Positions 1 to 64,000 of a stretch of 64,000 nt of DNA are shown piece after piece. Location: the NCBI GenBank assembly GCA_031459385.1, contig JAVKIP010000001.1, forward strand, positions 288,001-352,000. The letters run 5' to 3'. Both the position numbers and the translations under genes were made by a program. The notes below the pieces were generated by a model. That model made no database searches. It was not told where the DNA came from and saw only the letters and a list, made by a program, of their open reading frames with translations. Each line of letters starts with the position of its first letter. Within the stretch, counting starts at the first letter, position 1. Source of the DNA: Candidatus Fervidifonticultor secundus. Lineage in GTDB: Bacteria; Sysuimicrobiota; Sysuimicrobiia; Sysuimicrobiales; Humicultoraceae.

Positions 1-1167
1 ATGGTCCAGGATCTCCTGTTCCCGCGGGGTCAGGCGGACCATCGCGGTGGCCTCCGCGGCCGACGGCACCGCGAACAGGCCCTCGAAGTAGCGCCGGATG
101 CGTGCCGCCGCCTGCCCGGCAGCAAGCGGCCGGTGCCCGGGCGGCGGGCCCAGCGGCTCCAGCAGGCGCGCCGGTGGCCGGCGGCGCAGGATGTAGCCGG
201 CGGCCACGCCGCCGAAGGACAGGAACAGCTGGTCGCTGTCCTGGTAGACGCCGTACTGGAAGACCGGGAGATCGGGCCGCTGTGTGGCCAGCTCCGCTGC
301 AACACCGGCAGCGTCGGGCAGCGCCCGGTTCAGCAGGACGGCCGCAGCCTCCAGCTGCGGGGCCAGACGGAGCACCTCGCCCGGGACGGCGAACGGTGCC
401 ACCGTCCAGCGCTCGGGATGGAGCGCGAGCGCGGCGGCCAGTGCCCGCCGGACGCCCGGGTCGGGCTCGACGACGCCGATCAGGCGCGCGGCCCGCGCCA
501 GGGCGTCGGATGGCATCCCCGCACCACCCGGCGCGCCGGTCGGTCCCCCGCTCTCAGCGGGCTCGGTGTAGAGCGTCGTGTACGTCGACGCCAGCGGGTT
601 CGCAGACCAGAAGATGGCGACGGTGATCTCCCGGGGGAAGATGGCGCGAGCGCGGGCCCACCCCACGTCCAGCACCGTGCGGTAGATCGACGCTGCCCGG
701 CGTGCCGCGAGGGCGGGGTCCGCCGTCCCAAGCGGAAAGTAATGGCTCTCGCCGGCGTGCTCGATGCGCGCCGAGAGTTCGCCCGCCTGCTGGGGCCGGA
801 GGCCTTCGGTGTACCGGCGGGTGAGCAGCCGCCGGCGCCAGTAGCGCGGCTGCAGGCCGGGGGCTGGCAGCGCCGGGGTGCGCAGGCCCCGCCGGCCGCC
901 CGGCGTGCTCCGCGCGTCCAGGGCTGCCTGCCAGCCGCGGGTGACGATGGTGGCGTAGAGCGCACGCGCCCGGCGGGCGGCGACCAGGCGCGGGACGGCA
1001 CCCAGCGAGAACGTGCGCCGGCGCCCCTGGTGCTGGATCTTCACGGTCCACGTGCGCAGCCGGATCAACCGTCCGCGGCGCGTGTACGAGGCCCGGGCCA
1101 GCCGTGCGGCCCAGTAGCGCAGGGCCGTGCGTGTCCGGCCCCTGGTACTTGGACGCTGCTTGGACAT
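1..1167 (-). CDS. LuxR/NarL-type transcriptional regulator with two tandem N-terminal repeats and a pseudo-receiver domain (3' end runs off the window)
   Basis: Manual minus-strand translation from ATG at 1167 is stop-free to position 1: MSKQRPSTRGRTRTALRYWAARL...IGVVEPDPGVRRALAAAL...VLLNRALPD...GYILRR...VRLTPREQEILDH (start of a LuxR HTH). Absent from the ORF track because the stop lies outside the window. Confidence 0.85.
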   Translation of the reverse strand, partial: MSKQRPSTRGRTRTALRYWAARLARASYTRRGRLIRLRTWTVKIQHQGRRRTFSLGAVPRLVAARRARALYATIVTRGWQAALDARSTPGGRRGLRTPALPAPGLQPRYWRRRLLTRRYTEGLRPQQAGELSARIEHAGESHYFPLGTADPALAARRAASIYRTVLDVGWARARAIFPREITVAIFWSANPLASTYTTLYTEPAESGGPTGAPGGAGMPSDALARAARLIGVVEPDPGVRRALAAALALHPERWTVAPFAVPGEVLRLAPQLEAAAVLLNRALPDAAGVAAELATQRPDLPVFQYGVYQDSDQLFLSFGGVAAGYILRRRPPARLLEPLGPPPGHRPLAAGQAAARIRRYFEGLFAVPSAAEATAMVRLTPREQEILDH

Positions 1168-1228
1168 CTCTGGCAACTGTTCCGCGCGACACGGCCGTGC
1201 TCCTGCGGTCAGGGGCCCGGCGCGGGCC

Positions 1229-1244
1229 TCCCCCAAACGGGGGA
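1229..1244. promoter_or_regulatory. Inverted repeat TCCCCC-N4-GGGGGA in the divergent intergenic region; candidate regulator site
   Basis: Seen directly, between the divergent LuxR-like and GcvT-family genes. Confidence 0.3.
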
Positions 1245-1374
1245 TTGCGCGCTCCCCGTGCCCCGCCGGGGCGATGTGACGCCAGCCGTGCGCAGCCGCC
1301 AGGGCGTCACGCGCTCAGGGGCGAAGGTGTGGAGCAGGTCACGCCATGGAGAGCTTGGTGTCGGGAGCAGACCG

Positions 1375-3795
1375 GTGAAGACCGACGCGCAGGCTGTGAT
1401 CATCGGCGGCGGTGTCTACGGGTGCAGCGTCGCCTATCATCTGGCGGCGCTGGGCTGGCGCGACGTGGTACTCGTCGAGAAGGGCCGCCTCACCGGTGGT
1501 GCCACCTTCCACGCCGCGGGGCTCGTGGGGCAACTGCGGAGCACCCTGAGCCTGACGCGGATGATCATGTACAGCGTGGCGCTGTACCGGCGCCTGGCGG
1601 CCGAGACCGGACAGGACCCCGACTGGCGCGAGACCGGCAGCCTGCGGCTGGCCGCGACCCCGGACCGGCTGGTGGAGCTGCGGCGCCACGCCGCGACGTC
1701 CAAGACCTACGGTCTGGAGATGCACCTGCTGACGCCCAGGGAGGCCGTAGACCTGTTCCCGGTGATGAGTGACCGGGACCTGCTCGGGGCCGCCTACGTG
1801 CCCACCGACGGCAGCGTCGATCCCAGCGGGCTGACGTTCGCGCTGGCCCGGGGCGCCCGGGCCCGCGGCGCCGAGATCCACGAGGGCGTCGAGGTCAGGG
1901 AGATTCTGACGCGCAACGGGCGGGTCAGCGGCGTCGTCACCTCGCACGGCACCATCAGGAGCGACGTCATCGTCAACACCGCCGGCATCTGGGGGCGGGA
2001 GCTCGCCGCCCGGGTGGGGGTGGTGCTGCCGATCTACCCCATCGAGCACCAGTACCTGCTCACAGGGCCCCTCGACGGGATCCGCCGCGGCCTGCCGGTG
2101 GTGCGCGATCCCGATCTGTTGATCTACTTCCGCGAGGAAGCGCGGGGCCTGTGCCTGGGCGGCTACGAGCGGCACCCGCTGCCCTGGGGCGTGAACGGCA
2201 TCCCCGCCGACTTCCATCACCGGCTGCTGCCGCCCAACTGGGAGCAGTTCGAGCCGCTGGCGCGCAACGCCGCGCGGCGCCTGCCGGCCCTGGAGAGCGC
2301 GGGCGTGCGCGAACTCGTCAACGGGCCCGACGGCATCACCGCCGACGGCGAGCTGATCCTGGGCGAGGCGCCGCAACTGCGCGGGTTCTTCGTGGCGTGC
2401 GGTACGCCGGGCATCGCGTCTGCGGGCGGCGTGGGACGGGTGCTGGCCGGGTGGATCGTCGAGGGCGACCCCGGGCTGGACGTCTGGCGCATGGACATCC
2501 GGCGCTTCCAGCCCCACTACGGCGACCCGGCCTATGCCCGCGCCCGCGCGCTGGAAGCGTACTCGAAAAACTACGTGCTCCGGTACCCCTTCGAGGAGTG
2601 GGAATCGGGCCGGGGCTACCGGCGCAGCCCGCCCTACCCGCGGCTGGTGGCCCTGGGCGCGGTGTTCGGCGAGAAGGCCGGGTGGGAGCGGCCCAACTGG
2701 TTCGTCAGCAACGAGCCGGCCGAGCCGCCGACGTGGGCGCCCCGGGGCTGGTTCCGGCACAACTGGTCGCCGGCCATCGGGGTCGAGCACCGCGCGGTGC
2801 GCGAGGCGGCGGGGCTGTGCGACTTCACGTCGTTCTCGAAGTTCGAGGTGACCGGTCCGGGCGCGCTGCGCCTGTTGCAGTGGTTGTGCGACAACGACGT
2901 GGACCGGCCGCCGGGCACCGTTGTCTACACCCAGATGCTGAACGCGCGGGGAGGGATCGAGTGCGACCTGACGGTGACGCGGCTGGGGCCGGACCGGTTT
3001 TTCATCGTCACCGGCAGCGCGTTTGGCGTCCACGACCTCGACTGGATCACGCGCCACACACCTGACGACGGCTCCGTGGCCGCTCGTGACGTCACCACCG
3101 AGTGGGCGTGCGTGGGGCTGTGGGGGCCGCGGGCCCGGGCGATCCTGGCGCAGGTCACCGACGCCGACGTCTCCACCGCGGCGTTCCCGTACATGACCGC
3201 GCGCGAGCTGCGCGTGGCGGACCGCCCCGTGCGGGCGCAGCGCGTCACCTACGTGGGCGAGCTGGGCTGGGAACTCTACATGCCGCCGTCGGACGCGGTG
3301 GCTGTCTGGGACGCGCTGTGGGCGGTCGGGCAGCCGTTCGGGCTGCGGGCGGTGGGCTACCGGGCGGTGGAGTCGCTGCGGCTGGAGAAGGGCTACCGGT
3401 ACTGGAGCGCGGAGGTTACGCCGGAGTACACGCCCTACGAGGCGGGGCAGGGGTTCTGCGTGAAGCTCGACAAGGGCCCCTTCCAGGGGCGCGAGGCGCT
3501 GCGGGCGCAGCGAGCCGCGGGCGTGCGCCGGCGGCTGTGCTGCCTGGTGGTGGCCGACCCGCAGGCCGTGGCGCTGGGCAACGAGCCGGTCTGCGACGGC
3601 GACCGCGTGATCAGCCGCGTGACCAGCGGCGGCTACGGCTACACGGTGGGCGAGAGCCTGGCCTACGCCTACCTGCCGGTGGCGCTGGCCGCGGTAGGCA
3701 CTCCACTCGCCGTGGAGATCGACGGCGATCGGGTGCCGGCTACGGTCGCCCGCGAGCCCCGCTACGACCCCGGCCACAGCCGCATCCGGGCCTGA
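1375..3795 (+). CDS. GcvT-family FAD-dependent oxidoreductase (dimethylglycine/sarcosine dehydrogenase-like)
   Basis: GTG at 1375 after GGGAG; AVIIGGGVYG FAD motif, TFHAAG, GEKAGWERPNWF, DFTSFSKF, YVGELGWEL, SLRLEKGY and a C-terminal GcvT domain. Confidence 0.92.
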   Translation: MKTDAQAVIIGGGVYGCSVAYHLAALGWRDVVLVEKGRLTGGATFHAAGLVGQLRSTLSLTRMIMYSVALYRRLAAETGQDPDWRETGSLRLAATPDRLVELRRHAATSKTYGLEMHLLTPREAVDLFPVMSDRDLLGAAYVPTDGSVDPSGLTFALARGARARGAEIHEGVEVREILTRNGRVSGVVTSHGTIRSDVIVNTAGIWGRELAARVGVVLPIYPIEHQYLLTGPLDGIRRGLPVVRDPDLLIYFREEARGLCLGGYERHPLPWGVNGIPADFHHRLLPPNWEQFEPLARNAARRLPALESAGVRELVNGPDGITADGELILGEAPQLRGFFVACGTPGIASAGGVGRVLAGWIVEGDPGLDVWRMDIRRFQPHYGDPAYARARALEAYSKNYVLRYPFEEWESGRGYRRSPPYPRLVALGAVFGEKAGWERPNWFVSNEPAEPPTWAPRGWFRHNWSPAIGVEHRAVREAAGLCDFTSFSKFEVTGPGALRLLQWLCDNDVDRPPGTVVYTQMLNARGGIECDLTVTRLGPDRFFIVTGSAFGVHDLDWITRHTPDDGSVAARDVTTEWACVGLWGPRARAILAQVTDADVSTAAFPYMTARELRVADRPVRAQRVTYVGELGWELYMPPSDAVAVWDALWAVGQPFGLRAVGYRAVESLRLEKGYRYWSAEVTPEYTPYEAGQGFCVKLDKGPFQGREALRAQRAAGVRRRLCCLVVADPQAVALGNEPVCDGDRVISRVTSGGYGYTVGESLAYAYLPVALAAVGTPLAVEIDGDRVPATVAREPRYDPGHSRIRA

Positions 3796-3851
3796 TCGGG
3801 CGTCGTCGGCGCGTCGTCTGCACGGGCCGACGGTGTGCACCGTGCTCTACG

Positions 3852-5333
3852 CTATGCGCCCGGCCCGCGGTTCCCGGCGGGTGGGTGGACGGGGAAGCGC
3901 AGCCGTGCTGCTGCCGCCGCATAGGCTGCGGCGTCTTCCAGGTTGGCGTCCGCCAGGATCGTGAGCTTCTGAGTCTCCAGCGAGCCCTCGGCGTGGATGG
4001 CGAGCACTTCCAGATACCCACCGAGGTCGGACGCGCACAGGTCGCGGACGAGGTTCATCAGGCGCAGACGCTGCTCGCCGTCCCATCCGCTCCGCCCCTG
4101 GAGGTAGGGCTCTACCAGGCGGCGGACGGCCGGATTCCGCCAGTCATCTTCTGACGGCCCGGTCACCACAAGACCGCCGGCGATGTCCTGGACGTCGCGC
4201 ACCGCCTCGTGGTAGCCGCGGGCGAAGTGGTACTTCGCCACGTTGGTGAGGACGACGTCGGGGACGGCGACGCCGTCCCGCACCCGGCAGGCCGTGGCGG
4301 CCGCCGTCGTCAACCCCGTGACGGTGTGGAGGTACATGGCCAGACGGGCCAGCTTGTCCCGGACATGCGGCGCGCCAGCGATGCCGTTGGCATCCGCGGC
4401 GAGCGCTGCGGCCCCCAGGAGGAGCTCCAGGAGCGGGGGTTTGTACGCGATGGCCGTGAACCGGTGAAACTCCACAAACGTCCTGGCCAGCTGGCCGGCG
4501 AACTGCCACTGGCCGTCGAGGAAGACCCGGTCGGTGGGCACGAACACGTTGTCGAAGATCGTGAGCGACTCCGTCAGGGAGTACCGGCTGCTCAGCGGAT
4601 TGTCGAACTCGCTGGTCGCGCCAAACCCCCGGGGGCTCGCCACCATAGTCAGGCCGGGGGTGTCGGCCGGGATCGCAAAGGCCACGGCGTAGTCTGCGTC
4701 GGCCTCGCCCAGCGCCCGTGTCGGCAGCACCACGATCTCGTTGCTGAAGACGGCATTGGTCGTATGGGCCTTGGCGCCGCGCACCACGATGCCGTCCCGT
4801 CGGCGTTCCACCACGCGCACGTACAGGTCCGGGTGTGGCTGCTCGCTCGGGCGGCGCGCGCGGTCCCCCTTGACGTCAGTCTGCGCCACCGCCATGGCCA
4901 GGTCGCCGTCGCGGCAGTGCCTGTGAAAGGCCCGCACGCGGGGCAGGAACTGTGTGCCGAGTTCCCGATCCATGGCGGCGGTTACCACCGTCAGGGCGAA
5001 CAGGGCGTCCGTGCCGATCTCCTTGATCAGCGGGACGAACGACCAGGCCGCGCGTGTCACGGTGGTGATCAGCCGGCTGCGCAGTTGCAGATCGTGCGGG
5101 CTGCGCGGGATGCAGAAGTACCGGCTGACCGGTCGACCGTCCTCGGGGTCGTCGGTGACGGCCAGGGGCCGGACCGCGGGGTCTTCCGCCAGGCGGAAGT
5201 CCACCGTCAGGTGCTGCGCGCCGCGCCCCAGATGCGGATGGGTGGTGACGTCCGCCACCGCTTCGCCGCGGTAAAACACCTGTCGGCCGTCTCGCAGGCT
5301 CGCCAGGTACTGCTCGGGTGATCGCAGACCCAT
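3852..5333 (-). CDS. HpaB/AbfD-family flavoprotein (4-hydroxybutyryl-CoA dehydratase-like, lacking the Fe-S cysteines)
   Basis: MGLRSPEQYLASLRDGRQVFYRGE; AQTDVKGDRARRPSEQ; DGIVVRGAKAHTT; FDNVFVP; IHAEGS. GAGGTGG RBS before ATG 5333. Confidence 0.85.
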   Translation of the reverse strand: MGLRSPEQYLASLRDGRQVFYRGEAVADVTTHPHLGRGAQHLTVDFRLAEDPAVRPLAVTDDPEDGRPVSRYFCIPRSPHDLQLRSRLITTVTRAAWSFVPLIKEIGTDALFALTVVTAAMDRELGTQFLPRVRAFHRHCRDGDLAMAVAQTDVKGDRARRPSEQPHPDLYVRVVERRRDGIVVRGAKAHTTNAVFSNEIVVLPTRALGEADADYAVAFAIPADTPGLTMVASPRGFGATSEFDNPLSSRYSLTESLTIFDNVFVPTDRVFLDGQWQFAGQLARTFVEFHRFTAIAYKPPLLELLLGAAALAADANGIAGAPHVRDKLARLAMYLHTVTGLTTAAATACRVRDGVAVPDVVLTNVAKYHFARGYHEAVRDVQDIAGGLVVTGPSEDDWRNPAVRRLVEPYLQGRSGWDGEQRLRLMNLVRDLCASDLGGYLEVLAIHAEGSLETQKLTILADANLEDAAAYAAAAARLRFPVHPPAGNRGPGA

Positions 5334-5393
5334 GGTGTCCACCTCGCTCTCAGGCGACATAGTGGTCGCCCGGTGCTGCGCGCGTGCGTGTGT

Positions 5394-6701
5394 TCAGATC
5401 AGGCGGCGTGGCAGCGGCACCGGCCCCGCAGTGAAGCGGGCCAGCCGAAAGGCGGTAATCTCGTGCCGCGTGTGTCCCTCGAGCGCGAGATCGGCCAGGA
5501 TCGTGCCCAGCGCCGGGCCCAGGGCCAGCCCGTGGCCGCTCAAGCCGGCGGCCAGGGTGACGCCGTCCGGCCTGACCCGGTCGACGACAGGCAGGCCGTC
5601 GGGTGACAGGTCGATGAAGCCGGCCCAGCGCCGCGTGACGGCCGCGTCCGCTAGCGGCGGAATCCGGGCCTGGAGCGCCGCGAACGCCCGGTCCAGCAGC
5701 ATACGGTCCGGAACCGGCTCGAGGCCCACCGGAATCTGAGGCGCGCCACCGCGCAGGGCCCCACGCACCTCGCGCGCCACCTGCCGAACGTCGACGCGCA
5801 GGGCCACCTGCTGCCTGTAGGCCCAGTACCGCGGCAGCCAGAGGCGCAACGTCCGCAAGTCCTCGAGGGAGACGAGGTGGCCGACGCGGGCGTTGAGCCC
5901 TGCACCGAAGACCACTTTACCATCGGGCCGCTGGCGGCAGCTGTAGGATGCCGCCCGCACGGTGGCCCGAAACAGCGGGGGTACTCCAGAGCTTTCCGCG
6001 TTGCTGTAGATTAGGGTCTTGATCGGGATAGAGACTCCCAGCGGGGCGAGCAGCGCTGGCGTCCAGACGCCGGCTGCAACCACCACCGCCCGGGTCCGCA
6101 CGGCACCCCGGTCGGTGACCACCGCCTCAGCCGCCCCGTTGATCGCCTCGATGCCCAGCGCCCGCGTCCGTACGGCAAACACTGCGCCGTGCCGGATCGC
6201 GGCCCGCGCATAGGCCGCGACGGCCTTGCCGGGGTTGCAGTGCGCGTCGCGAGGGCTGTACAGCCCCGCCACGATCCTTCCAGCCCATCCCGGGAGCAGA
6301 TCGCGCACCTGGGCCGGGGTCAGCAGCCGAACGTCCTCGAGACCAGCGTCGCGGGCGTGCTGCAGGTGCGTCCGGAGCAGCTCGACCTCGTCGTCGCGTT
6401 CGGCCACGTAGAGGTTCCCACCTTGCACGAACTCGAAGTCGTCTTCGAGGTCCCGCGCTGCCCGGGCCCACAGATCCAGCGCGCTCATGGCCAGCGGCAG
6501 TTCGGCCGGGTGCCGCCCGTGCACGCGCAGGCTGCCGAAGCTGCGCCCAGATCCCTCCGGTGCAACCGTCCCTTCCTTCTCCACGACGAGAACCGCCGCC
6601 CCGCGCCGCGCCGCTTCGACAGCGCAGGCGCAGCCGCAGATGCCTGCGCCGATGACGACCAGATCCGCGCGGGTGGGAAGCTGCGGGCCCCGGGCGTTCA
6701 C
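5394..6701 (-). CDS. FAD-dependent oxidoreductase, DAO/glycine oxidase family
   Basis: DLVVIGAGICG, EGSGRSFG, WAGFIDLSPDGLP, SGHGLALGP; GTGA overlap with the upstream stop. Confidence 0.88.
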   Translation of the reverse strand: MNARGPQLPTRADLVVIGAGICGCACAVEAARRGAAVLVVEKEGTVAPEGSGRSFGSLRVHGRHPAELPLAMSALDLWARAARDLEDDFEFVQGGNLYVAERDDEVELLRTHLQHARDAGLEDVRLLTPAQVRDLLPGWAGRIVAGLYSPRDAHCNPGKAVAAYARAAIRHGAVFAVRTRALGIEAINGAAEAVVTDRGAVRTRAVVVAAGVWTPALLAPLGVSIPIKTLIYSNAESSGVPPLFRATVRAASYSCRQRPDGKVVFGAGLNARVGHLVSLEDLRTLRLWLPRYWAYRQQVALRVDVRQVAREVRGALRGGAPQIPVGLEPVPDRMLLDRAFAALQARIPPLADAAVTRRWAGFIDLSPDGLPVVDRVRPDGVTLAAGLSGHGLALGPALGTILADLALEGHTRHEITAFRLARFTAGPVPLPRRLI

Positions 6702-8248
6702 CGCGGCTGGCGTCGGTCCCACGCGGCCTCCACGCTGCGGTCCAGGCGCTCCTTCTGCACCTTTCCGGTGCCCGGGACGCGTGGGAGGGGCTGGATGCGG
6801 TAGTAGCGAGGGACCATGAAGTCGGCGATCTTCCCGGCGAGGAACCGTACGAGATCGGCCGGATCGAGCACGTGACCGTCGCGGGGTTCGAGGATCGCCA
6901 GGATCTCCTGGTCGGCGATCTCGCCCGCCACGCCCACGACCGCGCAGTCGTGGACGGCGGGGTGCGTACGAATGAGGGTCTCAAGCTCGTCGATGTGGAC
7001 GAACTCTCCGCGCACGCGGATGCTGTCCGCCGCGCGGCCAAGGAAGTGGAGCTCGCCCCGCTCATCGAAGAAGCCCAAGTCCCCGGTGTGGAACCAGAGG
7101 TTCCTGAAGGACTGCAGCGTTCGCTCGGGCATGTTGAAGTAGCCGTCGAAGATCACGTGCGGACGCTTGGGCCTGACCACGATCTCGCCGATCTCGCCCG
7201 CACTGCGCAGTTCGTCGTGCTGGTCCACGATGCCCACCTCTATGTCATCCCGCGGTCGTCCGGTGATGGAGGAGAGCGGTTCGGTGACGCCAAGGCCGAC
7301 TGGTAGCGGCTGACGGAAGACGCGGCCTGTGGTGATCCCTCCTGCTTCCGTGGAGCCGTACACGGTAGCCATGGCGGGGATGTCGAAACGCTCCATGAAC
7401 TCGCGGTCCGCCGGAAACGCCAGCCGAACCCGGTGGGAGGGCACACTCGTGCCCGGGGGCTGCTTCTTGAGCACGCCCAGCGGCCAGAGGTGGAGGATGA
7501 CCACGGTGGCGCCGTAGTGCGCCACCTCGTCCCAGAACCGTGACGCGCTGAACCGCTCGGGGATGACGAGACGGCACCCGGCGGCCAGCGCGCCCATAAC
7601 CGCGTAGTGGGGGTTGATGTGGAAGAGGGGGAGCGGGTTGTAGACGACGTCGGCCGGCGTCAGCTGAAAGACAGCTCTGGCCGCCTGCGCCAGGGCGAGG
7701 TAGTAGCGATGACTCAGCAGGCAGAGCTTGGCAGGGCCCGTGGTGCCCGACGTATGCGGGAGCGACATCCCGTCGCGGCCGGTGAGGTCTACCGGTGGCG
7801 CCGGCTGCCCATCGTAGGCCGCCAGCAGTCGGTGCAGCCCGTGCTCCTGACCCTCAGGGGGCGCAGGGTGCCAGACTACCGTTTCCAGCGCGGTGCCCTG
7901 CGCGGCGTGCTCCAGATGGGTGGCCAGCGCCGCATCGGCCACGGCCAGCCGCGCACCCGAGAGGCGGAGCAGGTGCGAGAGCCCGGCCCCCACGAGTCCG
8001 GTGTTGATCATGACAGCCCTGGCCCCACACTTGACGAGCCCGAACCACGCGTAGAGGTAGGCCGGGTGGTTGGGAAGCAGTAGCACGACGTTGTCACCGG
8101 GACGGATTCCGAGATCGGCGAATGCGCACGCCAGGGCGTTGACCCGGCGATCGAACAGCTCGAACGTAATGATCTCGTTTTGGAAGAGGAGAAAGGGGTC
8201 AGAGGCGTGCCGGTGTACGACACTCTCCAGCCACGTGCGGAAGTTCAC
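6698..8248 (-). CDS. Acyl-CoA ligase, CaiC-like AMP-binding enzyme
   Basis: HTSGTTGPAK, PLPLFHIN, YGSTE, WFHTGDLG, TGKVQK motifs. Confidence 0.9.
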   Translation of the reverse strand: MNFRTWLESVVHRHASDPFLLFQNEIITFELFDRRVNALACAFADLGIRPGDNVVLLLPNHPAYLYAWFGLVKCGARAVMINTGLVGAGLSHLLRLSGARLAVADAALATHLEHAAQGTALETVVWHPAPPEGQEHGLHRLLAAYDGQPAPPVDLTGRDGMSLPHTSGTTGPAKLCLLSHRYYLALAQAARAVFQLTPADVVYNPLPLFHINPHYAVMGALAAGCRLVIPERFSASRFWDEVAHYGATVVILHLWPLGVLKKQPPGTSVPSHRVRLAFPADREFMERFDIPAMATVYGSTEAGGITTGRVFRQPLPVGLGVTEPLSSITGRPRDDIEVGIVDQHDELRSAGEIGEIVVRPKRPHVIFDGYFNMPERTLQSFRNLWFHTGDLGFFDERGELHFLGRAADSIRVRGEFVHIDELETLIRTHPAVHDCAVVGVAGEIADQEILAILEPRDGHVLDPADLVRFLAGKIADFMVPRYYRIQPLPRVPGTGKVQKERLDRSVEAAWDRRQPR

Positions 8249-9375
8249 GGCGCGAGCTCTTCCTCCTTGCCGAGAATAGCCCGGGCGATCAGGTTCCGCA
8301 TGATCTCAGCGGTACCGCCCCCGATCTGCGCGGCCTTCACGTCCCGCCAGTAGAGTTCGAAAGGCTGTGTGCGGTAGGCGCCATGGCTGCCCGTGATCTG
8401 CAGGGCCTTCGACGTGATCTCCTCCGCAAACTCGGCGGCCAGGAGCTTGCACATCGCCGTTTCCTTCATGTGCTCCTGACCCCGGTCGTGCTGCCAGGCA
8501 ACGTAGTTGCGCATGATGGTCACAGCCTCCAGCTTGGCAGCCAGGTCGGCCACGATCCATCGGATACCCTGGAAGTCCTTGACGAGCCGCCTGCCTACCC
8601 GCCGGTGCGAGATGTACGTGGTGGCGTCTTCGAGCGCCGCCCGAGCCACGCCGATGAAGTGCGACGCGTTCCCGATCCGGCTGAGGTTGAACGTGGTGAA
8701 GAAGACGTCGTAGGCGCGGCCTTCCGGCCCCAGGCGGCTGGAGACAGGCAGCCGGCAGTCTTCGAACCGCACGTCGTAGATCGGGTGGGCGCGGTAACCG
8801 ATGGGGTCCTGCTTGGTGAACGTCACGCCGGGCGTCCCGGCCTCCATGAGGAACGCCGTCAGCCCCTCTGCAGTCTTCGCGAACACCGCCATGAGGTCTG
8901 CGTCGGCCGCCAGGTTGACGTGGCTCTTAGTGCCGTTCACCACGTACCACGGACCATCACGCACGGCCGTGCTCTCCACGGTGCGCAGCGTGGAGCCGGC
9001 TGCCGGCTCGGAGATGGCCTCGGCGGCGACCCAGCGGCCGTCGGACAAGCGAGGAAGGTAGCGCGCCTGTTGCTCGGGCGTGCCGAAGTCGAGAATCATC
9101 TTCTCGACCTGCACGTTGATCTGCGGTGTCGGCGCGCAGGCGGCGGCCAGTTCCTCGATGATCAGGGCGTACTCAACAGCTCCGCCGCCGAGTCCGCCGT
9201 GTTCGCGCGGGACGATGGGCCCCGCCCACCGTCGCTCGCCGATCGCGCGAAAGAGTTCACGGTCGAGGACGTTGGCCCGGTCCAGCTCCAGCGCGCGGGG
9301 CCGCGCGGTGGTCTGCGCGAACGCCCGGACTTCCTGCTGGAGGTGTTCCTGCGCTGGGGTCAGGCTATACGGCAT
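8245..9375 (-). CDS. Acyl-CoA dehydrogenase-family flavoprotein (atypical active site)
   Basis: AISEPAAGS, VNGTKSH, FEDCRLP, KDFQGIRW, WRDVKAAQIGGGTAEIMR; start at MPYSL (9375). Confidence 0.9.
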   Translation of the reverse strand: MPYSLTPAQEHLQQEVRAFAQTTARPRALELDRANVLDRELFRAIGERRWAGPIVPREHGGLGGGAVEYALIIEELAAACAPTPQINVQVEKMILDFGTPEQQARYLPRLSDGRWVAAEAISEPAAGSTLRTVESTAVRDGPWYVVNGTKSHVNLAADADLMAVFAKTAEGLTAFLMEAGTPGVTFTKQDPIGYRAHPIYDVRFEDCRLPVSSRLGPEGRAYDVFFTTFNLSRIGNASHFIGVARAALEDATTYISHRRVGRRLVKDFQGIRWIVADLAAKLEAVTIMRNYVAWQHDRGQEHMKETAMCKLLAAEFAEEITSKALQITGSHGAYRTQPFELYWRDVKAAQIGGGTAEIMRNLIARAILGKEEELAP

Positions 9376-9386
9376 CGGCGGCGGTC

Positions 9387-10175
9387 CTACCGGCCCTGGA
9401 ACTCCGGCGACCGCCGTGCCCGAACCGCGGCGAGGGCCTCGCGGAGATCGGCGCTGTGGTAACAGGCGACCTGAGCGTCGATCTCGTAGTCGAGCACGGC
9501 GGGCAGGTCCATCCTGGTGGCGTCGTAGATTCCGCGCTTGAGGCGGCGCAGGGGCACGGGCGGTCCTGCCGCGACGACCCGGGCGAGGTGTTGCGCCTCC
9601 TCCAGTACCCTGTCGGCGGATACCACGCGGTTGACCAGACCCAGGCGTTCCGCGGTGACCGCATCCAGCATCTGCCTGGTGATGAGGAGCTCCAGGGCCC
9701 TGGCCGGGCCCACGGCCTGGGTAAGCAGGTAGCTTAGGCCCATCCCCGGGTAGAGCCCCAGGCTGAGGAACGGTGCGCCCAGTCTGGCGTCCTCGCCTGC
9801 GATCCGCAGGTCGCATGCCAGGGCCAGACCGAGTCCCGCCCCCACCGCATACCCGTTGATGGCGGCGATGGTGGGCGCAGCCAGGGTGCGGAGCCGGAGC
9901 ACCCCCTCGTAGAATCTCCGCGACCAGCTGGCAATGCTGACGGCGTCCCACCCGGTCATCTCGCTCAGGTGGTCGAGGTCGCCACCGCTGCTGAAGACCC
10001 CCCCGGCACCCCAGATGACCACTGCCCGGACCTGCTCGTCGCTTGCCAGGGCGTCGATCGCCGCCAGCAGATCGTCGATCAGCGCAGGAGTCAACGCGTT
10101 GCGCTTGGAGGGCTCCCGCAGCACGACGGTCGTGACGGGCCCGTCGGTGTTGACCTGCACGCGCTCGTATCCCAT
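9387..10175 (-). CDS. Enoyl-CoA hydratase/isomerase (crotonase) family protein
   Basis: KRNAL, FSSGGDL, PTIAAINGYAVGAGLGLALACDLR, C-terminal RRSPEFQGR. Confidence 0.9.
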   Translation of the reverse strand: MGYERVQVNTDGPVTTVVLREPSKRNALTPALIDDLLAAIDALASDEQVRAVVIWGAGGVFSSGGDLDHLSEMTGWDAVSIASWSRRFYEGVLRLRTLAAPTIAAINGYAVGAGLGLALACDLRIAGEDARLGAPFLSLGLYPGMGLSYLLTQAVGPARALELLITRQMLDAVTAERLGLVNRVVSADRVLEEAQHLARVVAAGPPVPLRRLKRGIYDATRMDLPAVLDYEIDAQVACYHSADLREALAAVRARRSPEFQGR

Positions 10176-10183
10176 GGTGGCCC

Positions 10184-11011
10184 TCACGGGGCGCCCAGGA
10201 GCATCCGGGGCGTCACCTTCGTCATCACCTCCAGGTCCCGCTCGCTGATCCCTTCGGCGCGCAGGCCGGCGACGAACGCCCGCAGCCCATCGACCGGGCA
10301 CGGATTGTGGGGTTGTCCGTAGTCTGTGGCCAGGACGGTGGAGCCGGCACCCACCTGGCGGATGTGCTCGGCGATTTGCCCCACGGACACGCTACCCCCG
10401 TCCGGCCGCGTGCTCAGGAGGCACCGCTCGAAGAACACGCCGCGCCGTGCCAGGTCGCGCTGGGCTTCGACGTCCAGCCAGGTCAGGTGCGTCTCCGGAT
10501 GGGTGATGAGTACCTTGCGCACCCCAGCGGCCAGAGCGGCGGTCACCAACACCTCGATCTCTGCCCCGGACAGATGGCCCGTGCCGAGGATGACGTCGGC
10601 GGTCGCAATCAAGCGCAGGATCTCGTGCACCTCCGGTCGTAGCTGGCCTGCGGCGTCCAGGATGCGCATGCCGTTGCCCTCGCCGTAGAACCGGCGGTGG
10701 TTCCAGGCCGCCTGTGTGGGCATCCAGATCTCCCTGGCCCCCAGTCTGAGCGCCGTCTCCACTGCCGCGGGGTTTAGCCCGCCGACGGGGTCGTTAAGCA
10801 CCAGTCCGCCGAACACCCGGGCGCCGGGTACCGCCTGCGTCGCCAGGAGCGCGCGTTCGACCGTCGAACCGTGGTGGCTCTTGAGCAGCACGCCAGCCAG
10901 CCCCGCGTCACGTGCGCGCCGCGCCAGCTCTAGGTCGTCCAGCCGGCGGGGCACGACGTCCGGCGCCGCGTGGACGTGCATGTCGAACGCGCCGGTCAGG
11001 TCTACCATCAC
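10184..11011 (-). CDS. Amidohydrolase-like metal-dependent TIM-barrel protein (DUF6282-like)
   Basis: DMHVHAAPD, LKSHH, GGLNP, WMPT, GTGHLS, ITHP, ATDYGQ. Confidence 0.8.
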   Translation of the reverse strand: MMVDLTGAFDMHVHAAPDVVPRRLDDLELARRARDAGLAGVLLKSHHGSTVERALLATQAVPGARVFGGLVLNDPVGGLNPAAVETALRLGAREIWMPTQAAWNHRRFYGEGNGMRILDAAGQLRPEVHEILRLIATADVILGTGHLSGAEIEVLVTAALAAGVRKVLITHPETHLTWLDVEAQRDLARRGVFFERCLLSTRPDGGSVSVGQIAEHIRQVGAGSTVLATDYGQPHNPCPVDGLRAFVAGLRAEGISERDLEVMTKVTPRMLLGAP

Positions 11012-11014
11012 CGC

Positions 11015-11812
11015 TCACCCCGCACGCGCCGCTGTGCCCTCGATCTGCAGCTGGACGTCCTCCGCCACGTGCTCCCAGACGAGACGCTTGAGGCGGGCGT
11101 ACTCGGGATCGCTCTGGACGTCCAGACCGCGGGGGCGCGGCAGCGTGTTGTCGATGATGGCCCGGACGCGCCCGGGCCGGGCCCGGAGCACGACGATGCG
11201 GTCCGAGAGGACCAGCGCCTCGTCGATATTGTGCGTGACGAACAGCGTGGTCTTACGGCTCTCCTGGTGGATGCGCAGAAACTCCTGCTGCAGCACCTGG
11301 CGGGTCATGGCGTCCAGGGCCGCGAAGGGCTCGTCCATGAGCAGGATCTCCGGGTCGCTGGCGAGGGCGCGGGCCAGTGCGACCCGCTGCTGCATGCCGC
11401 CCGACAGCTCCGACGGATACAGCTGTTCGTAGCCCCGCAGGTTGACCATCGTCAGGTAGTGCGATGCGCGGTCAGCGACGGTGCGCGGGGAGAGCCCCTT
11501 GAGCCGCAGCGCGAACTCTACGTTGCCGCGGACTGTCTTCCAGGGGAACAACGCGTAGTTCTGGAAGACGATGCCACACCGGCGTTCCACGCCCGCGATC
11601 GGCACACCACGCAGCAGGAGCTGCCCGCTGGTTGGTTCAATGAACCCGGCCACCATGTAAAGGAAGGTCGTCTTCCCGCACCCGGAGCTCCCCACGAGGC
11701 ACACGAGCTCGTGTTCGTGGACGGTGAGGCTCAAGTCCTCGAGCGCCACCACCTGGCGCCCGTGGCCGCCGACGAAGATCTTCGTGACGTGATCTGCGAC
11801 GAGAACGCCCAT
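11015..11812 (-). CDS. ABC transporter ATP-binding protein, TauB/SsuB/NitT type
   Basis: [36 protein letters not shown]. Confidence 0.93.
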
Positions 11813-11814
11813 GG

Positions 11815-12648
11815 CTACCGCCTGAACCGGTGCCGCTCCCAGGGGATGAGCCGCCCCTCCATCGCCCGGAACAGCGTGTCGATGGTGAAGACGGTGGCGC
11901 TGATGAGCGCCATGCCCACCATGATGAGCGCCAGATTGTTCCAGTCCTTGCCGAACCAGATCAGGGCGCCCAGCCCGCGGTTGGCTGCGACCATCTCTGC
12001 CGACAGGACGACCGTCCACGAGATCGCCAGCGAGACCTTGAGCCCGCTGACGATGCCGGGCAGGGCACCCGGCAGGATGACTTCCCGCATGATTTCCAGG
12101 CTGTTGGCGCCAAGGTTCCGCGCCGCAAGGACCAGCAGGGGGTCCACACGCTTGGTCGCCTCGGCCACGTAGAGCAGCGTGGCGGCGAACGTCCCCATGA
12201 AGACGATGGCGTACTTTTGGCTCTCGCCGATGCCGAACCAGAGGATGCTCAGAGGGATCCAGGAGAGGGAGGGCAGCGGGCGGATGAGCGAGAGGAGCGG
12301 GTCGATCGCCGCTTTGGCGACCCGCGATGTACCCATCAGCACGCCCACCGGAATCGCCACCGCAGCCGACAGGAGGTAGCCGACGAACACCCGCCGCGCG
12401 CTGGTCAGCACGTGGTACCACAGCTCGCCACTGGAAACGAGCTTCATCGCTTCCCGCCAGACCATGGTCGGCGACGGGAGGAACAGCGTGGAGATCCACC
12501 CCGTCGCCGTGACCAGGTACCAGGCCACCAGCACTCCCGCGGTTGCCCCGAGGCTGACGACGGCCAGCCGGGAGTCGCTGAGGCCCGGACGCTGCGCATG
12601 GCCTGGCGACGGCGCCCGCAGCGGGAGGAGGCGCGCCATCGTCCTCAC
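11815..12648 (-). CDS. ABC transporter permease, TauC/SsuC type
   Basis: [35 protein letters not shown]; alternative start ATG 12639. Confidence 0.92.
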
Positions 12649-12700
12649 CCCGGGACGATCCTCCCGGGCCGCGTGGGCACGTGCCCGATCCGTCGGCGGC

Positions 12701-13699
12701 CTACTGCGTCGGCCACAGCCTGGTATTCATCCATTCCTGCGGGTTGGGCCGTTCGGCGATGCGCCCCGTCGACGCGGCCCAGTCCACCAGCAGCGTCAGC
12801 ACCTGGAGGACGTTGGCGGCCTTGGCCTTCTGCTGCGTTCCCTCGTAGTAGGTGAAGAGCCGGATATTCTCCTGGGCCGTGGCGGGGTCGGTACGGAAGC
12901 AGCCGGCGATCGTGGCCGCCGCGTCCGCCGGGTTCGCCCGAATGTGCGCGATCGCCCGGCTCACCACCTGGAAGATCGCCGTCCCCACGCGAGGGTACCC
13001 GGCCACGATCTCTCGTCGCATGACCAGCAGGTCGCCGGCCGCAATGGCCCCGTGGCGCTTGTAGAGGGAGGTGTCCGCGTTGGTGGCGAGCACGCGCGCG
13101 CCGGTCAGTCCGCGGACCGCCGACGAGAGCGTGGGCTCCCAGATCGAGTAGGCGTCGATGTGACCGCGCGCAAACGCCGTGGGGATGTCGGTCACGGTGA
13201 GGGGCACGATCTCGACATCGCGCATGGTGAGGCCGGCGTCCTGCAGGAGGAAAAACAGCGTGACCTCTGCGCTGGAGTTCAACGGCACGCCGACCTTCTT
13301 GCCGCGGAGGTCCGCGACGGTGCGGATCTCCGGCCGCGCCGCGATGCCCTCGCGGCCGACGGCATCGTCGATCATCCCGACCCAGTAGAATGTGCGGTTC
13401 CCTTTCGCCATCTCGGCGACCACCGACAGCTGGCCGGTGTTGGTCCAGCCGATCGCGCCCTGCGTCAGGGCCAGCATTCGGTCGGCGCTGCTGACGATGG
13501 TCCGGAAGGTGACGTGCAGGCCGGCTTCCCTGAACCATCCCTTCTCGATGGCGAGGATCACCGGGGCGTGCCCGTACCACGTGCAGGACGCCCCGAAGTC
13601 CACGTTGACGTTGGGCATGGGCGCACCGGCCGATGTCGGAACCGCCGTGCCTGCCAGGATCGTGACGAGCACTGCGAGGCGTCGCATGCGGGTCTGCAT
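12701..13699 (-). CDS. ABC transporter substrate-binding protein, TauA/SsuA/THI5-like
   Basis: Signal-peptide-like N-terminus, AIEKGWFREAGL, DLRGKKVGVP, IDAYSIWEP; strong GGAGG RBS. Confidence 0.88.
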   Translation of the reverse strand: MQTRMRRLAVLVTILAGTAVPTSAGAPMPNVNVDFGASCTWYGHAPVILAIEKGWFREAGLHVTFRTIVSSADRMLALTQGAIGWTNTGQLSVVAEMAKGNRTFYWVGMIDDAVGREGIAARPEIRTVADLRGKKVGVPLNSSAEVTLFFLLQDAGLTMRDVEIVPLTVTDIPTAFARGHIDAYSIWEPTLSSAVRGLTGARVLATNADTSLYKRHGAIAAGDLLVMRREIVAGYPRVGTAIFQVVSRAIAHIRANPADAAATIAGCFRTDPATAQENIRLFTYYEGTQQKAKAANVLQVLTLLVDWAASTGRIAERPNPQEWMNTRLWPTQ

Positions 13700-13744
13700 C
13701 GTGCTTTCCCCTCCTCCACGCGGCGGCGTCGGAGCAGACGCCGG

Positions 13745-14923
13745 CTAGTCTACGTCGGCCAATACACGGCGGATGCGCTCCAGCGCTCTTTCCAGCCGGT
13801 CACGCCCGTTGGTCAGGGAGATGCGGATGTGGCCCTCCCCGGCTTTACCGAAAGCGCTGCCCGGTGTCACGGCCACATGGGCCCGCTCCAGGAGCAGACT
13901 GGCGAACTCCGTCGAGCTCAGGGGACGCCGGAACCGGAAGCCGGGAAAGAGATAGAAGGTACCCTCGGGCCACGGGCAGCGGATGCCCGGCATCGCGTTC
14001 AGCAACGGCACGGCCAGCGCGCGCCGTTCGCGGTATGCTGCCACCATCTCGTCTGCGGACTGTCGAGGCCCGCGCAGCGCTGCCACACCGGCTCGCATCG
14101 CGAACGAGGAAGCACAGGTGACCACGTGCTGGTGGACCTTGAGGACCTCGCGGACGATCCGCGGGGGACCCGCCAAGTACCCCAGCCGCCAGCCGGTCAT
14201 GGCGTAGGTCTTCGAGAACCCGTTGATGGTCACCGTGCGTTCGAACATCCCGGGCAGGGTACCCAGGCTGCGATGCACCGCGCCGTCGAAGACGATGCGC
14301 TCGTAGATTTCGTCGGAGATCACCAGCAGATTCGCATCCCGGGCGACGTCGGCGATGGCCCGCAGCTCGGGTTCGGCGAGCACGCGCCCGGTGGGGTTGT
14401 TGGGCGAGTTGACGAGGATCAGACGGGTGCGGGCTGTCAGCGCGCGCCGCATGTCCGCCGCGTCCAGCCGGAAGCCGTCGGGCGCCAGCGGGACGTGGAC
14501 CGGTATTCCTCCGGCCAGGCGGATCATGGCGTCGTAGCTCACCCACGCGGGTGTGGGGACGATGACTTCGTCTCCGGGGTTGACGAGGGCCAGAAGCGTC
14601 GCGGCCAGGGCAAACTTGGCGGACGGGGTCACCAGAATCGACTCGCCCGGGGCGTCCAGCGGCAGCCCGTTCTCCGTCTTAAGCTTGTGAGCGATGGCGT
14701 CCAGCAGGTCGGGAATGCCCCGACTGCTCACGTAATGCGTGAAGCCCTCGTCCATCGCATCCCGGGCGGCCGCGACGATGTGCTGGGGCGTCGGAAAATC
14801 GGGATCGCCGCCACTCAGGTCGATGACGTCCACGCCCGCGGCGCGCAGCCGGCGGCTGAGATCGCTGATTGCCACGGTGGCGGACTCCTCGATCTCCCTG
14901 AGCCGCGTGGCAGCCGTCAGCAC
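13745..14923 (-). CDS. PLP-dependent aminotransferase class I/II (aspartate aminotransferase-like)
   Basis: GDPDFPTP, NSPNNPTG, SDEIY, NGFSKTYAMTGWRLG. Confidence 0.92.
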   Translation of the reverse strand: MLTAATRLREIEESATVAISDLSRRLRAAGVDVIDLSGGDPDFPTPQHIVAAARDAMDEGFTHYVSSRGIPDLLDAIAHKLKTENGLPLDAPGESILVTPSAKFALAATLLALVNPGDEVIVPTPAWVSYDAMIRLAGGIPVHVPLAPDGFRLDAADMRRALTARTRLILVNSPNNPTGRVLAEPELRAIADVARDANLLVISDEIYERIVFDGAVHRSLGTLPGMFERTVTINGFSKTYAMTGWRLGYLAGPPRIVREVLKVHQHVVTCASSFAMRAGVAALRGPRQSADEMVAAYRERRALAVPLLNAMPGIRCPWPEGTFYLFPGFRFRRPLSSTEFASLLLERAHVAVTPGSAFGKAGEGHIRISLTNGRDRLERALERIRRVLADVD

Positions 14924-15843
14924 GGGTCACCTCCGGGGCGTGTCTTCGCACGGTCGCGCTGATCGTACAGCGCCAGTACCGCCAGGAAATCTTCGGGCTC
15001 TCGGCCGCTCAAGAGGTCCTTGACGCCGAGTCGGGCGGACCACTGGAGTCGCCTGCGCGTCGCTTCCGCCATCGTGGGCCTGACGCCCAACTGGCGGATG
15101 ACCGCGGTCACGCCCTTCATCTCGTCGGCCCGCCGCCCTGCGTGCACGGGGTCCGATGTCAGGCACATCCGGGCGAAGTCGGAGAATCGGACCGCGTCCA
15201 TGGGCTGGGTGAGCGCTGCGAATGCCTCGGGTGCGAGGCCCGCACGGTACGCGGCAAACATCGCCTCCACGATGAGCGCTTCCATGCCCTTCGTCACCGC
15301 ACTGCGCAGCATCTTGAGGAACGCAGCCGCGCCTGCCGATCCCGGGACGACGGTGATGTTCAGACCCAGCGGAGCCAAGCGCTGCTGAAACGCTGCTGCG
15401 CCGTTCCCGGAAGCGTAGATGGCGACGGTGTGGCCATAGAGCGAGACCGCCCCCATCAGCTCGGCGTCGACGAACGCAGCGCCCCGGGCGGTCACCCGTT
15501 GGGCCATGGCGTCCTTCGCCGCGGGCGGCACGGCGTTCATGTCGGCATAGATGTGGCGTGCGCCGAGGTACAGAGCACTCTCCTCGGCCACGGCGGTCGC
15601 GGCACTGGTGGCCACTGCGGAGATGATGAGGTCGGCTCCCGTCACCAGTGCCTCCAGGCTGTCCACGAGCGTCACGCCCCGTGCCGCTGCCTCCTCTTGA
15701 AACGCGGACGTGTACGGCGGCCGGTGGCGAGGACCGTTGCAGTATGCAGTGAGACGCGCGACGCGCCCGTTGAGGGCCGATGCAAATGTCTTGGCCGCCT
15801 CGCCAAATCCCAGGAAGCCGATGCGGAGACGCGATGTTTCCAT
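14917..15843 (-). CDS. NAD(P)-dependent oxidoreductase (6PGD/3-hydroxyisobutyrate dehydrogenase-like with DUF1932-type C-terminus)
   Basis: IGFLGFGEAA, LKMLRSAVTKGMEAL, HAGRRADEM. Confidence 0.85.
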   Translation of the reverse strand: METSRLRIGFLGFGEAAKTFASALNGRVARLTAYCNGPRHRPPYTSAFQEEAAARGVTLVDSLEALVTGADLIISAVATSAATAVAEESALYLGARHIYADMNAVPPAAKDAMAQRVTARGAAFVDAELMGAVSLYGHTVAIYASGNGAAAFQQRLAPLGLNITVVPGSAGAAAFLKMLRSAVTKGMEALIVEAMFAAYRAGLAPEAFAALTQPMDAVRFSDFARMCLTSDPVHAGRRADEMKGVTAVIRQLGVRPTMAEATRRRLQWSARLGVKDLLSGREPEDFLAVLALYDQRDRAKTRPGGDPC

Positions 15844-15862
15844 ATTGTGGAAAGTAATTTCC
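15837..15862. promoter_or_regulatory. Candidate IclR-family operator: overlapping inverted repeats TTTCCA-N5-TGGAAA and GGAAA-N4-TTTCC
   Basis: Seen directly in an AT-rich patch overlapping the operon's first start codon, next to a divergent IclR gene. Confidence 0.6.
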
Positions 15863-15920
15863 TCTTTTGTTATCCTGCTCTTCGACGGAGGCAGGCGATT
15901 CCTCCTGCCGGGGGTGGTCG

Positions 15921-16709
15921 ATGGTCAAGGCTTTGGACAAGGCACTTGCCCTGCTCGCGATCATGGCGCCCACGCCGGAGCGGAGCGAGTGGAAACTCGT
16001 GGAACTCGCGAAACAGACGAGGCTCCCTCTCAGCACCGTCCATCGCCTGCTCAACGCGCTGGCGCAGCGTCGTTTTGTGGAGCGGGGGGAGGGCGGTCGG
16101 TACCGGCTCGGTCTGACGTTGCTGCAACTGGGTCACGCAGTCTGGGAGAACCTCCCGCTTCGGCAGATTGCCTGGCCCGTCATGGCCGATCTGGCCAGGC
16201 GCACGGAGGATACCGTCTATCTGACCATGCGCGACGGCGACGAGGGCGTCTACGTCGAGAAGATTGACAGTCAACTCTACCTGCGGATCGCCGAGCCGGT
16301 CGGCTTCCGTCGCCCGCTGTACGTCGGGGCGTCGCGGAAGGCGATGCTGGCGTTCCTCCCCCCAGGCGAGATCCGGCGCATCGTCCGGGAGGGGGCCTCA
16401 CGGAGCCTGCTCGGGCGGCGGGTGACGATCCAGGCCCTCCTATGCGAACTGCAGCGCATCCGGGAGGCTGGATACGCGATCACGTGGGGTGAGACCACGG
16501 AAGGGACCGCCGGGGTAGCCGCCCCGCTCATCGATGCCCGGGGGTGGCCGATCGGCGCCATCAGCGTCTCCGGACCCGCGCAACGGTTTCCCGCGGACCG
16601 ACTGCCCAAACTGGGCCAGCACGTGCGCGACGCGGCCGAGGTGATTAGCGGGAGACTTGGCTACGTCAAGAGCCCGCGGCACCTGCCCGGGTCCACGGCC
16701 GCGCGCTAG
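15921..16709 (+). CDS. IclR-family transcriptional regulator
   Basis: MVKALDKALALL, LPLSTVHRLL HTH, GASRKAMLAF, GVAAPL, AISVSGP. Confidence 0.93.
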   Translation: MVKALDKALALLAIMAPTPERSEWKLVELAKQTRLPLSTVHRLLNALAQRRFVERGEGGRYRLGLTLLQLGHAVWENLPLRQIAWPVMADLARRTEDTVYLTMRDGDEGVYVEKIDSQLYLRIAEPVGFRRPLYVGASRKAMLAFLPPGEIRRIVREGASRSLLGRRVTIQALLCELQRIREAGYAITWGETTEGTAGVAAPLIDARGWPIGAISVSGPAQRFPADRLPKLGQHVRDAAEVISGRLGYVKSPRHLPGSTAAR

Positions 16710-16799
16710 TTGTCCGCAGCCTGCAGATCAGCGCGGCGACCGCTGTGGCCGGCGGTCTGCTCGGCGGCCTGATGGTGTATGCTGCCGTCAGCCCCGGCG

Positions 16800-17070
16800 C
16801 CCCGCGGTGCCCCGCTGCCGCCGCGGTTCCCTGCCATGCTGGCGCAGGCCGACCGGCTGGGGGCCGCGCTGGGCCCACCCCGGATGTCGCGCCCGTGCCA
16901 CAACGACCTGCTGCTGGCTAACTTCATCGACGACGGCGCGCGCCTGTGGATCATCGACTGGGAGTACGCGGCCATGGGCGACGTCTGGTTCGACCTGGGC
17001 AACTTCGCCATGCACCACCAGCGCTCCGACGACGAGGAACGGGTGCTGCTCGAGGCCTACGTCGGCTGCG
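16800..17070 (+). pseudogene. Internal fragment of a choline/ethanolamine kinase-like phosphotransferase
   Basis: PCHNDLLLANF and IIDWEYAAMGD..FDLGNF motifs present, but the N-terminal lobe and C-terminal helices are missing; boundaries approximate. Confidence 0.75.
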
Positions 17071-17260
17071 TCGCGCCCCGGGGCGATCGCCTCGGCGTTG
17101 GGGGCTTCCAGCAGGGGCTGGATCTGCCGCCGCGTGGACGTGATCAGCTCGCTGACGATGAGAGTTCGGCGGCGCGCGCTCATGGCAGCCCAGGTTGAGG
17201 ATGAACGCTGCGCGGAGGTTGCGCTGACGGGCGTCGTACGCTACCGCGCCGCCTGCGCCG

Positions 17261-18391
17261 TCAGGCGCCGGTCGTCACGGGAACCTGCACGCCCAGCTCC
17301 TCCAGCACCGCGCGGATCGCCGCCAGCGCCCTGCGGATGTGCCCCTCGTCGATTCGCCCGATGCACCCGATGCGGAACGAGTCGACGCGGGTGAGTTTGC
17401 CAGGGTAGATCAGGTAACCGCGCCGTGCCAGGCGGTCGTAGAGCGCCTGGAAGTCGAACCGCGGGTCGGACGGCACGAGAAAGGTGACGATGACCGGCCC
17501 CTGCAGCGCGTCGGGCAGCAGCGTGCGGAAGCCCAGTGCCCGCATGCCTTCCATCAGCACCTGGCAGTTGCGCCGGTAGCGGGCCAGGCGGGCGGGGCTG
17601 CCGCCTTCGGCGGCGTGTTCCTCCAGCGCCCGGTCCAAGGCGGCCAGTACGTGCGTGGGCGGCGTGAACCGCCACTGGCCCGTCTCCTCCATGAAGCGCC
17701 ACTGGTCGGCCAGGTCGAGGACCACCGACGGTGCGTTGCCCGCGGCGGTCTCCAGCGCCGTGCGGCGCGCGATGACGAACGTCGCGCCGGGCACCCCCTC
17801 GAGGCACTTGTTGGGTGACGAGACCAGGGCGTCGTACGGCATGGTGCGGGTGTCGCAGGGCAGGGCGCCGAAGGCGCTCATGGCGTCCACGAGCAGCCGC
17901 CGCCCGGCGGCTGCCACCACGTCGGCCACCTCGGCCAGCGGGTTGACGATGCCGGAGGTCGTCTCGGAGTAGACGACGGCCACGTGGGTGACGGCCGCGT
18001 CGGTGGCCAGGGCCGCGGCCGCCACCTGTGGGTCCACGGCCTGGTCCTCGGCCCATTCCAGGACGGCGTGCGCGCGTCCCAGGACCCGGCAGATCTGCAC
18101 CATGCGGCGCCCGTAAGCGCCGTTGGCGAGGACGAGCACCTTGCCGTCACGGGGCACGAACGTGCCGAGCATCGCCTCCACCCCGAAGGTGCCCGAGCCC
18201 TGCAGGAGCACCGCCTCGTGGGTCCCCTCGCCGCCGGCGAGCTCGACGAGCCGGCGCCGTACGCGGGCCGTCATGGCCACGAACGCCGCATCACGCGATC
18301 CCCAGTCGCGCAACATCGCCTCGCGGACCGTCCGCGAGGTGGTCAGCGGGCCCGGAGTCAGCAGCACGGGCACGTCGTCGGTACGCATCAT
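17261..18391 (-). CDS. phnW: 2-aminoethylphosphonate--pyruvate transaminase
   Basis: LLTPGPLTTS, DWGSRD, QGSGT, NGAYG, ETTSG, DAMSAFG, SSPNKCLEGVPG, QWRFTPPTH, IYPGKLT; ATGA overlap with the permease. Confidence 0.95.
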   Translation of the reverse strand: MMRTDDVPVLLTPGPLTTSRTVREAMLRDWGSRDAAFVAMTARVRRRLVELAGGEGTHEAVLLQGSGTFGVEAMLGTFVPRDGKVLVLANGAYGRRMVQICRVLGRAHAVLEWAEDQAVDPQVAAAALATDAAVTHVAVVYSETTSGIVNPLAEVADVVAAAGRRLLVDAMSAFGALPCDTRTMPYDALVSSPNKCLEGVPGATFVIARRTALETAAGNAPSVVLDLADQWRFMEETGQWRFTPPTHVLAALDRALEEHAAEGGSPARLARYRRNCQVLMEGMRALGFRTLLPDALQGPVIVTFLVPSDPRFDFQALYDRLARRGYLIYPGKLTRVDSFRIGCIGRIDEGHIRRALAAIRAVLEELGVQVPVTTGA

Positions 18392-20094
18392 CGCCTCCGC
18401 CAGGCCTGGGTGCGCCGGTCGAGCCCCCGCGCCACCAGCAGGTGGAGCAGCTTCACCGCCGCCGACGTGTAGAAGATCATCATGGCCATGGCCGCGGCGG
18501 CGCCCTGCTGGCCGGTGTCGTCCATGTAGACCACCGCGATGGACGCCAGGCGGGTGTGCGGCGCCCACAGGAAGATTACTGCCGAGACTGTGGTCATGGC
18601 GTTGACGAACAGGTAGACCGCGATGTCGAGGATGGCTGGCAGGCACACCGGCACCGTGACGGCCCAGAGCGTGCGGTAGAACGGTGCCCGCAGCGACGCC
18701 GAGACGGCTTCGAACTCGGCGTCGAGCTGCTTGAGGGCCGTGGTCGCGGTCAGGTGGCTCACGGTGTAGAAGTGGACGATGGTGTTGATCACCATGATGG
18801 CCAGGGTGTTGTAGAGGAACCCCAGGGGGTTGGCGGGGTGGTTGAAGAAGAAGATGTAGCTGATGCCCAGCACCAGCCCCGGTACGGCTAAGGGCAGCAT
18901 GGCCAGCAGCTGCGTCAGGACCCGCACCGGTCCCCACCCCCGGGTCTTCTCCAGCAGGTAGGCGGTGGTGAAGACGATGGCCGTGCCCACCAGGGCCGCG
19001 GCCCCCGCCATCCTCAGAGAGTTCGTGTACGGCAGCCAGCCCTGGGTCTCGAAGCGGGCAAAGTTGTAGTTTTTCAGCCCCAGCGCCAGGTTGTAGGGCC
19101 AGAACGAGACAAACGAGCCCCACGCGGCCACCGCCAGTAGGCCCACGATGGGCACGGCGATGAGGGTACAGATGCCGAAGAACGTCCAGTCCACCGCCGG
19201 GCGCGGCCGGGGCTGGAGCGGCACCGCCTGGGGCGTGAGGGTGGCCTGCTGGCGGAGGCGCACGTAGCGTTCGGCCAGGAACGAGAGCACCGCGGGGACC
19301 AGCAGGATCATGCTGACCACGGCACCGGTCTCGAAGTTCTGGCGGCCGAAGACCTGCTTGTAGACGTCGGTGGCCAGCACGTTGAACTGTCCGCCGATGA
19401 CCTTGGGAATGCCGAAGTCGGTGATGACCAGGGTGAACACCACGAAGGCGGCGCTCATGAGGCCGTACTTGGCGCCGGGCACTGTGACCGTCAGGAAGAT
19501 CCGCCGGGGTGTGGCGCCCAGCGCGGCCGCCGACTCGTACAGCCGCGCGTCGGCCGTGGCCAGGGCGGTGGTCAAGATCATCAGGGCGTGGGGGAAGCAG
19601 TAGACGGCCTCGGCCGCGACGATCCCCAGCGGCCCGTAGATGGAGTGACCCAGCAGCCAGTCCCGGAGCAGCCCCTGGTTGCCGAACAGGTAGACCAGGG
19701 CCAGGGCCTGCAGCAGCGACGGTGCCAGGATGGGGACCAGCGCCACCGCGCCGAAGACCGCCTTGGCCTTCATGCTCGTGCGGGTCAGCGCATAGGCGTA
19801 GAGGAACGCAGCCGGCAGCACCAGCACCGTGGTGACCACCGCCACCCCCATGCTGTGCCAGATGGACGACGCCAGCGCAGGACTCGCCAGGTACTCGGCG
19901 TAGTTGGCCAAGCCCACGAACCGCCCGTCCCGGTCGAGGAACGACTTGGACAGCAGCGCCCACAGGGGACCCGCCACGGTCACCGCCAGCCACAGCGCCG
20001 CACCGGCCAGGCCCGCGCGGGCGAGGCGCTCGTCGGCAGCCAGCTGCCGGCGCAGGGGCCGGGCCGCCCGGGGGGTCAGCGCCGTCGTGACCAC
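18388..20094 (-). CDS. Putative 2-aminoethylphosphonate ABC transporter permease (PhnU2-like, duplicated TM domain)
   Basis: LVYLFGNQG, ADARLYE, TDFGIPKVIGG, HFYTVSHLTA, FVNAMTTVSAV. Confidence 0.9.
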   Translation of the reverse strand: MVTTALTPRAARPLRRQLAADERLARAGLAGAALWLAVTVAGPLWALLSKSFLDRDGRFVGLANYAEYLASPALASSIWHSMGVAVVTTVLVLPAAFLYAYALTRTSMKAKAVFGAVALVPILAPSLLQALALVYLFGNQGLLRDWLLGHSIYGPLGIVAAEAVYCFPHALMILTTALATADARLYESAAALGATPRRIFLTVTVPGAKYGLMSAAFVVFTLVITDFGIPKVIGGQFNVLATDVYKQVFGRQNFETGAVVSMILLVPAVLSFLAERYVRLRQQATLTPQAVPLQPRPRPAVDWTFFGICTLIAVPIVGLLAVAAWGSFVSFWPYNLALGLKNYNFARFETQGWLPYTNSLRMAGAAALVGTAIVFTTAYLLEKTRGWGPVRVLTQLLAMLPLAVPGLVLGISYIFFFNHPANPLGFLYNTLAIMVINTIVHFYTVSHLTATTALKQLDAEFEAVSASLRAPFYRTLWAVTVPVCLPAILDIAVYLFVNAMTTVSAVIFLWAPHTRLASIAVVYMDDTGQQGAAAAMAMMIFYTSAAVKLLHLLVARGLDRRTQAWRRR

Positions 20095-20100
20095 GGCGGC

Positions 20101-21180
20101 TCAGTCGCCGGGGAAGACGCGGACGCGGTCAGCAGGCACGGACACGGTGAGGGTCCGGCCCGGTGCCAGGTTCACCTCGCGGTGCAGGTGCGCGGGAACG
20201 TCGGCACGGAGGGCGGCGGCATCCGCTGCGGCCGGCCGGAGGGTGGCCCGGTAGAAGGATCCCAGGAAGTCGACGGCGACCACCTCGGCTGCGATGGTGT
20301 TGGGGGCACCGGTACGGGCGCCGCGAACGTCCACGTCCTCGGGGCGGAAGCAGACGCGCACCGGGCTCCCCGCCGACAGGCCGTCGGCAGGGGCGCAGGT
20401 CAGTTCTGTGGCACCGACACGCACGCGGTCAGGGCGCAGCAGGGTACCGCGGAGGAAGTTCATCTCGCCTACGAAGTCGGCGACGAAGGAGGTGGCAGGG
20501 TGTTGGTAGACGTCCATGGGCGTGCCGATCTGCTCGATGACGCCATGGTTCATGACCGCGATGCGGTCAGCCATGGTCAGGGCCTCCTCCTGATCGTGGG
20601 TGACCAGGATCGTCGTCACGCCCAGCTGGCGTTGCAGGTGGCGGACCTCGTGCCGCAGCCGTACCCGCAGGCGCGCGTCCAGTGCCGACAGCGGTTCGTC
20701 CAGGAGCAGGAGGCTCGGCGACGGCGCCAGGGCCCGGGCCAGCGCCACCCGCTGCTGCTGGCCGCCCGACAGCTGCGCGGGGTACTTGGTCCGCTCGCCC
20801 TGGAGGCCCACCAGGGCCAGCAACTCCTCCACCCGGGCGCGGATCTGGGCCCGGGTGAGCCCTCGGCCCTGGAGGCCGTAGCCGACGTTGTCGAAGACCG
20901 TCAGGTTGGGGAACAGGGCGTACGACTGGAAGACGATGCCGAAGTCGCGACGTGCTGGCGGCAGGCCGGAGATGTCGCGTCCTTCCCTGAGGACACGGCC
21001 GCGGGTCTGGACCTCCAGGCCCATGATGATCCGCAACAGCGTGGTCTTCCCGCACCCTGAGGGGCCGAGCAGGCAGACGAACTCGCCCCGGCCGACGTCG
21101 AAGCTGACGTCCCGCAGCGCCACGAACGCCCCAAACGTCTTCCAGATCTGCTCGACCTGGAGGTAACGGGCGTCGTGCAT
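20101..21180 (-). CDS. Putative 2-aminoethylphosphonate ABC transporter ATP-binding protein (PhnT2-like)
   Basis: [39 protein letters not shown]-like C-terminus. Confidence 0.9.
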
Positions 21181-21281
21181 GGTGGCAGCCAGGACGGCCC
21201 TGCCGGCCGCGGCCTCACCGCTGACCGGCCCGGGGCTGGTGCCGGTGCGACCAGGCCCCGGGCACGGCAGGCGATCTGGGG

Positions 21282-22328
21282 CTACCGGGTGGGTTTGCCC
21301 TCGTAGCGGCGCACCCACTCCTTGAGGATGCGGTCACGGTTCTTCGCCATCCACTCGAAGTCGTTCTTGATCATCTTCGCTTCGCCGTCGGGCGGGTAGA
21401 ACGGCGGGAGGTTGGACATACCCGGCATCCCCACGATGGCGTACCACTGGTTGTACATCTCCATGGCTCTGCGGCTGACCGAGAAGTCGACCAGGCGGCG
21501 GGCAGCAGCCAGGTTGCGCGTCCCGCGGTGGATGGCCGTCGCCTCCATGTCCCACCCCGCGCCTTCCCTGGGGACGATGACGTCGATGGGCGCGCCTTCC
21601 TGCTTCAGCCGCGCGCCCCGCATGTCGAAGCCGATGCCCAGGGTGAACTCCCCCCGCGCCGCCTGGACGCAGGGCGCCGAGCCCGAATGGGTGTAGTGGC
21701 CGATGTTGTCGTGGACCTGGTCCATGAACTTCCAGCCGTCCTGCTCGCCGAACAGCTGGAGCCACGCCGAGACCGTCAGGAACCCGGTGCCCGAGGAGTT
21801 GGGGTTGGGCATGACCAGCAACCCCTTGTAGATGGAGTTGGTCAGGTCCTTCCACGACTGCGGCCGCCGGATGCCGCGCCGGGCCGCCTCCCGGGTGTTG
21901 AAGCACACCACCGAGAGGAAGGCGTCCATGCCGGTCCACGTCATGGGGTTCTTGCTGCTGCGGAACTGGGGCTTGAGCTGCTCGGCGCCTCGCGGGGTGT
22001 AGGGCTCGATCATGCCCAGCTCCTCGAAGAGGATGATGCTGGTCACCGCCAGCCCCCAGATGACGTCGGCCCGGGGGTTGGCGCGCTCAGCCAACAGGCG
22101 CGCGGTGACGACACCCGTCGAGTCCCGCACCCAGTCGATGACGATGCCCGGGTTCTCGCGCTCGAAGGTTTCCTTGTAGGGCCCGAGCTGGTCGTTCTCC
22201 AGCGCCGTGTAGACGGTCAGCCGGGTGACCTGAGCGCGGGCCTCGCCCAGCAGGCCCACGGCCAGGGCAGCGGCAACCACCGAGACCGCCAGGTACTGCG
22301 CTGTACGCGTCCACCGTCGTGCCGGCAT
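21282..22328 (-). CDS. Putative 2-aminoethylphosphonate ABC transporter substrate-binding protein (PhnS2-like)
   Basis: [48 protein letters not shown]. Confidence 0.9.
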
Positions 22329-22407
22329 AGTCACCCCTCCCGGACGGAACGGTCTGTGGCGCTTCCATTCCCTACGCCGTGCGCAATCCCTTGCCGCTCG
22401 CATCGCC

Positions 22408-23874
22408 CTACCCCGGCAGGCGCATGCGGATGCTTTTGACCTGCGTGTAGCTCAACAGCTCCTCCAGGCACTCCTCCCGCCCGATGCCGCTCTGCTTCAC
22501 CCCGCCGTAGGGCACGCCCAGGGCGTGGCCCCCCGGGATGTTGACCCACACATACCCCGCTTCGAGCCGGCGAGCCACCCGCAGCGCCCGGGCAGAGTCG
22601 CGGGTGTAGATTGCCGCGCTCAGCCCGTAGATGACCGCATTCGCCTGGCGGAGCATCTCCTCCTCGTCGTCCCACGTCAGGACGGCGATCACCGGGCCAA
22701 AGATCTCCTCCTGGGCGATGCGCATCTGTGGCCGCACGCCGTCGAACAGCGTGGGCTGCACGAAGAAGCCCCGGCGCAGCGCCGGATCCTCGGGCGGGCC
22801 GCCGCCGTAGAGGAGGCGGGCGCCCTCGCGGCGGCCGGCCTCGATGTATTCCAGGACCTTCTCATACTGTTCCCGCGACACCAGGCACCCGACCTGGCTG
22901 TCGTCGGCCTCGGGCAGGCCCAGACGCAGCACCCGCAGCCGGGCCAGCAGGGCGTCGACGAACGCGTCGTGCAGGTCGCGGTGGACGAACACCCGGGAGG
23001 TGCTGCTGCACGACTGCCCGGCGCGGTTGAGGTTCATGGCTCCCACCGCCGCCTCGGCCGCCTCGTCGGGCGGGACGTCCGGGAACAGGATCAGCGGGTT
23101 CTTGCCGCCCAGCTCCAGCGTGACCACCTTGAGCCCATCGGCGGCGGCCCGCATGACCGCCCGCCCGGCTTCCACCGAGCCGATCAGGGCGACCCGCCGC
23201 ACCAGGGGGTGGCGGACCAGGGCCGCGCCGGTCGTGGGACCGTCGCCGGTCACGATGTTCACGACGCCCGGCGGGAACAGGTCCGCTACCAGGCGGCCCA
23301 GCACCAGGGACGAGAGGGGGGCCTGCTCGGGCGGTTTGATGACCACGGTGTTGCCGGCCGCCAGCGGCGCCGCCAGCTTCTCGGCCGCGAACCGCAGCGG
23401 GTGGTTGTACGGGTTGATCTTGGCCACGACGCCGTAGGGCTCGCGCACCGTGCACGCAAACTCGCCGAGGCCGGTAGGGTACGTTTCCCCTTTGAGTTCG
23501 GGGGTCAGCCCGGCGAAGTAGTCCAGCGCCTCCGCCGCCCAGTCCACGTCGCGGCGCATGCCGGTGATCACGTTGCCCGAGTTGAGGGCGTCCAGCCGCG
23601 CCAACACGTCGCGGTGCTGGCGGAGGGCGGTGGCCAGCTGACGCAGCCGCACCGCGCGCTCGGCCGGCGGGGTGGCGGTCCAGGCGGGAGCTGCCGCGTG
23701 CGCTGCAGTGACGGCGAGATCGACGTCGGCTTCGTCGGCCAGCGGGACGTGGGCCAGCACTTCCCGGGTGGCGGGGTTGTAGGTCGGCAGGGTACGGCCG
23801 GACCGGCTCTCTTCCCAGCGCCCGCCGATGAACAGCCGGCCGACCGGCAGCTCGTCGAGCAGCGTCACGGACAT
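22408..23874 (-). CDS. Aldehyde dehydrogenase (candidate phosphonoacetaldehyde dehydrogenase)
   Basis: PYNHP, KPPEQ, LELGGKNP, AGQSCSS (catalytic Cys), EEIFGP, PYGGVKQSG. Confidence 0.9.
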   Translation of the reverse strand: MSVTLLDELPVGRLFIGGRWEESRSGRTLPTYNPATREVLAHVPLADEADVDLAVTAAHAAAPAWTATPPAERAVRLRQLATALRQHRDVLARLDALNSGNVITGMRRDVDWAAEALDYFAGLTPELKGETYPTGLGEFACTVREPYGVVAKINPYNHPLRFAAEKLAAPLAAGNTVVIKPPEQAPLSSLVLGRLVADLFPPGVVNIVTGDGPTTGAALVRHPLVRRVALIGSVEAGRAVMRAAADGLKVVTLELGGKNPLILFPDVPPDEAAEAAVGAMNLNRAGQSCSSTSRVFVHRDLHDAFVDALLARLRVLRLGLPEADDSQVGCLVSREQYEKVLEYIEAGRREGARLLYGGGPPEDPALRRGFFVQPTLFDGVRPQMRIAQEEIFGPVIAVLTWDDEEEMLRQANAVIYGLSAAIYTRDSARALRVARRLEAGYVWVNIPGGHALGVPYGGVKQSGIGREECLEELLSYTQVKSIRMRLPG

Positions 23875-24078
23875 GTCCAGCCCCTGGGGCGTCGCCCCTG
23901 GCGGTAGTGTCGTGAGGTCATGCGCGTATCGCCTCGCGTGCTTCCCGCAGGGCCGCCCGCGCGGCTTCCATGGCCCAGGAGCACCGACCCCCAACCCATG
24001 GGGAAGTTCCACGTACCGGCGGCCCGTCGTGTCCCATGCCCGGTACCCATGCCCGCGCCCTCCCCGCCGCGCACAGTG

Positions 24079-24945
24079 CTACCCGGGGTGCGGGACTGCC
24101 AGCCGCTCGGGCGGCAGCGTGCGCTCCGGCGGCCCGTCGTAGAACTCCGGTTTCTGCAGCTCCAGGTCCAGCGGTTGCACGATGGGTGCCTGCGTCGAGG
24201 CCCGCCAGCCGCGCTCGCGGTGCATCTCCTCGTAGGTGTGGGCGATGAGCCCTACCGTCCGCGACAGCAGGTAGACGCCCTTGATCAGGTCCACGTCGAA
24301 CCCCATGTCCATGCAGATGGCGCCCACCGCCCCGGGGCCGTTCAGGTAGAGGCGCCGACCCCAGAACTCCTCGGTGGCCGCCTCGATGGCCCGGGCCATG
24401 GCCACGTGTCGCCCGGCCACCCCGTAGGCGTCGGCCAGCTCCAGCAGGCGCGCGGTGCGCGGGTCGACGATGTGCTGCGCATGGTGGTAGCCAGGCAGCC
24501 GTCGGCCCTCCCGCCGCGCCTCGCCGGCGACGCGGCGCGCGGTCTCCTCGAGGGTGAGACCTTCTTGGTCCATGCGGGCGATCGCCTCCTTGAACAGCGC
24601 CGCGGGCCGGTCGGCCGTGCCGTGGAGCGCGCCGAGGGCGAGCAGCCCGCCCGCCACGCCCACGTGCAGCGGCACACCGCCCGAGGTGACGAAGCGGCAG
24701 GCCGCCGACGACGGCGAGAACGCGTGCTCGCACTGGTTCACCAGAATGGCATCGAGCATGCGGGCGTGGTGCTCGGGGGGCAACTCGCCGCGCCAGACCA
24801 GGTAGGCCATCTCGGCGAACGAGACCCGACCCGTCAGGTCGTTGATGTTGTACCCGCGGACCACCACGCGGTCCCGGGTCTTGTAGGCGATGGCGGTACG
24901 CCAGTGGAATGGCTCCCGGCGCGGTGTCGCTGCGGCTGGTTCCAT
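24079..24945 (-). CDS. Citrate synthase-fold protein (citryl-CoA lyase family) with altered active site
   Basis: WRTAIA...VVVRGY..DL.G..SFAE...L.WRGELP N-terminus, DPRTARL, SRTVGLIAH..EE, YDGP; GGAGG RBS. Confidence 0.85.
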   Translation of the reverse strand: MEPAAATPRREPFHWRTAIAYKTRDRVVVRGYNINDLTGRVSFAEMAYLVWRGELPPEHHARMLDAILVNQCEHAFSPSSAACRFVTSGGVPLHVGVAGGLLALGALHGTADRPAALFKEAIARMDQEGLTLEETARRVAGEARREGRRLPGYHHAQHIVDPRTARLLELADAYGVAGRHVAMARAIEAATEEFWGRRLYLNGPGAVGAICMDMGFDVDLIKGVYLLSRTVGLIAHTYEEMHRERGWRASTQAPIVQPLDLELQKPEFYDGPPERTLPPERLAVPHPG

Positions 24946-24990
24946 GGACGGGACCTCCTCCGGTGCTCTGCGCGCGTCGGCCGGCGCCGG

Positions 24991-25824
24991 CTATCGCGGC
25001 GCCGGCCGGACGCCGGCGACGGTGGCGTCGTCGGACCTCAGGTAGACACGCTGCGGGTCGAGCTCTTCGCGCAGCACCCGCAGGTCCTCGGCCTCTGGCG
25101 GTGCCACCGTGCCCACGTCCGCCGCCACCTCGGGCCGGAACCCTGTCTGGGCCAGGACGTCGTCCACGCGCACCCCCGGCATCAGGCGCGTCAGGCGCAG
25201 CGTGCACGTCACGGGATCGCTTTCGAGCACCGCCAGGTCGGTGACCACGGTCACGGCGAAGTCGGGAGACAGCCCGGCCCGCTGGCGGGCCCCGGGGCCG
25301 TCGAGGAACCCGGGGCTGGTGATGTAGTCGCACCGCTCGGGGAACCGGCGCCTCTCGTGGTGGGCGATGATGAGCAGCCGTCGGCAGTGGCTGGCCATAT
25401 CGTTGGCACCGCCGCTGCCCGGCAGCCGGCGGCGCAGCGCGCCCGGCGGGCCGATCTGCGTCGAGTTGATGTTGGCGTGGCGGTCGATCTGCGCGCCGCC
25501 CAGGAAGCCCACGTCGATCAGCCCCCGCTGGAGCAGGCCGCCCAGCACCTCCCGCAGCGTGCCCAGGCGCATCGCACGCGCCATGACCTTGGGGTCAGAG
25601 ACCGAGATCGGTGTCGGCCGCACCAGCGGCGCGATGACGCCGCTCTCGATGACCATGACGACACCCGGGGCGTGGCGGCGCTGCGCCAGGGCCGTGGCCA
25701 GCAGGGGCAGACCCGTGCCGACGAAGACCACCTCGCCGTCGCGCAGGCGGCGGGCGGCCTCGATCACCATGAGCTCCTGGTGACTGAAGGCGCGCGCCCG
25801 GTCGGTGCCCGTCGCCTGAGGCAC
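24991..25824 (-). CDS. Family I CoA-transferase beta subunit (GctB/CatJ-like)
   Basis: VFVGTGLP, MVIESG (catalytic Glu), GFLGGAQID, RLPGSGGAND, VVTDL. Confidence 0.9.
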   Translation of the reverse strand: MPQATGTDRARAFSHQELMVIEAARRLRDGEVVFVGTGLPLLATALAQRRHAPGVVMVIESGVIAPLVRPTPISVSDPKVMARAMRLGTLREVLGGLLQRGLIDVGFLGGAQIDRHANINSTQIGPPGALRRRLPGSGGANDMASHCRRLLIIAHHERRRFPERCDYITSPGFLDGPGARQRAGLSPDFAVTVVTDLAVLESDPVTCTLRLTRLMPGVRVDDVLAQTGFRPEVAADVGTVAPPEAEDLRVLREELDPQRVYLRSDDATVAGVRPAPR

Positions 25825-25867
25825 TACCGCGCCCTCCGCGCCACCGGCGCCGCCGCCACGTCCGGCA

Positions 25868-26863
25868 CTACAGCACCTCCCGCATGGCCGCGCGCAGCGC
25901 CGCCAGGCGCGCCGGGCCCGCGGTCCGCGCCAGGTAGTCGTCGAAGGACGGACAGTCCCACACCGTCGCCTGGAGGTACGCGTCTACCGCGGCCGGTCCG
26001 GCGCGGGCCGCCTCCTGGTAGCGGGCGACTTCGAGCGCGTCGTAGTCGTAGTGGCCGTAGACCGACGTGGGGTAGGCGCCGAACGGCTGGACCACCACGG
26101 CGTCGACGTACATGAAGGGCACCGTCGTCCGCTCGGGGGCGGCCCGGATCTCGTCGGTCGAGATCAACTCCTCGCACGAGACGACCACGGCCCGCGAGGC
26201 GCGCAGCATCTCGGGCTCGTGGGTGGCGAAGCCTTCGATGACGAGGTTGCCGAGCGGGTCGGCGCGCTGGACGTGCACGATGGAGACGTCGGGCTGCAGC
26301 GCCGGCACCAGGACCACGGGCTCGCCCGGCGCCCAGGGGTTGTCGACGACCACGGCCTTGCCGGGCCCGCGCGGCGCGGGCGTGTCGGCGCCCGGCGCCG
26401 CGGCACCCCGCCCCCCGTGGGGCGCCGCACCCGCAGGGGGGACCCCCAGCATGTCGGAGCCCAGCAGGCTGCGCGTCGGCATGAACGGCACGCCCATCTC
26501 ACCGGCCAGGAAGCGGCTGACCATGGCCAGGTGGCTGTAGTCCTCATGCTCCAGGGTGCCGTCCTCGATGCCGCGGCGCCAGCAAAACGTCACCCCGAAC
26601 CGCTCCAGGTTGCCCGAGCCCGACTCGGTGCGCCGGACCAGGCCGGCGCCGACCAGCTGGTCCATGCCGATCGACAGGTTGCAGCCCACCACGGTCAGGC
26701 CGCCGATGCGCTGGCGGATGATCTCGTGGGTCAGCGCCTGGGGACAGCGACCGATGTTCTGGCCGCCCATGCCCAGCACGCTGCCCGGCCGCACGAAGCG
26801 CGCGACCGCCTCGGCTGCTGTCATGACTTTGGGCGCGGTGCGGGCCGCGGCGGGAACTGCCAC
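25868..26863 (-). CDS. Family I CoA-transferase alpha subunit (GctA/CatI-like)
   Basis: KVMTAAEAVARFV, GVPFMPTRSLLGSD, PALQPDVSIVHVQRAD, PFGAYPT; GTG 26863 after GGAGG. Confidence 0.9.
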   Translation of the reverse strand: MAVPAAARTAPKVMTAAEAVARFVRPGSVLGMGGQNIGRCPQALTHEIIRQRIGGLTVVGCNLSIGMDQLVGAGLVRRTESGSGNLERFGVTFCWRRGIEDGTLEHEDYSHLAMVSRFLAGEMGVPFMPTRSLLGSDMLGVPPAGAAPHGGRGAAAPGADTPAPRGPGKAVVVDNPWAPGEPVVLVPALQPDVSIVHVQRADPLGNLVIEGFATHEPEMLRASRAVVVSCEELISTDEIRAAPERTTVPFMYVDAVVVQPFGAYPTSVYGHYDYDALEVARYQEAARAGPAAVDAYLQATVWDCPSFDDYLARTAGPARLAALRAAMREVL

Positions 26864-26947
26864 TGCCGACCTCCAGGGGCACGCTGGCTTGCCTGCATTA
26901 TGGGAGGGGGCCTGGATAATGTCAAATAAGAGATGCGCGACGTTTTC

Positions 26948-26960
26948 TAAGAAGATATTA
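26948..26960. promoter_or_regulatory. LysR recognition box T-N11-A (TAA-N7-TTA)
   Basis: TAAGAAGATATTA in the AT-rich divergent intergenic region, 3 nt before the LysR ATG. Confidence 0.6.
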
Positions 26961-26963
26961 TAG

Positions 26964-27926
26964 ATGGCGATGGCGCGCGCGCCCCTGCCCCTGGGCCCCC
27001 TGCGCACGTTCCACCAGGTGGTGGTCCACCAGGCTTTCAACCGGGCCGCGCGCGCCCTGGGCGTCACGCAGCCCGCGGTCACCCAGCAGATGCGCCGGCT
27101 CGAGCGGGCCACAGGCGTCACCCTCTTCGAGCGCGACGGCCGCCGGCTGGTGCTCACCGAGGCCGGCCGGGCCCTGGCCGTCTACACGCAGCGCATCTTC
27201 GACCTGGTGGACGCCGCGCAGGACGCCCTGGCCGGCGCCCGCGAGCTGCGCACCGGCATCCTGCGGGTGGGCGCCAGTCGCACGGCCGGCGCCTACTACA
27301 TCGCCGACCTGCTCGACCGCTTCAAGCAGCGCTACCCCGGCGTGAAGGTGAGTTTGACGGTGGGGAACTCCCAGCTCGTCCTCGACCGGATCCGGGAGTT
27401 CTCACTGCACGCCGGACTCGTCGCCGGCCGGCCCGACGACGCGGCGCTGGTGACCCGGCCGCTGGTCCGGGACCGGATGCTCGTGGTGCTGCCCCCGCGC
27501 CACCCGCTGGCGCAGCAGGCCCGCGTCTCCATTCGCGACCTGCAGGGCTGGCCCCTCATCATGCGCGAGCCGGGCTCCACGACGCGCCACCTCATCGAAC
27601 AGGCTGCGGCGGCACGCGGGGTGCTCGTCGACGCCGCGATGGAGCTCGAGAGCAACGAGGCCATCAAGAGCGCGGTGGCCGACGGGATCGGGGTGGCGAT
27701 CATGGCCCACGCCGCCGTGGCCCAGGACCTGGCGAGCGGCCGTCTGGTCGGCCGCCCGTTGCGCGAGGCCCTGGCGCTGGACTTCGCGCTGGTCTACCAC
27801 CGCGACCGGGTGCTGGCGCCCGTGCTGGCGGCGTTCCTGGCGTTGCTGCCGGCGCGCGCACGCCGCGGCGCCGGTGCCCCCGGAGGAAAGCACACGCCGG
27901 GGCAGGAACCAAGGGGCCGGCGTTAG
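26964..27926 (+). CDS. LysR-family transcriptional regulator of the phosphonate locus
   Basis: FNRAARALGVTQPAVTQQMRRLE, LFER, LTEAG, REPGSTTR, ESNEAIK. Confidence 0.93.
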   Translation: MAMARAPLPLGPLRTFHQVVVHQAFNRAARALGVTQPAVTQQMRRLERATGVTLFERDGRRLVLTEAGRALAVYTQRIFDLVDAAQDALAGARELRTGILRVGASRTAGAYYIADLLDRFKQRYPGVKVSLTVGNSQLVLDRIREFSLHAGLVAGRPDDAALVTRPLVRDRMLVVLPPRHPLAQQARVSIRDLQGWPLIMREPGSTTRHLIEQAAAARGVLVDAAMELESNEAIKSAVADGIGVAIMAHAAVAQDLASGRLVGRPLREALALDFALVYHRDRVLAPVLAAFLALLPARARRGAGAPGGKHTPGQEPRGRR

Positions 27927-27943
27927 AACCCGGAGGCGTCGCG

Positions 27944-29308
27944 ATGGACCGCGTCGTGCCCAAACCGTCCGAAGGCGACCTGAACCTCTCCCCCCGGCGC
28001 ACGGCCTGGCAGGCCGCGATGCTCGACGACGCCACCCGCGCCCTCCTGGACGAGGACGCCCGCTACTTCCTCCACCAGGCACTCTCGACCCCCTGCCTGA
28101 ACGCGCTGCGCCGCTGCGAGGGCATCTACCTCGAGGACCTGCAGGGACGCCGCTACATGGACTTCCACGGGAACAGCGTCCATCAGGTCGGCTTCGGCAA
28201 CCCCGCGGTGGTGGCGGCGGTCAAGGCGCAGCTGGACGCGCTGAGCTTCTGCCCGCGGCGGTTCACCAACGAGCCGGCGGTGGCGCTGGCCAGGACGCTG
28301 GCGCGCCTGGCGCCCGGCGACCTGCACAAGGTGCTGTTCTGCCCCAGCGGCACGGGCGCCATCGGCATCGCGCTGAAGCTGGCCCGCGCGGTCACCGGCC
28401 GTTACAAGACCATCTCCATGTGGGACGCGTTCCACGGTGCCTCCCTCGACGCGATCTCGGTGGGCGGCGAGGAGCTGTTCCGCCGCGACGCCGGCCCGCT
28501 GCTCCCCGGCACCGAGCACGTGCCGCCCCCTGACCCCTACCGCTGCGTGTGGGACTGCCAGACGCGCGGCGGGTGCGACCTGAAGTGCGCTGGCTACATC
28601 GAGTACGTGCTCGAGAAGGAAGGCGACGTGGCGGCCGTGATCGCGGAGACGGTGCGGGCGACGCCGGTGATTCCGCACCGCGCGTTCTGGTCGACCGTGC
28701 GGGCGGCCTGCGACCGCCACGGGGCGCTGTTGATCCTCGACGAGATCCCCACGGCGCTGGGCCGCACCGGCGCCATGTTCGCCTGCGAGCACTACGACGT
28801 CGTTCCCGACATCCTGGTGCTGGGAAAGGGCCTGGGTGGCGGCATCCTCCCCCTGGCCGCGGTCCTTGCCCGCGAGCGTTTCGATGTGGCGGCCGACCGG
28901 GCGCTGGGCCACTACACGCACGAGAAGAGTCCCGTGGCCGCCGCCGCGGCCCTGGCCACGCTGCAGTACATCGAGGACCACGGCCTGGTCGCGCACGCCC
29001 GCACGCTGGGCCGCTATGCCCTGGACCGGCTGCGCGCGATGCAGGCGCGCCACCCGTTGATCGGCGACGTGCGGGGGCTGGGGTTGCTGCTGGGCGTCGA
29101 GCTGGTCACCGACCGCGGCACACGCGCGCGGGCCACCGCTGAGGCCGAGGCGGTCTTGTACGCGGCACTGTCCCGCGGCCTGAGCTTCAAGGTCAGCATG
29201 GGGAACATCCTGACCCTGAGCCCGCCGCTCGTGATCACCCGGGCCGAGATGGACCGCGCCCTGGACATCCTGGACGAGAGCCTGACGGAGGTCGAGCGGA
29301 GCCGATGA
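27944..29308 (+). CDS. pbfA: (R)-1-hydroxy-2-aminoethylphosphonate ammonia-lyase-like class III PLP enzyme
   Basis: SEGDLNLSPRR, FLHQALSTPCL, DFHGNSVHQ, PRRFTN, WDAFHGASLD, LGKGLGGG, LGHYTHEKSP, FKVSMGN; located in a phnW cluster. Confidence 0.85.
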   Translation: MDRVVPKPSEGDLNLSPRRTAWQAAMLDDATRALLDEDARYFLHQALSTPCLNALRRCEGIYLEDLQGRRYMDFHGNSVHQVGFGNPAVVAAVKAQLDALSFCPRRFTNEPAVALARTLARLAPGDLHKVLFCPSGTGAIGIALKLARAVTGRYKTISMWDAFHGASLDAISVGGEELFRRDAGPLLPGTEHVPPPDPYRCVWDCQTRGGCDLKCAGYIEYVLEKEGDVAAVIAETVRATPVIPHRAFWSTVRAACDRHGALLILDEIPTALGRTGAMFACEHYDVVPDILVLGKGLGGGILPLAAVLARERFDVAADRALGHYTHEKSPVAAAAALATLQYIEDHGLVAHARTLGRYALDRLRAMQARHPLIGDVRGLGLLLGVELVTDRGTRARATAEAEAVLYAALSRGLSFKVSMGNILTLSPPLVITRAEMDRALDILDESLTEVERSR

Positions 29309-29964
29309 TCGTCCAGCCCGACCTGGCGCCGGGGCAGACGCTACTCTACACGCTGCGCCACGGCCTCACCGAGCTGAACCGCTCCAAGCGCACCGGCGGC
29401 CGCCTGGACGTGCCGCTGACCGCGGAAGGTCGCCGGCAGGCCGAGGAGGCCCGCGAGCAGTTCGCGGGCACGGCGCTCGACGTCGTGATCGCCTCCAGCC
29501 TGGGCCGCGCGATTGAGACCGCCGAGATCGTCACGGGGTGGGCGCGGGAGCAGATGATCATCGACGATCTGGCGGTCGAGCGCAGCTTCGGCCAGATGGA
29601 AGGCCTCACCCAGGACGAGATCCGCGAGCGGTTCCCGGACGTGATCTACGTGCCGATCGACCACATCCGCTACTCCCTCAACCCGCCGGGTGGGGAGTCG
29701 TTCGAGGCGCTCCGCACCCGGGCCCGGGCGTTCCTGGCCCGCGTGCTCGCGGCCCACCGCGGCAAGCGCGTGCTGGTCTCCTCGCACCAGAACTTCATGC
29801 AGCAGCTCCACGGCGAGCTGCGGGGCCTCGACCCCTATGCGGCGCTTAAGTACGACATCCTGAACCTGGAGCTGAACCAGTTCCACCTGGACGCCGACGG
29901 TCGGCTGCTCGCCCACCGCGTCTACCAGCTCTGCCCCGACGCCTCGAAGTACCCCTCGTTCTGA
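29305..29964 (+). CDS. Histidine phosphatase (PGAM) family protein
   Basis: LRHG, DVPLT, SSLGRAIETA, ERSFGQMEG, PGGES, SSH; ATGA overlap with pbfA. Confidence 0.88.
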   Translation: MIVQPDLAPGQTLLYTLRHGLTELNRSKRTGGRLDVPLTAEGRRQAEEAREQFAGTALDVVIASSLGRAIETAEIVTGWAREQMIIDDLAVERSFGQMEGLTQDEIRERFPDVIYVPIDHIRYSLNPPGGESFEALRTRARAFLARVLAAHRGKRVLVSSHQNFMQQLHGELRGLDPYAALKYDILNLELNQFHLDADGRLLAHRVYQLCPDASKYPSF

Positions 29965-29981
29965 GGGCCGGAGGCGGGCCG

Positions 29982-31280
29982 GTGGCAGCGGGCACCCGGC
30001 GGCTGCAGGCGGTGGTCGAGGCCCTGGCCGCGCGCCTGTGGCAGCGATTCCCCCCGCAGGTCCGCGGGCTGCGGCGGGTGGGCCGCGAGGCCGAGTTCCC
30101 GGTGGTCTGGCCGGACGGCCGGGCCGGCGAGGTTGCGCGCCTGTGGGACGGTCTGCGCGCCGACGCTGGTGCCCGCGTCCGGTACGATGACCCCGACCGG
30201 CGGACGATCATCGAGCGCGTGGACATCGGTGATGTCGGCTACGAGGTCGAGGTCGGCCGGGCCACCGTCGAGGTGGTGCTGCCGCCCGCCGACGATCTGC
30301 ATGGGCTGGCCGCGGCCTCCGCGGTGGCTGTGGGCCGGCTGGCGCGCGTAGCGGCCGCGGAGCGCCTGCGTATCCTCGGGTACGGCATTCAGCCCCGGGC
30401 GCGGGCCCGACCCGGCCTGATCACTCCCAAGCGCCGCTACGCCGCGTTCCACCGCAGTGTCGGCCGGCCCTGGCTGCCGTTCACGACCACGGCCAGCGAC
30501 CAGGTGCACGTGGACGTCGGGCGCGACGAGCTCATCGAGGTGACCAACGTCATGAACCTGCTGTCAGGCGCCATCATCGCGCTGACGGCCAACTCGTCCG
30601 TCTACGCAGGACAGGTCGGGCGCTTCTGCTCCGGCCGGGAAGGGCTGCTGCGCGTGCTGGGCGACCGCCACGGCATGCCGCCCCGGCCCTTCGCAGACCT
30701 GGAGGATTACGTGTGGTTCGTCTGCCAGCAGCCGTGTGCCGTGCTGCGGCGGGGCCACGACTACGTGGCGTACGGCCGGCCGCTGGCGGCATACGTCGGG
30801 GCGCGCGGGCCAGACCTCGACGCGTTCCTCTGGCACGAGCACTACCTCTGGTACAGCGCGCGGCCGCGGGCGCAGCACGCCACCGTCGAGGTCCGGCCGG
30901 CCTGCCAGCAGCCGCCCGACGACCCCCTGGCGGCTGCCGCCCTGGCCCTCGCGCTGGTGGAGGGCTGGCGCGAGGCGCGGGCGCTGGTGGCCGACGCGCT
31001 CGGCACCGACGCGCGGGGACCCGATGCCTGGCAGGCGATGGCGGCCTACCGGCAGGCGGCGATCCGCGACGGCATCCGCGCGGCTGAGCCTGCCCCGCGG
31101 TTCCTGGCCCGGCTGCTGGACGTGGCGGAGGCGGCTCTGCGCCGGCGCGGGCGCGGCGAAGAACGCCTCCTCGCCGGCCTCCGGCGCCGGGTGGAGCGGC
31201 GCCGGCTGCCGGCTGACGACGCCGCGGCGGCGTTCCGGCGCGGCGGCGCGGCGGCGCTGGTGGCGACCCGGGCGCTGTAG
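29982..31280 (+). CDS. Glutamate--cysteine ligase family (GCS2/EgtA-like) carboxylate-amine ligase
   Basis: VGREAE, TASDQVHVD, ALTANS, ARPR, TVEVRPACQQP. Confidence 0.75.
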   Translation: MAAGTRRLQAVVEALAARLWQRFPPQVRGLRRVGREAEFPVVWPDGRAGEVARLWDGLRADAGARVRYDDPDRRTIIERVDIGDVGYEVEVGRATVEVVLPPADDLHGLAAASAVAVGRLARVAAAERLRILGYGIQPRARARPGLITPKRRYAAFHRSVGRPWLPFTTTASDQVHVDVGRDELIEVTNVMNLLSGAIIALTANSSVYAGQVGRFCSGREGLLRVLGDRHGMPPRPFADLEDYVWFVCQQPCAVLRRGHDYVAYGRPLAAYVGARGPDLDAFLWHEHYLWYSARPRAQHATVEVRPACQQPPDDPLAAAALALALVEGWREARALVADALGTDARGPDAWQAMAAYRQAAIRDGIRAAEPAPRFLARLLDVAEAALRRRGRGEERLLAGLRRRVERRRLPADDAAAAFRRGGAAALVATRAL

Positions 31281-31360
31281 GGGCCTGCCGGCGCGGGCGC
31301 CGGCGTGCCGCAGACGCGGACGCTGGGGGCGAGATGCACGACACGTGACGGAGGGAGACG

Positions 31361-32131
31361 ATGGGGCGGCTCGACGGCAAGGTCGTGTTGATCACGGGCG
31401 CGGGCAGCGGCATGGGCCGTGTCGCGTCCGTGCGCTTCGCGCGCGAGGGCGCGCGGATCGTGGTGGCAGAGGTGGCCGAGGCCGCCGGGCGCGAGACGGC
31501 CGGTGAGGTCCGCGCCGCCGGCGGCGAGGCGCTCTTCGTGCGCACCGATGTCGCGCGGGAGGCCGACGTGGCCGCGGCGGTCCGCGCGGGCGAGGAGGCG
31601 TTCGGCCGCATCGACGTCCTCTACAACAACGCCGGGATCTTCCCCCCGGACGACGGGTCGGTCGTCGACCTGGACGAGGCGGTCTGGGACCGGGTGATGG
31701 CCATCAACCTCAAGGGCATCTACCTGGTCTGCAAGCACGGCATTCCGGCGCTGCTGCGCGCCGGCGGTGGGTCGGTGATCAACATCGCCAGCTTCGTGGC
31801 CCTGGTGGGGTGCACCGTGCCGCAGGACGCCTACACCGCCAGCAAGGGCGGGGTGATCGCCCTCACGAAATCGCTGGCGGTGCAGTTCGGGCCCCGGGGC
31901 ATCCGTACCAACGCCATCTGCCCCGGGCCCATCGAGACCCCGCTGCTGACGCAGTGGCTGCTCACCAACCCCGAGGCGAAGGCGGTGCGCCTGGCGCGCA
32001 TCCCCATGGGCCGCTTCGGGCGGCCTGACGATATCGTCGCGCTGGCGCTCTACCTGGCCAGCGACGAGTCGGCCTGGACCAACGGCGCCGTGCTGGTGGT
32101 GGACGGCGGGATCACGTCGAACTACTTCTGA
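31361..32131 (+). CDS. Short-chain dehydrogenase/reductase
   Basis: TGAGSGMG, NNAG, YTASK, PGPIET, VDGG. Confidence 0.93.
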   Translation: MGRLDGKVVLITGAGSGMGRVASVRFAREGARIVVAEVAEAAGRETAGEVRAAGGEALFVRTDVAREADVAAAVRAGEEAFGRIDVLYNNAGIFPPDDGSVVDLDEAVWDRVMAINLKGIYLVCKHGIPALLRAGGGSVINIASFVALVGCTVPQDAYTASKGGVIALTKSLAVQFGPRGIRTNAICPGPIETPLLTQWLLTNPEAKAVRLARIPMGRFGRPDDIVALALYLASDESAWTNGAVLVVDGGITSNYF

Positions 32132-32162
32132 TCGGACAAGGTGCGCGCGGCCAGGTTCACGG

Positions 32163-33020
32163 CTACGGGCGGATGTCGCTATCCAGCGGCTCCATGGTCC
32201 ACGCCCCACCCCGCACCACGGCCACCTCGGTGCAGCCTGCCTCCCGCAGGAGCGCCTCGGCGTCGGCGTGGTGGTCGGTGACCTGGGCCGGGATGTGGGC
32301 GTCGGTGGTCACCAGCAGCCGGAGGCCGCGCGCGCGGCACCGGCGCAGGATCCACGGGCTGGGATACGGGCTGCGCACCGCGTCGCGCCAGCCTGCCGTG
32401 TTGAGCTCGACGATGAGGTCGGCACGCGCGCAGGCCTGGAGCGTCGCCTCCACCTCGCGGACGTACCACGGCTCGTCCTCGCGGAAGTACCGGTTGCCGT
32501 CGTTCCACTTCTTCACACGGTCGAGGTGCCCGACGATCGCCACCCGACCCCACGCCGCCAGGCCCCGCACGCGCTCGTAGTAGGCACCCACCAGCCGGCG
32601 GATCTCGCCGCCGAACCAGCGGCGCAGGCCGGCTTCGAAACCGCGCCGGGTGAGGTCGTAAGCCCACGGCACGCCGGCGGCGCTGGTGCCGATGAAGTGC
32701 ACCGACCCGATGAGGTACTCGAAGGGGGAGCCGGCCACCAGCGCCCACAGCGCGTCGTGGCGCTCGGGGATGTAGTCGAACTCCAGCGCCAGGTGCACGT
32801 CCAGGCGCCCGCGCCAGGCCTCGCGCACCCGCGCGACGTCGGCGCAGTACGCGGGCAGGTCGGCCGCGCGCATCGCCGCCTCATCCGGGAAGTCCAGCGG
32901 CGCGTGGCTGGAGATCCCCAGGGCGGCCAGCCCCGCGGCGGCCGCCGCCTGCGCGTAGGCGTCGATCTCGCCCTCGCCGTCGCAGTAGCGGTTGTGGGTG
33001 TGGTAGGCGGTGCGGATCAG
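32163..33020 (-). CDS. PHP-family histidinol-phosphatase-like protein (HisK/HisJ type)
   Basis: YHTHNRYCDG, SSHAP, LIGSVH, GHLD, ELNT, YPS, TDAH; start uncertain (CTG at 33020). Confidence 0.85.
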   Translation of the reverse strand: MIRTAYHTHNRYCDGEGEIDAYAQAAAAAGLAALGISSHAPLDFPDEAAMRAADLPAYCADVARVREAWRGRLDVHLALEFDYIPERHDALWALVAGSPFEYLIGSVHFIGTSAAGVPWAYDLTRRGFEAGLRRWFGGEIRRLVGAYYERVRGLAAWGRVAIVGHLDRVKKWNDGNRYFREDEPWYVREVEATLQACARADLIVELNTAGWRDAVRSPYPSPWILRRCRARGLRLLVTTDAHIPAQVTDHHADAEALLREAGCTEVAVVRGGAWTMEPLDSDIRP

Positions 33021-33916
33021 AGTGACGCGGCTCCTTCCGTGTGGAACGGGCCCGCCGGCGCCCGCAGGAGCTCCGCCAGGATCTCCAGGCCGCGGACGAT
33101 GCGCGGGCCCGGCCGGTTGAAGTAGGCGCTGGCGTCGGTGAGGTAGACACGCCCGGCCCGCACCGCCGGCAGGCCGTCCCAGCCGGGGCGGCCGGTCAGC
33201 AGGTGCTGTTCGCTGCGCGTGCGCGCCATGTCGAAGCCGCAGGGCATGATGACCACCACGTCGGGTGCGGCCTCCCGCACCTGCTCCCAGTCGACGACGC
33301 ACGAGTCCCGGCGCGCGTGTCCGAGTACGTCGACCCCGCCGGCGATCTCCACCATCTCGGGCACCCAGTGTCCGGCGACGAAGAGCGGGTCGAGCCACTC
33401 CAGGCAGACGACCCGCGGCTGCGGGACCGGCGGCGGCAGGCGTCGCACGCGGTCGATGCGCCCGCGGAGTGCCGCCACCAGCGCGCCGGCGGCGTCGTCG
33501 GCGCCCGCCCGCCGCCCCACCTCCAGGATCGTCTCCAGGATGTCGTCGAGCCCGTGGGGCTCCAGCGACACGATCTGCGGCGCGCCGGCCAGCACCCGCG
33601 CGGCCTGACGCACCTCGGGGAACGAGGGCGCGCACACCTGGCAGAGCTCCTGGGTGAGGATCAGGTCGGGCGCCAGGGCCGCGAGCTGGGCCGCGTCCAG
33701 ATGGTAGACACTGGTCCCGGCATGGAGCGTGCGGCGGATGGCTGCGTCGATCTCGGCGCTCGGCCAGGCGGCGGTGACCACCGCCTGGGCGAGCACCGGG
33801 AGCCCGCGGACGTCCGGCGGCCAGTCGCAGTCGTGCGAGACACCCACGAGTCGGTCGCGCAACCCCAACGCGCAGGCGATCTCGGTGGCGCTGGGCAGGA
33901 GCGAGACGATCCTCAT
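33017..33916 (-). CDS. BtuF-like cobalamin/siderophore-binding-fold protein without signal peptide
   Basis: MRIVSLLPSATEI, VGVSHDCDWP, TQELCQVCA, GHWVPEM, MPCGF, YFNRPGPR. Confidence 0.85.
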   Translation of the reverse strand: MRIVSLLPSATEIACALGLRDRLVGVSHDCDWPPDVRGLPVLAQAVVTAAWPSAEIDAAIRRTLHAGTSVYHLDAAQLAALAPDLILTQELCQVCAPSFPEVRQAARVLAGAPQIVSLEPHGLDDILETILEVGRRAGADDAAGALVAALRGRIDRVRRLPPPVPQPRVVCLEWLDPLFVAGHWVPEMVEIAGGVDVLGHARRDSCVVDWEQVREAAPDVVVIMPCGFDMARTRSEQHLLTGRPGWDGLPAVRAGRVYLTDASAYFNRPGPRIVRGLEILAELLRAPAGPFHTEGAASL

Positions 33917-35286
33917 CGTGCCTTCCATCGCAGGCCGCGGCGGAAAGGTCCCGCCGCCCGCGGCGGCGCGGCCCCCGGCGTGCCGCCAGGCAACACACCC
34001 ACAGGCGGGACCGCCTCGGGGGCGACCGCCGGCCCTGCGGGGGACCCGCGCGCCCGTGCGACCTCCTCGGGCGGCCGGACGTGGCGGAAGCACGCGAACA
34101 GCAGCAGGTCGTAGGCGATCTTCAGAGCGCCGGCGATGACGAAGGGCGCTTCCAGCCCGACGACCTGCATCGAGGCCCCCGCCACCAGCGGGGTCGTGGC
34201 CTGCGCCACGTTGCGCACGATGTTGGTGAGGCCGGCAGCCGCGATGCGCTCCTCGGGATCGACGACGGCCACGACGTAGGACTGCCGCACCGGCACGTCC
34301 ATCTGTGACAGCGCAAACCGCGCCAGCAGCAGGCCTACCGCCCACGCCAGCGACGGCGCCAGCGGGATGGCTACGAGCAGCACGTTGGACGGCAGGTGGG
34401 TGGCGACCATGGTGGTGATGAGCCCGATCCGCTCGCCCAGCCGCCCGGCGGCGTAGAACGAGGCCGCCTGGAGGAGCCCGGCGACCAGGAAGACGGGGCC
34501 CAGCACCTCGGGGCCGGCGCCCCACCGCGCGCTGAAGTAAAACGCGATCATGCTCTGCACGACGAACCCGCCCGCCAGCGAGTCCACGACGAACAGCGCG
34601 GCCAGCCGCAGGACGGTGACCCGCGAGCGCTGGAGACCGCCGCGCGCGGCGGCTGGCGCCGCCTCGACCTGGGGGCTCAGCCGGCTGAACAACCCCAGCG
34701 TCACCAGCCCGAGCGCAGCATATGCCAGGAACATCACGCGGAACGCCCCGTCGGCCGTCATCCCAGCCCGCTGCAGCAGCGCCGGCGCACCGGCCGCCAG
34801 CGCGCCGAGCGAGCCGGCCAGGGCACCCAGCAGGTTATAGAGTGAGAAGGCGCGGGTGCGGCGCTCGGGGGAGGTCGCCAGCGGCAGTATCGCCTGCTCC
34901 AGGGAGAGAAACGGGCCGACCTCGCCCGTGGTCACGCCGACCGTGCCGGTGAGGGAGGCCAGGATCAGCACCGGGTACGACGTGGTCGCGGCGAAGGCCC
35001 CGCCACTGCCAGCCATGCACAGCGCGGCCAGCTGGAGGATGCGGCGCCGACCGTAGCGATCCGCGGTGGCAGTGAAGACCGCCGTGAGGACGGCAGACCC
35101 CAGCAGGGTCGCCGTGAGGATGGCGCCGACCTGCCACGGCGCCCAGCCCGCCCGGTCCAGGTAGATCCCCAGGAGCACCGACTGGAAGCCGTAGGCGAAC
35201 GTGCGCACGGCCCGCGCGGCCAGAATGCGCCGGCCGTCGGGGGCGAGCCAGGCGCGGGCGGGGGTGGACAGGCGACCCGCGTTCAC
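33913..35286 (-). CDS. MFS transporter
   Basis: ADRYGRRR, GEVGPFLSLEQA, HLPSN, SQMDVPVRQSY; about 12 hydrophobic segments; GTG start 35286 inferred. Confidence 0.88.
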   Translation of the reverse strand: MNAGRLSTPARAWLAPDGRRILAARAVRTFAYGFQSVLLGIYLDRAGWAPWQVGAILTATLLGSAVLTAVFTATADRYGRRRILQLAALCMAGSGGAFAATTSYPVLILASLTGTVGVTTGEVGPFLSLEQAILPLATSPERRTRAFSLYNLLGALAGSLGALAAGAPALLQRAGMTADGAFRVMFLAYAALGLVTLGLFSRLSPQVEAAPAAARGGLQRSRVTVLRLAALFVVDSLAGGFVVQSMIAFYFSARWGAGPEVLGPVFLVAGLLQAASFYAAGRLGERIGLITTMVATHLPSNVLLVAIPLAPSLAWAVGLLLARFALSQMDVPVRQSYVVAVVDPEERIAAAGLTNIVRNVAQATTPLVAGASMQVVGLEAPFVIAGALKIAYDLLLFACFRHVRPPEEVARARGSPAGPAVAPEAVPPVGVLPGGTPGAAPPRAAGPFRRGLRWKAR

Positions 35287-35428
35287 ACCGGGGCTTTCGG
35301 CGCGCCCCCGGCTTCGATCCTGGCTCCGGCGGGAAGTGCGGCCGCCGGCCGCGAAGAAGACCATATCCCCGGGGGGCGCGATGCAGCCGGCCCGGTCCCG
35401 TGCCCGCTGCAACCGGAGGTGGGACGAG

Positions 35429-37033
35429 GTGGTCATCGAGGAAGGCATCCGGAGCCGTCACGGGCTGGAGATGCAGGGAATCCAGCCGGGCGCGGTGGCC
35501 TGGAACCTGCCCCCGGCCGCGCTGTACGAGCATGCGATCCGGCGACGGGAGGGGCACATCGCCGCGCACGGCCAGCTGGTGGTGGTGACCGTGCCGCACA
35601 CCGGACGGTCGCCGCAGGACAAGTTCGTCGTCCAGGAGCCGTCCAGCGACGCCCACATCTGGTGGGGGAAGTACAACCGCCCGATCGCGCCGGAGAACTT
35701 CGAGCGGTTGTACCGGCGCCTGCAGGCCTACCTCGGCGGCCGGGAGTTGTTCGTCCAGGATCTGCTGGTCTGCGCCGACCCGCGCTACCGCCGGTACGTC
35801 CGGGTCATCACGGAATACGCCTGGCACAGCCTGTTCGCCCGGACGATGTTCATCGTGCCCGACGCCGGCGCCCGGGCCCAGCACACTCCCGAGATCACCG
35901 TCATCGACGCGCCCGGCTTCCTGGCCCACCCCGCTGAGGACGGCACGCGCTCCGAGGTCTTCATTTTGCTGCACCCGGCCCGCAAGCTGATCCTGATTGG
36001 CGGGACCACGTACGGCGGCGAGATCAAGAAGTCGGTGTTCACCCTGTTGAACTACCTGCTGCCGCTGGAGGGCGTGCTCTCCATGCACTGCTCGGCTAAC
36101 CGGGGGCCCGCGGGCGACGTGGCGCTGTTCTTCGGGCTCTCGGGCACGGGGAAGACCACGCTGTCGGTGGAGCCCGACCGCGCCCTGATCGGCGACGACG
36201 AGCACGGGTGGTCGGAGGAGGGGATCTTCAACTTCGAGGGCGGCAGCTACGCCAAGACGATCCGGCTCTCGCGAGAGCGCGAGCCCCAGATCTACCAGGC
36301 CTCGCACATGTTTGGGACCGTGCTGGAGAACGTGGTGATGGACCCGACGACCCGCGAGCTGGACCTGGACGACGACTCGCTGACGGAGAACACCCGCGCC
36401 GCGTTCCCCATCACCTACATGCCCAACGTCTGGCCGAGCGGCGTGGCCGGGCACCCGCGGGCAGTGGTGTTCCTCACCTGCGACGCCTTCGGCGTCATGC
36501 CGCCCATCGCCCGCCTGACCACGGAACAGGCGATGTACCACTTCCTGGCCGGGTACACCGCCATCGTGGCCGGGACCGAGAAGGGCATCACCGAGCCGAC
36601 CGCCACGTTCTCTGCCTGCTTCGGCGCGCCGTTCATGGCGCAGCGCCCCACGGTCTACGCGCGCATGTTCGGCGAGCGCATCACGCGCCACGGGACTGCG
36701 GTCTGGCTGGTGAACACTGGATGGAGCGGCGGCGCCCAGGGGGCGGGCGGTGACCGCATCAACCTGGCGTACACGCGGGCCATGGTGCGCGCGGCGGTGA
36801 CGGGTGCGCTGGATGATGTGCCGGTCGCGCCCGATCCCGTCTTCGGCGTGCTGGTGCCCGAGCGTGTGCCGGGCGTGCCGGCCGAGATCCTGCAGCCGCG
36901 GGCGACGTGGGCCGACCCCGCAGCGTACGACGCCAAGGCCCGCGACCTCGCGGCGATGTTCCACCGCGCGTTCGAGGAGTTCGCGCCGCACACCTCCGAG
37001 GCCGTCCGGGCCGCCGGGCCGCGGGTGTCGTAG
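35429..37033 (+). CDS. pckA: Phosphoenolpyruvate carboxykinase (ATP)
   Basis: HTGRSPQDK, YGGEIKK, MHCSAN, FFGLSGTGKTTLS, LIGDDEHGW, TENTR, FSACFG; GTG after GGAGG. Confidence 0.96.
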   Translation: MVIEEGIRSRHGLEMQGIQPGAVAWNLPPAALYEHAIRRREGHIAAHGQLVVVTVPHTGRSPQDKFVVQEPSSDAHIWWGKYNRPIAPENFERLYRRLQAYLGGRELFVQDLLVCADPRYRRYVRVITEYAWHSLFARTMFIVPDAGARAQHTPEITVIDAPGFLAHPAEDGTRSEVFILLHPARKLILIGGTTYGGEIKKSVFTLLNYLLPLEGVLSMHCSANRGPAGDVALFFGLSGTGKTTLSVEPDRALIGDDEHGWSEEGIFNFEGGSYAKTIRLSREREPQIYQASHMFGTVLENVVMDPTTRELDLDDDSLTENTRAAFPITYMPNVWPSGVAGHPRAVVFLTCDAFGVMPPIARLTTEQAMYHFLAGYTAIVAGTEKGITEPTATFSACFGAPFMAQRPTVYARMFGERITRHGTAVWLVNTGWSGGAQGAGGDRINLAYTRAMVRAAVTGALDDVPVAPDPVFGVLVPERVPGVPAEILQPRATWADPAAYDAKARDLAAMFHRAFEEFAPHTSEAVRAAGPRVS

Positions 37034-37061
37034 GCCCGCAGGGTGCAGGAGCACACCGGCC

Positions 37062-38150
37062 GTGAGCGCGCACCGGCGCATCGGCGTCCTGACCGGCGGC
37101 GGCGACTGTCCCGGGCTGAATGCCGTCATCCGGGCGGTGGTGCTGGCGGCCGTGCGGGGATTCGGATGGGAGGTCGTCGGCATCCTCGACGGGTTCGACG
37201 GCCTGTTGCACGACCGCACCCGCCTGCTCGGGATCGAGGAGGTCCGGGGCATCCTCGCCCAGGGCGGCACCATCCTGGGCACGTCGAACCGGGGTAACCC
37301 CTTCGCGTGGCCGGTGGTCCGCGACGGGCGCACCGAGATCATCGATGCGTCGTCGCTGGTCCTGGAGCGGCTGCGGGCACTGGACCTGCACGCCCTGGTG
37401 GTGATCGGCGGCGACGGCACGCTCCACATCGCCCAGAGCCTCTACGAGATGGGCGCGCCCGTGGTGGGGATTCCCAAGACCATCGACAACGACATCGCGG
37501 CGACCGACGTCACGTTCGGCTTCGACACCGCGCGCCTGACGGCCACCGAGGCGATCGACAAGCTGCACTCCACCGCCGAGAGCCACCACCGCGTCATGGT
37601 GGTGGAGACGATGGGCCGCAACGCCGGGTGGATCGCTCTCGAGTCGGGCATCGCCGGCGGGGCCAACGTGGTGCTGATCCCCGAGATCCCCTTCCGCCTG
37701 GAGGCGGTGGCCGCCGCCATCGAGGACCGCGCGCAGCGCGGCCGGCCGTGGTCGATCGTGGTCGCCGCCGAGGGCGCGCACCCCGAGGGCGGGGTGCAGG
37801 TCTACCAGGACACCGGCGGCCCCGGCCGCCTGCCGCGCCTGGGGGGGATCGCCCAACAGGTCGCCTCACGCCTGGGCGAGTACACGGGGCGCGAGACGCG
37901 CTCGCTGGTGCTGGGCCACCTGCAGCGGGGCGGCAGCCCCACGCCCTTCGACCGGCTGCTGGCCACGCGCTTCGGCGTGCGGGCCACCGAGTGCGTGGCC
38001 GCCGGACGCCTGGGCGTCATGGTGGCGCTGCGCGGCACCGACCTCATCGATGTGCCCATCGCCGAGGCGATCGCCACGCCCAAGCGCGTGCCGCCCGACG
38101 GCCAGCTGGTGCGGACGGCGAAGGCGCTAGGGATGTCGGTGGGTGTATAG
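37062..38150 (+). CDS. pfkA: 6-phosphofructokinase (group III-like, ATP-type signature)
   Basis: LTGGGDCPGLN, GGTILG, GGDGT, PKTIDND, MGR, LGHLQRGG. Confidence 0.93.
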   Translation: MSAHRRIGVLTGGGDCPGLNAVIRAVVLAAVRGFGWEVVGILDGFDGLLHDRTRLLGIEEVRGILAQGGTILGTSNRGNPFAWPVVRDGRTEIIDASSLVLERLRALDLHALVVIGGDGTLHIAQSLYEMGAPVVGIPKTIDNDIAATDVTFGFDTARLTATEAIDKLHSTAESHHRVMVVETMGRNAGWIALESGIAGGANVVLIPEIPFRLEAVAAAIEDRAQRGRPWSIVVAAEGAHPEGGVQVYQDTGGPGRLPRLGGIAQQVASRLGEYTGRETRSLVLGHLQRGGSPTPFDRLLATRFGVRATECVAAGRLGVMVALRGTDLIDVPIAEAIATPKRVPPDGQLVRTAKALGMSVGV

Positions 38151-38206
38151 ACGCTGGCGGGGCAGTCCCGGCAGGAAACTGGCGCGTCACAAAGAAATTG
38201 TCGAAA

Positions 38207-38223
38207 TAATCGATTACTAATCG
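38207..38223. promoter_or_regulatory. Overlapping palindromes TAATCGATTA / CGATTA-C-TAATCG; candidate GntR operator
   Basis: Seen directly, 4 nt before the GntR ATG, in an AT-rich patch. Confidence 0.5.
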
Positions 38224-38227
38224 CGCC

Positions 38228-38974
38228 ATGGATCCAGCAGTAGTCGAGCTGAAGCTGCCCTTCAACACCGTCGGTGAGGCGGTGACGGGTGATCTACGGG
38301 AAGCGATCCTGTCCGGCCGCCTGCGCCAGGGTGAGTTCCTGCGGCAGCGTGCGCTGGCAGGACGGTACGGCGTCAGCGAGGTTGTCGTTCGGGAAGCCTT
38401 GCGCAGGCTCGAGGTCGAGGGACTCGTGGAGATCCTGCCGCGCCGGGGTGCCCGTGTCAGCCAGCTGGCGGTGGCCGATCTGCACGAGCTGTACGACCTC
38501 CGTATCTTCCTCGAAGAGCTGCTGACGCGATCCGCGGTACCCAACTGCACTCCCGACGACCTGACGCGGGCCGAGTCGCTGCTGGGGCAGATGGCGCTGG
38601 AGCGGGATCCCGTACGGTGGCTGCGGCTGAACCGCGATTTCCATACCGTCCTGTGCCGGCCCAGCGGCCGACCTCGTCTGTTGCGCCTGCACGAAGAGCT
38701 GCGCATTGCGTCCGAACGCTACCTGCGTGTGAGCCTGGCGCTGCTCAGTCGTTTCGATGTCGCGCAACGCGAGCACGAACAGATCCTGGAGGCCTATCGC
38801 CGACGTGAGCCGGCAGCCGCGGCGGCGTTGGCCGGTGCCCACCTGCGGCAGGTGCGGGACATGATCGCCGCGTTCCTGCAGGGCGTCGGAGCGAGGCCGT
38901 CGCAGGATGCGGAGGATGATGCAGGCAGTGCAGGGAGGTCTGCGTCCCCTGCGGGGACCGGAACGCCGACCTGA
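38228..38974 (+). CDS. GntR-family regulator (FCD type)
   Basis: LREAILSG, YGVSEVVVREAL..LE.EGLV, NRDFH, EHEQIL, HL. Confidence 0.92.
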   Translation: MDPAVVELKLPFNTVGEAVTGDLREAILSGRLRQGEFLRQRALAGRYGVSEVVVREALRRLEVEGLVEILPRRGARVSQLAVADLHELYDLRIFLEELLTRSAVPNCTPDDLTRAESLLGQMALERDPVRWLRLNRDFHTVLCRPSGRPRLLRLHEELRIASERYLRVSLALLSRFDVAQREHEQILEAYRRREPAAAAALAGAHLRQVRDMIAAFLQGVGARPSQDAEDDAGSAGRSASPAGTGTPT

Positions 38975-39014
38975 CGGGCAACAGTCACCCGATTACTCCA
39001 CGGGAGGTGGCACC

Positions 39015-40034
39015 ATGTACGATCGAGGGCATTGTCGATGGCGGGTACTGGTGGCGGTGGCGGCGCTGGTGGCCATCGTGCCGTGGGTGGATATCGGGCT
39101 CGGCAGCGCCCAGGCACCGCTGACGCTGAAGTGGGCGCTCATCACGCCCGAAACGTTTCCGTATATGGACGGTGCCCGCAAGTTCAAAGAGTTGATCGAG
39201 CAGCGGTCGGGCAGCCGGATTCGCGTCGAGATCTTCCCCGGCGGCCAGCTCGGCGCCGAACGGGACATCAACGAGGCGATTCTGGAGGGCGCGATTCACA
39301 TCGGCGTCGGCGCCGGGGCTATGGCCAACCTGGCGCCGATCTACAACCTGGTGCAGGTGCCGTTCCTGATCCAGGGGCAGGACCACATGGAGCGGATCGC
39401 GCTGGGGCCCACGGGAGCCAAAGTGGCGCGCCGCATCGAAGAGCAGGCGCGGTTCCGGGTCCTGGCGTGGTTCAGCACGGGCGACAGCGCCATCGAGACC
39501 GTGAAGAAACCCGTGCGGCACCCCAACGACTTGCGCGGCGTGAAGATTCGCATTATCGAGAACCCCATTTTGCGGGTGACGTTCCTGGCGTTTGCGGCCA
39601 ACCCCACACCCATGCCCTACACCGAAATCTACACCGGCCTGCGGCAGGGGGTGATCGAGGGAGCACACCTGGACGTGGTCTCGGTGGACGCGCTGAAGAT
39701 CTACGAGATCGCCAAGTACATCACCGACTGGGAGCAGATCGCATTCCTGGCGGAGCCGCGGCCGGTGATCATGAACGCCAGGTTCGTCGACGGCCTGCCC
39801 GAGGCCGACCGGAAGCTGATCCAGGACGCGATGCTGGAGGCGGCGGCGCACGAACGGCGCGTGTTTCGCGAGCGCATGAAGACCATCCGCCGGACGCTGG
39901 TGGAGAAAGGGATGCAGATCACCCCGGTCGACGCCGAAGCGTTCGTGACCCGCGTGCGTCCCATCTGGCGGCAGTGGGCGACAGATCTCAAGGCGGAGGA
40001 CATCCTGGACGAGATCGTCAGGCTCCGGCGGTAG
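39015..40034 (+). CDS. TRAP transporter substrate-binding protein (DctP)
   Basis: Signal-like N-terminus, FPGGQLGAE, DLRGVKIR, PTPMPYTEIYTGLRQGVIEG. Confidence 0.92.
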   Translation: MYDRGHCRWRVLVAVAALVAIVPWVDIGLGSAQAPLTLKWALITPETFPYMDGARKFKELIEQRSGSRIRVEIFPGGQLGAERDINEAILEGAIHIGVGAGAMANLAPIYNLVQVPFLIQGQDHMERIALGPTGAKVARRIEEQARFRVLAWFSTGDSAIETVKKPVRHPNDLRGVKIRIIENPILRVTFLAFAANPTPMPYTEIYTGLRQGVIEGAHLDVVSVDALKIYEIAKYITDWEQIAFLAEPRPVIMNARFVDGLPEADRKLIQDAMLEAAAHERRVFRERMKTIRRTLVEKGMQITPVDAEAFVTRVRPIWRQWATDLKAEDILDEIVRLRR

Positions 40035-40139
40035 GGCGCATGGCGCTGGTGGGGTCAGAGGCACGTTCCTGCCGTTGCGGGTGAGCCAGGGCGCTGAGGT
40101 CGCCGGGAGGGTCCGGCCAGGGAGCCGGCCGGCGCGGGT

Positions 40140-40685
40140 GTGCCAGCCGTGATGGCGTGGATCGACCGGGTCGTGCGGTTCCTGATCGGGCTGCTGATGG
40201 CGGGGATCTTGATCGTGGTCCTCCTGGCTGTGTTCTTCCGGTACGTGCTGAACGCGGCACTGTTCTGGGGTGAGGAAGTCGCTCGATACCTCACGGTGTG
40301 GGTGATCTTCCTCTCCATGAGCGTCGCCTACGGCAGCGGTGCGCACGTTCGCGTCACGGCGCTGCTCGACCGGGTGCACCCGAGGGCCCGCCGGCGCGCC
40401 GACCTCGTCGCCGCCGTCCTGGAGGTTGCGCTGTTGGGGCTCTTGACCTGGTACGGGGTGGTGCTCGCAGCGAACAACCTGCAGCGGGGGCAGCGCTCGC
40501 CGGCCCTGCAGATACCCATCGGCTGGGTGTATCTGGCCGTGCCTGCGGGCGCGGGGCTCAGTCTGCTCCACGCGGTGGCGCGGGTGGGGGCCTTGCTGGG
40601 GAGGTGGTCCCAGCCCATGACAGCAGAGCAGGGGTCGGCCGCGGGCCTCGGCGACCCCCTGCGCGCACCTGGCCGGAGCCGATGA
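40140..40685 (+). CDS. TRAP transporter small permease (DctQ)
   Basis: VFFRYVLN, WGEEVARY, HVRV, SPALQIP. Confidence 0.9.
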   Translation: MPAVMAWIDRVVRFLIGLLMAGILIVVLLAVFFRYVLNAALFWGEEVARYLTVWVIFLSMSVAYGSGAHVRVTALLDRVHPRARRRADLVAAVLEVALLGLLTWYGVVLAANNLQRGQRSPALQIPIGWVYLAVPAGAGLSLLHAVARVGALLGRWSQPMTAEQGSAAGLGDPLRAPGRSR

Positions 40686-41968
40686 TCGCCCTTACGCTGG
40701 CGTTCTTCGGCCTGCTCCTGCTGGGCCTGCCGGTGGCGTTGGCCCTGGCAGGCGCCGGGATCCTGTACCTGCTGCTGCATGGCACGCCTCTGACGGTGGC
40801 GCCGCAGCGAATGTTTGTCGCCGCCGACGATTTCACCCTCATGGCGATTCCGCTGTTCATCCTCGCGGGCTACCTGATGAACGAGACCGGGATCACCCGG
40901 CGGCTGGTGCGGTTCGCGGTGCTGCTCCTGGGGCGCATCAACGGCGGACTGTCCTACGCCAACATCGGGGTCTGCATGGTGTTTGGCGGCATCACGGGCG
41001 TGGCGGCGGCAGAAGTGGCCGCGGTCGGCACGGTCTTGATCCCGGCCATGGAGGAGGACGGCCACGACCGGGAGTACGCCACGGCCCTGACGCTGGCCGG
41101 GTCGCTCATGGGGCCCATCATCCCCCCCAGCGTCCCGCTCCTCATCTACGGCATTCAGGCGGAGGTGTCGATAGGCAAACTGTTCCTCGCAGGCGTGGTG
41201 CCGGGTGCGTTGATCGCCGTGGCGCTGGCGGTCCTCAACTTTGTCCTGCTCAGGCGCACGGGGTTTCGGAGCCGGTTGCCTCAGGCACGGCGCCCGCGGG
41301 GTGTGGAGTTCTGGCGGGCATGCGGCGAGGCGGCGCTGGCCTTGGTGATGCCCCTGGTGGTTGTCGGGGGTATCGTCGCGGGGGTGTTCACGCCCACGGA
41401 GTCGGCGGGCATTGCGGTGGCCTACGCGCTGTTCGTGGGGCTAATGGTTTTTCGCACGCTTCACCTGCGCGCGCTCCCCCGCATCTTCGTCCAGGCCGGA
41501 ATTACCAGCGGGGTTGTCATGGTGATCGTGGCGGCCTCGGCAGTGTTGAACTGGGTGCTGGCGTACGGCCAGATCCCCACCCTCGTGGCCCAGTCGCTGC
41601 TGCGGTGGACTGATGACCCCCATGTCTTCATGCTGCTGGTGATCGTGGTGCTGCTCATCGTGGGTATGCCGCTGGATCCCGTGCCGGCCCTGATCGTGCT
41701 GACGCCGGTCCTGCTCCCCGCCGCCAGAAGCTACGGAGTCGACCTGGTGCACTTCGGGACCGTGATGGTGTTCACGCTGGTGATCGGGCTCCTGACGCCG
41801 CCTGTGGGCGCTAGCCTGTTTGTAGGCAGTGCGGTGTCCGGCATCTCCCTGGAGCGGCTGAGTGTGGTGGTGCTGCCGTTTGTCGCGGTGCTGCTGGCCG
41901 TGGCCCTGGTGCTGGCGTTCATACCCGGGCTGTCGGTGTGGTTGCCGGTGGCGCTACTGGGGCGATGA
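40682..41968 (+). CDS. TRAP transporter large permease (DctM)
   Basis: AIPLFILAG, IIPPS, FTPTE, HFG, LTPPVG; ATGA overlap. Confidence 0.93.
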   Translation: MIALTLAFFGLLLLGLPVALALAGAGILYLLLHGTPLTVAPQRMFVAADDFTLMAIPLFILAGYLMNETGITRRLVRFAVLLLGRINGGLSYANIGVCMVFGGITGVAAAEVAAVGTVLIPAMEEDGHDREYATALTLAGSLMGPIIPPSVPLLIYGIQAEVSIGKLFLAGVVPGALIAVALAVLNFVLLRRTGFRSRLPQARRPRGVEFWRACGEAALALVMPLVVVGGIVAGVFTPTESAGIAVAYALFVGLMVFRTLHLRALPRIFVQAGITSGVVMVIVAASAVLNWVLAYGQIPTLVAQSLLRWTDDPHVFMLLVIVVLLIVGMPLDPVPALIVLTPVLLPAARSYGVDLVHFGTVMVFTLVIGLLTPPVGASLFVGSAVSGISLERLSVVVLPFVAVLLAVALVLAFIPGLSVWLPVALLGR

Positions 41969-42001
41969 GAGGCGAACGCTCTGCGCGGGAGGAGGGTGGA
42001 C

Positions 42002-42958
42002 ATGCCGAAGCCGTTGTGGTTGCGTGGTGTGATTCCGGCCATTGTGACGCCGTTTCGCGACGACTACAGCGTCGATGAGGACGGACTGCGGCGGTATGTG
42101 CGCGCGGTGCTGGCCGTGCCCGGGGTGAGCGGCGTGCTGTGCAACGGGTATACGGGCGAAGGTGGGGCGCTGACGCCGGAGGAACGGCGGCGGTGCATCG
42201 AGATCTGTGCCGGCGAGATCGGCGGACGGGTGCCGCTCATCGCCGGGATAGATGCGCGGTCGACGGCAGAGGCGGTGGAGGCGGCGCGGGACGCTGTCCG
42301 GGCCGGTGCAACGGTGATTCAGGTGAACTCTCCCTTTGAGCACCTGCTGCGGCGAGGATTCCCGCGTACCATGGAGGCACCGCTGCGCTACTTCGGCACC
42401 CTGAACGATGAGGTCGGCGTGCCGATGCTGGTGTTTCAGTACCCTGCGTGGAGCGGTCTGACCTATCCCCCGGAAGTCCTGGCCAGGCTGGCGGAGCTCC
42501 CCTATGTGGTGGCGGTCAAAGAAGCCGTGGACCTCGAGACGTACGTGGCGGACTTCGATGCGTTGCATGGCACCGTAGCCCTCTTTGCCGATCACAACGG
42601 CTACACCCTGCTGCCCATGTTGCTGCTGGGCGCCGATGGCACCATGGTCGGCATCTCCAACGTGGGGTTGGAACTGTACGTCGAGCTGTTCGAGGCGGTG
42701 CAGCACCGGGAGTTCCAGCGCGCAGTGGACCTGACCAACACCCGCCTGCGACCGCTGATGCGAGTGCTGGCCACCGACCTGGGCCGCACGCCCACGTCGT
42801 TCGTCAGCAAGGTCAAGGAAGCCCTGGTGATGCTCGGACGGCTGGACCGGGCGGTGGTACGGCCGCCAGAGGTTCCCGTCACCGCGGCGGAGCGGCGGGA
42901 GATCCGACAGGCCCTGACTGCGGCCGGCCTCCTGTCCGCGGCAGCGCCCGTGGTCTGA
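42002..42958 (+). CDS. DapA/NAL-family class I aldolase-like protein
   Basis: GVIPAIVTPF, NGYTGE, FQYP, VVAVKEA (Schiff-base Lys), GADG, VRPP. Confidence 0.88.
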   Translation: MPKPLWLRGVIPAIVTPFRDDYSVDEDGLRRYVRAVLAVPGVSGVLCNGYTGEGGALTPEERRRCIEICAGEIGGRVPLIAGIDARSTAEAVEAARDAVRAGATVIQVNSPFEHLLRRGFPRTMEAPLRYFGTLNDEVGVPMLVFQYPAWSGLTYPPEVLARLAELPYVVAVKEAVDLETYVADFDALHGTVALFADHNGYTLLPMLLLGADGTMVGISNVGLELYVELFEAVQHREFQRAVDLTNTRLRPLMRVLATDLGRTPTSFVSKVKEALVMLGRLDRAVVRPPEVPVTAAERREIRQALTAAGLLSAAAPVV

Positions 42959-45051
42959 TGTTCGTCGTGGGCGTGGACGTCGGCGGCACGTTCACCGACG
43001 TGGCCGTGCTGGACGTGCAGGGTGGTCACACCGTCACGGCCAAGGCGCTCAGCCGCCCTGACGATCTCACCACGAGCGTGGTGGAGGCCCTGGAGATGGC
43101 GGCCGCCACCCTGGGGGTGTCGCTGGAGCGGTTGCTGGCGCGCACCGTGCGTTTTTCCCACGCCACGACCCGGACGTCCAACGCGTTGCTGACGTTCTCT
43201 GGGAGCCGGGTGGGACTGCTGACGACACGAGGGTTTGAGGATACGCTGCTCATCATGCGTGGCATCGGACGCGTGGCCGGTCTCAGCCTGGCGGAGCGGC
43301 GGCATCCTCGGGCAACCGCCAAGCCGCCCCTGCTGGTGGACGAGACGCGCATTCGGGGCGTCAGGGAACGGGTTGATGCCCGTGGGCGGATCGTGACGCC
43401 GCTGGACGTCGACCACGCCCGAGCACAGATCGTCGATCTCCTGCAGGAGGGTGTCGAGGCGTTTGCCGTCTGCCTCCTGTGGGCGTTCGCCAACCCCTGC
43501 CACGAGCAGGCCATCGCCGCGCTCATCGGAGAGCTAGCGCCGCAGGCCCACATCAGTCTGTCACACCAGGTGGCGCCGCTGCGGGGCGAGTACGAGCGGA
43601 CGGCCACCACGGTGGTCAATGCGTACGTGGCGTCCGCCCTGGAGCACTACCTGCGGCGATTGACCCGGCGCCTGCGGGATGCGGGGTTGCAGGCGCCGCT
43701 GCTGGTGATTCAGGCCAACGGCGGCGCCACGTCCGTCGACCGGGTCGTTCCCGTGCAGACCATCGAATCGGGCCCGGCAGCCGGGGTGGCCGCGGCGCAG
43801 GCGGTGGCGCGGGCGACGGGTCACCAGCGCGTCATTGCCACCGACGTGGGCGGGACGACGTTCAAGGTTGGCGTGCTCACGGGCGGGAAGTGGGCCACCA
43901 CGCGCGAGACGGTCATCGGCCAGTACAGCCTGTGGTTGCCCATGGTGGACGTGGTGTCGATCGGCGCGGGCGGCGGTTCGGTGGCCTGGGTGGATGATAC
44001 GCGCCTGCGCGTGGGGCCCCGCAGCGCCGGGGCGGTGCCCGGACCGGCTTGCTACGGCCGTGGTGGCACCGAGCCGACCGTCACCGACGCGGACGTGGTA
44101 CTGGGGTATATCGGCCCCGATACCTTCTGGGGTGGCCGCATGCGGCTGGATACGGCGGCCGCCAGGCGCGCCCTTGCAGAACACGTCGCCGTCAGCCTGT
44201 TCGACGGCGACGTGGTGCGGGCTGCCGCGGGCATTCGTGAGGTCATAGACCACCAGATGGCCGACCTGATTCGCAAGGTCACCATCGAGCGGGGGTACGA
44301 TCCGCGGGAGTTCGTTCTGTTCGCCTATGGCGGTATGGGGCCGGTGCACGGGAATGCCTACGCGCGCGCGGCCGGCATCGCGCGGGTGGTGGTTCCCGGC
44401 GGGGCGTCAGTGCTCTCCGCGGTGGGCGGCGCGCGGTCGGATATCCTGCACACGCAGGCCACTTCGGATCTGCTGTTGGTGCCTGCGGATCCCAGCCGGC
44501 TGAAGAGCCACTTCCGTCGCATGGAGGCCGAAGCCGCGGCGATGTTCGAGGCCGAGGGGATCCCCCCCGAGCGGCGGACGTTCTCCCGATGGCTGGAGAT
44601 GCGGTACCGCCGCCAGCTGCACGCCATCCGCGTGGACATTTCGACGCGGGCGCTGGACGACGGGCAGACGGATGCCGTGGTCGCGGAGTTCGAGCGTCGG
44701 TACGCCGCGCTGTACGGTGCCGCGGCGGCCTTCAGGGAGGCGGGGATCGAGGTGGTCACGGCGGGATTGGACGCCTGGGGTCACGTCGAGTCCCTGCCGC
44801 TGCCGGTCGTCCCGACGGGCGGGTCCGATCCGTCGGCGGCGCTGAAGGGGCACCGTTCCGTGTACTGCCTGCGGCGGCGTCGATGGGTGGAGGCACCCGT
44901 GTACGACGGGGAGCGGGTCAGTGCCGGGAACCGAGTGCTCGGGCTCGCGTTGGTGGAGTACCCGCATACGACAGTGGTGGTGGAGGACGGGACGGAGGCG
45001 GTGGTCGACGCGTTCGGGAACATGGTGCTGACGTGCGAGGTGGAGGCGTGA
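42958..45051 (+). CDS. Hydantoinase A / 5-oxoprolinase / acetone carboxylase beta-like subunit
   Basis: GVDVGGTFTD, GEYER, ESGPAAG, DVGGTT, IGAGGGS, SAGAVPGPACYG, PTVTDAD. Confidence 0.93.
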   Translation: MFVVGVDVGGTFTDVAVLDVQGGHTVTAKALSRPDDLTTSVVEALEMAAATLGVSLERLLARTVRFSHATTRTSNALLTFSGSRVGLLTTRGFEDTLLIMRGIGRVAGLSLAERRHPRATAKPPLLVDETRIRGVRERVDARGRIVTPLDVDHARAQIVDLLQEGVEAFAVCLLWAFANPCHEQAIAALIGELAPQAHISLSHQVAPLRGEYERTATTVVNAYVASALEHYLRRLTRRLRDAGLQAPLLVIQANGGATSVDRVVPVQTIESGPAAGVAAAQAVARATGHQRVIATDVGGTTFKVGVLTGGKWATTRETVIGQYSLWLPMVDVVSIGAGGGSVAWVDDTRLRVGPRSAGAVPGPACYGRGGTEPTVTDADVVLGYIGPDTFWGGRMRLDTAAARRALAEHVAVSLFDGDVVRAAAGIREVIDHQMADLIRKVTIERGYDPREFVLFAYGGMGPVHGNAYARAAGIARVVVPGGASVLSAVGGARSDILHTQATSDLLLVPADPSRLKSHFRRMEAEAAAMFEAEGIPPERRTFSRWLEMRYRRQLHAIRVDISTRALDDGQTDAVVAEFERRYAALYGAAAAFREAGIEVVTAGLDAWGHVESLPLPVVPTGGSDPSAALKGHRSVYCLRRRRWVEAPVYDGERVSAGNRVLGLALVEYPHTTVVVEDGTEAVVDAFGNMVLTCEVEA

Positions 45052-47270
45052 GGACCGGCATGCCGGGTGTGGAGCCCGTGACCTTCGAGGTCATTGCCCA
45101 CCGGCTGGGGCTGATCGCCGAAGAGATGGGCATCGTCTACATGCGTACCTCGGGCTCGCACGTCCTCGTCACCGGCAACGACGCTGCCACGGGCATCACG
45201 CTGCCTGACGGCGCCCTGGTCATCGCTGGCCCGTACATCACCACCCAGGCCAACGTGCTGCCGCTGGTTATCCACAGCACGCAGGAGTTATGCGGTCAGC
45301 GCCCGGGGATCGTCGACGGCGATGTGTTCATCTGCAACGACCCGTACCTGGGGGCGATCCATCAGCCGGACATCGCCACGGTGGCACCCGTCTTCCACGG
45401 GGGGCGGCTGGTGGCCTGGGTCGGCGCCTCGGGACACCAGTTGGACACCGGGGGCATGGATCCCGGCGGGTTCTCCGTGGGCGTGGTCGACGTCCACCAG
45501 GAAGGCCTGCGCATGCCGCCGGTGAAGCTGGTGGAGCGGGGCGTGCTCCGCGACGATCTCTTTCGGTGGATTTGCAACAGCGTGCGTGACCCGCTGGTCG
45601 GCCTCGACATCAAAGCACAACTGGCGGCGCTGACCGTGGGCCGGCGGCGCCTCCTGGAGACCATCGACCGATACGGGGCCGAGACCGTGACGGCGGTCAT
45701 GCAGGGCATGCTGGCGTACGCCGAGCGGCGGCTGCGAGGACGGTTACGGGAGCTGCCCGACGCGGTGGTGCGCGAGGTACAGTACCTCGACCACGATGGA
45801 CATGCGCCGAACGTCTACCAGGTGATCTGTACCGTTGCCAAGCGTGGCGACCGGCTGTCCGTGGACTTCTCGGGCACGGACTCGGCACCGGCGAGCCTGA
45901 TCAACTGCACAGCGTCCGGCCTCCTGGCGGGGGTGCTGACCGCCGTCTACGTGCAGCTGGCCTACGACCTGCCGTGGAACTGGGGGATTCGTCGGTGCCT
46001 TGAGATCACCGCTCCCGAGAGGTGCATCGTCAACGCTCGGTACCCCAGGCCGTGCTCCATGGCCACCATCTCGGCGGTGATCATCGTCATTGACTGCGTG
46101 TTCGGGGCCCTGGCAAAGATCCTGTCATGCAGCCCGCGGTACGCCATGGAGGCCACCGGTCTGTGGACGGGCACGTCGATGGGCCCCGTGGTGGCCGGGA
46201 CCAGTCAGCACGGGTTCCCCTTTGCGACAACGGAGATGAGCCACTTCGCCGGGGGCACCGGCGCGCGGACCTACGCCGACGGCGTGGATACCGGCGGGAT
46301 TATCTTCAATACCACACCAAACATCTCCAACGTGGAAGACATCGAAGCCGACTTCCCGCTGCTGTACCTGTTCCGGCGGCACCTGCGCGACTCGGGCGGA
46401 CCGGGACGCTGGCGCGGCGGGGCGTCAGGCGAGCTGGCATACGTGCCGCATGGTGCGCCCCATGATGACCTGGAGTGCGTCATGGCGGCCACGGGCGCCG
46501 AGCAGCCCAACGCCGTGGGCCTCTGGGGAGGTCTGCCCGGCGCCGCAGTCCGGGTGGCCCGCGTGCGCGGCACCGACATCCCCCAGCGCAAGGGGACGTC
46601 GGCGCCACTGCCGGCGACGCTGGAGGAGTGTGGGGGGGTGCTGGAGTTCTTGCCTCCCAAGCACCGCCGTACCGCATTCCGGCACGACGAGGTCTGGTAC
46701 CACAACTGGCAGGGTGCCGGAGGATACGGCGATCCGATTCAGCGAGAGCCGCACCGGGTCGCCGAAGACGTGCGCCGCGGACTGGTCTCCCGCGACGTGG
46801 CGTGGGCGGTGTACGGCGTAGCCCTCGACGGGACCGGTGGTGTTGACGAAGCCGCCACGGAGGCCCGCCGCCGGTCCATCGTCGCCGAGCGCCGACAACA
46901 CGCCCGGCGTCCGCTCCCGCACGCGTCCGCTCCGATTCCGGAAGCGGATGCCGCAGCGCTGGTACCGGTGGGTCCGTACCTGGGCATCGACTGGACGCGC
47001 CGGGTGTACGCGTGCCGTGTCTGCCGCCGGACGCTGGGCCCGGCGGAGGCCAATCTCTATGACCTGCTGGCCGAGGCCGAGCTTCCCCTGGTGGCCGCCG
47101 GCCCGGTGCGGGGGGAGCACTACGATCGCGGGCGGTTCTTCCTGCGGGCGCTGTACTGCCCTGGCTGCGGGACGCAGGTCGACGTCCACGTGCAGCTGCG
47201 GGGAGGCACGCCGCGGGCATTCCGCCTCGTACCGGCCGCGGTACAGGTGGGGGGCGGCATGCCGCCGTAA
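45048..47270 (+). CDS. Hydantoinase B / oxoprolinase-family subunit fused to an acetone carboxylase gamma-like Zn ribbon
   Basis: GDVFICNDPY, HQPD, GHQLD.GG, QEG, DSGGPGRWRGG, GGYGDP..R; C-terminal CRVC...CPGC; alternative start ATG 45060. Confidence 0.9.
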   Translation: MRTGMPGVEPVTFEVIAHRLGLIAEEMGIVYMRTSGSHVLVTGNDAATGITLPDGALVIAGPYITTQANVLPLVIHSTQELCGQRPGIVDGDVFICNDPYLGAIHQPDIATVAPVFHGGRLVAWVGASGHQLDTGGMDPGGFSVGVVDVHQEGLRMPPVKLVERGVLRDDLFRWICNSVRDPLVGLDIKAQLAALTVGRRRLLETIDRYGAETVTAVMQGMLAYAERRLRGRLRELPDAVVREVQYLDHDGHAPNVYQVICTVAKRGDRLSVDFSGTDSAPASLINCTASGLLAGVLTAVYVQLAYDLPWNWGIRRCLEITAPERCIVNARYPRPCSMATISAVIIVIDCVFGALAKILSCSPRYAMEATGLWTGTSMGPVVAGTSQHGFPFATTEMSHFAGGTGARTYADGVDTGGIIFNTTPNISNVEDIEADFPLLYLFRRHLRDSGGPGRWRGGASGELAYVPHGAPHDDLECVMAATGAEQPNAVGLWGGLPGAAVRVARVRGTDIPQRKGTSAPLPATLEECGGVLEFLPPKHRRTAFRHDEVWYHNWQGAGGYGDPIQREPHRVAEDVRRGLVSRDVAWAVYGVALDGTGGVDEAATEARRRSIVAERRQHARRPLPHASAPIPEADAAALVPVGPYLGIDWTRRVYACRVCRRTLGPAEANLYDLLAEAELPLVAAGPVRGEHYDRGRFFLRALYCPGCGTQVDVHVQLRGGTPRAFRLVPAAVQVGGGMPP

Positions 47271-47288
47271 GATGGAGGCAGACGGCGT

Positions 47289-48149
47289 ATGCGGTTGGTT
47301 CTGTTCGACGACGGCCGGGGACCCCGTCCCGGCGTGTTGGACGGCGACGATGTCATCCGGGACGTGGGCGATCGTTTCGGCACGCTCTCCGCGGCCCTGG
47401 CGGCGCTCCATGACGCACCCGACGACTTTCAGACTGCGTTGGCCCGCGGCACCGTGGTGCCGCGGGCACGGGCCAGGCTTCTGGCCCCGGTGGACCGCAT
47501 GGCGCAGGTGCTGTGCGTGGCGGCCAACTACCGCGAGCACGCCGAGGAAGCGGGGCTCGGGGGCGTGCCGCCGCAGCCGGTGCTGTTCGTAAAGCTGTGG
47601 ACAGCACTGACAGGCCCGGAGGATCCCATTCGGCTCAGTCCGCTCACGCGGCAGCTGGACTACGAAGCTGAGCTGGTGGCGGTCGTGGGACGGGTTGCGC
47701 GGGCGGTCGCGGCGGCCGAGGCTCTACGCCATGTCGGCGGCTACACTGTCATGAACGACATCAGCGCACGGGACCTCCAGTGGACGCAGCTCGGTCAGCA
47801 CCGCATCGTGGACTGGTACTCGGCCAAGTGTCTGGAGGCATCGACGCCGGTGGGACCGTGGATCGTGACCTCGGACGAGGTTCCGGACCCCCAGCGCCTG
47901 CGCATCCGCTCGTGGGTCAACGGCGTCCTCCGGCAGGACGAGACGACGGCGCTCATGGTGCACCCGATCGGTGCCCTGGTGGCCTACGCATCGCTGCGGA
48001 CGACCCTCTACCCGGGTGACCTCATCGCAACGGGCACACCCCGCGGCGTGGGCGGGTTCGCCGGCCGATTCCTCCAGGAGGGCGATGTGGTGGAAGTGGA
48101 CGTGGACGGGATAGGGCGTCTGGCCAACCGGGTGCAACGCGCCGGTTGA
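47289..48149 (+). CDS. Fumarylacetoacetate hydrolase family protein
   Basis: ANYREH, LDYEAEL, NDISARDLQ, PVGPW, ATGTP.GVG. Confidence 0.92.
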   Translation: MRLVLFDDGRGPRPGVLDGDDVIRDVGDRFGTLSAALAALHDAPDDFQTALARGTVVPRARARLLAPVDRMAQVLCVAANYREHAEEAGLGGVPPQPVLFVKLWTALTGPEDPIRLSPLTRQLDYEAELVAVVGRVARAVAAAEALRHVGGYTVMNDISARDLQWTQLGQHRIVDWYSAKCLEASTPVGPWIVTSDEVPDPQRLRIRSWVNGVLRQDETTALMVHPIGALVAYASLRTTLYPGDLIATGTPRGVGGFAGRFLQEGDVVEVDVDGIGRLANRVQRAG

Positions 48150-48151
48150 CC

Positions 48152-48922
48152 ATGGATGCCAGTGCTACCGTCCCCGGGCGGCGCCGGGTGGTGCTGATCA
48201 CGGGGGCCAGCCGCGGGATCGGCCGCGCGACCGCCCTGGCAGCAGCGTCCGAAGGCATGGATGTCGCGCTCGTGGCGCGACGGGATCTCCAGGCGCTGGC
48301 AGCCGTCGCAGACGCGGCGCGGGCCCGGGGGGTGCGAGCCACCTGGTTGCTGGCCGACGTCGGCCAGCTGGTGGACATCGAAAAGATCGCTACGCACGTG
48401 GCACAGGCATACGGTCGGCTGGACGCGTTGGTGAACAACGCAGGGGTGGCCACACGGCGCAGCGTGACTGACGTCTCGGTAGCAGAGTGGCAGGACACGC
48501 TGGCGGTGAATCTCACCGGTCCGTTCTTCCTGGTGCGGGCGTGCCTGCCGCTGCTGCGGAAGGGGGACGATCCCGCCGTCGTCAATGTGGCCTCCATCGC
48601 GGGACGCATCGGCGGTCGGGTGGGACCACATTACGCTGCCTCCAAAGGTGGGCTGATCGCACTCACGAGGTACCTGGCCCTGCACCTGCGGGCCGATGGC
48701 ATCCGGGTCAACTGTGTGGCGCCCGACCTGACGGCCACCGAGATGCCCCGCCAGTTGGGGCTGGTGCCGCCGGCGGATTCTGCGGGCACGCCGGTCTGCC
48801 TGGGTCGCCCGGAAGACGTGGCGCAGGTAATCGTATTTCTCTGCCGTCCGGGCAACAGGTTCCTGAACGGCGAGTGCATTCACCTGACCGGGGGCCGCCA
48901 GTACTACGGCGAGGTGCCCTGA
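48152..48922 (+). CDS. Short-chain dehydrogenase/reductase (FabG-like)
   Basis: TGASRGIG, VNNAG, YAASK, IRVNCVAP. Confidence 0.9.
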   Translation: MDASATVPGRRRVVLITGASRGIGRATALAAASEGMDVALVARRDLQALAAVADAARARGVRATWLLADVGQLVDIEKIATHVAQAYGRLDALVNNAGVATRRSVTDVSVAEWQDTLAVNLTGPFFLVRACLPLLRKGDDPAVVNVASIAGRIGGRVGPHYAASKGGLIALTRYLALHLRADGIRVNCVAPDLTATEMPRQLGLVPPADSAGTPVCLGRPEDVAQVIVFLCRPGNRFLNGECIHLTGGRQYYGEVP

Positions 48923-48962
48923 CGCGGCTACCGCGGGGTCGCGTCCTCACCGGGTTGCGGTC

Positions 48963-49730
48963 TCAGCGGATCAACCGGCGCCGCATCAGCCGCAGCGGAG
49001 CCGGGAACAGCACTGCGGTCACCGCCAGCATCCAGGCCACGTCGGCGAGATGCCCGGGGCCCGCCGTGCCCAGGGCCAGCGCCCGCGCCACGCTCACGAC
49101 GTGCGAGAGCGGCGTCAGCCAGGCCGCCGCGCGCACCCAGGCCGGCAGGGCGTCTAGGGGGAAGAAGACGCCGCTGAACATGAACATGGGCGTGATGAAC
49201 AGGGCGAAGTAGAACGTGAAGTAGTCGATGTTGGGGTTGACGGCGGTGAATGTCATGGCGATGACCGAGAACATGAGGCCCGACAGGAAGAACAGCGGCG
49301 GCAGCAGCAGCGCCAGGGGCGAGCGCACCACCCCGAACAGCGCGATGACCACCAGGAAGACGCTGCCGTAGAGCACGCTGCGGGTCGCCCCCCAGGCGAT
49401 CTCGCCGACGACCACGTCCTCGACGTTCAGCGGCGTGGTGATCACGGCGTCGTAGGCTTTCTCATAGTACATCTGCACGTAGGCGTTGTACGTGCACTCG
49501 AACGTCGCCCCGAACATGGCTGCGGTGGCCACCAGCCCCGTGGCCACGAAGGTCAGGTACGGCAGGCCGCCGACCGTGCTCAGGTACGCGCCGAGCCCGA
49601 AGCCCATGGCCAGCAGGTAGATGACCGGCTCCAGGAAGTTGATGGCCACCGACTCGGGGAAGATGCGCCGGAAGACGTAGACGTTGCGCTGCCAGAACCG
49701 CAGGGCGCCCTTCGGCCAGAAGAGCCTCAT
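48963..49730 (-). CDS. ABC-2 exporter permease (NodJ-like)
   Basis: FLEPVIYL..MGFGLG, TPMFMFSGVFFP, TPLSH. Confidence 0.88.
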   Translation of the reverse strand: MRLFWPKGALRFWQRNVYVFRRIFPESVAINFLEPVIYLLAMGFGLGAYLSTVGGLPYLTFVATGLVATAAMFGATFECTYNAYVQMYYEKAYDAVITTPLNVEDVVVGEIAWGATRSVLYGSVFLVVIALFGVVRSPLALLLPPLFFLSGLMFSVIAMTFTAVNPNIDYFTFYFALFITPMFMFSGVFFPLDALPAWVRAAAWLTPLSHVVSVARALALGTAGPGHLADVAWMLAVTAVLFPAPLRLMRRRLIR

Positions 49731-50683
49731 CAGTCGCGCAGCATCCTCCCGGTGAGCTTCAGGAAGACGTCCTCCAGCGTGGCGCGGCGCAGCGTCGCCG
49801 CCTCGACGTCCACACCCGCCGCGCGGATGCGGTGCAGCAGCGCCTCGCCGTCGGCCGTGTAGAACAGGACCAGGTCGCCGGCAACCTCGTGGGCGTCGGC
49901 CAGGCCGGCGGCGGCGGCCAGCGCCCGGTCCAGTCCCGGGGCCGCCTCGCCGTCGCGGGCCAGCCCGTGGAGCTCCACCACCTCGCGGCCCACGTGGGCC
50001 CGGATCAGGTCAGCGGGCGCGCCCTCGGCGACGATCCGGCTGCGGTCCATGATGACGAGCCGGTCGCACAGCGCCGCGGCCTCCTCCATGTAGTGCGTGG
50101 TCAGGATCTGCGTGACGCCCCGGCGCTTGAGCTCGCGGAGCTTCTCCCAGGTGAGCTGGCGGGCCTGGGGATCGAGGCCCGTGGTGGGCTCGTCGAGAAT
50201 CAGCAGCTCCGGGTCGGCGATCAGCGCCCGCGCCACCATCAGGCGCCGGCGCATGCCGCCGCTCAGGGTCTCCACCCGGTCGTTGGCGCGGTCTGCCAGC
50301 GCCACGAACGCCAGCAGCTCGTCGGCTCGCCGTCGTGCCACAGCCCACGGGAGGTCGAAATAGCGCCCGAAGACCACCAGGTTCTCGCGGACGGTGAGCG
50401 CCGAGTCCAGGGTGTTCTCCTGGGCGACGACCCCCAGGCGCGCTTTGATGGCCCGGGCGTCGGCGCGGACGTCGCGGCCCAGGACGTGCAGGGCACCGGC
50501 GGTGGGCGGCAGGACGCAGTAGATCATCTTCATGGTCGTGGTCTTGCCGGCGCCGTTGGGGCCCAGGAAGCCGAAGCACTCGCCGCGGCGGACCGCGAAC
50601 GTGATGCCGTCCACCGCCAGCAGCGTGCCGTAGCGCTTGGTCAGCGCCTCCGCCTGAACGACGGCGTCGGGCGCATCACGCAT
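49730..50683 (-). CDS. ABC exporter ATP-binding protein (NodI/DrrA-like)
   Basis: GPNGAGKTT, LSGGMRRR, LDEPTTGLDPQAR, TTHYMEEA, TLEDVFL. Confidence 0.92.
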   Translation of the reverse strand: MRDAPDAVVQAEALTKRYGTLLAVDGITFAVRRGECFGFLGPNGAGKTTTMKMIYCVLPPTAGALHVLGRDVRADARAIKARLGVVAQENTLDSALTVRENLVVFGRYFDLPWAVARRRADELLAFVALADRANDRVETLSGGMRRRLMVARALIADPELLILDEPTTGLDPQARQLTWEKLRELKRRGVTQILTTHYMEEAAALCDRLVIMDRSRIVAEGAPADLIRAHVGREVVELHGLARDGEAAPGLDRALAAAAGLADAHEVAGDLVLFYTADGEALLHRIRAAGVDVEAATLRRATLEDVFLKLTGRMLRD

Positions 50684-52055
50684 CGGCGTCCGCGGCCCCG
50701 CTTCCCGCGGGCGTGGTGGGCTCCGGCCCCGCGTCCCCGGCCGGCTGGGCCCCCGGTGGCGGCTGCATCGGCGCGGCCAGCACCTTGTCGACGCGGTGGC
50801 CGTCCATGTCCACCACCTCGACCCGCCAGCCCGGGAGCGCCACGTGGTCGCCGGGGCTCGGGATCCGGTCCAGGACCGTCATGACCATGCCGCCGACGGT
50901 CTCGTAGCCCTCGCCCTCCGCCGGGAGGGCGTCGAGCCCGAGCAGCATCTTGAACTCGTCCGCCGGCAGCATGCCATCGACCAGCCACGAGCCGTCGGCG
51001 CGCCGGACGACGGACGGCATGGCGGCTTCGCCTGCCTGGGGGATCTCGCCCACGATGGCTTCCAGGATGTCGTCGCTCGTCACCAGCCCCTGGAGTCCGC
51101 CGTACTCGTCGATCAGCAGCGCTGTGTGGGTGCGGGCCTGGCGGAACTGGTCCAGCGCCGACAGCGCGGGCGCGGTCTCGGGGATGAACAACGGCCGCTG
51201 CGCCAGTGCCCGCAGGTCGATCGGCCTGCCGCCCATGAGGTGCACCAGCAGGTCACGGGCCTGCACGATCCCCACGACCCGGTCCAGCGTTCCCTCGGCC
51301 ACCGGGTAGGCCGAGTAGCGGCTCGAGGTCACCTTCCGGCGGATCTCCTCGGGAGGATCGTCCACGTCGAGCCAGGTGATCTCGGTGCGCGGCGTCATGA
51401 TGGCGCTGACCCTGCGGTCGGCCAGACGGAAGACCCGTTCCACGAGCTTCTGCTCGCCCGGCTTGAACACCCCGGTCTCGGCGCCCCGGGCGATCAGCAG
51501 CCGCACTTCCTCCTCGGTGACCGGCGGTTCGCTCACGGGGGGCACCCGCAGGGCGCGCACGACCAGCTCGGTGAACGCGCTGAGCACGTGCACCACCGGG
51601 GCCGCCACCACCGCCAGGCTCCGCATCGCCGGCGCGAGCGCCGCCGCCAGGCCCTCCGGCGCGGCGAGCGCCACGCGTTTGGGGACCAGCTCGCCCAGCA
51701 CCAGCGACAGGACCGTGATCGGCAGCACGACCAGGCCCAGCGCCGTCGCCTGGGCATACGGCGCCAGGGCCGGGATCGTCGCGAGCCACGCCGCCAGCGG
51801 CCGCGCCAGGGTCGCACCGCCAAAGGCACCGGCGAGGACGCCGACCAGCGTGATGCCGACCTGCACGGTGGAGATGAACCGGCTCGGCGTGCGCAGCAAC
51901 TCCAGCGCCACACGGGCGCCGCGGTCGCCGGCGGCAGCCCGCTGCTCCAGGCGGCTGCGGCGCGCGGCGAGCACGGCGATCTCGGCCATGGCGAAGACGC
52001 CGTTGACCAGGACCAGCAGCAGGATGATCAGGACCTCAACGGACAGCTCGCGCAT
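50676..52055 (-). CDS. Hemolysin-family CNNM/CBS/CorC protein (TlyC-like)
   Basis: NGVFAMAEIA, STVQVGIT, GELVPK, MTPR, DEYGG, C-terminal CorC_HlyC domain. Confidence 0.92.
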   Translation of the reverse strand: MRELSVEVLIILLLVLVNGVFAMAEIAVLAARRSRLEQRAAAGDRGARVALELLRTPSRFISTVQVGITLVGVLAGAFGGATLARPLAAWLATIPALAPYAQATALGLVVLPITVLSLVLGELVPKRVALAAPEGLAAALAPAMRSLAVVAAPVVHVLSAFTELVVRALRVPPVSEPPVTEEEVRLLIARGAETGVFKPGEQKLVERVFRLADRRVSAIMTPRTEITWLDVDDPPEEIRRKVTSSRYSAYPVAEGTLDRVVGIVQARDLLVHLMGGRPIDLRALAQRPLFIPETAPALSALDQFRQARTHTALLIDEYGGLQGLVTSDDILEAIVGEIPQAGEAAMPSVVRRADGSWLVDGMLPADEFKMLLGLDALPAEGEGYETVGGMVMTVLDRIPSPGDHVALPGWRVEVVDMDGHRVDKVLAAPMQPPPGAQPAGDAGPEPTTPAGSGAADADA

Positions 52056-53090
52056 CTACCGGGTGACCGTGACCTTGCGCAGGCCGCGGGGGGCGTCGGG
52101 ATTGAGGCCGCGGGCCACCGCGACGTGGTACGCGAAGAGGTGCGCGGCCGGCGCGGCTGCCACCGGGGTCAAGGTCTCGGGGAGCCGCGCGTCCACGGCC
52201 AGATCGCCGGGGTCGTCGCCGAAGGCGAAGGTGAGGGTGGGTACCGACCGCTGGCGCAGCGCCACCCGGACCTCGATGAGACCGGCGCGCGTGCGTCCCG
52301 GCGGCAACAGCAGGAGCACGGTGCGGGTGCGGTCCAGCGCGGCGATGGGGCCGTGCAGCAACTCGGCCGCCGACAGCGACTCGGCGAACGCGTAGGCGGT
52401 CTCCTTGAGCTTCAATGCCGCCTCGTCGGCGACACCCAGCATGTACCCGCGTGTGGTGACGATCCACGGGTCGCGTTTGGCGTGGCGCCGGGCCAGCGCC
52501 TTCACCGTGTTCTCGCGGTCCACCACCGCCGCGACGGCGTCGGGCAGGCGGGCCAGCGCCCGGCCCAGGTCGCGGTGCTGCGCCCACCCGGCGACCAGCG
52601 CCGCCAGCGCGGCCAGCGAGGCCGTGAAGGTCTTGGTGGCCGCCACGGCCTGCTCGGGCCCGGCCACCAGCGGCAGCACGTGCCCGCTGTGCTGGGCCAG
52701 CGGCGAGACGGGGTCGTTGGTGATCGCGACGGTCAGCGCTCCCTGCCGCCGGGCCGCGGCCACCACCTCCGCCACGTCTACCGATCGGCCCGACTGCGAG
52801 ATGCCGATCACGACCCCTGCCGACCAGTCCGGCGTGCGGTCGTAGAGGGTGGTGACCGAGGGCATGGCCGTCGCGGTGGGAAGGCGCAGCAGCGTTTCGA
52901 CCAGGTACTGCCCGTAGATGGCCGCGTTGTGCGACGTGCCCCGGGCGACGAACACCACCAGCGACGGCTTGCGGCGGCGCAGCGCCTCGCCGATCTCGCC
53001 GATACCGGCGGCCTGTTCGGTGAGCAGGCGCGCCAGCACCGCGGGCTGCTCGCGGATCTCGGAGAGCATGGCATGGGGCGTTGTGGGCAC
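52056..53090 (-). CDS. SIS-domain sugar-phosphate isomerase/deaminase (GlmS C-terminal / glucosamine-6-P deaminase-like)
   Basis: MLSEIREQP, ARGTS, SQSG, AVAATKTF, EAALKLKE, HGP, LRKVTVT; no glutaminase domain; GTG 53090 or ATG 53069. Confidence 0.9.
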   Translation of the reverse strand: MPTTPHAMLSEIREQPAVLARLLTEQAAGIGEIGEALRRRKPSLVVFVARGTSHNAAIYGQYLVETLLRLPTATAMPSVTTLYDRTPDWSAGVVIGISQSGRSVDVAEVVAAARRQGALTVAITNDPVSPLAQHSGHVLPLVAGPEQAVAATKTFTASLAALAALVAGWAQHRDLGRALARLPDAVAAVVDRENTVKALARRHAKRDPWIVTTRGYMLGVADEAALKLKETAYAFAESLSAAELLHGPIAALDRTRTVLLLLPPGRTRAGLIEVRVALRQRSVPTLTFAFGDDPGDLAVDARLPETLTPVAAAPAAHLFAYHVAVARGLNPDAPRGLRKVTVTR

Positions 53091-53215
53091 GGGGCAGGCT
53101 CCGCTGGACGATCTGGCCGGGCCAACGAGACCCCTTCGTCGGCGTCCGGCCGGTCCCTGCCAGGACGCGCCGGGATCCGGCGTCAGGGAGGAGACCTGCA
53201 CCGGGGCGACGAATA

Positions 53216-53231
53216 GTCATAACGTTATGAC
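53216..53231. promoter_or_regulatory. Perfect 16-bp palindrome GTCATAACGTTATGAC; candidate GntR (HutC-type) operator
   Basis: Seen directly; overlaps the GntR ATG at 53227 in a divergent intergenic region. Confidence 0.7.
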
Positions 53232-54066
53232 AAATGGCATCACCCGCCGATCCCCGGTGCCCCTCTACTACCAGGTCGAGTCCTGGCTGCGGCAGCAGGT
53301 GGCCGGCGGGCGCCTGCAGGGCGCGTGCCTGCCGACCGAAGCAGCACTGGTCCGGCAGCTGGGCGTGAGCCGCATCACGATCCGCCGGGCGATGGAGCGT
53401 CTGGTGCAGGAAGGCCTGATCTACCGCGTGCCGGGTCGGGGGACCTTCGCCAACCCGCGGCGCGCCCGGGAGTTCCGCATCGAGCGCAATCCCGTCGACC
53501 TGCTGGGCTTCGAGGACGACATCCGGCGCGCCGGCCTCGCCGCGGAGACCGTCGTGCTGCGCCGCGACTGGGTGGATGCGCCCGCCGACGTCGCGGCCGC
53601 GCTGGGGCTGGCGTCAGGCGAGGAGGTGCTGTGGCTGTACCGCCGGGGCACCGCCGGCGGCCGGCCGCTGTGGGTGGAGGACCGCTACCTGGTCCGCCGC
53701 CTGGGAGCCCGGCTGCGGCCGCGCGAAGCGGCCACGCCCAGCCTGCTGGCGACGCTGGCCCGCGAGCGCGGGCTCACGGTGAACCGGGCGCAGGTGCGGA
53801 TCTCGGCGTGCGAAGCCCGCCGCGAGGAGGCGCGCCACCTGGGGCTGCGCCGGGGCGCGCCGGTCCTGGCGGCCGAGTTCGTCGTGCATGCCGACGGCAG
53901 CCCCGTGCAGCTGGTGCGGGCACGCTTTCGCCCCGACCGGTACGCGTTCGCGTTCACGATCGCGCCCGAGGCGACGGGTGAACCGGACGGGCTGCTCCGG
54001 CCCGTCGCCCGCGCGGCTGACGTCGCCCCGCCTGCGCCGACGATGACGCCACGAGGAGACGCATGA
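53227..54066 (+). CDS. GntR-family regulator (HutC/UTRA type)
   Basis: PLYYQV, LPTE, GVSRITIRRA, GRGTF, C-terminal UTRA domain. Confidence 0.92.
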   Translation: MTNGITRRSPVPLYYQVESWLRQQVAGGRLQGACLPTEAALVRQLGVSRITIRRAMERLVQEGLIYRVPGRGTFANPRRAREFRIERNPVDLLGFEDDIRRAGLAAETVVLRRDWVDAPADVAAALGLASGEEVLWLYRRGTAGGRPLWVEDRYLVRRLGARLRPREAATPSLLATLARERGLTVNRAQVRISACEARREEARHLGLRRGAPVLAAEFVVHADGSPVQLVRARFRPDRYAFAFTIAPEATGEPDGLLRPVARAADVAPPAPTMTPRGDA

Positions 54067-55115
54067 CGCCCATCCAGCTCGACGATCGGCACCTCAAGGT
54101 CGGCGAGGCGATCGACCGGCTCTGTACCATCGAGATCACCGGCCGCGGCGTCGTCGGCGACCTCTACGCCGCGGCGCGCGCCGCGCAGGCGGGACCGCTG
54201 TGCCTGTCAGCCGCCCGTGTGCTGGTCGACGGCGTGGCGCCCGGCGACGTGGTGGTCATCGCCACCGGCCTGCCCACCTACCCGTGGTTCTTGGGCGAGC
54301 AGGACGGGCCCGTGGGCGCGGCGACGCTGGCGCGGGCCATGGTGCTGGGTCTGGCCGCGCGGCCGGTGATCGTGACCGAGCCGAACCACGTGGAGATGTG
54401 CGCGGCGGCGGTGCGCGGCGCCGGGCTGTACGCGCGGGGCGTCGACGAGGCGTTGCGACTGCCCACCACCGCTGCCGTGGTTGGCTTCCCCCTCGAATGG
54501 GCTGCGGCCGAGCGCGAGGCCGACGCCCTGCTGGCGCGGGTAGGGCCGCGTGCGCTGGTGGCGATCGAGCGGCCGGGCGCCAACGAGCACGGCCACTACC
54601 ATAGCGCGGGCGGCCAGCGGCTCACCGAGCACTGCGCCAAGGTCGACGTGCTCTTCGCCCGGGCGCGCGCGGCCGGCATTCCCACGGTGGGTATCGGCGA
54701 CGGCGGGAACGAGCTGGGCTGCGCCATGATCCGCGAGGCGGTGTTCGCCACGGTGCCGCGCGGCCGCCGCTGCCGGTGCCCCTGCGGCGGCTCGGTGGTG
54801 CCCGCGACGCCCACCGACCACCTGGTGCTGACGGCGATCTCCAACTGGGGGGCCTACGGCGTGGCCGCGGCCATGGCGCTGCTGTTGGACCGGCCCGAGG
54901 TGTTGCACACGCGGGAGATCGACCGGCGCGTGCACGAACTGTGCGCCGCCGCAGGCGCCAACAACAACGGTCCCGGCCTCCTCGACGTGGGCACCGACGC
55001 CGTGCCGGCTGAGCTCCACGGCGACTTCCTGGCGTTGCTGGGGTTCATGGTCGCCAGCGGCATCGACTTCGGCCGGCTCTACCGCGAGCCGCGCTACCCG
55101 TGGCTGGCGACATGA
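54063..55115 (+). CDS. DUF4392 / D-glutamate cyclase-family protein
   Basis: EQDGPVGA, AIERPG, GIGDGGNELG, C.CPC, SNWGAYG. Confidence 0.8.
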   Translation: MTPIQLDDRHLKVGEAIDRLCTIEITGRGVVGDLYAAARAAQAGPLCLSAARVLVDGVAPGDVVVIATGLPTYPWFLGEQDGPVGAATLARAMVLGLAARPVIVTEPNHVEMCAAAVRGAGLYARGVDEALRLPTTAAVVGFPLEWAAAEREADALLARVGPRALVAIERPGANEHGHYHSAGGQRLTEHCAKVDVLFARARAAGIPTVGIGDGGNELGCAMIREAVFATVPRGRRCRCPCGGSVVPATPTDHLVLTAISNWGAYGVAAAMALLLDRPEVLHTREIDRRVHELCAAAGANNNGPGLLDVGTDAVPAELHGDFLALLGFMVASGIDFGRLYREPRYPWLAT

Positions 55116-55140
55116 CCCCACCGGCAGGGAGGACAGAGCC

Positions 55141-56196
55141 ATGACCCGCGCGCTTGAGCCCGCCGACCTCCGCGCGCGCATCGCGCTGCTGCCGCGCGTG
55201 CGTCTGGCCCACCTGCCCACGCCGATCCAGCACTGTTCGAACCTCTCCCGCGACCTGGGCGTCGACCTGTGGGTGAAGCGTGACGACCTCACCGGCCCGG
55301 CGTTCGGCGGCAACAAGGTCCGCAACCTGGAGTGGCGCATGGCCGAGGCGCTGGCCGCGGGCGCCGACGCGCTGGTCTTCGGGGTCGAGGCCACGTCGAA
55401 CTCGGCCCGGCAGACCGCGGCGGCCGCCAACATCCTGGGACTGCCGCTGGTGCTGGTCCTGCGCGGGGCTCCGGACGAACCCTGGCAGGGCAACCTGCTG
55501 TGCGACCTGATCCTGGGCGCTGACGTGCGCTTGCGGGCGCTGCCTGGCTACCACGACCTGCCCCGCGCCGTGCAGGAGGTTGTAGACGAGCTGCGGGCCG
55601 CCGGCCGGCGCCCGTTCAGCCTCAACCACGGCCGGATGTTCCACGTGGCGGCGGCGCTGGCGACCATCGAGAACTTCCTGGAGATCCTCGAGCTGCTGGC
55701 GCCGCACGGCCGCACGCCCCAGCACATCTACATCTCGTCGGGCGGCAAGGGCCTGGCCGGCCTGGCCCTGGCGCGCACGGCCCTGGGGCTGCCGGTACGG
55801 GTGGTGGGCATCGCGTCCACCACCAACGAGGATCCGTGGACGTACGCGGCGCAGACCGCCACCGAGACCGCGCAGCTGCTGGGGCTGCCCCTGGAGGTGA
55901 CGCCCGGCGAGATCGAAGCGTCGTACGACTACATCGGCCCCGGCTACGGCGTCCCTACCCCCGACGGGCTGGATGCGATCCTGACTTTCGCGCGGCGCGA
56001 GGGCCTCATGCTCGATCCTGTCTACACGGGGAAGGCCGCGGCCGGGCTGCTGGACCACATCCGCCGCGGGATCGTGGCGCCGGGCGCCACCGTGGTGTTC
56101 GTGCACACGGGCGGGCAGCCCGCCCTGTTCGCCCACAGCGAGGCGATCGTCGCCCACATCCGGCGCGCGCAGGTGCACGCCCGCGCCCGCCCATGA
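55141..56196 (+). CDS. D-cysteine desulfhydrase / ACC deaminase-family PLP enzyme
   Basis: LPTP, KRDD, GGNK, GPGYG, LDPVYTGKA, HTGG. Confidence 0.88.
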   Translation: MTRALEPADLRARIALLPRVRLAHLPTPIQHCSNLSRDLGVDLWVKRDDLTGPAFGGNKVRNLEWRMAEALAAGADALVFGVEATSNSARQTAAAANILGLPLVLVLRGAPDEPWQGNLLCDLILGADVRLRALPGYHDLPRAVQEVVDELRAAGRRPFSLNHGRMFHVAAALATIENFLEILELLAPHGRTPQHIYISSGGKGLAGLALARTALGLPVRVVGIASTTNEDPWTYAAQTATETAQLLGLPLEVTPGEIEASYDYIGPGYGVPTPDGLDAILTFARREGLMLDPVYTGKAAAGLLDHIRRGIVAPGATVVFVHTGGQPALFAHSEAIVAHIRRAQVHARARP

Positions 56197-56239
56197 TGTC
56201 GCCGGCAGCGTCGGGCCGCCGGCCAAGGAGGGAGCGCGC

Positions 56240-57823
56240 ATGAGGACGCGAGGGATCCTGATCCTGATGGTGGGGGCAGCGCTGCTGCTGCCGCTGGCGG
56301 CCGGCGCCCAGGTGGACCGGCCGCTGGTGTACGCGCAGAACGTGCCGGTCACGGCCATGGACACCGCCGGCACGTCCATCGGCACCGTCTACCCCGCCGG
56401 GTACGAGGCGATGTTCCTCGTTTACGACAACCTGGTGGGCTTCAACGACCGGATGCAGATCGTCCCGCAGCTCGCCACCGAGTGGTCCACGGCGCGTGAC
56501 GGACTGACCTGGACGTTCCGGCTGCGGCGTGGGGTCGTGTTCCACGACGGGACGCCCTTTGACGCCGATGCGGCCGTCTTCCACCTGCAGCGGCAGATCG
56601 ACCCCCAGGTGAACCGCTCGAACCGGCCGCTGTGGGACCCCATCGCCAGCGTGCGCAAGGTGGACGACTTCACCGTGGCCATCACGACCCACAAGCCCTA
56701 CGGCGCGCTGCTCAACACCCTGGCCCACGGCTCGGGCGGCGTGGTCAGCCCCACGGCCGTGCGGCGGTTGGGCGCCGCTTTCGCGCGGCAGCCGGTGGGT
56801 ACCGGGCCCTACGCGGTCGAGCGTCTCGAGACCGGCACCGAGCTGGTGCTGCGCCGCAACGACAGCTACTGGGGCGGCCGGCCGGGCTACAGCCGCATCG
56901 TGCTGCGGCACGTCCCAGACCCCACGACCCGCATCGCGCTGCTGCAGTCCGGGCAGGCCGACGTCATCAACGCGATCCCGCCGGAGAACGTGGCGCAGCT
57001 CCAGGGGAACCCGGCCATCGAGGTGATCGCCCGGCCGGCCCTGCGGACGTTCGGCTTCGCCTTCAACCTGAACCGGCGGTTCTTCCAGGACGTCAAGGTG
57101 CGCCACGCGTTCAACTACGCCGTGAACCGGGGGCCGGTCATCACGGCGATCTTCAAGGGCTACGCCACGCCCATCGACTCGCCGCTGTCGCCGTTCACCT
57201 CCGGGTACGTGCCGATCGCGCCCTGGCCGTACGACGTCGAGCGGGCGAAGCAGCTGCTGGCCGAGGCCGGGTGGCGGCCGGGCCCCGACGGGGTGGTGCG
57301 CAAGGATGGGCAGCCCTTCGAGATCACCATCCTCACGCCCATCGGGATGCTACCCAAGGACATCGAGGTCACGCAGGCATTCCAGGACTTCCTGCGCGTC
57401 ATCGGCGTGCGCGCGACGATCAACCGGGTCGAGCCGGCGGCGTTCTGGGACTTCCTGCGCGTGCCGCCTGACCGGCTGGCGTGGGACATGGTGCTGTTCG
57501 GCTTCAACCCGTCCAACGGCGACGGCGGCTACCACCTGACGTCGCTCTTCGAGAGCAACCCGTCGCGCGGCGGTCCGCCCAAGGTGTGGAACTTCACCTG
57601 GTATGCCAACCCCAGGGTGGACGAGCTGCTGAACCAGGCCGACCAGACCGTGGACCAGGCCAAGCGGCGGGAGCTGCTGGGGCAGGCGGCGCGCCTGGTG
57701 TGGCAGGACGCGCCCTACGTCTGGCTCTACGCCGAGAACGTCATCGTCGCCAGGCGGCGGGACGTGAAGAACGTCGAGGTCTGGCCCGTGGTCTTCACCA
57801 TCCTGCGCAACGCGCGGCCCTAG
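56240..57823 (+). CDS. ABC transporter substrate-binding protein, family 5 (Dpp/Opp)
   Basis: Signal peptide, LATEW, FRLRRGVVFHDGTP, PVGTGPY, VRHAFNYAVNR. Confidence 0.93.
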   Translation: MRTRGILILMVGAALLLPLAAGAQVDRPLVYAQNVPVTAMDTAGTSIGTVYPAGYEAMFLVYDNLVGFNDRMQIVPQLATEWSTARDGLTWTFRLRRGVVFHDGTPFDADAAVFHLQRQIDPQVNRSNRPLWDPIASVRKVDDFTVAITTHKPYGALLNTLAHGSGGVVSPTAVRRLGAAFARQPVGTGPYAVERLETGTELVLRRNDSYWGGRPGYSRIVLRHVPDPTTRIALLQSGQADVINAIPPENVAQLQGNPAIEVIARPALRTFGFAFNLNRRFFQDVKVRHAFNYAVNRGPVITAIFKGYATPIDSPLSPFTSGYVPIAPWPYDVERAKQLLAEAGWRPGPDGVVRKDGQPFEITILTPIGMLPKDIEVTQAFQDFLRVIGVRATINRVEPAAFWDFLRVPPDRLAWDMVLFGFNPSNGDGGYHLTSLFESNPSRGGPPKVWNFTWYANPRVDELLNQADQTVDQAKRRELLGQAARLVWQDAPYVWLYAENVIVARRRDVKNVEVWPVVFTILRNARP

Positions 57824-57900
57824 CGCCCCTGCGGGCCGCGGACGTGGGGCCGGGCGCGGGCAGCCGCCCCGGCCCCGCGCCGGTCCGTCCGTCGCACGCG

Positions 57901-58821
57901 GTGGTCCTGTACACCCTCCGCCGCCTGGCGCTGCTGGCACCGCAGGCGCTGGGCATCGTGACGCTGGTCTTCATCGTGTTCCGTCTGGTGCCGGGCGACC
58001 CGGCACTGCTCGTGGCCGGTCCCCACGCGACGGCCGAGCAAGTCGAGGCGATCCGCCGCGACCTGGGCCTGCACCGTCCGCTCTGGCAGCAGTACCTGGG
58101 CTTTCTCGCCGATCTCCTCCGCGGGGACCTGGGCACCTCGGTGAGCCTGCACCAGCCGGTGACCGAGGTGGTCGCCGCGCGCGCGGGGCCCACCCTGGCG
58201 CTGATGCTGGCCAGCCTGCTCCTTACCGTGATCCTGGCGGTTCCGGCAGGCCTGGCTGCGGCCGTGCGCCCGCACGGGACGCTCGCCCAGGTCCTCATGG
58301 GGGCGTCGATCCTGGCGCTCTCCATCCCCAACTTCCTGATCGGCATGCTCCTGATGCAGGTGCTGGCGGTCTCCTGGCGACTGCTGCCGGCGGCCGGCAC
58401 CGGCGGTGGCGCGTTCCTGGTGATGCCGACGCTGGCCGTGGCCGCGCGTCTGGTGGCGCTGGTGAGCCGCACCACCCAGGCCAGCGTCCTCGAGATCCTG
58501 GGCGAGGAGTTCGTGCGCACGGCGCGCGCCAAGGGGCTCGCAGCCCGCGCCGTACTCTACCGGCACGCCCTGCGGCCCGCGCTGGTGCCTATCCTCACCA
58601 TGATCGGCCTGCAGGCCGGCTACCTGCTCGGCGGCTCCGTCGTGGTCGAGACCCTCTTCGCCTACCAGGGGCTCGGGCAGGCGATGATCACGGCGGTCGG
58701 GCTGCGCGACTACTTCCTGGTGCAAGGTGTGACGCTCGTCTACGTCGTCGGCTTCCTGCTGGTGAACCTGGTCGTGGACCTGTCGTATGCGGCCGTCGAC
58801 CCGCGAATCAGATACGCTTAG
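57901..58821 (+). CDS. Dpp/Opp ABC permease (DppB-like)
   Basis: PGDPA, GDLGTS, EFVRTARAKGL, VVETLF, VDPRI. Confidence 0.92.
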   Translation: MVLYTLRRLALLAPQALGIVTLVFIVFRLVPGDPALLVAGPHATAEQVEAIRRDLGLHRPLWQQYLGFLADLLRGDLGTSVSLHQPVTEVVAARAGPTLALMLASLLLTVILAVPAGLAAAVRPHGTLAQVLMGASILALSIPNFLIGMLLMQVLAVSWRLLPAAGTGGGAFLVMPTLAVAARLVALVSRTTQASVLEILGEEFVRTARAKGLAARAVLYRHALRPALVPILTMIGLQAGYLLGGSVVVETLFAYQGLGQAMITAVGLRDYFLVQGVTLVYVVGFLLVNLVVDLSYAAVDPRIRYA

Positions 58822-59695
58822 CCCGGCGCCTGGGGCCGGGGCCCGCCCGGCCTCGGCGCTGGCGCGGCGCGCGCGGCGCCTGGTGCGCGTACCCGGCGTG
58901 GCCCTGGGCCTGCTGCTCGTCGCCGCCTACGTGGTGATGGGGCTCTGCGCGCCCTGGCTGGCGCCCCGCGATCCCAACGCGCAGGACCTCCTGGCCGCGC
59001 TGCAGCCGCCGTCGCCCGCGCACTGGTTCGGCACCGACGACCTGGGCCGCGACCTGGCCAGCCGCGTCGTCGTGGCGTCGCGCACCGACCTGACCATCGT
59101 GCTGCTGGGGTTGGCCCTGTCGCTCGTCATCGCCCTGCCCGTCGGCCTGGTGGCCGGCGCCGTGGGCGGCCGCACCGACCGCGTGCTGCTGGCGGTGTTC
59201 GACGCCGCGCTCACGGTGCCGTCGCTGGTGCTGGCAGTGGTGCTGGTGAGCCTGCTGGGCGTGGGGCTGCAGAGCGTGATCCTGGCCGTGGGCGTCACCA
59301 CGGCGCCGGCCCTGGCGCGCCTGGTGCGCGGTCTCGTGCTGACCATCGTGAGCAGCGAGTACGTCGAGGCCGCCCGGGCCCTGGGCGCCACCACGGCGCG
59401 CCTGATCGTGCGGCACGTGCTGCCGAACATCGCCGGCCGCGTCGCCGTCTACGCCACGCTCACCGGCAGCCATGCCATGCTCACGGTGACGGCGCTGGGT
59501 TTCCTGGGGCTCGGCGTGCAGCCGCCCGCGCCCGAGTGGGGGAACATGCTGGCCACGACGCGCACCTACCTGGCCACCGCGCCCTGGCTGCTGGCCGCTC
59601 CGGGCGCCGCCATCGTGCTCTTCATCCTGGGGCTGAACCTGCTAGGCGACGGGTTGCGGGATCTGCTGGACCCGAAGCTGCTGTGGCGGCCGTGA
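58787..59695 (+). CDS. Dpp/Opp ABC permease (DppC-like)
   Basis: HWFGTDDLGRD, EYVEAARALG, HVLPN, LGFLGLG, EWG, GDGLRDLLDP; start uncertain. Confidence 0.9.
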   Translation: MRPSTRESDTLSPAPGAGARPASALARRARRLVRVPGVALGLLLVAAYVVMGLCAPWLAPRDPNAQDLLAALQPPSPAHWFGTDDLGRDLASRVVVASRTDLTIVLLGLALSLVIALPVGLVAGAVGGRTDRVLLAVFDAALTVPSLVLAVVLVSLLGVGLQSVILAVGVTTAPALARLVRGLVLTIVSSEYVEAARALGATTARLIVRHVLPNIAGRVAVYATLTGSHAMLTVTALGFLGLGVQPPAPEWGNMLATTRTYLATAPWLLAAPGAAIVLFILGLNLLGDGLRDLLDPKLLWRP

Positions 59696-59719
59696 GGCAG
59701 CCCGGGGGGTCGTAGCCCC

Positions 59720-60892
59720 TCAGAGATACTCGGCCAAGAACGGCGTCTTCGTCAGGACCTCGGGCGCACCGTCGGTGACCACGGCCACGTCCTCCAGGTG
59801 CCCGCCGCCCACGCCGGGGAGCAGAATGCCCGGTTCCAGCGCCACGACCATCCCCGCCTCGAGACGCTGGGGCGGACGGTGCCCGGTGACCTTCTCGCCG
59901 ATGGTGGGCGCTTCGTGGAGGTCGGTGCCCAGACCGTGCCCCAGGATGCCGAAGTAGGTGTGGTCTTCGTATCCCCACCGCCTGGCGACCTGGGCTGCGG
60001 CCTCCACCACCTCGGTCGTCAGCACGCCCGCCCGCAGCCTGTCCACGCCGGCCTGCAGCATCTGGTAGACCGCCCGGTAGACCTGACGCTGCTCGGGGGT
60101 CGGGGTGCCGGCGAACGCGATGCGTGCGATGTCCCCGTTGTACCCGTTGACGATGGCAGCGCCGCAGTCGATACGCACCATCTCCCCGTAGCGGATCCGT
60201 TTGGTGGTCGGGAAGCGGTACCCGTAGACGGCGTGGTCGCCCGAGGCGACCAGCGGGTAGTACGGAATGTCTTCGGAACCGGCCAGCATCATGGCGGTGG
60301 CGGCCGCGGCCGATACCTCCAGCTCGGTCACCCCTGGGCGCACGGCTGCCAGCGCGGCCTGCATGCCCAGGTCGGCGACCTCGGCAGCCTCCCGCAGCAT
60401 CGCGATCTCCAGCGGATGCTTGATCTTCCTGGCGTCGTCGATGGCGTCGAGGCCGTCGACGAACTGCACGTCGGGGAGGGCACGCTCGAGGTGCCTGAGG
60501 GCACCCACGGGCAGGAGGTCGACGCCGATGCGCCCGCGCACCCGGCAGCGCCGGACGGCGTCAGCGATCAACGGCACGCCGTCGGCGAAGACGAAGGGGA
60601 ACGGCACGGGCTCGGCAATCCACGGCATCGTCCGCCTCACGCGCTCCATATCCCCGCTGGCGACGAAAAACGTCACCTGGCCGTCGGCGGTCAGCAGCAC
60701 GGCATAGCGCGTGCCGTGGAACCACATGCTGTAGATAGGGCGAAAGCTGGTGACGTAGCGAATGGCATCCAGCTTGGTGTACAGGACCGCAGCCAGGTCA
60801 TGGGCGCCCATGGCCGCCGTCAACCGCGCGGTGCGGTAGGCGCGGAGGGCGTCCCACGCGGGGCCAGCGTACCAGTCAGCGGTCACTGCCAT
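59720..60892 (-). CDS. M24 family (Xaa-Pro aminopeptidase/creatinase-like) hydrolase
   Basis: IDCG, GYNGDIAR, HGLGTDLHEAP, LEPG, EDV metal-ligand set; ATG 60892 after GAGGAG. Confidence 0.9.
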   Translation of the reverse strand: MAVTADWYAGPAWDALRAYRTARLTAAMGAHDLAAVLYTKLDAIRYVTSFRPIYSMWFHGTRYAVLLTADGQVTFFVASGDMERVRRTMPWIAEPVPFPFVFADGVPLIADAVRRCRVRGRIGVDLLPVGALRHLERALPDVQFVDGLDAIDDARKIKHPLEIAMLREAAEVADLGMQAALAAVRPGVTELEVSAAAATAMMLAGSEDIPYYPLVASGDHAVYGYRFPTTKRIRYGEMVRIDCGAAIVNGYNGDIARIAFAGTPTPEQRQVYRAVYQMLQAGVDRLRAGVLTTEVVEAAAQVARRWGYEDHTYFGILGHGLGTDLHEAPTIGEKVTGHRPPQRLEAGMVVALEPGILLPGVGGGHLEDVAVVTDGAPEVLTKTPFLAEYL

Positions 60893-61745
60893 GGGCGTCT
60901 CCTCGGGCCACCGGGGCCGCGTCTCGTGCGCGGTAGAAGTACCCGGGGAACCGTCGCACCGCGTCCACGTCGATTTCGGCATACAGGATGCCCTCGTCCT
61001 CGTCGAGGGTTTGGACGAACCCGTCGGTGGTGTTGATGCCGCCAGGTTTGGTGCGGAACCAGTGGGCCAGGTCGGTCAGGGTCTCCACAGGAGGCGGGAC
61101 GCAGACGGTCGTGTATCCGCCGGCGCGCGGGAATCGCTGGCCGATGGAGCCATCAGGGCCGCGCAGCAGCAGCGAACAGGCAGCGATGTCGACACCCACG
61201 ACCGGTTTCCCGTATTCGAGGTGGCGGCCGATGACGGTGGCGGGATAGGCGGCCCCAAGTGCAAACCACCAGGACGGGTTGAAGATGATATCCACCCGGT
61301 CCGCGACCAGCGCGCGGATGCCCTCGGTGAAGAACGCGAAGTCCGAGCAGATGACGGCGCCCAGGCGGCCGATGGGGGTGGCGAAGACGTGGAAGCCGCG
61401 ACCCGGAACCACGCCCCCGTCGATCTCCCCCTGCGTGGGGAAGTTCTTGCGCTGGCGGCCGATGAGGTGCCCGTCGGGGCCGATGAAGGTGGCGGTGTTG
61501 TGCCACCGCTCGCGCGTCCCCTCGATGAGCCCTGCCACGACGTAGACGCCCAGCCGCCGGGCGGCGCGCCGGAGCTCGTCCTCGCCGACGCGGGGGTAGA
61601 GTTCGGGGAAACAGGCGCACTGGGCCCCGGCCCGCGCCGCGTCCTCCAGGAGCGCCACGGCGTGGGCCACATCCGCGCCGCTCCACAGGTCGTCGAACTC
61701 CACGGACACCGGCCGGGCCTGAATGGCAGCAACGACAACCTTCAC
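60876..61745 (-). CDS. Carbon-nitrogen hydrolase (nitrilase superfamily)
   Basis: FPE, RK, ICSD (Glu-Lys-Cys triad), EGILYAEID. Confidence 0.88.
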   Translation of the reverse strand: MKVVVAAIQARPVSVEFDDLWSGADVAHAVALLEDAARAGAQCACFPELYPRVGEDELRRAARRLGVYVVAGLIEGTRERWHNTATFIGPDGHLIGRQRKNFPTQGEIDGGVVPGRGFHVFATPIGRLGAVICSDFAFFTEGIRALVADRVDIIFNPSWWFALGAAYPATVIGRHLEYGKPVVGVDIAACSLLLRGPDGSIGQRFPRAGGYTTVCVPPPVETLTDLAHWFRTKPGGINTTDGFVQTLDEDEGILYAEIDVDAVRRFPGYFYRARDAAPVARGDAHGSDR

Positions 61746-62647
61746 GGGTGGCCACCTCCCCGGAGTCTCGGATCCATGGCTTCCCGGAGCCCGTCACCCA
61801 GCAGGTTGAACCCCAGCACGCTCAGCATGATGGCCAGGCCGGGAAACAGGACGAGCCACGGTGCAATGGTCATGTACTGCCTGCCCCTGCTGATCATGCC
61901 ACCCCACGACGGGGCGGGCGGCTGGGGGCCCAGGCCGAGGAACGAGAGGCCGGCCTCGACCAGGATGACGATGGACAGGTTCAGAGTCGCGGCGATGACC
62001 ACGGGCGGCAGGATGTTGGGCAGGATGTGCACCGCAACGATGCGCCGCGCCGCCGCACCCAGCGCCGCAGCGGCCTGGACGTATTCCAGCGTCTTCGTAG
62101 TCAGGGTGACGCTCCGCGCCAGCACCGCGAACTGTGGCATCGTCAGGAGGGCGATAGTGAGCACCAGATTGGTGAGGCTGGGCCCCAGGGCGGCCACGAC
62201 GGCCACTGCCAGGAGGAGTGGTGGAAAGGCGAACAGGACGTCGAACAGACGCATGGCGATCAGGTCCACCGTGCCGCCGGCAAATCCAATTGCCGTGCCC
62301 AGCGGCACTCCCACGGCGACGGCCAAGGAAACAGCACCCAGCGCCGCGGCCAGCGAGGTGCGGGCGCCGTGGATCACGCGACTTGCGATGTCGCGCCCCA
62401 GTTCGTCGGTGCCGAATGGGAATCTCGTGGACGGTGGGCGGATCTCGAAGCCGGGGTGCAACGCTGTGGGGCCGTAGGGGGCCAGCGCGGGCGCCAGCAG
62501 CGCGACGAGCATCACGCTCAGGACGACGGCCGCGCCTGCCAGCGCCGACCAGTTGCGTCTCAGCCGCCGCCACGCCGAGGCGCGGTACGATGGTGCGCCG
62601 GTGGAGGGCGATGGGAGTGGCCGGGCGGCGGCCCCACGGCTAGCCAT
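61742..62647 (-). CDS. Dpp/Opp ABC permease (DppC-like)
   Basis: FGTDELGRD, HILPN, EAGLSFLGLG, SWG, GDGLRE. Confidence 0.92.
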   Translation of the reverse strand: MASRGAAARPLPSPSTGAPSYRASAWRRLRRNWSALAGAAVVLSVMLVALLAPALAPYGPTALHPGFEIRPPSTRFPFGTDELGRDIASRVIHGARTSLAAALGAVSLAVAVGVPLGTAIGFAGGTVDLIAMRLFDVLFAFPPLLLAVAVVAALGPSLTNLVLTIALLTMPQFAVLARSVTLTTKTLEYVQAAAALGAAARRIVAVHILPNILPPVVIAATLNLSIVILVEAGLSFLGLGPQPPAPSWGGMISRGRQYMTIAPWLVLFPGLAIMLSVLGFNLLGDGLREAMDPRLRGGGHP

Positions 62648-63590
62648 AGACGATGCGGGGATCCACCAGACGGTACAGCAGGTCGATGGCCAGGTTGAGG
62701 AGCACGGCGTTGACCGTGAGGAATAGCACGGTTCCCTGAATCATGGTGTAGTCACGCTGGTAGATGGCGTTGACCACCAGCCGCCCCACGCCGGGCAGGG
62801 CGAACACCTCTTCGATGATCACTGCGCCGCCGATGAGGGCCACGAACTGGAGGCCGGTGACGGCAATCACCGGGATCAGGGCGTTGGTCAGGGCGTGGCG
62901 GAACAGCACACGATGTTCCGTCACGCCTTTGGCGCGGGCTGTACGGACGTAGTCCTGCGCCAGCGCTTCCAGCATGCTGGCACGCGTGTGTCGCAGCAGG
63001 ATGGCTGAAACGGCAATCCCCAGGGCCAGCGCCGGTGGAAGCATGTGGCCCACGCTGGCCAGGGGTGCTTCGTGGAAGGGAATGTAGCCAAGGGTCGATA
63101 CGGCGGGCAGGTACCGTGCGCCGAGGACGATGAGGACCGTCCCCATGAAGAACGCCGGTGTCGAAATGAACAGCAGGGACGTCAGCCGGACGACGTGCGC
63201 CCACAGCCCGACCACGGGTGTGGCGGACAGGACGCCCAGGGGCACGCCCACCACGACGGCAATGGTCATGGCCATCACCGTCAGCTGGATGGTGACGGGG
63301 TACGCGCGGCGGATCTCTGCGGCCACGGAGCCCCCGTGGACGAGAGAGCGACCCAGATCGCCCTGGAGGACGGCCGCCACCCAGTGCAGGTACTGCACGG
63401 CCAGCGGCCTGTCGAGGTGCAGGGCCTGGATCAGCGCTTGCCGGTTCTGCTCGTTCTGGCTGGCCGTGATGCCCAGCAGGACCGTCACCAGATCGCCGGG
63501 GATCAGGTGGACGACCGAGAACGAGACCACCGAAACTCCCAGGAGCGTGGGGAGGAGCAGGGCGACGCGCTTGGCGACATAGGCCTGCAT
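62640..63590 (-). CDS. Dpp/Opp ABC permease (DppB-like)
   Basis: IPGD, GDLGRS, DYVRTARAKG, IEEVFALPGVG, RDY, DPRI. Confidence 0.93.
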   Translation of the reverse strand: MQAYVAKRVALLLPTLLGVSVVSFSVVHLIPGDLVTVLLGITASQNEQNRQALIQALHLDRPLAVQYLHWVAAVLQGDLGRSLVHGGSVAAEIRRAYPVTIQLTVMAMTIAVVVGVPLGVLSATPVVGLWAHVVRLTSLLFISTPAFFMGTVLIVLGARYLPAVSTLGYIPFHEAPLASVGHMLPPALALGIAVSAILLRHTRASMLEALAQDYVRTARAKGVTEHRVLFRHALTNALIPVIAVTGLQFVALIGGAVIIEEVFALPGVGRLVVNAIYQRDYTMIQGTVLFLTVNAVLLNLAIDLLYRLVDPRIVYG

Positions 63591-63602
63591 GGAGACCGGG
63601 CG

Positions 63603-64000
63603 CTACCTGTCCAGCCACACCGTCTTGAAGAACTGTCGGCTGCGACTGCCCGGTTGCGCCCCGGGGAGGGACACATACCCCTTGACGAAGTCGCGCACCA
63701 GTTCCACCGCCCCCGAGGCGTAGATGTAGAGCATGTAGGCCTGGTCGGCGACGTAGCGCTGCAACTGCTGGTAGATGGCGACGCGCCTGTCGCGGTCGAG
63801 GGTGGTGCGGCCCTGCTCGAGCAGCTGGTCGACGTAGGGATCGCGGAACTTGCCGAGGTTGATGGCCGAGTCGCTGTGGTAGATGTCGTACACGTGGGCG
63901 TCGGGGTCGGGTTGCCAGACCGTGGGGATCATGCTCATGCCGTCGTAGGTGGTGCGCACGAACGCGGTGAGCAGCGCCCCCCACTCGCCCTGCCGGAGGG
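63603..64000 (-). CDS. Family 5 ABC substrate-binding protein, C-terminal part (5' end outside window)
   Basis: PDPD, DPYVDQLLEQGRTTLDRDRRVAIYQQLQ, FKTVWL. Confidence 0.85.
   Translation of the reverse strand, partial: LRQGEWGALLTAFVRTTYDGMSMIPTVWQPDPDAHVYDIYHSDSAINLGKFRDPYVDQLLEQGRTTLDRDRRVAIYQQLQRYVADQAYMLYIYASGAVELVRDFVKGYVSLPGAQPGSRSRQFFKTVWLDR

What the first reader, a model, noticed from the sequence alone, without database searches (positions are those of the whole stretch)
17261..29964. Aminophosphonate locus with no known C-P-cleaving enzyme: candidate CoA-dependent C-P bond cleavage pathway
Seen: divergent LysR-linked arms. Left arm: CoA-transferase alpha/beta, citrate-synthase-fold enzyme, ALDH, PhnS2T2U2-like ABC transporter, phnW. 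Right arm: lysR, pbfA, histidine phosphatase. No phnX (HAD), phnA (alkaline phosphatase fold), phnZ (HD) or phnGHIJ gene is in the window. Established: PhnW and PbfA both yield phosphonoacetaldehyde, which is normally finished by PhnX or PhnY+PhnA. Inference: the ALDH makes phosphonoacetate, the CoA-transferase makes phosphonoacetyl-CoA, and the citrate-synthase-fold enzyme releases phosphate with an acetyl-CoA enolate as leaving group. The acetyl-CoA would then recharge the transferase, giving a catalytic cycle. I do not know this gene set as a described route but cannot search the literature.
Basis: partly seen in the sequence, partly recalled or inferred. Interest (0 to 1): 0.92.

Follow-up and report, generated by a model that had tools for sequence, protein, structure and literature searches.

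The report
CoA-dependent phosphonate breakdown gene cluster
This bacterial gene cluster imports and degrades the common natural phosphonate 2-aminoethylphosphonate, lacks every known enzyme that breaks the carbon-phosphorus bond, and instead carries a CoA-transferase and a remodelled citrate-synthase-like protein that probably do that job in a way not yet described.

Summary
The 97.6%-complete genome has no PhnX, PhnA, PhnJ, PhnZ-type HD or PalA over the curated cut-offs.

The citryl-CoA-lyase-like (CCL-like) protein belongs to a distinct clade. It keeps the citrate-synthase fold, has lost the catalytic Asp in 30 of 30 members, and has a conserved C-terminal tail.

Wherever enough upstream DNA was held, outside spirochaetes and Chloroflexi, a GctAB-like CoA-transferase sits directly upstream (58 of 58 loci). 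An aldehyde-oxidising enzyme of three unrelated kinds usually lies beside it.

A variant cluster has no transferase. It has a SauS-like CoA-acylating aldehyde dehydrogenase instead.

Among 94 genomes of the phylum, the module and PhnA never co-occur. Of 29 PbfA genomes, 19 have the module, 2 the variant, 6 PhnA, 1 a PhnX-like protein and 1 none of these.

Best reading (about 0.6): phosphonoacetaldehyde goes to phosphonoacetate, then to phosphonoacetyl-CoA, then to acetyl-CoA plus phosphate. No biochemistry exists. A CoA-independent phosphonoacetaldehyde hydrolase is the main rival.

My library searches found no such route in print. The scan had noted the same module before, on other DNA (e1-1172472).

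The parts
25868..26824 (-). CoA-transferase alpha subunit (GctA-like). First gene of the left arm. The start is taken at the ATG of MTAAEAV; the open frame runs up to 27157.
   Evidence: PF01144 at 88 bits. Closest solved structure is 1POI_A, glutaconate CoA-transferase, at 161 bits. Found directly upstream of the CCL-like gene in 58 of 58 loci outside spirochaetes and Chloroflexi that held at least 2.2 kb upstream.
24991..25824 (-). CoA-transferase beta subunit (GctB-like), carrying the catalytic Glu in the motif IESG.
   Evidence: PF01144 at 97 bits. 1POI_B at 165 bits; query 'viesg' aligns to 'IVESG' of GctB. That this Glu is the catalytic residue of GctB is recalled, not tested.
24079..24945 (-). 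Citryl-CoA-lyase-like, citrate-synthase-fold protein (P0001). Proposed phosphonoacetyl-CoA C-P hydrolase.
   Evidence: PF00285 at 114 bits; NF004866 at 237.8 bits against a cut-off of 245. Best solved relative is 6hxp, citryl-CoA lyase. The N-V-D Asp is replaced by N-G-P. HGGAG is replaced by HGTADRPA. GFGHR is replaced by G[FY]HH[AP]QH. A conserved C-terminal tail is added.
22408..23874 (-). NAD(P)-dependent, non-acylating aldehyde dehydrogenase. Proposed to oxidise phosphonoacetaldehyde to phosphonoacetate (a PhnY-like role, but not a PhnY orthologue).
   Evidence: PF00171 at 512 bits. ELGGKNP and GQSCSS motifs are present. Best family is betaine-aldehyde dehydrogenase, 466 bits against a cut-off of 669. 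PhnY model TIGR03250 scores 233 bits against a cut-off of 636. Closest solved structures are betaine-aldehyde dehydrogenases at 394 bits.
21282..22403 (-). phnS2, substrate-binding protein for 2-aminoethylphosphonate (start uncertain, 22259-22403).
   Evidence: TIGR03261 at 453 bits, cut-off 393.
20101..21180 (-). phnT2, ABC transporter ATPase (start uncertain, up to 21318).
   Evidence: TIGR03265 at 512 bits, cut-off 458.
18388..20094 (-). phnU2, fused ABC transporter permease.
   Evidence: TIGR03262 at 775 bits, cut-off 593.
17261..18391 (-). phnW, 2-aminoethylphosphonate:pyruvate transaminase. Last gene of the left arm.
   Evidence: NF010006 at 532 bits (cut-off 296) and TIGR02326 at 480 bits (cut-off 401). 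The 910-aa open frame listed is a high-GC artefact that runs over phnU2.
26825..26963 (.). Divergent intergenic region between the left arm and lysR. Presumed to hold the promoters and the operator.
   Evidence: Position only. Not analysed further.
26964..27926 (+). LysR-family regulator of the aminophosphonate-associated type.
   Evidence: PF03466 and PF00126. TIGR03339 at 245 bits, below its cut-off of 341. Orthologues at 63-83% identity sit in the same place in related loci.
27944..29308 (+). [quoted passage not shown]
   Evidence: NF049939 at 723 bits, cut-off 525.
29305..29964 (+). Histidine phosphatase (His_Phos_1). It travels with pbfA rather than with the CoA module.
   Evidence: PF00300 at 154 bits. 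Orthologues at 79-89% identity follow pbfA in L007, L008, L009, L012, L020 and L025. One also follows pbfA in G024, which lacks the module.
30012..31280 (+). GCS2/YbdK-like carboxylate-amine ligase.
   Evidence: PF04107 at 60 bits. Orthologues at 57-82% identity in L007, L008, L012, L020 and L025, and at 59% in G024.

Best explanation
The locus is a LysR-controlled catabolic system for 2-aminoethylphosphonate and (R)-1-hydroxy-2-aminoethylphosphonate. Its last steps differ from all described routes.

Family-level assignments:
- PhnS2T2U2 imports the substrate.
- PhnW and PbfA both make phosphonoacetaldehyde.

Inferred steps:
1. The ALDH oxidises phosphonoacetaldehyde to phosphonoacetate.
2. 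The GctAB-like CoA-transferase moves CoA from acetyl-CoA onto phosphonoacetate.
3. The remodelled citrate-synthase-fold protein cleaves the C-P bond of phosphonoacetyl-CoA. The thioester enolate is the leaving group, stabilised by the retained counterpart of citrate synthase His274. The retained His/Arg residues of the oxaloacetate pocket hold the phosphonate.
4. The products are phosphate and acetyl-CoA. The acetyl-CoA recharges the transferase.

The net reaction is that of PhnA (phosphonoacetate plus water gives acetate plus phosphate), run as a CoA cycle.

In the variant clusters, an acylating aldehyde dehydrogenase makes phosphonoacetyl-CoA directly. The thioester is then kept as net acetyl-CoA.
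For: 1. No known C-P-cleaving enzyme was found in the 97.6%-complete genome.

2. The same holds in other module-bearing genomes. Among actinomycetes with the module, PhnX was over its cut-off in 0 of 10, PhnA in 1 of 10 and PhnJ in 1 of 5. One of them is a complete 9.1-Mb Nonomuraea chromosome lacking all three.

3. The CoA-transferase pair sits directly upstream of the CCL-like gene in 58 of 58 loci that held at least 2.2 kb upstream: CSP1-3-like 14, Rokubacteria/Methylomirabilota 2, other MAGs 2, actinomycetes 40.

4. Phosphonate genes lie in these loci and were confirmed at family level.
- L064: PhnS 488 bits (cut-off 310) and PhnU 364 bits (cut-off 247).
- L063: TIGR03364 at 405 bits (cut-off 285).
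- L028: PbfA 683 bits (cut-off 525) and PhnW 391 bits (cut-off 361).

5. The aldehyde-oxidiser slot is filled by unrelated enzymes. CSP1-3 relatives use a betaine-aldehyde-dehydrogenase-like ALDH. Actinomycetes use a GucD-like ALDH only 36-38% identical to it. L028 uses an aldehyde:ferredoxin oxidoreductase.

6. In G008 and G011 a 37%-identical CCL variant sits between PbfA and an HD protein, next to a SauS-like acylating sulfoacetaldehyde dehydrogenase. That enzyme scores 503 bits on NF047625, against 313-370 bits for acetaldehyde-type models. These clusters have no CoA-transferase. SauS interconverts sulfoacetaldehyde and sulfoacetyl-CoA (abstract of PMC10413351), which is the sulfonate analogue of the proposed step.

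7. In the 94 genomes of the phylum, 23 have the module, 12 have PhnA and 0 have both. Of the 29 PbfA genomes, 19 have the module, 2 the variant, 6 PhnA, 1 a PhnX-like protein and 1 none. Within one taxonomic family, two genera use PhnA (12 of 13 genomes) and four use the module (9 of 10). Without the two unpublished genomes G021 and G029, the counts are 21 with the module, 27 with PbfA and 17 with both, out of 92.

8. The active site is remodelled in a clade-specific way. The Asp of N-V-D is absent in 30 of 30 members. The residues aligned to citrate synthase His238, His274, His320, Arg329 and Arg401 are invariant. Four of 4 ordinary CCL paralogues from the same phylum keep DHG, HGGAG, GFGHR and N[VI]DG and lack the tail.

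9. The fold is that of citryl-CoA lyase and the CCL module of ATP-citrate lyase (AF2 pLDDT 84; 6hxp E = 2e-15).

10. The transferase is closest to glutaconate CoA-transferase, an enzyme recalled to use acetyl-CoA as CoA donor.
Against: There is no biochemical evidence. Every step after phosphonoacetaldehyde is inferred.

- Spirochaete members (12 loci) never have the transferase. In 4 of 12 they sit in PepM/Ppd/AEP-transaminase biosynthesis operons. SauS-like genes occur in 5 of 5 of those genomes, but in beta-alanine/pyrimidine or transaldolase/carboxyltransferase contexts.
- Three of 3 Chloroflexi loci and 14 of 40 actinomycete loci show no phosphonate marker within 10 kb. Several markers rest on tblastn identity of only 25-35%.
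- One module-bearing genome (G005) also has two PhnA genes.
- The PhnA-type clusters of the phylum lack an ALDH, so the swap is not gene for gene. No genome of the phylum has a PhnY over its cut-off, 0 of 94.
- The ALDH is not a PhnY orthologue (233 bits against a cut-off of 636).
- The enolate would need a proton donor, and the usual Asp is missing.
- Related genomes are not independent samples.
- The pattern of ALDH plus transferase versus acylating ALDH is equally predicted if these enzymes only convert acetaldehyde to acetyl-CoA.
Confidence: 0.6

Rival explanations
1. The citrate-synthase-fold protein is a CoA-independent phosphonoacetaldehyde hydrolase, a functional analogue of PhnX. The ALDH plus CoA-transferase, or the acylating dehydrogenase in the variant, only convert the acetaldehyde product into acetyl-CoA.
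For: - It predicts the same two cluster types: ALDH plus transferase, or acylating ALDH alone.
- It fits the complementary distribution with PhnA and with the PhnX-like proteins.
- It explains spirochaete and other loci where the protein stands without any CoA-activating enzyme, such as L041 and L042 beside a PhnS2T2U2-like importer.
- It explains why the base needed to enolise acetyl-CoA could be lost.
Against: - By recalled knowledge, all characterised members of this fold act on CoA thioesters.
- The acylating dehydrogenase scores best as sulfoacetaldehyde type (503 bits), not acetaldehyde type (313-370 bits).
- A transferase that activates acetate would need an outside CoA donor, and no donor-regenerating gene is in the cluster.
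- By recalled knowledge, PhnX-type clusters do not need acetaldehyde-handling genes. Yet the transferase is present in 58 of 58 loci.
- A phosphonoacetaldehyde hydrolase inside PepM/Ppd/transaminase biosynthesis operons (4 of 12 spirochaete loci) would destroy the pathway's own intermediate.
Confidence: 0.15
2. Phosphonoacetyl-CoA is the substrate, but the chemistry is not a simple hydrolysis. One option is a C-to-O phosphoryl migration giving an enol phosphate of acetyl-CoA, which a phosphatase then hydrolyses. Another is condensation with a keto acid bound in the retained oxaloacetate pocket, followed by loss of phosphate.
For: - All residues aligned to the oxaloacetate-binding His/Arg set of citrate synthase are invariant.
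- A phosphohydrolase accompanies many clusters: His_Phos_1 after pbfA in CSP1-3 relatives, and an HD protein directly beside the CCL variant.
Against: - None of the five actinomycete loci annotated gene by gene (L045, L064, L063, L070, L086) shows a phosphatase next to the module.
- The histidine phosphatase follows pbfA even in G024, which lacks the module.
- No second-substrate enzyme is conserved in the clusters.
Confidence: 0.1
3. The ALDH, CoA-transferase and CCL-like module serves a non-phosphonate substrate and is only co-located with phn genes. For example, it could take malonate semialdehyde to malonyl-CoA and then acetyl-CoA plus CO2, or do the same with sulfoacetate.
For: - Homologues of the SauS-like enzyme and of the class-III aminotransferase occur in spirochaete beta-alanine/pyrimidine clusters.
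- Many Nonomuraea loci show only an ABC importer of uncertain specificity beside the module.
- Chloroflexi loci have no phosphonate marker (0 of 3).
Against: - The linkage to PbfA, PhnW and PhnS-type genes recurs with different gene orders and different transporter families in CSP1-3, Methylomirabilota and actinomycetes. Linkage to PepM recurs in spirochaetes.
- The module is one operon with phnS2T2U2 and phnW in the window.
- The module and PhnA exclude each other in 94 genomes.
- The genome has no other way to release phosphate from the phosphonoacetaldehyde that PhnW and PbfA make.
Confidence: 0.08
4. The protein is an ordinary citryl-CoA lyase, as public annotations name it. With the transferase it would form a citrate-lyase-like or citrate-synthase-like pair unrelated to C-P chemistry.
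For: - Sources name relatives 'citryl-CoA lyase' or 'citrate synthase'.
- The best solved relative is the Hydrogenobacter citryl-CoA lyase.
- NF004866 scores 237.8 bits, close to its cut-off of 245.
Against: - The Asp of the N-V-D motif is absent in 30 of 30 members. Four of 4 ordinary paralogues in the same phylum keep it.
- Titles of solved entries show that mutants of the ATP-citrate-lyase Asp (D1026A, D541A) were used to capture substrates and citryl-CoA. That this Asp is the N-V-D Asp is recalled.
- The genomic context is phosphonate metabolism, not the TCA cycle.
Confidence: 0.03

Closest known systems
PhnW-PhnY-PhnA route (2-aminoethylphosphonate to phosphonoacetaldehyde, to phosphonoacetate, to acetate plus phosphate). 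Recalled from Sinorhizobium meliloti; named as the phnWYA cluster type in PMC10590968 (passage).
   Same: Same importer type, same PhnW, same LysR type. An aldehyde-to-acid step follows phosphonoacetaldehyde. The proposed net reaction is the same. The module and PhnA replace one another among 94 related genomes.
   Different: There is no PhnA. The ALDH is not a PhnY orthologue (233 bits against a cut-off of 636). The proposed C-P cleavage works on a CoA thioester in a citrate-synthase fold. PhnA works on the free acid in a metal-dependent alkaline-phosphatase fold (recalled).
Citryl-CoA lyase, the CCL module of ATP-citrate lyase, and citrate synthase (PF00285; PDB 6hxp, 6z2h, 6hxl).
   Same: Same fold (Foldseek E = 2e-15 to 6hxp, TM about 0.7). 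Residues aligned to His238, His274, His320, Arg329 and Arg401 are retained (pig citrate synthase numbering is recalled).
   Different: The catalytic Asp is absent in 30 of 30 members. The HGGAG and GFGHR motifs are rewritten. A roughly 30-residue conserved C-terminal tail is added. The genomic context is phosphonate metabolism.
Glutaconate CoA-transferase GctAB of Acidaminococcus fermentans (PDB 1POI).
   Same: Two-subunit family I transferase. It is the best solved relative of both subunits (161 and 165 bits). The Glu of the ESG motif aligns.
   Different: Sequence similarity is only moderate. The proposed acceptor is phosphonoacetate rather than a C5 dicarboxylate. It is always encoded next to the CCL-like gene.
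Malonate decarboxylase and citrate lyase cycles (recalled).
   Same: The logic is the same. An acetyl thioester is exchanged for the substrate acid, the activated substrate loses its beta substituent via the thioester enolate, and the acetyl thioester is regenerated.
   Different: Those systems use an acyl carrier protein with a special prosthetic group, and unrelated lyase or decarboxylase subunits. Here free CoA is used, with a citrate-synthase fold. The leaving group would be phosphate rather than CO2 or oxaloacetate.
SauS, acylating sulfoacetaldehyde dehydrogenase (abstract of PMC10413351).
   Same: The variant clusters of G008 and G011 encode a close relative (503 bits against a cut-off of 600). 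It lies next to PbfA and the CCL variant. The proposed reaction is the phosphonate analogue of the SauS reaction.
   Different: It scores below the equivalog cut-off. The context is phosphonate rather than sulfonate. The direction would be oxidative.
PhnX phosphonatase (HAD family).
   Same: It takes the same input, phosphonoacetaldehyde. PhnX-like genes (173-178 bits) replace the module in two related genomes, G010 and G024.
   Different: The fold is unrelated. PhnX uses Schiff-base chemistry (recalled). It involves no CoA.

Membership tests
Citrate synthase / citryl-CoA lyase family (PF00285) | Citrate-synthase C-terminal fold | tested here: met
   PF00285 at 114 bits. Profile hit to 6hxp at 188 bits. 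AF2 model with pLDDT 84; Foldseek gives 6hxp E = 2e-15, followed by ATP-citrate-lyase CCL modules and citrate synthases.
Citrate synthase / citryl-CoA lyase family (PF00285) | Catalytic Asp of the N-V-D motif (pig citrate synthase Asp375; numbering recalled) | tested here: not met
   The motif aligns without gaps to N-G-P, N-A-V or N-D-P in 30 of 30 members, and to N-V-I in the variant. Four of 4 ordinary paralogues of the phylum keep N-[VI]-D.
Citrate synthase / citryl-CoA lyase family (PF00285) | Catalytic His pair (His274 and His320 equivalents) and oxaloacetate-binding His/Arg residues | tested here: met
   H74, H108, H155, R163 and R229 are invariant in 30 sequences. In the 37%-identical variant, the His320 equivalent is Gln.
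Citryl-CoA lyase (NCBIfam NF004866 and sister models) | Score over the curated cut-off | tested here: not met
   NF004866 scores 237.8 bits against a cut-off of 245. Two other 'citryl-CoA lyase' subfamily models are passed: NF004869 at 216.5 bits (cut-off 212) and NF004868 at 202.3 bits (cut-off 193). Naming by these models is therefore ambiguous.
Family I CoA-transferase (GctAB type) | Two subunits with the PF01144 domain, and the active-site Glu in the beta subunit | tested here: met
   PF01144 in both subunits. 1POI_A and 1POI_B at 161 and 165 bits. The ESG Glu aligns. The identity of the catalytic Glu is recalled.
PhnY phosphonoacetaldehyde dehydrogenase (TIGR03250) | Score over the equivalog cut-off | tested here: not met
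   233 bits against a cut-off of 636. No genome of the phylum passes, 0 of 94. The general ALDH catalytic motifs are present.
PhnW / PbfA / PhnS2T2U2 aminophosphonate catabolic genes | Scores over the equivalog cut-offs | tested here: met
   PhnW 532 bits (cut-off 296), PbfA 723 (525), PhnS2 453 (393), PhnT2 512 (458), PhnU2 775 (593).
Known C-P-cleaving systems (PhnX, PhnA, PalA, PhnZ-type HD, C-P lyase PhnJ) | At least one present in the genome | tested here: not met
   None over its cut-off in G000, which is 97.6% complete. The best weak hits are a PpaX-like HAD and two PrpB-like proteins.
Proposed phosphonoacetyl-CoA C-P hydrolase activity | Phosphate and acetyl-CoA released from phosphonoacetyl-CoA | not testable with these tools
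   This needs enzyme assays. No tool here models this ligand.

The most novel reading that the evidence does not exclude
A fourth hydrolytic way of breaking the C-P bond exists and is widespread. Phosphonoacetate, or phosphonoacetaldehyde via an acylating dehydrogenase, is turned into phosphonoacetyl-CoA. A citrate-synthase-fold enzyme that has traded its catalytic Asp for a phosphonate-handling site then expels phosphate from the thioester enolate. This regenerates acetyl-CoA, or in the acylating variant yields it as a net product. It would be the first CoA-dependent phosphonate catabolism, the first C-P-cleaving enzyme of the citrate-synthase fold, and in the acylating variant the first route that conserves the energy of aldehyde oxidation. 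Spirochaete members in PepM operons would then act as damage control, clearing phosphonoacetyl-CoA formed by accident from the biosynthetic intermediate.
Probability: 0.55. Interest if true: 0.9.

Novelty: new variant of a known kind. Interest (0 to 1): 0.85.

Why it matters
Phosphonates are a major organic phosphorus pool, and only a handful of C-P-cleaving enzyme families are known. Surveys of who can use phosphonates count genes such as phnX, phnA, phnZ and phnJ.

A CoA-dependent ending would mean such surveys miss whole lineages. In this phylum, 19 of the 29 PbfA-bearing genomes carry this module rather than PhnA or a PhnX-like gene. Many soil actinomycetes carry it too.

It would give a new reaction to a classic fold. 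It would also correct a widespread 'citryl-CoA lyase / citrate synthase' annotation.

The hypothesis is directly testable. Cultured strains of Nonomuraea, Catenulispora, Actinomadura, Streptosporangium and Sciscionella carry the module.

Tried and rejected
1. **Actinomycete family sample.** I tried to repeat the module-versus-PhnA cross-tabulation in an independent lineage by sampling the taxonomic family of Nonomuraea. Only 3 of 71 sampled genomes had the module, too few, so I dropped it. Instead I tested ten module-bearing actinomycete genomes directly.

2. **PhnY in PhnA genomes.** I asked whether PhnA-bearing relatives carry a true PhnY. None does, 0 of 94 over the cut-off, so this says nothing about the ALDH swap.

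3. **CoA-activating partner in spirochaetes.** A CoA-transferase beta homologue was found in 1 of 5 genomes. SauS-like genes were found in 5 of 5, but in beta-alanine/pyrimidine or transaldolase/carboxyltransferase neighbourhoods. This gives no direct support, and the spirochaete role stays unexplained.

4. **Weak own-genome hits.** I checked whether the weak hits to PhnX, PalA and PhnA could be divergent C-P enzymes. They are a PpaX-like HAD, two PrpB-like lyases and a 638-aa protein with no family hit. Rejected.

5. **Alkaline-phosphatase-superfamily gene as hidden PhnA.** A PF01663 gene lies in some module clusters (L016, L095). It gave no NCBIfam hit at E <= 1e-15, and the window's cluster has none.

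6. **Gene calling.** My first two home-made gene callers mis-called high-GC loci. They were replaced by a GC3-minus-GC2 suffix score. Starts remain approximate.

7. **Not run.** No complex prediction was run, because the report does not claim that these proteins bind each other.

8. **Literature.** Seven searches found no CoA-dependent phosphonate catabolism. The term 'phosphonoacetyl-CoA' occurs only in a flavophos biosynthesis preprint (also held as a PMC record), as a predicted product that was not observed (passages). Subscription journals are not covered, and I opened no supplementary files.

Full report
**What is there**

The window has about 70% G+C, so raw ORF lists are full of long false frames. 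Family scans fix the real genes.

The minus strand carries one tightly packed arm:
- CoA-transferase alpha (25868-26824)
- CoA-transferase beta (24991-25824)
- a 288-aa citrate-synthase-fold protein (24079-24945)
- an aldehyde dehydrogenase (22408-23874)
- phnS2, phnT2, phnU2 and phnW (down to 17261)

The phosphonate genes pass their equivalog cut-offs: PhnW 532 bits (cut-off 296), PbfA 723 (525), PhnS2 453 (393), PhnT2 512 (458) and PhnU2 775 (593).

The ALDH has the usual Glu and Cys motifs but is not a PhnY orthologue. It scores 233 bits against a cut-off of 636. Its best family is betaine-aldehyde dehydrogenase, also below cut-off.

**No known C-P enzyme**

The window's genome (3.30 Mb, 59 contigs, 97.6% complete) gave nothing over the curated cut-offs.
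- PhnX: best 54 bits, cut-off 220.
- PhnA: best 29 bits, cut-off 408.
- PhnJ: no hit.
- PhnZ-type HD protein: no hit.
- PalA: best 120 bits, cut-off 374.

The weak hits are a PpaX-like HAD and two PrpB-like lyases. The PhnA model did find true PhnA genes elsewhere. The PhnX model never scored over its cut-off in any search, so it had no positive control here. It did pick out sub-threshold PhnX-like genes in phosphonate contexts.

**The citrate-synthase-fold protein is a distinct clade**

It has hundreds of close relatives, 62-93% identical among the 120 listed. Sources name them citryl-CoA lyase or citrate synthase.

Its best solved relative is the Hydrogenobacter citryl-CoA lyase, 6hxp (188 bits). 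An AlphaFold model (pLDDT 84, pTM 0.83) matches 6hxp, the CCL modules of ATP-citrate lyase, and citrate synthases.

In a 30-sequence alignment spanning all lineages, the residues aligned to citrate synthase His238, His274, His320, Arg329 and Arg401 are invariant. The numbering is recalled. The Asp of the N-V-D motif is Pro or Val in 30 of 30.

Other motifs are rewritten:
- HGGAG becomes HGTADRPA.
- GFGHR becomes G[FY]HH[AP]QH.
- A conserved tail (QPLDLxLQxPEFYDGP) is added.

As a control, 4 of 4 ordinary CCL paralogues from the same phylum keep DHG, HGGAG, GFGHR and N[VI]DG and lack the tail.

Titles of solved ATP-citrate-lyase entries show that Asp mutants (D1026A, D541A) were used to capture substrates and citryl-CoA. 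That this Asp corresponds to the N-V-D Asp is recalled. The protein therefore fails a defining feature of citryl-CoA lyases while keeping the fold and the anion-binding pocket.

**Conserved linkage**

A pattern scan of 185,579 species genomes found 97 relatives, and the best 80 loci were kept. I compared them with the window's proteins by tblastn.

The transferase pair lies directly upstream of the CCL-like gene in every locus that held at least 2.2 kb upstream, outside two groups:

| Lineage | Loci with the pair |
|---|---|
| CSP1-3-like MAGs | 14 of 14 |
| Rokubacteria/Methylomirabilota | 2 of 2 |
| Other MAGs | 2 of 2 |
| Actinomycetes | 40 of 40 |
| Spirochaetes | 0 of 10 |
| Chloroflexi | 0 of 2 |

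L037 (Chloroflexi) has both subunits, but further away.

An ALDH lies within 4.5 kb in 40 of 40 actinomycete loci and 10 of 19 CSP1-3-like loci. Many of the latter contigs end early.

At least one phosphonate marker lies in 45 of 80 loci: 10 of 19, 6 of 12, 2 of 3, 0 of 3, 1 of 3 and 26 of 40 by group. Some markers rest on only 25-35% identity. Family-level checks hold for a subset:
- L064: PhnS 488 bits (cut-off 310) and PhnU 364 (247).
- L070: PhnU 321 (247).
- L063: TIGR03364 FAD oxidoreductase 405 (285), the family of PbfD1 according to a passage of PMC10590968.
- L028: PbfA 683 (525) and PhnW 391 (361).

Gene order and transporter family differ between lineages, so the linkage is not one inherited block.

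**Three unrelated aldehyde oxidisers, and a variant that skips the transferase**

The ALDH next to the module is betaine-aldehyde-dehydrogenase-like in CSP1-3 relatives. In actinomycetes it is GucD-like and only 36-38% identical. In the Methylomirabilota locus L028 the slot holds an aldehyde:ferredoxin oxidoreductase (PF02730 plus PF01314).

In two genomes of the window's own taxonomic family (G008 and G011), a 37%-identical CCL variant keeps the tail and has Ile at the Asp position. It sits beside PbfA, an ABC importer, LysR and a small HD protein. Next to it lies an acylating aldehyde dehydrogenase whose best model is SauS, the sulfoacetaldehyde dehydrogenase. It scores 503 bits (cut-off 600), against 313-370 bits for acetaldehyde-type models. 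These clusters have no CoA-transferase.

SauS links sulfoacetaldehyde and sulfoacetyl-CoA (abstract of PMC10413351). So there are two different ways of getting from an aldehyde to an acyl-CoA, each joined to a CCL-like gene and to PbfA. This is what one expects if the CCL-like enzyme takes phosphonoacetyl-CoA.

**Complementary distribution**

Among the 94 genomes of the phylum:
- 23 have a true orthologue of the CCL-like protein (at least 498 bits, tail covered).
- 12 have PhnA over its cut-off.
- None has both.

Of the 29 genomes with PbfA (27 over the cut-off plus two cut genes), 19 have the module, 2 the variant, 6 PhnA (on the same contig as PbfA), 1 a PhnX-like gene (G024, 173 bits) and 1 none (G059).

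Within one taxonomic family, genera g21 and g23 use PhnA (12 of 13 genomes). Genera g22, g24, g25 and g26 use the module (9 of 10).

The counts include two genomes flagged unpublished, G021 and G029. Without them the figures are 21 with the module, 27 with PbfA and 17 with both, out of 92, and PhnA is unchanged. Nothing from those two genomes may be published without their depositors' permission.

Related genomes are not independent, so this is a pattern of a few switches, not a statistic.

The clusters share a frame: GS-like ligase, class-III aminotransferase, Liv-type importer and PbfA. Within that frame, either CoA-transferase, CCL-like and ALDH are present, or a CysK-like PLP enzyme plus PhnA (L095 and L016 against L092 and L094). 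The swap is not gene for gene. The PhnA clusters lack an ALDH, and no genome of the phylum has a PhnY over its cut-off (0 of 94).

Among ten actinomycete genomes with the module, PhnX is over its cut-off in 0 of 10 and PhnA in 1 of 10. That one is G005, with two copies far from the module. PhnJ was found in 1 of 5 tested. One carrier that lacks all three is a complete chromosome.

**Mechanism**

Family-level assignments cover import and the formation of phosphonoacetaldehyde by PhnW and PbfA. The rest is inferred.

The ALDH would make phosphonoacetate. The transferase, whose closest solved relative is glutaconate CoA-transferase, would exchange acetyl-CoA for phosphonoacetyl-CoA. The CCL-like protein would break the C-P bond.

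The chemistry mirrors citryl-CoA cleavage, with phosphorus in the place of the quaternary carbon. The thioester enolate is the leaving group. The retained His/Arg pocket would hold the phosphonate. Loss of the acidic Asp next to a dianionic group is understandable. This part rests on recalled enzymology and is not tested.

The cycle closes on acetyl-CoA, as in the malonate decarboxylase and citrate lyase cycles (recalled).

**Rivals**

The strongest rival is that the CCL-like protein hydrolyses phosphonoacetaldehyde without CoA, and the remaining enzymes only turn acetaldehyde into acetyl-CoA. It predicts the same cluster types.

Four points count against it:
- the sulfoacetaldehyde-type score of the acylating enzyme;
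- the lack of any CoA donor for activating acetate;
- the strict 58 of 58 presence of the transferase;
- the presence of the protein inside PepM/Ppd/transaminase operons, where it would destroy the intermediate.

Weaker rivals are other chemistry on phosphonoacetyl-CoA, a non-phosphonate substrate, and an ordinary citryl-CoA lyase.

**Unexplained**

Spirochaete members never have the transferase. In 4 of 12 loci they lie in phosphonate biosynthesis operons (L032, L036, L051, L056). In 2 of 12 they lie near a PhnS2T2U2-like importer.

A damage-control role against stray phosphonoacetyl-CoA is possible. It is supported only by the presence of SauS-like genes elsewhere in those genomes.

**Literature**

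Seven full-text searches found no CoA-dependent phosphonate catabolism.
- 'Phosphonoacetyl-CoA' occurs only in a flavophos biosynthesis preprint (also held as a PMC record), as a predicted product that was not observed (passages).
- Term searches for CoA and for citrate in its various forms found nothing relevant in PMC8154272, PMC12366243, PMC10590968 or the 2023 review PMC10574752.
- Subscription journals are not covered, and I opened no supplements.
- The scan had noted the same module in another genome (e1-1172472). That is not independent evidence.

**Verdict**

This is a real, conserved and apparently undescribed ending of aminophosphonate catabolism. The pathway-level claim is well supported by comparative genomics. 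The enzyme-level mechanism is plausible and testable but unproven.

Noticed in passing
L032, L036, L051, L056 (spirochaete loci; CCL-like gene at about 10000-10830 in each): The same CCL-like family occurs without any CoA-transferase. It lies beside or inside phosphonate biosynthesis operons: PEP mutase fused to a nucleotidyltransferase, phosphonopyruvate decarboxylase, and AEP transaminase. In L036 its end overlaps the start of pepM by 11 bases.
   Followed up: partly
L096:9071-12007 and L100:556-3492 (genomes G011 and G008): Variant cluster with the order LysR, then HD protein, CCL variant and SauS-like acylating aldehyde dehydrogenase, then PbfA and an ABC importer. The 190-aa HD protein matched no NCBIfam model. 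Its role is open.
   Followed up: partly
L028:5687-7959: An aldehyde:ferredoxin oxidoreductase, preceded by a ThiS/MoaD-like small protein, takes the place of the ALDH between the CCL-like gene and pbfA in a Methylomirabilota MAG.
   Followed up: partly
L092, L094 (G064, G065) and L093 (G072): The PhnA-type clusters of the same phylum pair PhnA with a CysK-like PLP enzyme, a class-III aminotransferase, a Liv-type importer and a glutamine-synthetase-like ligase, or place PhnA directly after PbfA. They have no ALDH. No genome of the phylum has a PhnY over its cut-off (0 of 94). How phosphonoacetate is made there is unclear.
   Followed up: partly
window 29305-31280; L097:4204-7045 (G024): The histidine phosphatase and the GCS2/YbdK-like ligase follow pbfA even in G024, which lacks the CoA module. 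There a haloalkane-dehalogenase-like alpha/beta hydrolase is inserted between them and pbfA. Other module clusters carry a glutamine-synthetase-like ligase next to lysR (L016, L023, L024). An ATP-dependent amide ligase thus seems to be a recurrent, unexplained companion of PbfA.
   Followed up: no
window 16779-17198 (+): A short APH/choline-ethanolamine-kinase-like frame (139 aa; it matches only the C-terminal part of the profiles) converges on phnW. A full-length relative (313 aa) lies beside the G024 cluster (L097:3260-4201). A fragment lies between the two transferase genes of L037.
   Followed up: no
L064:10900-13353, L070:10246-12672; weaker hits in L008 and L020: A fused FAD oxidase / GcvT-like aminomethyltransferase protein of about 810 aa recurs next to the module. 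It may demethylate N-methylated aminophosphonates.
   Followed up: no
L016:13789-14865, L095:4467-5300: A PF01663 (alkaline-phosphatase superfamily) protein lies in some module clusters. It is not PhnA by the NCBIfam models, and the window's cluster has no counterpart.
   Followed up: partly
window 23875-24078: A 204-base gap separates the CCL-like gene from the ALDH in an otherwise tightly packed arm. It could hold an internal promoter or a regulatory element.
   Followed up: no
L104:9360-15124 and L101:9224-13721 (spirochaete genomes G101, G102): SauS-like acylating dehydrogenases sit with a class-III aminotransferase, a carbon-nitrogen hydrolase and a xanthine/uracil permease. This looks like pyrimidine/beta-alanine breakdown via malonate semialdehyde. 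In L102 and L103 they sit with a transaldolase-like protein and a carboxyltransferase.
   Followed up: no

Follow-up and report, generated by a model that had tools for sequence, protein, structure and literature searches.

A citrate-synthase-fold protein as candidate phosphonoacetyl-CoA C-P hydrolase in a 2-aminoethylphosphonate operon

The operon and its flanking genes

The window, i.e., the whole analysed stretch of 64,000 nucleotides, contains one operon on the reverse strand that comprises the genes for both subunits of a CoA-transferase (CoAT), a 288-aa protein predicted to have the citryl-CoA lyase fold and devoid of the catalytic Asp (named CCLl here), an aldehyde dehydrogenase (ALDH), the 2-aminoethylphosphonate (AEP) transporter PhnS2T2U2, and PhnW. 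The genes of a phn-type LysR regulator and of PbfA run divergently from this operon. The following features were assigned:

17261..18391, (-), PhnW, 2-aminoethylphosphonate:pyruvate transaminase, last gene of the operon (NF010006, 532.5 bits, cut-off 296)
18388..20094, (-), PhnU2, permease (TIGR03262, 774.7 bits, cut-off 593.25)
20101..21180, (-), PhnT2, ATP-binding subunit (TIGR03265, 513.2 bits, cut-off 457.7)
21282..22328, (-), PhnS2, 2-aminoethylphosphonate ABC transporter substrate-binding protein (TIGR03261, 453.6 bits, cut-off 392.75)
22408..23874, (-), NAD(P)-dependent aldehyde dehydrogenase, hydrolytic type (PF00171, E 1.3e-153)
24079..24945, (-), CCLl, candidate phosphonoacetyl-CoA C-P hydrolase (PF00285, 6HXP_A match, AF2 model, Foldseek)
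24991..25824, (-), CoA-transferase subunit B, glutaconate CoA-transferase type (PF01144, E 1.8e-27)
25868..26824, (-), CoA-transferase subunit A, first gene of the operon, start taken as ATG 26824 (PF01144, E 5.2e-25)
26964..27926, (+), divergent LysR-type regulator (TIGR03339, 245.2 bits, below the cut-off of 341.1, top among 54 families)
27944..29308, (+), PbfA (NF049939, 723.4 bits, cut-off 525)
29305..29964, (+), histidine phosphatase (Pfam His_Phos_1)
29982..31280, (+), GCS2-type carboxylate-amine ligase (Pfam GCS2)
31361..32131, (+), SDR (Pfam adh_short_C2)

The cluster contains both PhnW and an AEP transporter, and PhnW, PhnS2, PhnT2, PhnU2, and PbfA all exceed curated equivalog cut-offs. 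By these matches, PhnS2T2U2 is an AEP importer, and PhnW and PbfA both make phosphonoacetaldehyde. The top family of the LysR protein is the aminoethylphosphonate-catabolism subfamily. The divergent intergenic region of 140 nt carries an AT-rich stretch (ATAAT...ATTAT). Histidine phosphatase, GCS2-type ligase, and SDR genes (29305..32131) are co-directional with the PbfA gene, and this trio is kept beside AEP genes even at two loci without CoAT and CCLl (L175, L177). LysR, CoAT-A/B, CCLl, and ALDH genes occur or are missing as one block between the PhnS2 gene and the PbfA operon.

CoAT-A, CoAT-B, CCLl, and ALDH genes share the strand of the phosphonate genes and are separated by short gaps. 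The CCLl frame extends from an ATG, preceded by GGAGGAGG, to a stop codon, with the CoAT-B gene situated 45 nt upstream. The closest solved relative of CoAT-B is GctB (1POI_B, E 3.8e-47), to whose IVESG motif the IESG of CoAT-B aligns; together with PF01144 in both subunits this corresponds to a glutaconate-type family I CoA-transferase. In such enzymes, the beta subunit carries the catalytic Glu (Glu54 in GctB), and GctB forms part of an enzyme in which acetyl-CoA donates CoA to a dicarboxylate. The ALDH contains ELGGKNP and GQSCSS. Its top NCBIfam match is the betaine-aldehyde dehydrogenase BADH (466.5 bits, cut-off 668.6), and on the PhnY model TIGR03250 it reaches 233.9 bits (cut-off 635.65), which places it outside the PhnY subfamily. 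It is proposed to be a phosphonoacetaldehyde dehydrogenase, i.e., to have the function of PhnY in another subfamily.

Neither the cluster nor the genome (97.6% complete) encodes a known C-P hydrolase: the top matches were 54.2 bits for PhnX (cut-off 220) and 28.6 bits for PhnA (cut-off 407.55), and no match was obtained for PhnJ of the C-P lyase. This search thus revealed no PhnX, PhnA, or PhnJ hidden elsewhere in the genome. Since this phosphonate operon lacks the known C-P-cleaving enzymes and holds CCLl and CoAT instead, CCLl is the best candidate for the release of phosphate from AEP.

Fold, active-site motifs, and conservation of CCLl

CCLl is annotated as citryl-CoA lyase in the source databases, and its Protein Atlas clusters are given only the generic name "putative citrate synthase". 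It matches Pfam PF00285 (Citrate_synt, E 1e-32) and exceeds the cut-offs of two NCBIfam "citryl-CoA lyase" subfamily models (NF004869, 216.5 bits, cut-off 212; NF004868, 202.3 bits, cut-off 193), but stays below that of the subfamily model NF004866 (237.8 bits, cut-off 245) and those of three equivalog models (177/261, 111.8/409, and 96.3/323 bits). The solved citryl-CoA lyase 6HXP_A was matched with E 5.7e-46 (phmmer). An AF2 model based on 126 sequences reached a pLDDT of 93.6 and superseded an earlier one from 23 close sequences (pLDDT 73.9). When this model was compared to the PDB by Foldseek, 6hxp was matched with a TM score of 0.92 and an rmsd of 1.8 A at 35% identity. Both PF00285 and the Foldseek match of the predicted structure indicate the citrate-synthase C-terminal fold, and CCLl as modelled has the fold of a citryl-CoA lyase. 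This fold differs from that of the PhnA sequence family (PF01663/TIGR02335), to which CCLl does not belong.

The original prediction listed four rewritten motifs, all of which are recovered in the phmmer alignment to 6HXP_A: DHG of the lyase is replaced by E73-H74-A75, HGG by H108-G109-T110, GYGH by G152-Y153-H154-H155, and NVDG by N202-G203-P204-G205. The same alignment confirms that the His residues (H108, H155) and D161-P162-R163 are retained. In pig citrate synthase numbering, the equivalent residues would be His238, His274, His320, and Asp375, and the catalytic His-His-Asp set comprises His274, His320, and Asp375. In CCLl the two His residues of this set are kept as H108 and H155, and the position of the Asp is occupied by Pro204.

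In a wider alignment of 147 short citrate-synthase-like proteins, most members retain [DE]HG, HGG, GxGH, and NxDG, whereas every relative more than 50% identical to CCLl carries EHA, G[FY]HH[AP]QH, and N[GA][PV]G. T110 is variable, with S, V, D, or P in other clades. Due to the fact that NGPG also varies (NAVG or NAPG in other clades), the constant feature is the missing Asp, which is absent from all subfamily members, and not the Pro. Over 40 positions do not vary from one phylum to another, and conservation extends to an N-terminal FxW motif and to a C-terminal tail (R248, S250, Q264, P266, Y269, G271, P272, R275) that does not appear in the consensus derived from the wider family. The motif changes are family traits and not noise. 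The family-wide loss of the Asp in spite of more than 40 invariant positions points to an active site that still functions, though in a different way. In ATP-citrate lyase, it is disputed whether the equivalent Asp1026 acts catalytically (PMC10115795), and thus the loss of the Asp in CCLl is weaker evidence of new chemistry than it appears.

In comparison to the citryl-CoA lyase of Hydrogenobacter thermophilus (6HXP) and the corresponding module of ATP-citrate lyase, CCLl has the same fold and size and retains the two His residues, DPR, and the Arg of an SR motif, which the family presumably uses for oxaloacetate binding and for stabilisation of the acetyl-CoA enolate. The reaction proposed for CCLl would likewise expel an acetyl-CoA enolate. 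Differences are the changes of NVDG to NGPG and of DHG to EHA, an extra His ahead of the conserved His followed by QH with a one-residue deletion, the new conserved C-terminal tail, and the partners, with a CoA-transferase and phosphonate genes in place of a citryl-CoA synthetase. Furthermore, the bond proposed to be broken is C-P, not C-C.

Gene neighbourhoods and distribution

A tree was computed by a quick IQ-TREE run. Among the 72 GTDB loci whose upstream flank spans 2 kb or more, a GctAB-type CoAT was found directly upstream of CCLl (within 1.5 kb) in 59, i.e., in 15/15 loci of the own lineage, 4/4 of Rokubacteria, Methylomirabilota, and Myxococcota, and 40/40 of the actinomycetes, but in 0/3 of the Chloroflexi and 0/10 of the Spirochaetes. 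In sister clades, a SauS-like CoA-acylating aldehyde dehydrogenase is encoded directly downstream in 4/7 and 6/10 metagenome loci (477-482 bits on NF047625, cut-off 600; 308-378 bits on models of acetylating acetaldehyde dehydrogenases).

PhnW-type transaminases accompany CCLl in Spirochaetes, Methylomirabilota, and Rokubacteria with 364-397 bits (above the cut-off of 360.8) and in actinomycetes with 320-329 bits (below it). In the latter, 35 out of 40 genomes contain a PhnW-like gene, as a single copy in 34 of these; it is located on the CCLl contig in 29, at a distance of 2.4-32.6 kb (median 10.7 kb), with genome sizes of 2-13 Mb. PbfA was also found near CCLl relatives. In Sciscionella, which lacks PhnW, an oxidase of the TIGR03364/PbfD family (404.8 bits) is encoded directly upstream of the ALDH, and PMC10590968 describes PbfD enzymes as converting AEP to phosphonoacetaldehyde. 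One further locus (L092) carries a TIGR03366 "phosphonate catabolism associated" alcohol dehydrogenase (311.9 bits, slightly below the cut-off of 328.1). Hence, across phyla the neighbours of CCLl are phosphonoacetaldehyde-making enzymes and the inputs converge on phosphonoacetaldehyde. In actinomycetes, the ALDH resembles alpha-ketoglutarate-semialdehyde dehydrogenase most, whereas the nearest relative of the acylating ALDH is the sulfoacetaldehyde enzyme; both relatives act on anionic aldehydes, which was counted in favour of the route proposed below.

Not all neighbourhoods conform to this picture. Tracking of the subfamily with phn neighbourhoods holds insofar as phosphonate genes occur beside CCLl in at least four phyla, but a strict phosphonate marker lies within only 27 of the 65 loci that offer 8 kb or more of flank. 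No such marker was found in loci L030, L035, L037, and L044 of Spirochaetes, L038, L039, and L041 of Chloroflexi, and L079, L021, L027, and L028. In some loci of the own lineage (L020, L021, L025-L028), a class-III aminotransferase takes the place of PhnW and the AEP transporter; the CCLl of these loci is 74-76% identical to that of the window, with identical motifs, and PbfA is also present in L020. Thirteen Spirochaete loci lack CoAT. Four of these (L036, L040, L055, L060) belong to PepM-Ppd biosynthetic clusters, and in L040 the CCLl gene overlaps pepM by 11 nt. A catabolic hydrolase in such clusters needs an ad hoc explanation, e.g., the clearing of a toxic side product. Two of five Spirochaete carriers encode a GctB-like CoAT elsewhere in the genome, and all five have SauS-like genes (four with 521-573 bits; in G007 a 230-aa partial match with 255.7 bits). 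The SauS-like genes lie beside an MmdA-like carboxyltransferase gene, and as their contexts resemble pyrimidine or beta-alanine degradation, the GctB-like CoAT and SauS-like genes do not account for CCLl in Spirochaetes. Many Streptosporangiales neighbourhoods hold an alkaline-phosphatase-superfamily protein of PF01663, the Pfam family of PhnA, which could be the actual phosphonoacetate hydrolase there.

In the 53 other CCLl genomes, PhnA was found above the cut-off in 3 and PhnX in 0, a count that comes from searches in which PhnX had no positive control above the cut-off. PhnA and CCLl occur together in three actinomycete genomes. Within the phylum of the window they are mutually exclusive: among 94 genomes CCLl occurs in 23, PhnA in 12, and both in 0. 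In one family of 23 genomes, 12 contain PhnA, 9 CCLl, none both, and 2 neither (65% and 68% complete). Because related genomes are not independent, statistics on this exclusion overstate the case. In sister genera, PhnA adjoins PbfA or the same type of class-III aminotransferase that adjoins CoAT and CCLl. Two PhnW-positive relatives (G056, G059) contain neither CCLl nor PhnX nor PhnA, and therefore another C-P enzyme may exist in the lineage.

Proposed route, alternatives, and implications

On a balance that tips slightly towards it, we propose that phosphonoacetate is converted to phosphonoacetyl-CoA, which CCLl as candidate enzyme cleaves to acetyl-CoA and phosphate. The ALDH would oxidise phosphonoacetaldehyde to phosphonoacetate, and CoAT would transfer CoA from acetyl-CoA to phosphonoacetate, yielding phosphonoacetyl-CoA and acetate. 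CCLl would take up phosphonoacetyl-CoA, a look-alike of malonyl-CoA. His108 may polarise the thioester carbonyl as in citrate synthase, and the phosphonate may occupy the former oxaloacetate pocket (H74, H154, H155, H158, R163, R229), perhaps also lined by R248 and R275 of the C-terminal tail. In the original prediction, the added His and Glu were suggested to form a phosphonate pocket that may bind a metal. The missing Asp would spare the phosphonate a repelling negative charge. Attack of water on phosphorus would break the C-P bond with the acetyl-CoA enolate as leaving group, and the resulting acetyl-CoA would return to CoAT, so that phosphonoacetate and H2O would give acetate and Pi. In relatives with SauS-like acylating dehydrogenases, the same CoA ester might be made straight from the aldehyde. 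With the Asp gone, no enolate-protonating residue has been assigned in CCLl. That we infer all steps after PhnW and PbfA counts against this best reading.

The prediction of a phosphonoacetyl-CoA hydrolase is thus partly upheld, by the phosphonate genes in at least four phyla, the CoA-ester-making partner, and the exclusion of PhnA in the phylum of the window, and weakened by the 13 Spirochaete loci without CoAT and several markerless loci. It is unlikely that CCLl acts on another beta-substituted acetyl-CoA, as malonyl-CoA decarboxylase or sulfoacetyl-CoA lyase, with C-P cleavage left to another enzyme. Phosphonoacetyl-, malonyl-, and sulfoacetyl-CoA are indeed isosteres, the aminotransferase-type loci lack PhnW and the AEP transporter, the Spirochaete SauS-like genes have contexts resembling pyrimidine or beta-alanine degradation, and G056 and G059 hint at a further C-P enzyme; but transporter, PhnW, and PbfA of the window are equivalog-level phosphonate genes in one operon pair, CCLl excludes PhnA, and the aminotransferase-type loci encode a closely similar protein with the same motifs, in L020 together with PbfA. 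Moreover, direct decarboxylation of malonate semialdehyde requires none of such machinery. We regard it as distinctly unlikely that CCLl is a CoA-independent phosphonoacetaldehyde hydrolase analogous to PhnX, with ALDH and CoAT, or the acylating dehydrogenase, turning acetaldehyde into acetyl-CoA. This would suit the supply of phosphonoacetaldehyde in every context, the Spirochaete loci without CoAT, the kinship of the SauS-like enzyme to acetylating acetaldehyde dehydrogenases, and the lack of PhnX from all 53 other CCLl genomes. However, the exclusion concerns PhnA, the enzyme of phosphonoacetate, and a phosphonoacetaldehyde hydrolase in PepM-Ppd operons would destroy a pathway intermediate. 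The conserved core is CoAT plus CCLl with an ALDH varying in type and position, and would under this alternative link step 1 with step 3. GctAB-type CoA-transferases produce acetate and do not consume it, the ALDHs are nearest to anionic-aldehyde enzymes, and the fold of CCLl binds acyl-CoA.

Binding of phosphonoacetyl-CoA with other chemistry (thioester hydrolysis, phosphoryl transfer to an acceptor, or condensation) would account for the lost catalytic Asp, the new invariant His, Gln, and Glu, and the occurrence in biosynthetic PepM clusters. It is very unlikely, given that thioester hydrolysis would render the CoA-transferase futile and that a phosphate-yielding pathway requires C-P cleavage, for which the operon offers no other candidate. 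Least credible, to the point of being extremely improbable, is an ordinary citryl-CoA lyase, small citrate synthase, or non-catalytic relic, in spite of the two passed subfamily models and the source annotation: the Asp is lost family-wide among otherwise invariant positions, the equivalog models failed, neither a TCA nor a reductive-TCA context was seen, and the genome contains separate full-length citrate-synthase-like genes. The original prediction had likewise denied an ordinary citrate synthase or citryl-CoA lyase, which is supported; the lyase was rejected on account of the Asp loss and the phosphonate-catabolism context.

The proposed phosphonoacetyl-CoA route shares the first steps and the phosphonoacetate intermediate with the PhnW-PhnY-PhnA pathway, as well as PbfA and aminotransferases as neighbours, and in both a beta-carbonyl would activate the C-P bond. 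PhnA is characterised as a Zn enzyme of the alkaline-phosphatase superfamily acting on the free acid (PMC10574752). In the CCLl route, the acid would first be converted to the CoA thioester, and the fold of CCLl is unrelated to that of PhnA; the resemblance to PhnA is functional only, via complementary distribution. PhnX, a phosphonatase of the HAD family, provides an alternative AEP ending after PhnW/PbfA and was not found where CCLl occurs; it has a different fold, uses Schiff-base catalysis on the aldehyde, and involves neither CoA nor an oxidation step. Citrate lyase and malonate decarboxylase work as cycles in which a transferase first exchanges the acid onto the carrier of an acetyl thioester; cleavage by another enzyme then restores the acetyl thioester. 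The cycle proposed for CCLl shares this load-cleave-regenerate logic on an acetyl thioester, but would employ free CoA, a GctAB-type CoAT, and a citrate-synthase-fold enzyme, where those systems rely on a prosthetic group bound to ACP and on lyase or decarboxylase subunits that are unrelated to CCLl. In the sulfoacetate pathway (SauT/SauS), sulfoacetyl-CoA is isosteric with the proposed substrate, and SauS, whose model best matches the acylating dehydrogenase beside sister-clade CCLl, reduces it to the aldehyde, which a thiamine-diphosphate enzyme then desulfonates. To our knowledge, no enzyme cleaves C-S or C-P bonds at the CoA-ester level.

Phosphonates are a large organic phosphorus pool in soils and oceans, and AEP is a common natural phosphonate. 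In the papers on which we draw, only two hydrolytic AEP endings are given, PhnX or PhnY plus PhnA. Our search of literature outside subscription journals found no paper describing CoA-dependent C-P cleavage of the CCLl type and nothing relevant joining phosphonoacetate or AEP with CoA-transferase or citryl-CoA lyase, or phosphonoacetaldehyde dehydrogenase and phosphonoacetate hydrolase with CoA; "phosphonoacetyl-CoA" occurred in one preprint only, as a product predicted but not formed. As surveys delimit AEP-degradation clusters by the known enzymes PhnX and PhnY/PhnA (PMC12366243), clusters of the CCLl type are invisible to them. Soil actinomycetes with CCLl include Nonomuraea, Streptosporangium, Actinomadura, Catenulispora, and Sciscionella.

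Taken as a whole, we lean modestly towards a citrate-synthase-fold enzyme rebuilt as a phosphonoacetyl-CoA C-P hydrolase, which together with a glutaconate-type CoAT would form an acetyl-CoA-recycling cycle as a third AEP ending and replace PhnA in soil actinomycetes and several uncultured phyla. If true, C-P cleavage would gain a new family of enzymes and, in CoA thioesters, a further class of substrates, and it would become clear how a citrate-synthase active site can switch from C-C to C-P chemistry. The range of soil actinomycetes and uncultured lineages able to live on phosphonates would have to be estimated anew.

Fold and motifs of the lyase-like protein

The ORF of the citryl-CoA-lyase-like protein (CCLl; 24079-24945, minus strand, 288 residues) starts with an ATG preceded by GGAGGAGG, in a window of approximately 72% G+C. 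CCLl matches Pfam Citrate_synt with E 1e-32; two subfamily models named "citryl-CoA lyase" in NCBIfam are passed, and a third subfamily model and every equivalog model are failed. Among solved structures, CCLl is closest to 6HXP, the Hydrogenobacter thermophilus citryl-CoA lyase (E 5.7e-46). AlphaFold modelling on 23 close homologues gave a model of middling quality (pLDDT 73.9); the model from 126 sequences (pLDDT 93.6, pTM 0.87) superimposes on 6HXP with a target-normalised TM of 0.92 and an rmsd of 1.8 A, and the next structural matches are the citryl-CoA-lyase modules of ATP-citrate lyases. Source names of the best 120 of 375 homologues from a word-indexed search (62-93% identity) are only "citryl-CoA lyase" or "citrate synthase".

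In the alignment, DHG, HGG, GYGH and NVDG of 6HXP correspond to EHA (73-75), HGT (108-110), GYHH (152-155) and NGPG (202-205) of CCLl, and DPR (161-163) is retained. The motif changes noticed in the original prediction are real and are family traits. A set of 1.84 billion representatives was searched, and of 147 short citrate-synthase-like proteins obtained from it, most retain [DE]HG, HGG, GxGH and NxDG, and all close CCLl relatives carry EHA, G[FY]HH[AP]QH and N[GA][PV]G. In 41 sequences that span five clades and three sister clusters, 41 positions never vary, including E73, H74, A75, H108, Q157, H158, D161, R163, N202, G205, R229 and H236 as well as R248, S250, Q264, P266, Y269, G271, P272 and R275 of the C-terminal tail. 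T110 and P204 vary; the constant feature is the absence of Asp at the catalytic position, for which the pig citrate synthase numbering of the original prediction is presumed to apply. Judged from its sequence, CCLl thus belongs to the citryl-CoA lyase fold family and, by its changed catalytic residues, is no citryl-CoA lyase, in line with the original prediction. Whether the equivalent Asp1026 of ATP-citrate lyase serves as general base is disputed (PMC10115795).

A second group of short citrate-synthase-like proteins without the Asp (L133-L138, L141, L145; P0151, P0152, P0165, P0192, P0270) has the motifs EHG, V[FL][VL]G, GxGHPxH and VNxTGA, in which the enolate-stabilising His is replaced as well as the Asp.

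Operon and gene neighbourhoods

CCLl is encoded between a CoA-transferase pair and an aldehyde dehydrogenase, upstream of genes for 2-aminoethylphosphonate (AEP) uptake and transamination.

Genes of the window operon, in minus-strand order from 26824, and of the divergent plus-strand group
25868-26824, minus strand, CoA-transferase A (PF01144)
24991-25824, minus strand, CoA-transferase B (PF01144)
24079-24945, minus strand, CCLl, lyase-like protein (Pfam Citrate_synt)
22408-23874, minus strand, aldehyde dehydrogenase (PF00171)
21282-22328, minus strand, PhnS2 (over equivalog cut-off)
20101-21180, minus strand, PhnT2 (over equivalog cut-off)
18388-20094, minus strand, PhnU2 (over equivalog cut-off)
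17261-18391, minus strand, PhnW (over equivalog cut-off)
26964-27926, plus strand, LysR regulator (best match the AEP-catabolism LysR subfamily, 245 bits, under cut-off)
27944-29308, plus strand, PbfA (723 bits, cut-off 525)
29305-29964, plus strand, histidine phosphatase (Pfam His_Phos_1)
29982-31280, plus strand, GCS2-type ligase (Pfam GCS2)
31361-32131, plus strand, SDR (Pfam adh_short_C2)

CoA-transferase B is closest to the glutaconate CoA-transferase GctB (1POI, E 3.8e-47), with its IESG aligned to IVESG of GctB. The aldehyde dehydrogenase lies outside the subfamily of the phosphonoacetaldehyde dehydrogenase PhnY (233.9 bits versus 635.65) and is closest to betaine-aldehyde dehydrogenases; it contains ELGGKNP and GQSCSS, which we take to be segments of hydrolytic aldehyde dehydrogenases.

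Between the divergent CoA-transferase A and LysR genes, an AT-rich stretch with ATAAT...ATTAT ends (26905-26960) within surroundings of 72% G+C is a candidate LysR operator. Downstream of PbfA, the trio of histidine phosphatase, GCS2/YbdK-type carboxylate-amine ligase and SDR (29305-32131, plus strand) may process a modified, e.g., gamma-glutamylated, aminophosphonate; the trio also adjoins AEP transporter-PhnW operons that lack the CoA-transferase and CCLl genes (L175:2478-5608, L177:1223-3150). The region 13745-16709 encodes an IclR regulator, with BhcR, the regulator of the beta-hydroxyaspartate cycle, as best match (152 bits, under cut-off), and in divergent orientation a class-I/II aminotransferase and a DUF1932/NAD-binding dehydrogenase.

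GTDB was scanned at one genome per species with two of the family's own motifs as patterns, and from the 97 CCLl relatives detected, 80 loci were retained; neighbour genes were sought by tblastn with the window proteins and validated relatives. In a quick tree, the 80 loci form five clades: the window's uncultured lineage (19), Rokubacteria/Methylomirabilota/Myxococcota (5), Actinomycetota (40), Chloroflexota (3) and Spirochaetota (13). Of the 72 loci whose upstream flank is 2 kb or longer, 59 have the CoA-transferase A/B pair no more than 1.5 kb upstream (15/15, 4/4, 40/40, 0/3 and 0/10, respectively). Aldehyde dehydrogenases were observed in 51 of 80 loci, resembling betaine-aldehyde dehydrogenases in the window's lineage and alpha-ketoglutarate-semialdehyde dehydrogenases in actinomycetes, at positions that differ between clades. 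Since dehydrogenase type and position vary while the CoA-transferase stays, the latter and CCLl represent the constant core.

The expectation that the NGPG/GYHH subfamily tracks with phosphonate genes holds in part: strict markers (PhnW-type, PhnS2/U2, PbfA, PepM/Ppd) are present in 32 of 80 loci, or 27 of the 65 whose flank reaches 8 kb or more, and are lacking in the Chloroflexi (three loci) and several Spirochaetes. By NCBIfam, PhnW-like genes of Spirochaetes, Methylomirabilota and Rokubacteria pass the PhnW-AepZ cut-off of 360.8 (364-397); those of actinomycetes fall just under it (320-329), with PhnW-AepZ still their best family. Because 10-kb flanks are too short for many of the 40 actinomycetes, PhnW and CCLl were located genome-wide. 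A PhnW-like gene was identified in 35 genomes (single copy in 34), on the CCLl contig in 29 (2.4-32.6 kb apart, median 10.7 kb) and on a separate contig of a draft assembly in 6. Two of the five genomes without it are Sciscionella, in which a TIGR03364 (PbfD-family) FAD oxidase gene (404.8 bits, cut-off 285) is located directly upstream of the aldehyde dehydrogenase gene; PbfD enzymes form phosphonoacetaldehyde by oxidising AEP or N-methyl-AEP, and notably do so in clusters that lack PhnW (PMC10590968).

Streptosporangiales neighbourhoods also contain NUDIX hydrolase, PF01663, PHO4 phosphate transporter and LysR genes. The PF01663 protein (alkaline-phosphatase superfamily, 513-574 aa, no NCBIfam match) is encoded between the CCLl cluster and PhnW, beside PHO4 (L076:11359-13083, L049:17546-19087 and 10 further Streptosporangiales loci), and might be a phosphonate or phosphodiester hydrolase, or might itself hydrolyse phosphonoacetate. 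NUDIX hydrolases recur beside CCLl in actinomycetes and both sister clades (L070:11715-12170, L076:10819-11301, L058:12987-13451, L122:1223-1789, L091, L095; that of L122 is NudE-like, 103.5 bits, under cut-off); their substrate may be a derivative of CoA or of a nucleotide.

When metagenomes were scanned with P0123, P0124 and P0130, the three nearest 50%-clusters (38-51% identical to CCLl), 80 loci were obtained, five of them in full synteny with the window cluster. The sister-clade motifs are EHA/GLGQPQH (P0124) and EHA/GWHHPQH (P0123), and a CoA-acylating aldehyde dehydrogenase gene directly follows the CCLl-like gene in 4 of 7 P0124 loci and 6 of 10 P0123 loci; its best model is SauS, the acylating sulfoacetaldehyde dehydrogenase (477-482 bits, cut-off 600). 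The CoA-transferase pair is also present in the sister-clade loci L094, L123 and L124. In case of L092, genes for an HD-domain protein and LysR precede those for CCLl, the SauS-like dehydrogenase, a PhoU-like protein, a TRAP transporter and an alcohol dehydrogenase of the Zn type, which reaches 311.9 bits on the "phosphonate catabolism associated" model TIGR03366, just under the 328.1 cut-off. As CCLl is accompanied either by an acylating dehydrogenase or by a CoA-transferase that a hydrolytic dehydrogenase supplies, its neighbour outside the Spirochaetes and Chloroflexi would make the CoA ester of an X-CH2-CO- acid.

Distribution relative to known C-P enzymes

The window genome (3.3 Mb, 59 contigs, 97.6% complete) was searched for phosphonoacetaldehyde hydrolase (PhnX, best 54 bits, cut-off 220), phosphonoacetate hydrolase (PhnA, best 28.6, cut-off 407.55) and the C-P lyase marker PhnJ, none of which was found. 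Considering these absences and the operon genes, the organism would possess an AEP importer and two routes to phosphonoacetaldehyde and no known C-P-breaking enzyme. Among 53 other CCLl genomes, PhnA exceeds its cut-off in three (G021, G025, G033) and PhnX in none, with no positive control reaching the cut-off in those runs; PhnJ is present in 2 of 24 tested.

In the 94 genomes of the phylum, the window's included, CCLl occurs in 23 (counting unpublished G069 and G077 for presence only), PhnW in 13 and PhnA in 12; CCLl and PhnA never co-occur, and PhnX is over cut-off in none, with sub-threshold PhnX-like genes (173-178 bits) in two. Within one family of 23 genomes, PhnA is found in two genera (12 genomes) and CCLl in four (9 genomes); the two genomes lacking both are 65% and 68% complete. 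Hypergeometric probabilities for this exclusion (0.027 phylum, 7e-5 family) exaggerate its strength, since related genomes do not count as independent. PhnA adjoins PbfA (L182) or a class-III aminotransferase (L181, L183) of a type that follows the CoA-transferase and CCLl genes in other genera. Such distribution and shared neighbours are expected if CoA-transferase plus CCLl and PhnA share one job.

Ten of the 13 PhnW genomes carry CCLl, G072 has a PhnX-like gene, and G056 and G059 have neither, which suggests that yet another route beyond CCLl, PhnX and PhnA may exist. In these three, the AEP transporter-PhnW operon directly abuts the histidine-phosphatase operon, and the block of LysR, CoA-transferase A/B, CCLl and aldehyde dehydrogenase is absent as a unit. 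Convergent to PhnW, relatives without CCLl encode a malate-synthase-like protein, two dimethylglycine-dehydrogenase-like proteins (DAO and GCV_T) and a class-III aminotransferase (L175:10990-19047, L176:1536-9594, L177:12357-19196).

Proposed function and alternatives

The best-supported function of CCLl, with moderate confidence, would be that of a phosphonoacetyl-CoA C-P hydrolase with a dedicated CoA-transferase. Phosphonoacetaldehyde would be oxidised to phosphonoacetate, the GctAB-type transferase would exchange CoA onto it from acetyl-CoA, and CCLl would hydrolyse phosphonoacetyl-CoA to acetyl-CoA and phosphate, the acetyl-CoA returning to the transferase. A conserved His could polarise the thioester carbonyl, with the acetyl-CoA enolate, chemistry native to the family, as leaving group and a C-P bond broken instead of a C-C bond. 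The old oxaloacetate pocket, with His74, His155, Arg163 and Arg229 kept and His154, Gln157 and His158 gained, could hold the phosphonate, and loss of the Asp would take away a charge clash; we infer this chemistry, pocket and rationale.

Hydrolysis of phosphonoacetaldehyde itself by CCLl, followed by assimilation of acetaldehyde by other enzymes, would fit the supply side; we regard it as improbable, given that CCLl excludes PhnA and not PhnX, that the CoA-transferase is of GctAB type and the dehydrogenases are akin to enzymes for anionic aldehydes, and that in PepM-Ppd operons such an enzyme would destroy the intermediate. Parts of the family may act on malonyl-CoA or sulfoacetyl-CoA, a reading that leaves the window operon unexplained.

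The 13 Spirochaete loci show no CoA-transferase or dehydrogenase gene nearby. Four are located inside or beside phosphonate-biosynthesis clusters (L040:9980-12125, L060:5332-10828, L055:9974-17136, L036:9992-16952) with a PepM-cytidylyltransferase fusion, Ppd, an AEP transaminase or Fe alcohol dehydrogenase, and polysaccharide genes; the CCLl gene overlaps pepM by 11 nt in L040 and is last in the operon in L060. Two further loci are near PhnS2/U2-like transporters, and the remainder show no phosphonate gene. A purely catabolic role leaves the PepM-Ppd placement unexplained; a housekeeping role, in which leaked phosphonoacetaldehyde gives rise to phosphonoacetyl-CoA and CCLl clears it, would be a possible, though ad hoc, explanation. 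The same genomes encode SauS-like dehydrogenases elsewhere, in contexts resembling pyrimidine or beta-alanine degradation.

These SauS-like genes lie beside an MmdA-like carboxyltransferase gene, or beside NCS2 permease, amidase and class-III aminotransferase genes (L172:8020-11014, L174:8051-11042, L171, L173), which points to a conversion of malonate semialdehyde to malonyl-CoA. In the Spirochaete locus L045 (4414-7939), genes of the nickel-pincer cofactor (LarB, split LarC, LarE) are situated just upstream of CCLl and a PhnS2/U2-like transporter cluster.

In the literature outside subscription journals, no CoA-dependent ending of the AEP pathway was found, and phosphonoacetyl-CoA appears only in a 2026 flavophos preprint, as an expected product that was not formed. 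In the available text of each source, a 2025 genomic-context paper defines AEP clusters by PhnW with PhnX or PhnY/PhnA and lacks the term "CoA" (PMC12366243), a 2023 review gives PhnX and PhnY/PhnA as the only endings (PMC10574752), and a pepM-neighbourhood survey mentions only the FrbC-type "citrate-synthase-like" reaction (PMC8942020). The proposed CCLl route would represent a variation on the beta-carbonyl-assisted phosphonate hydrolases and on the PhnWYA pathway.
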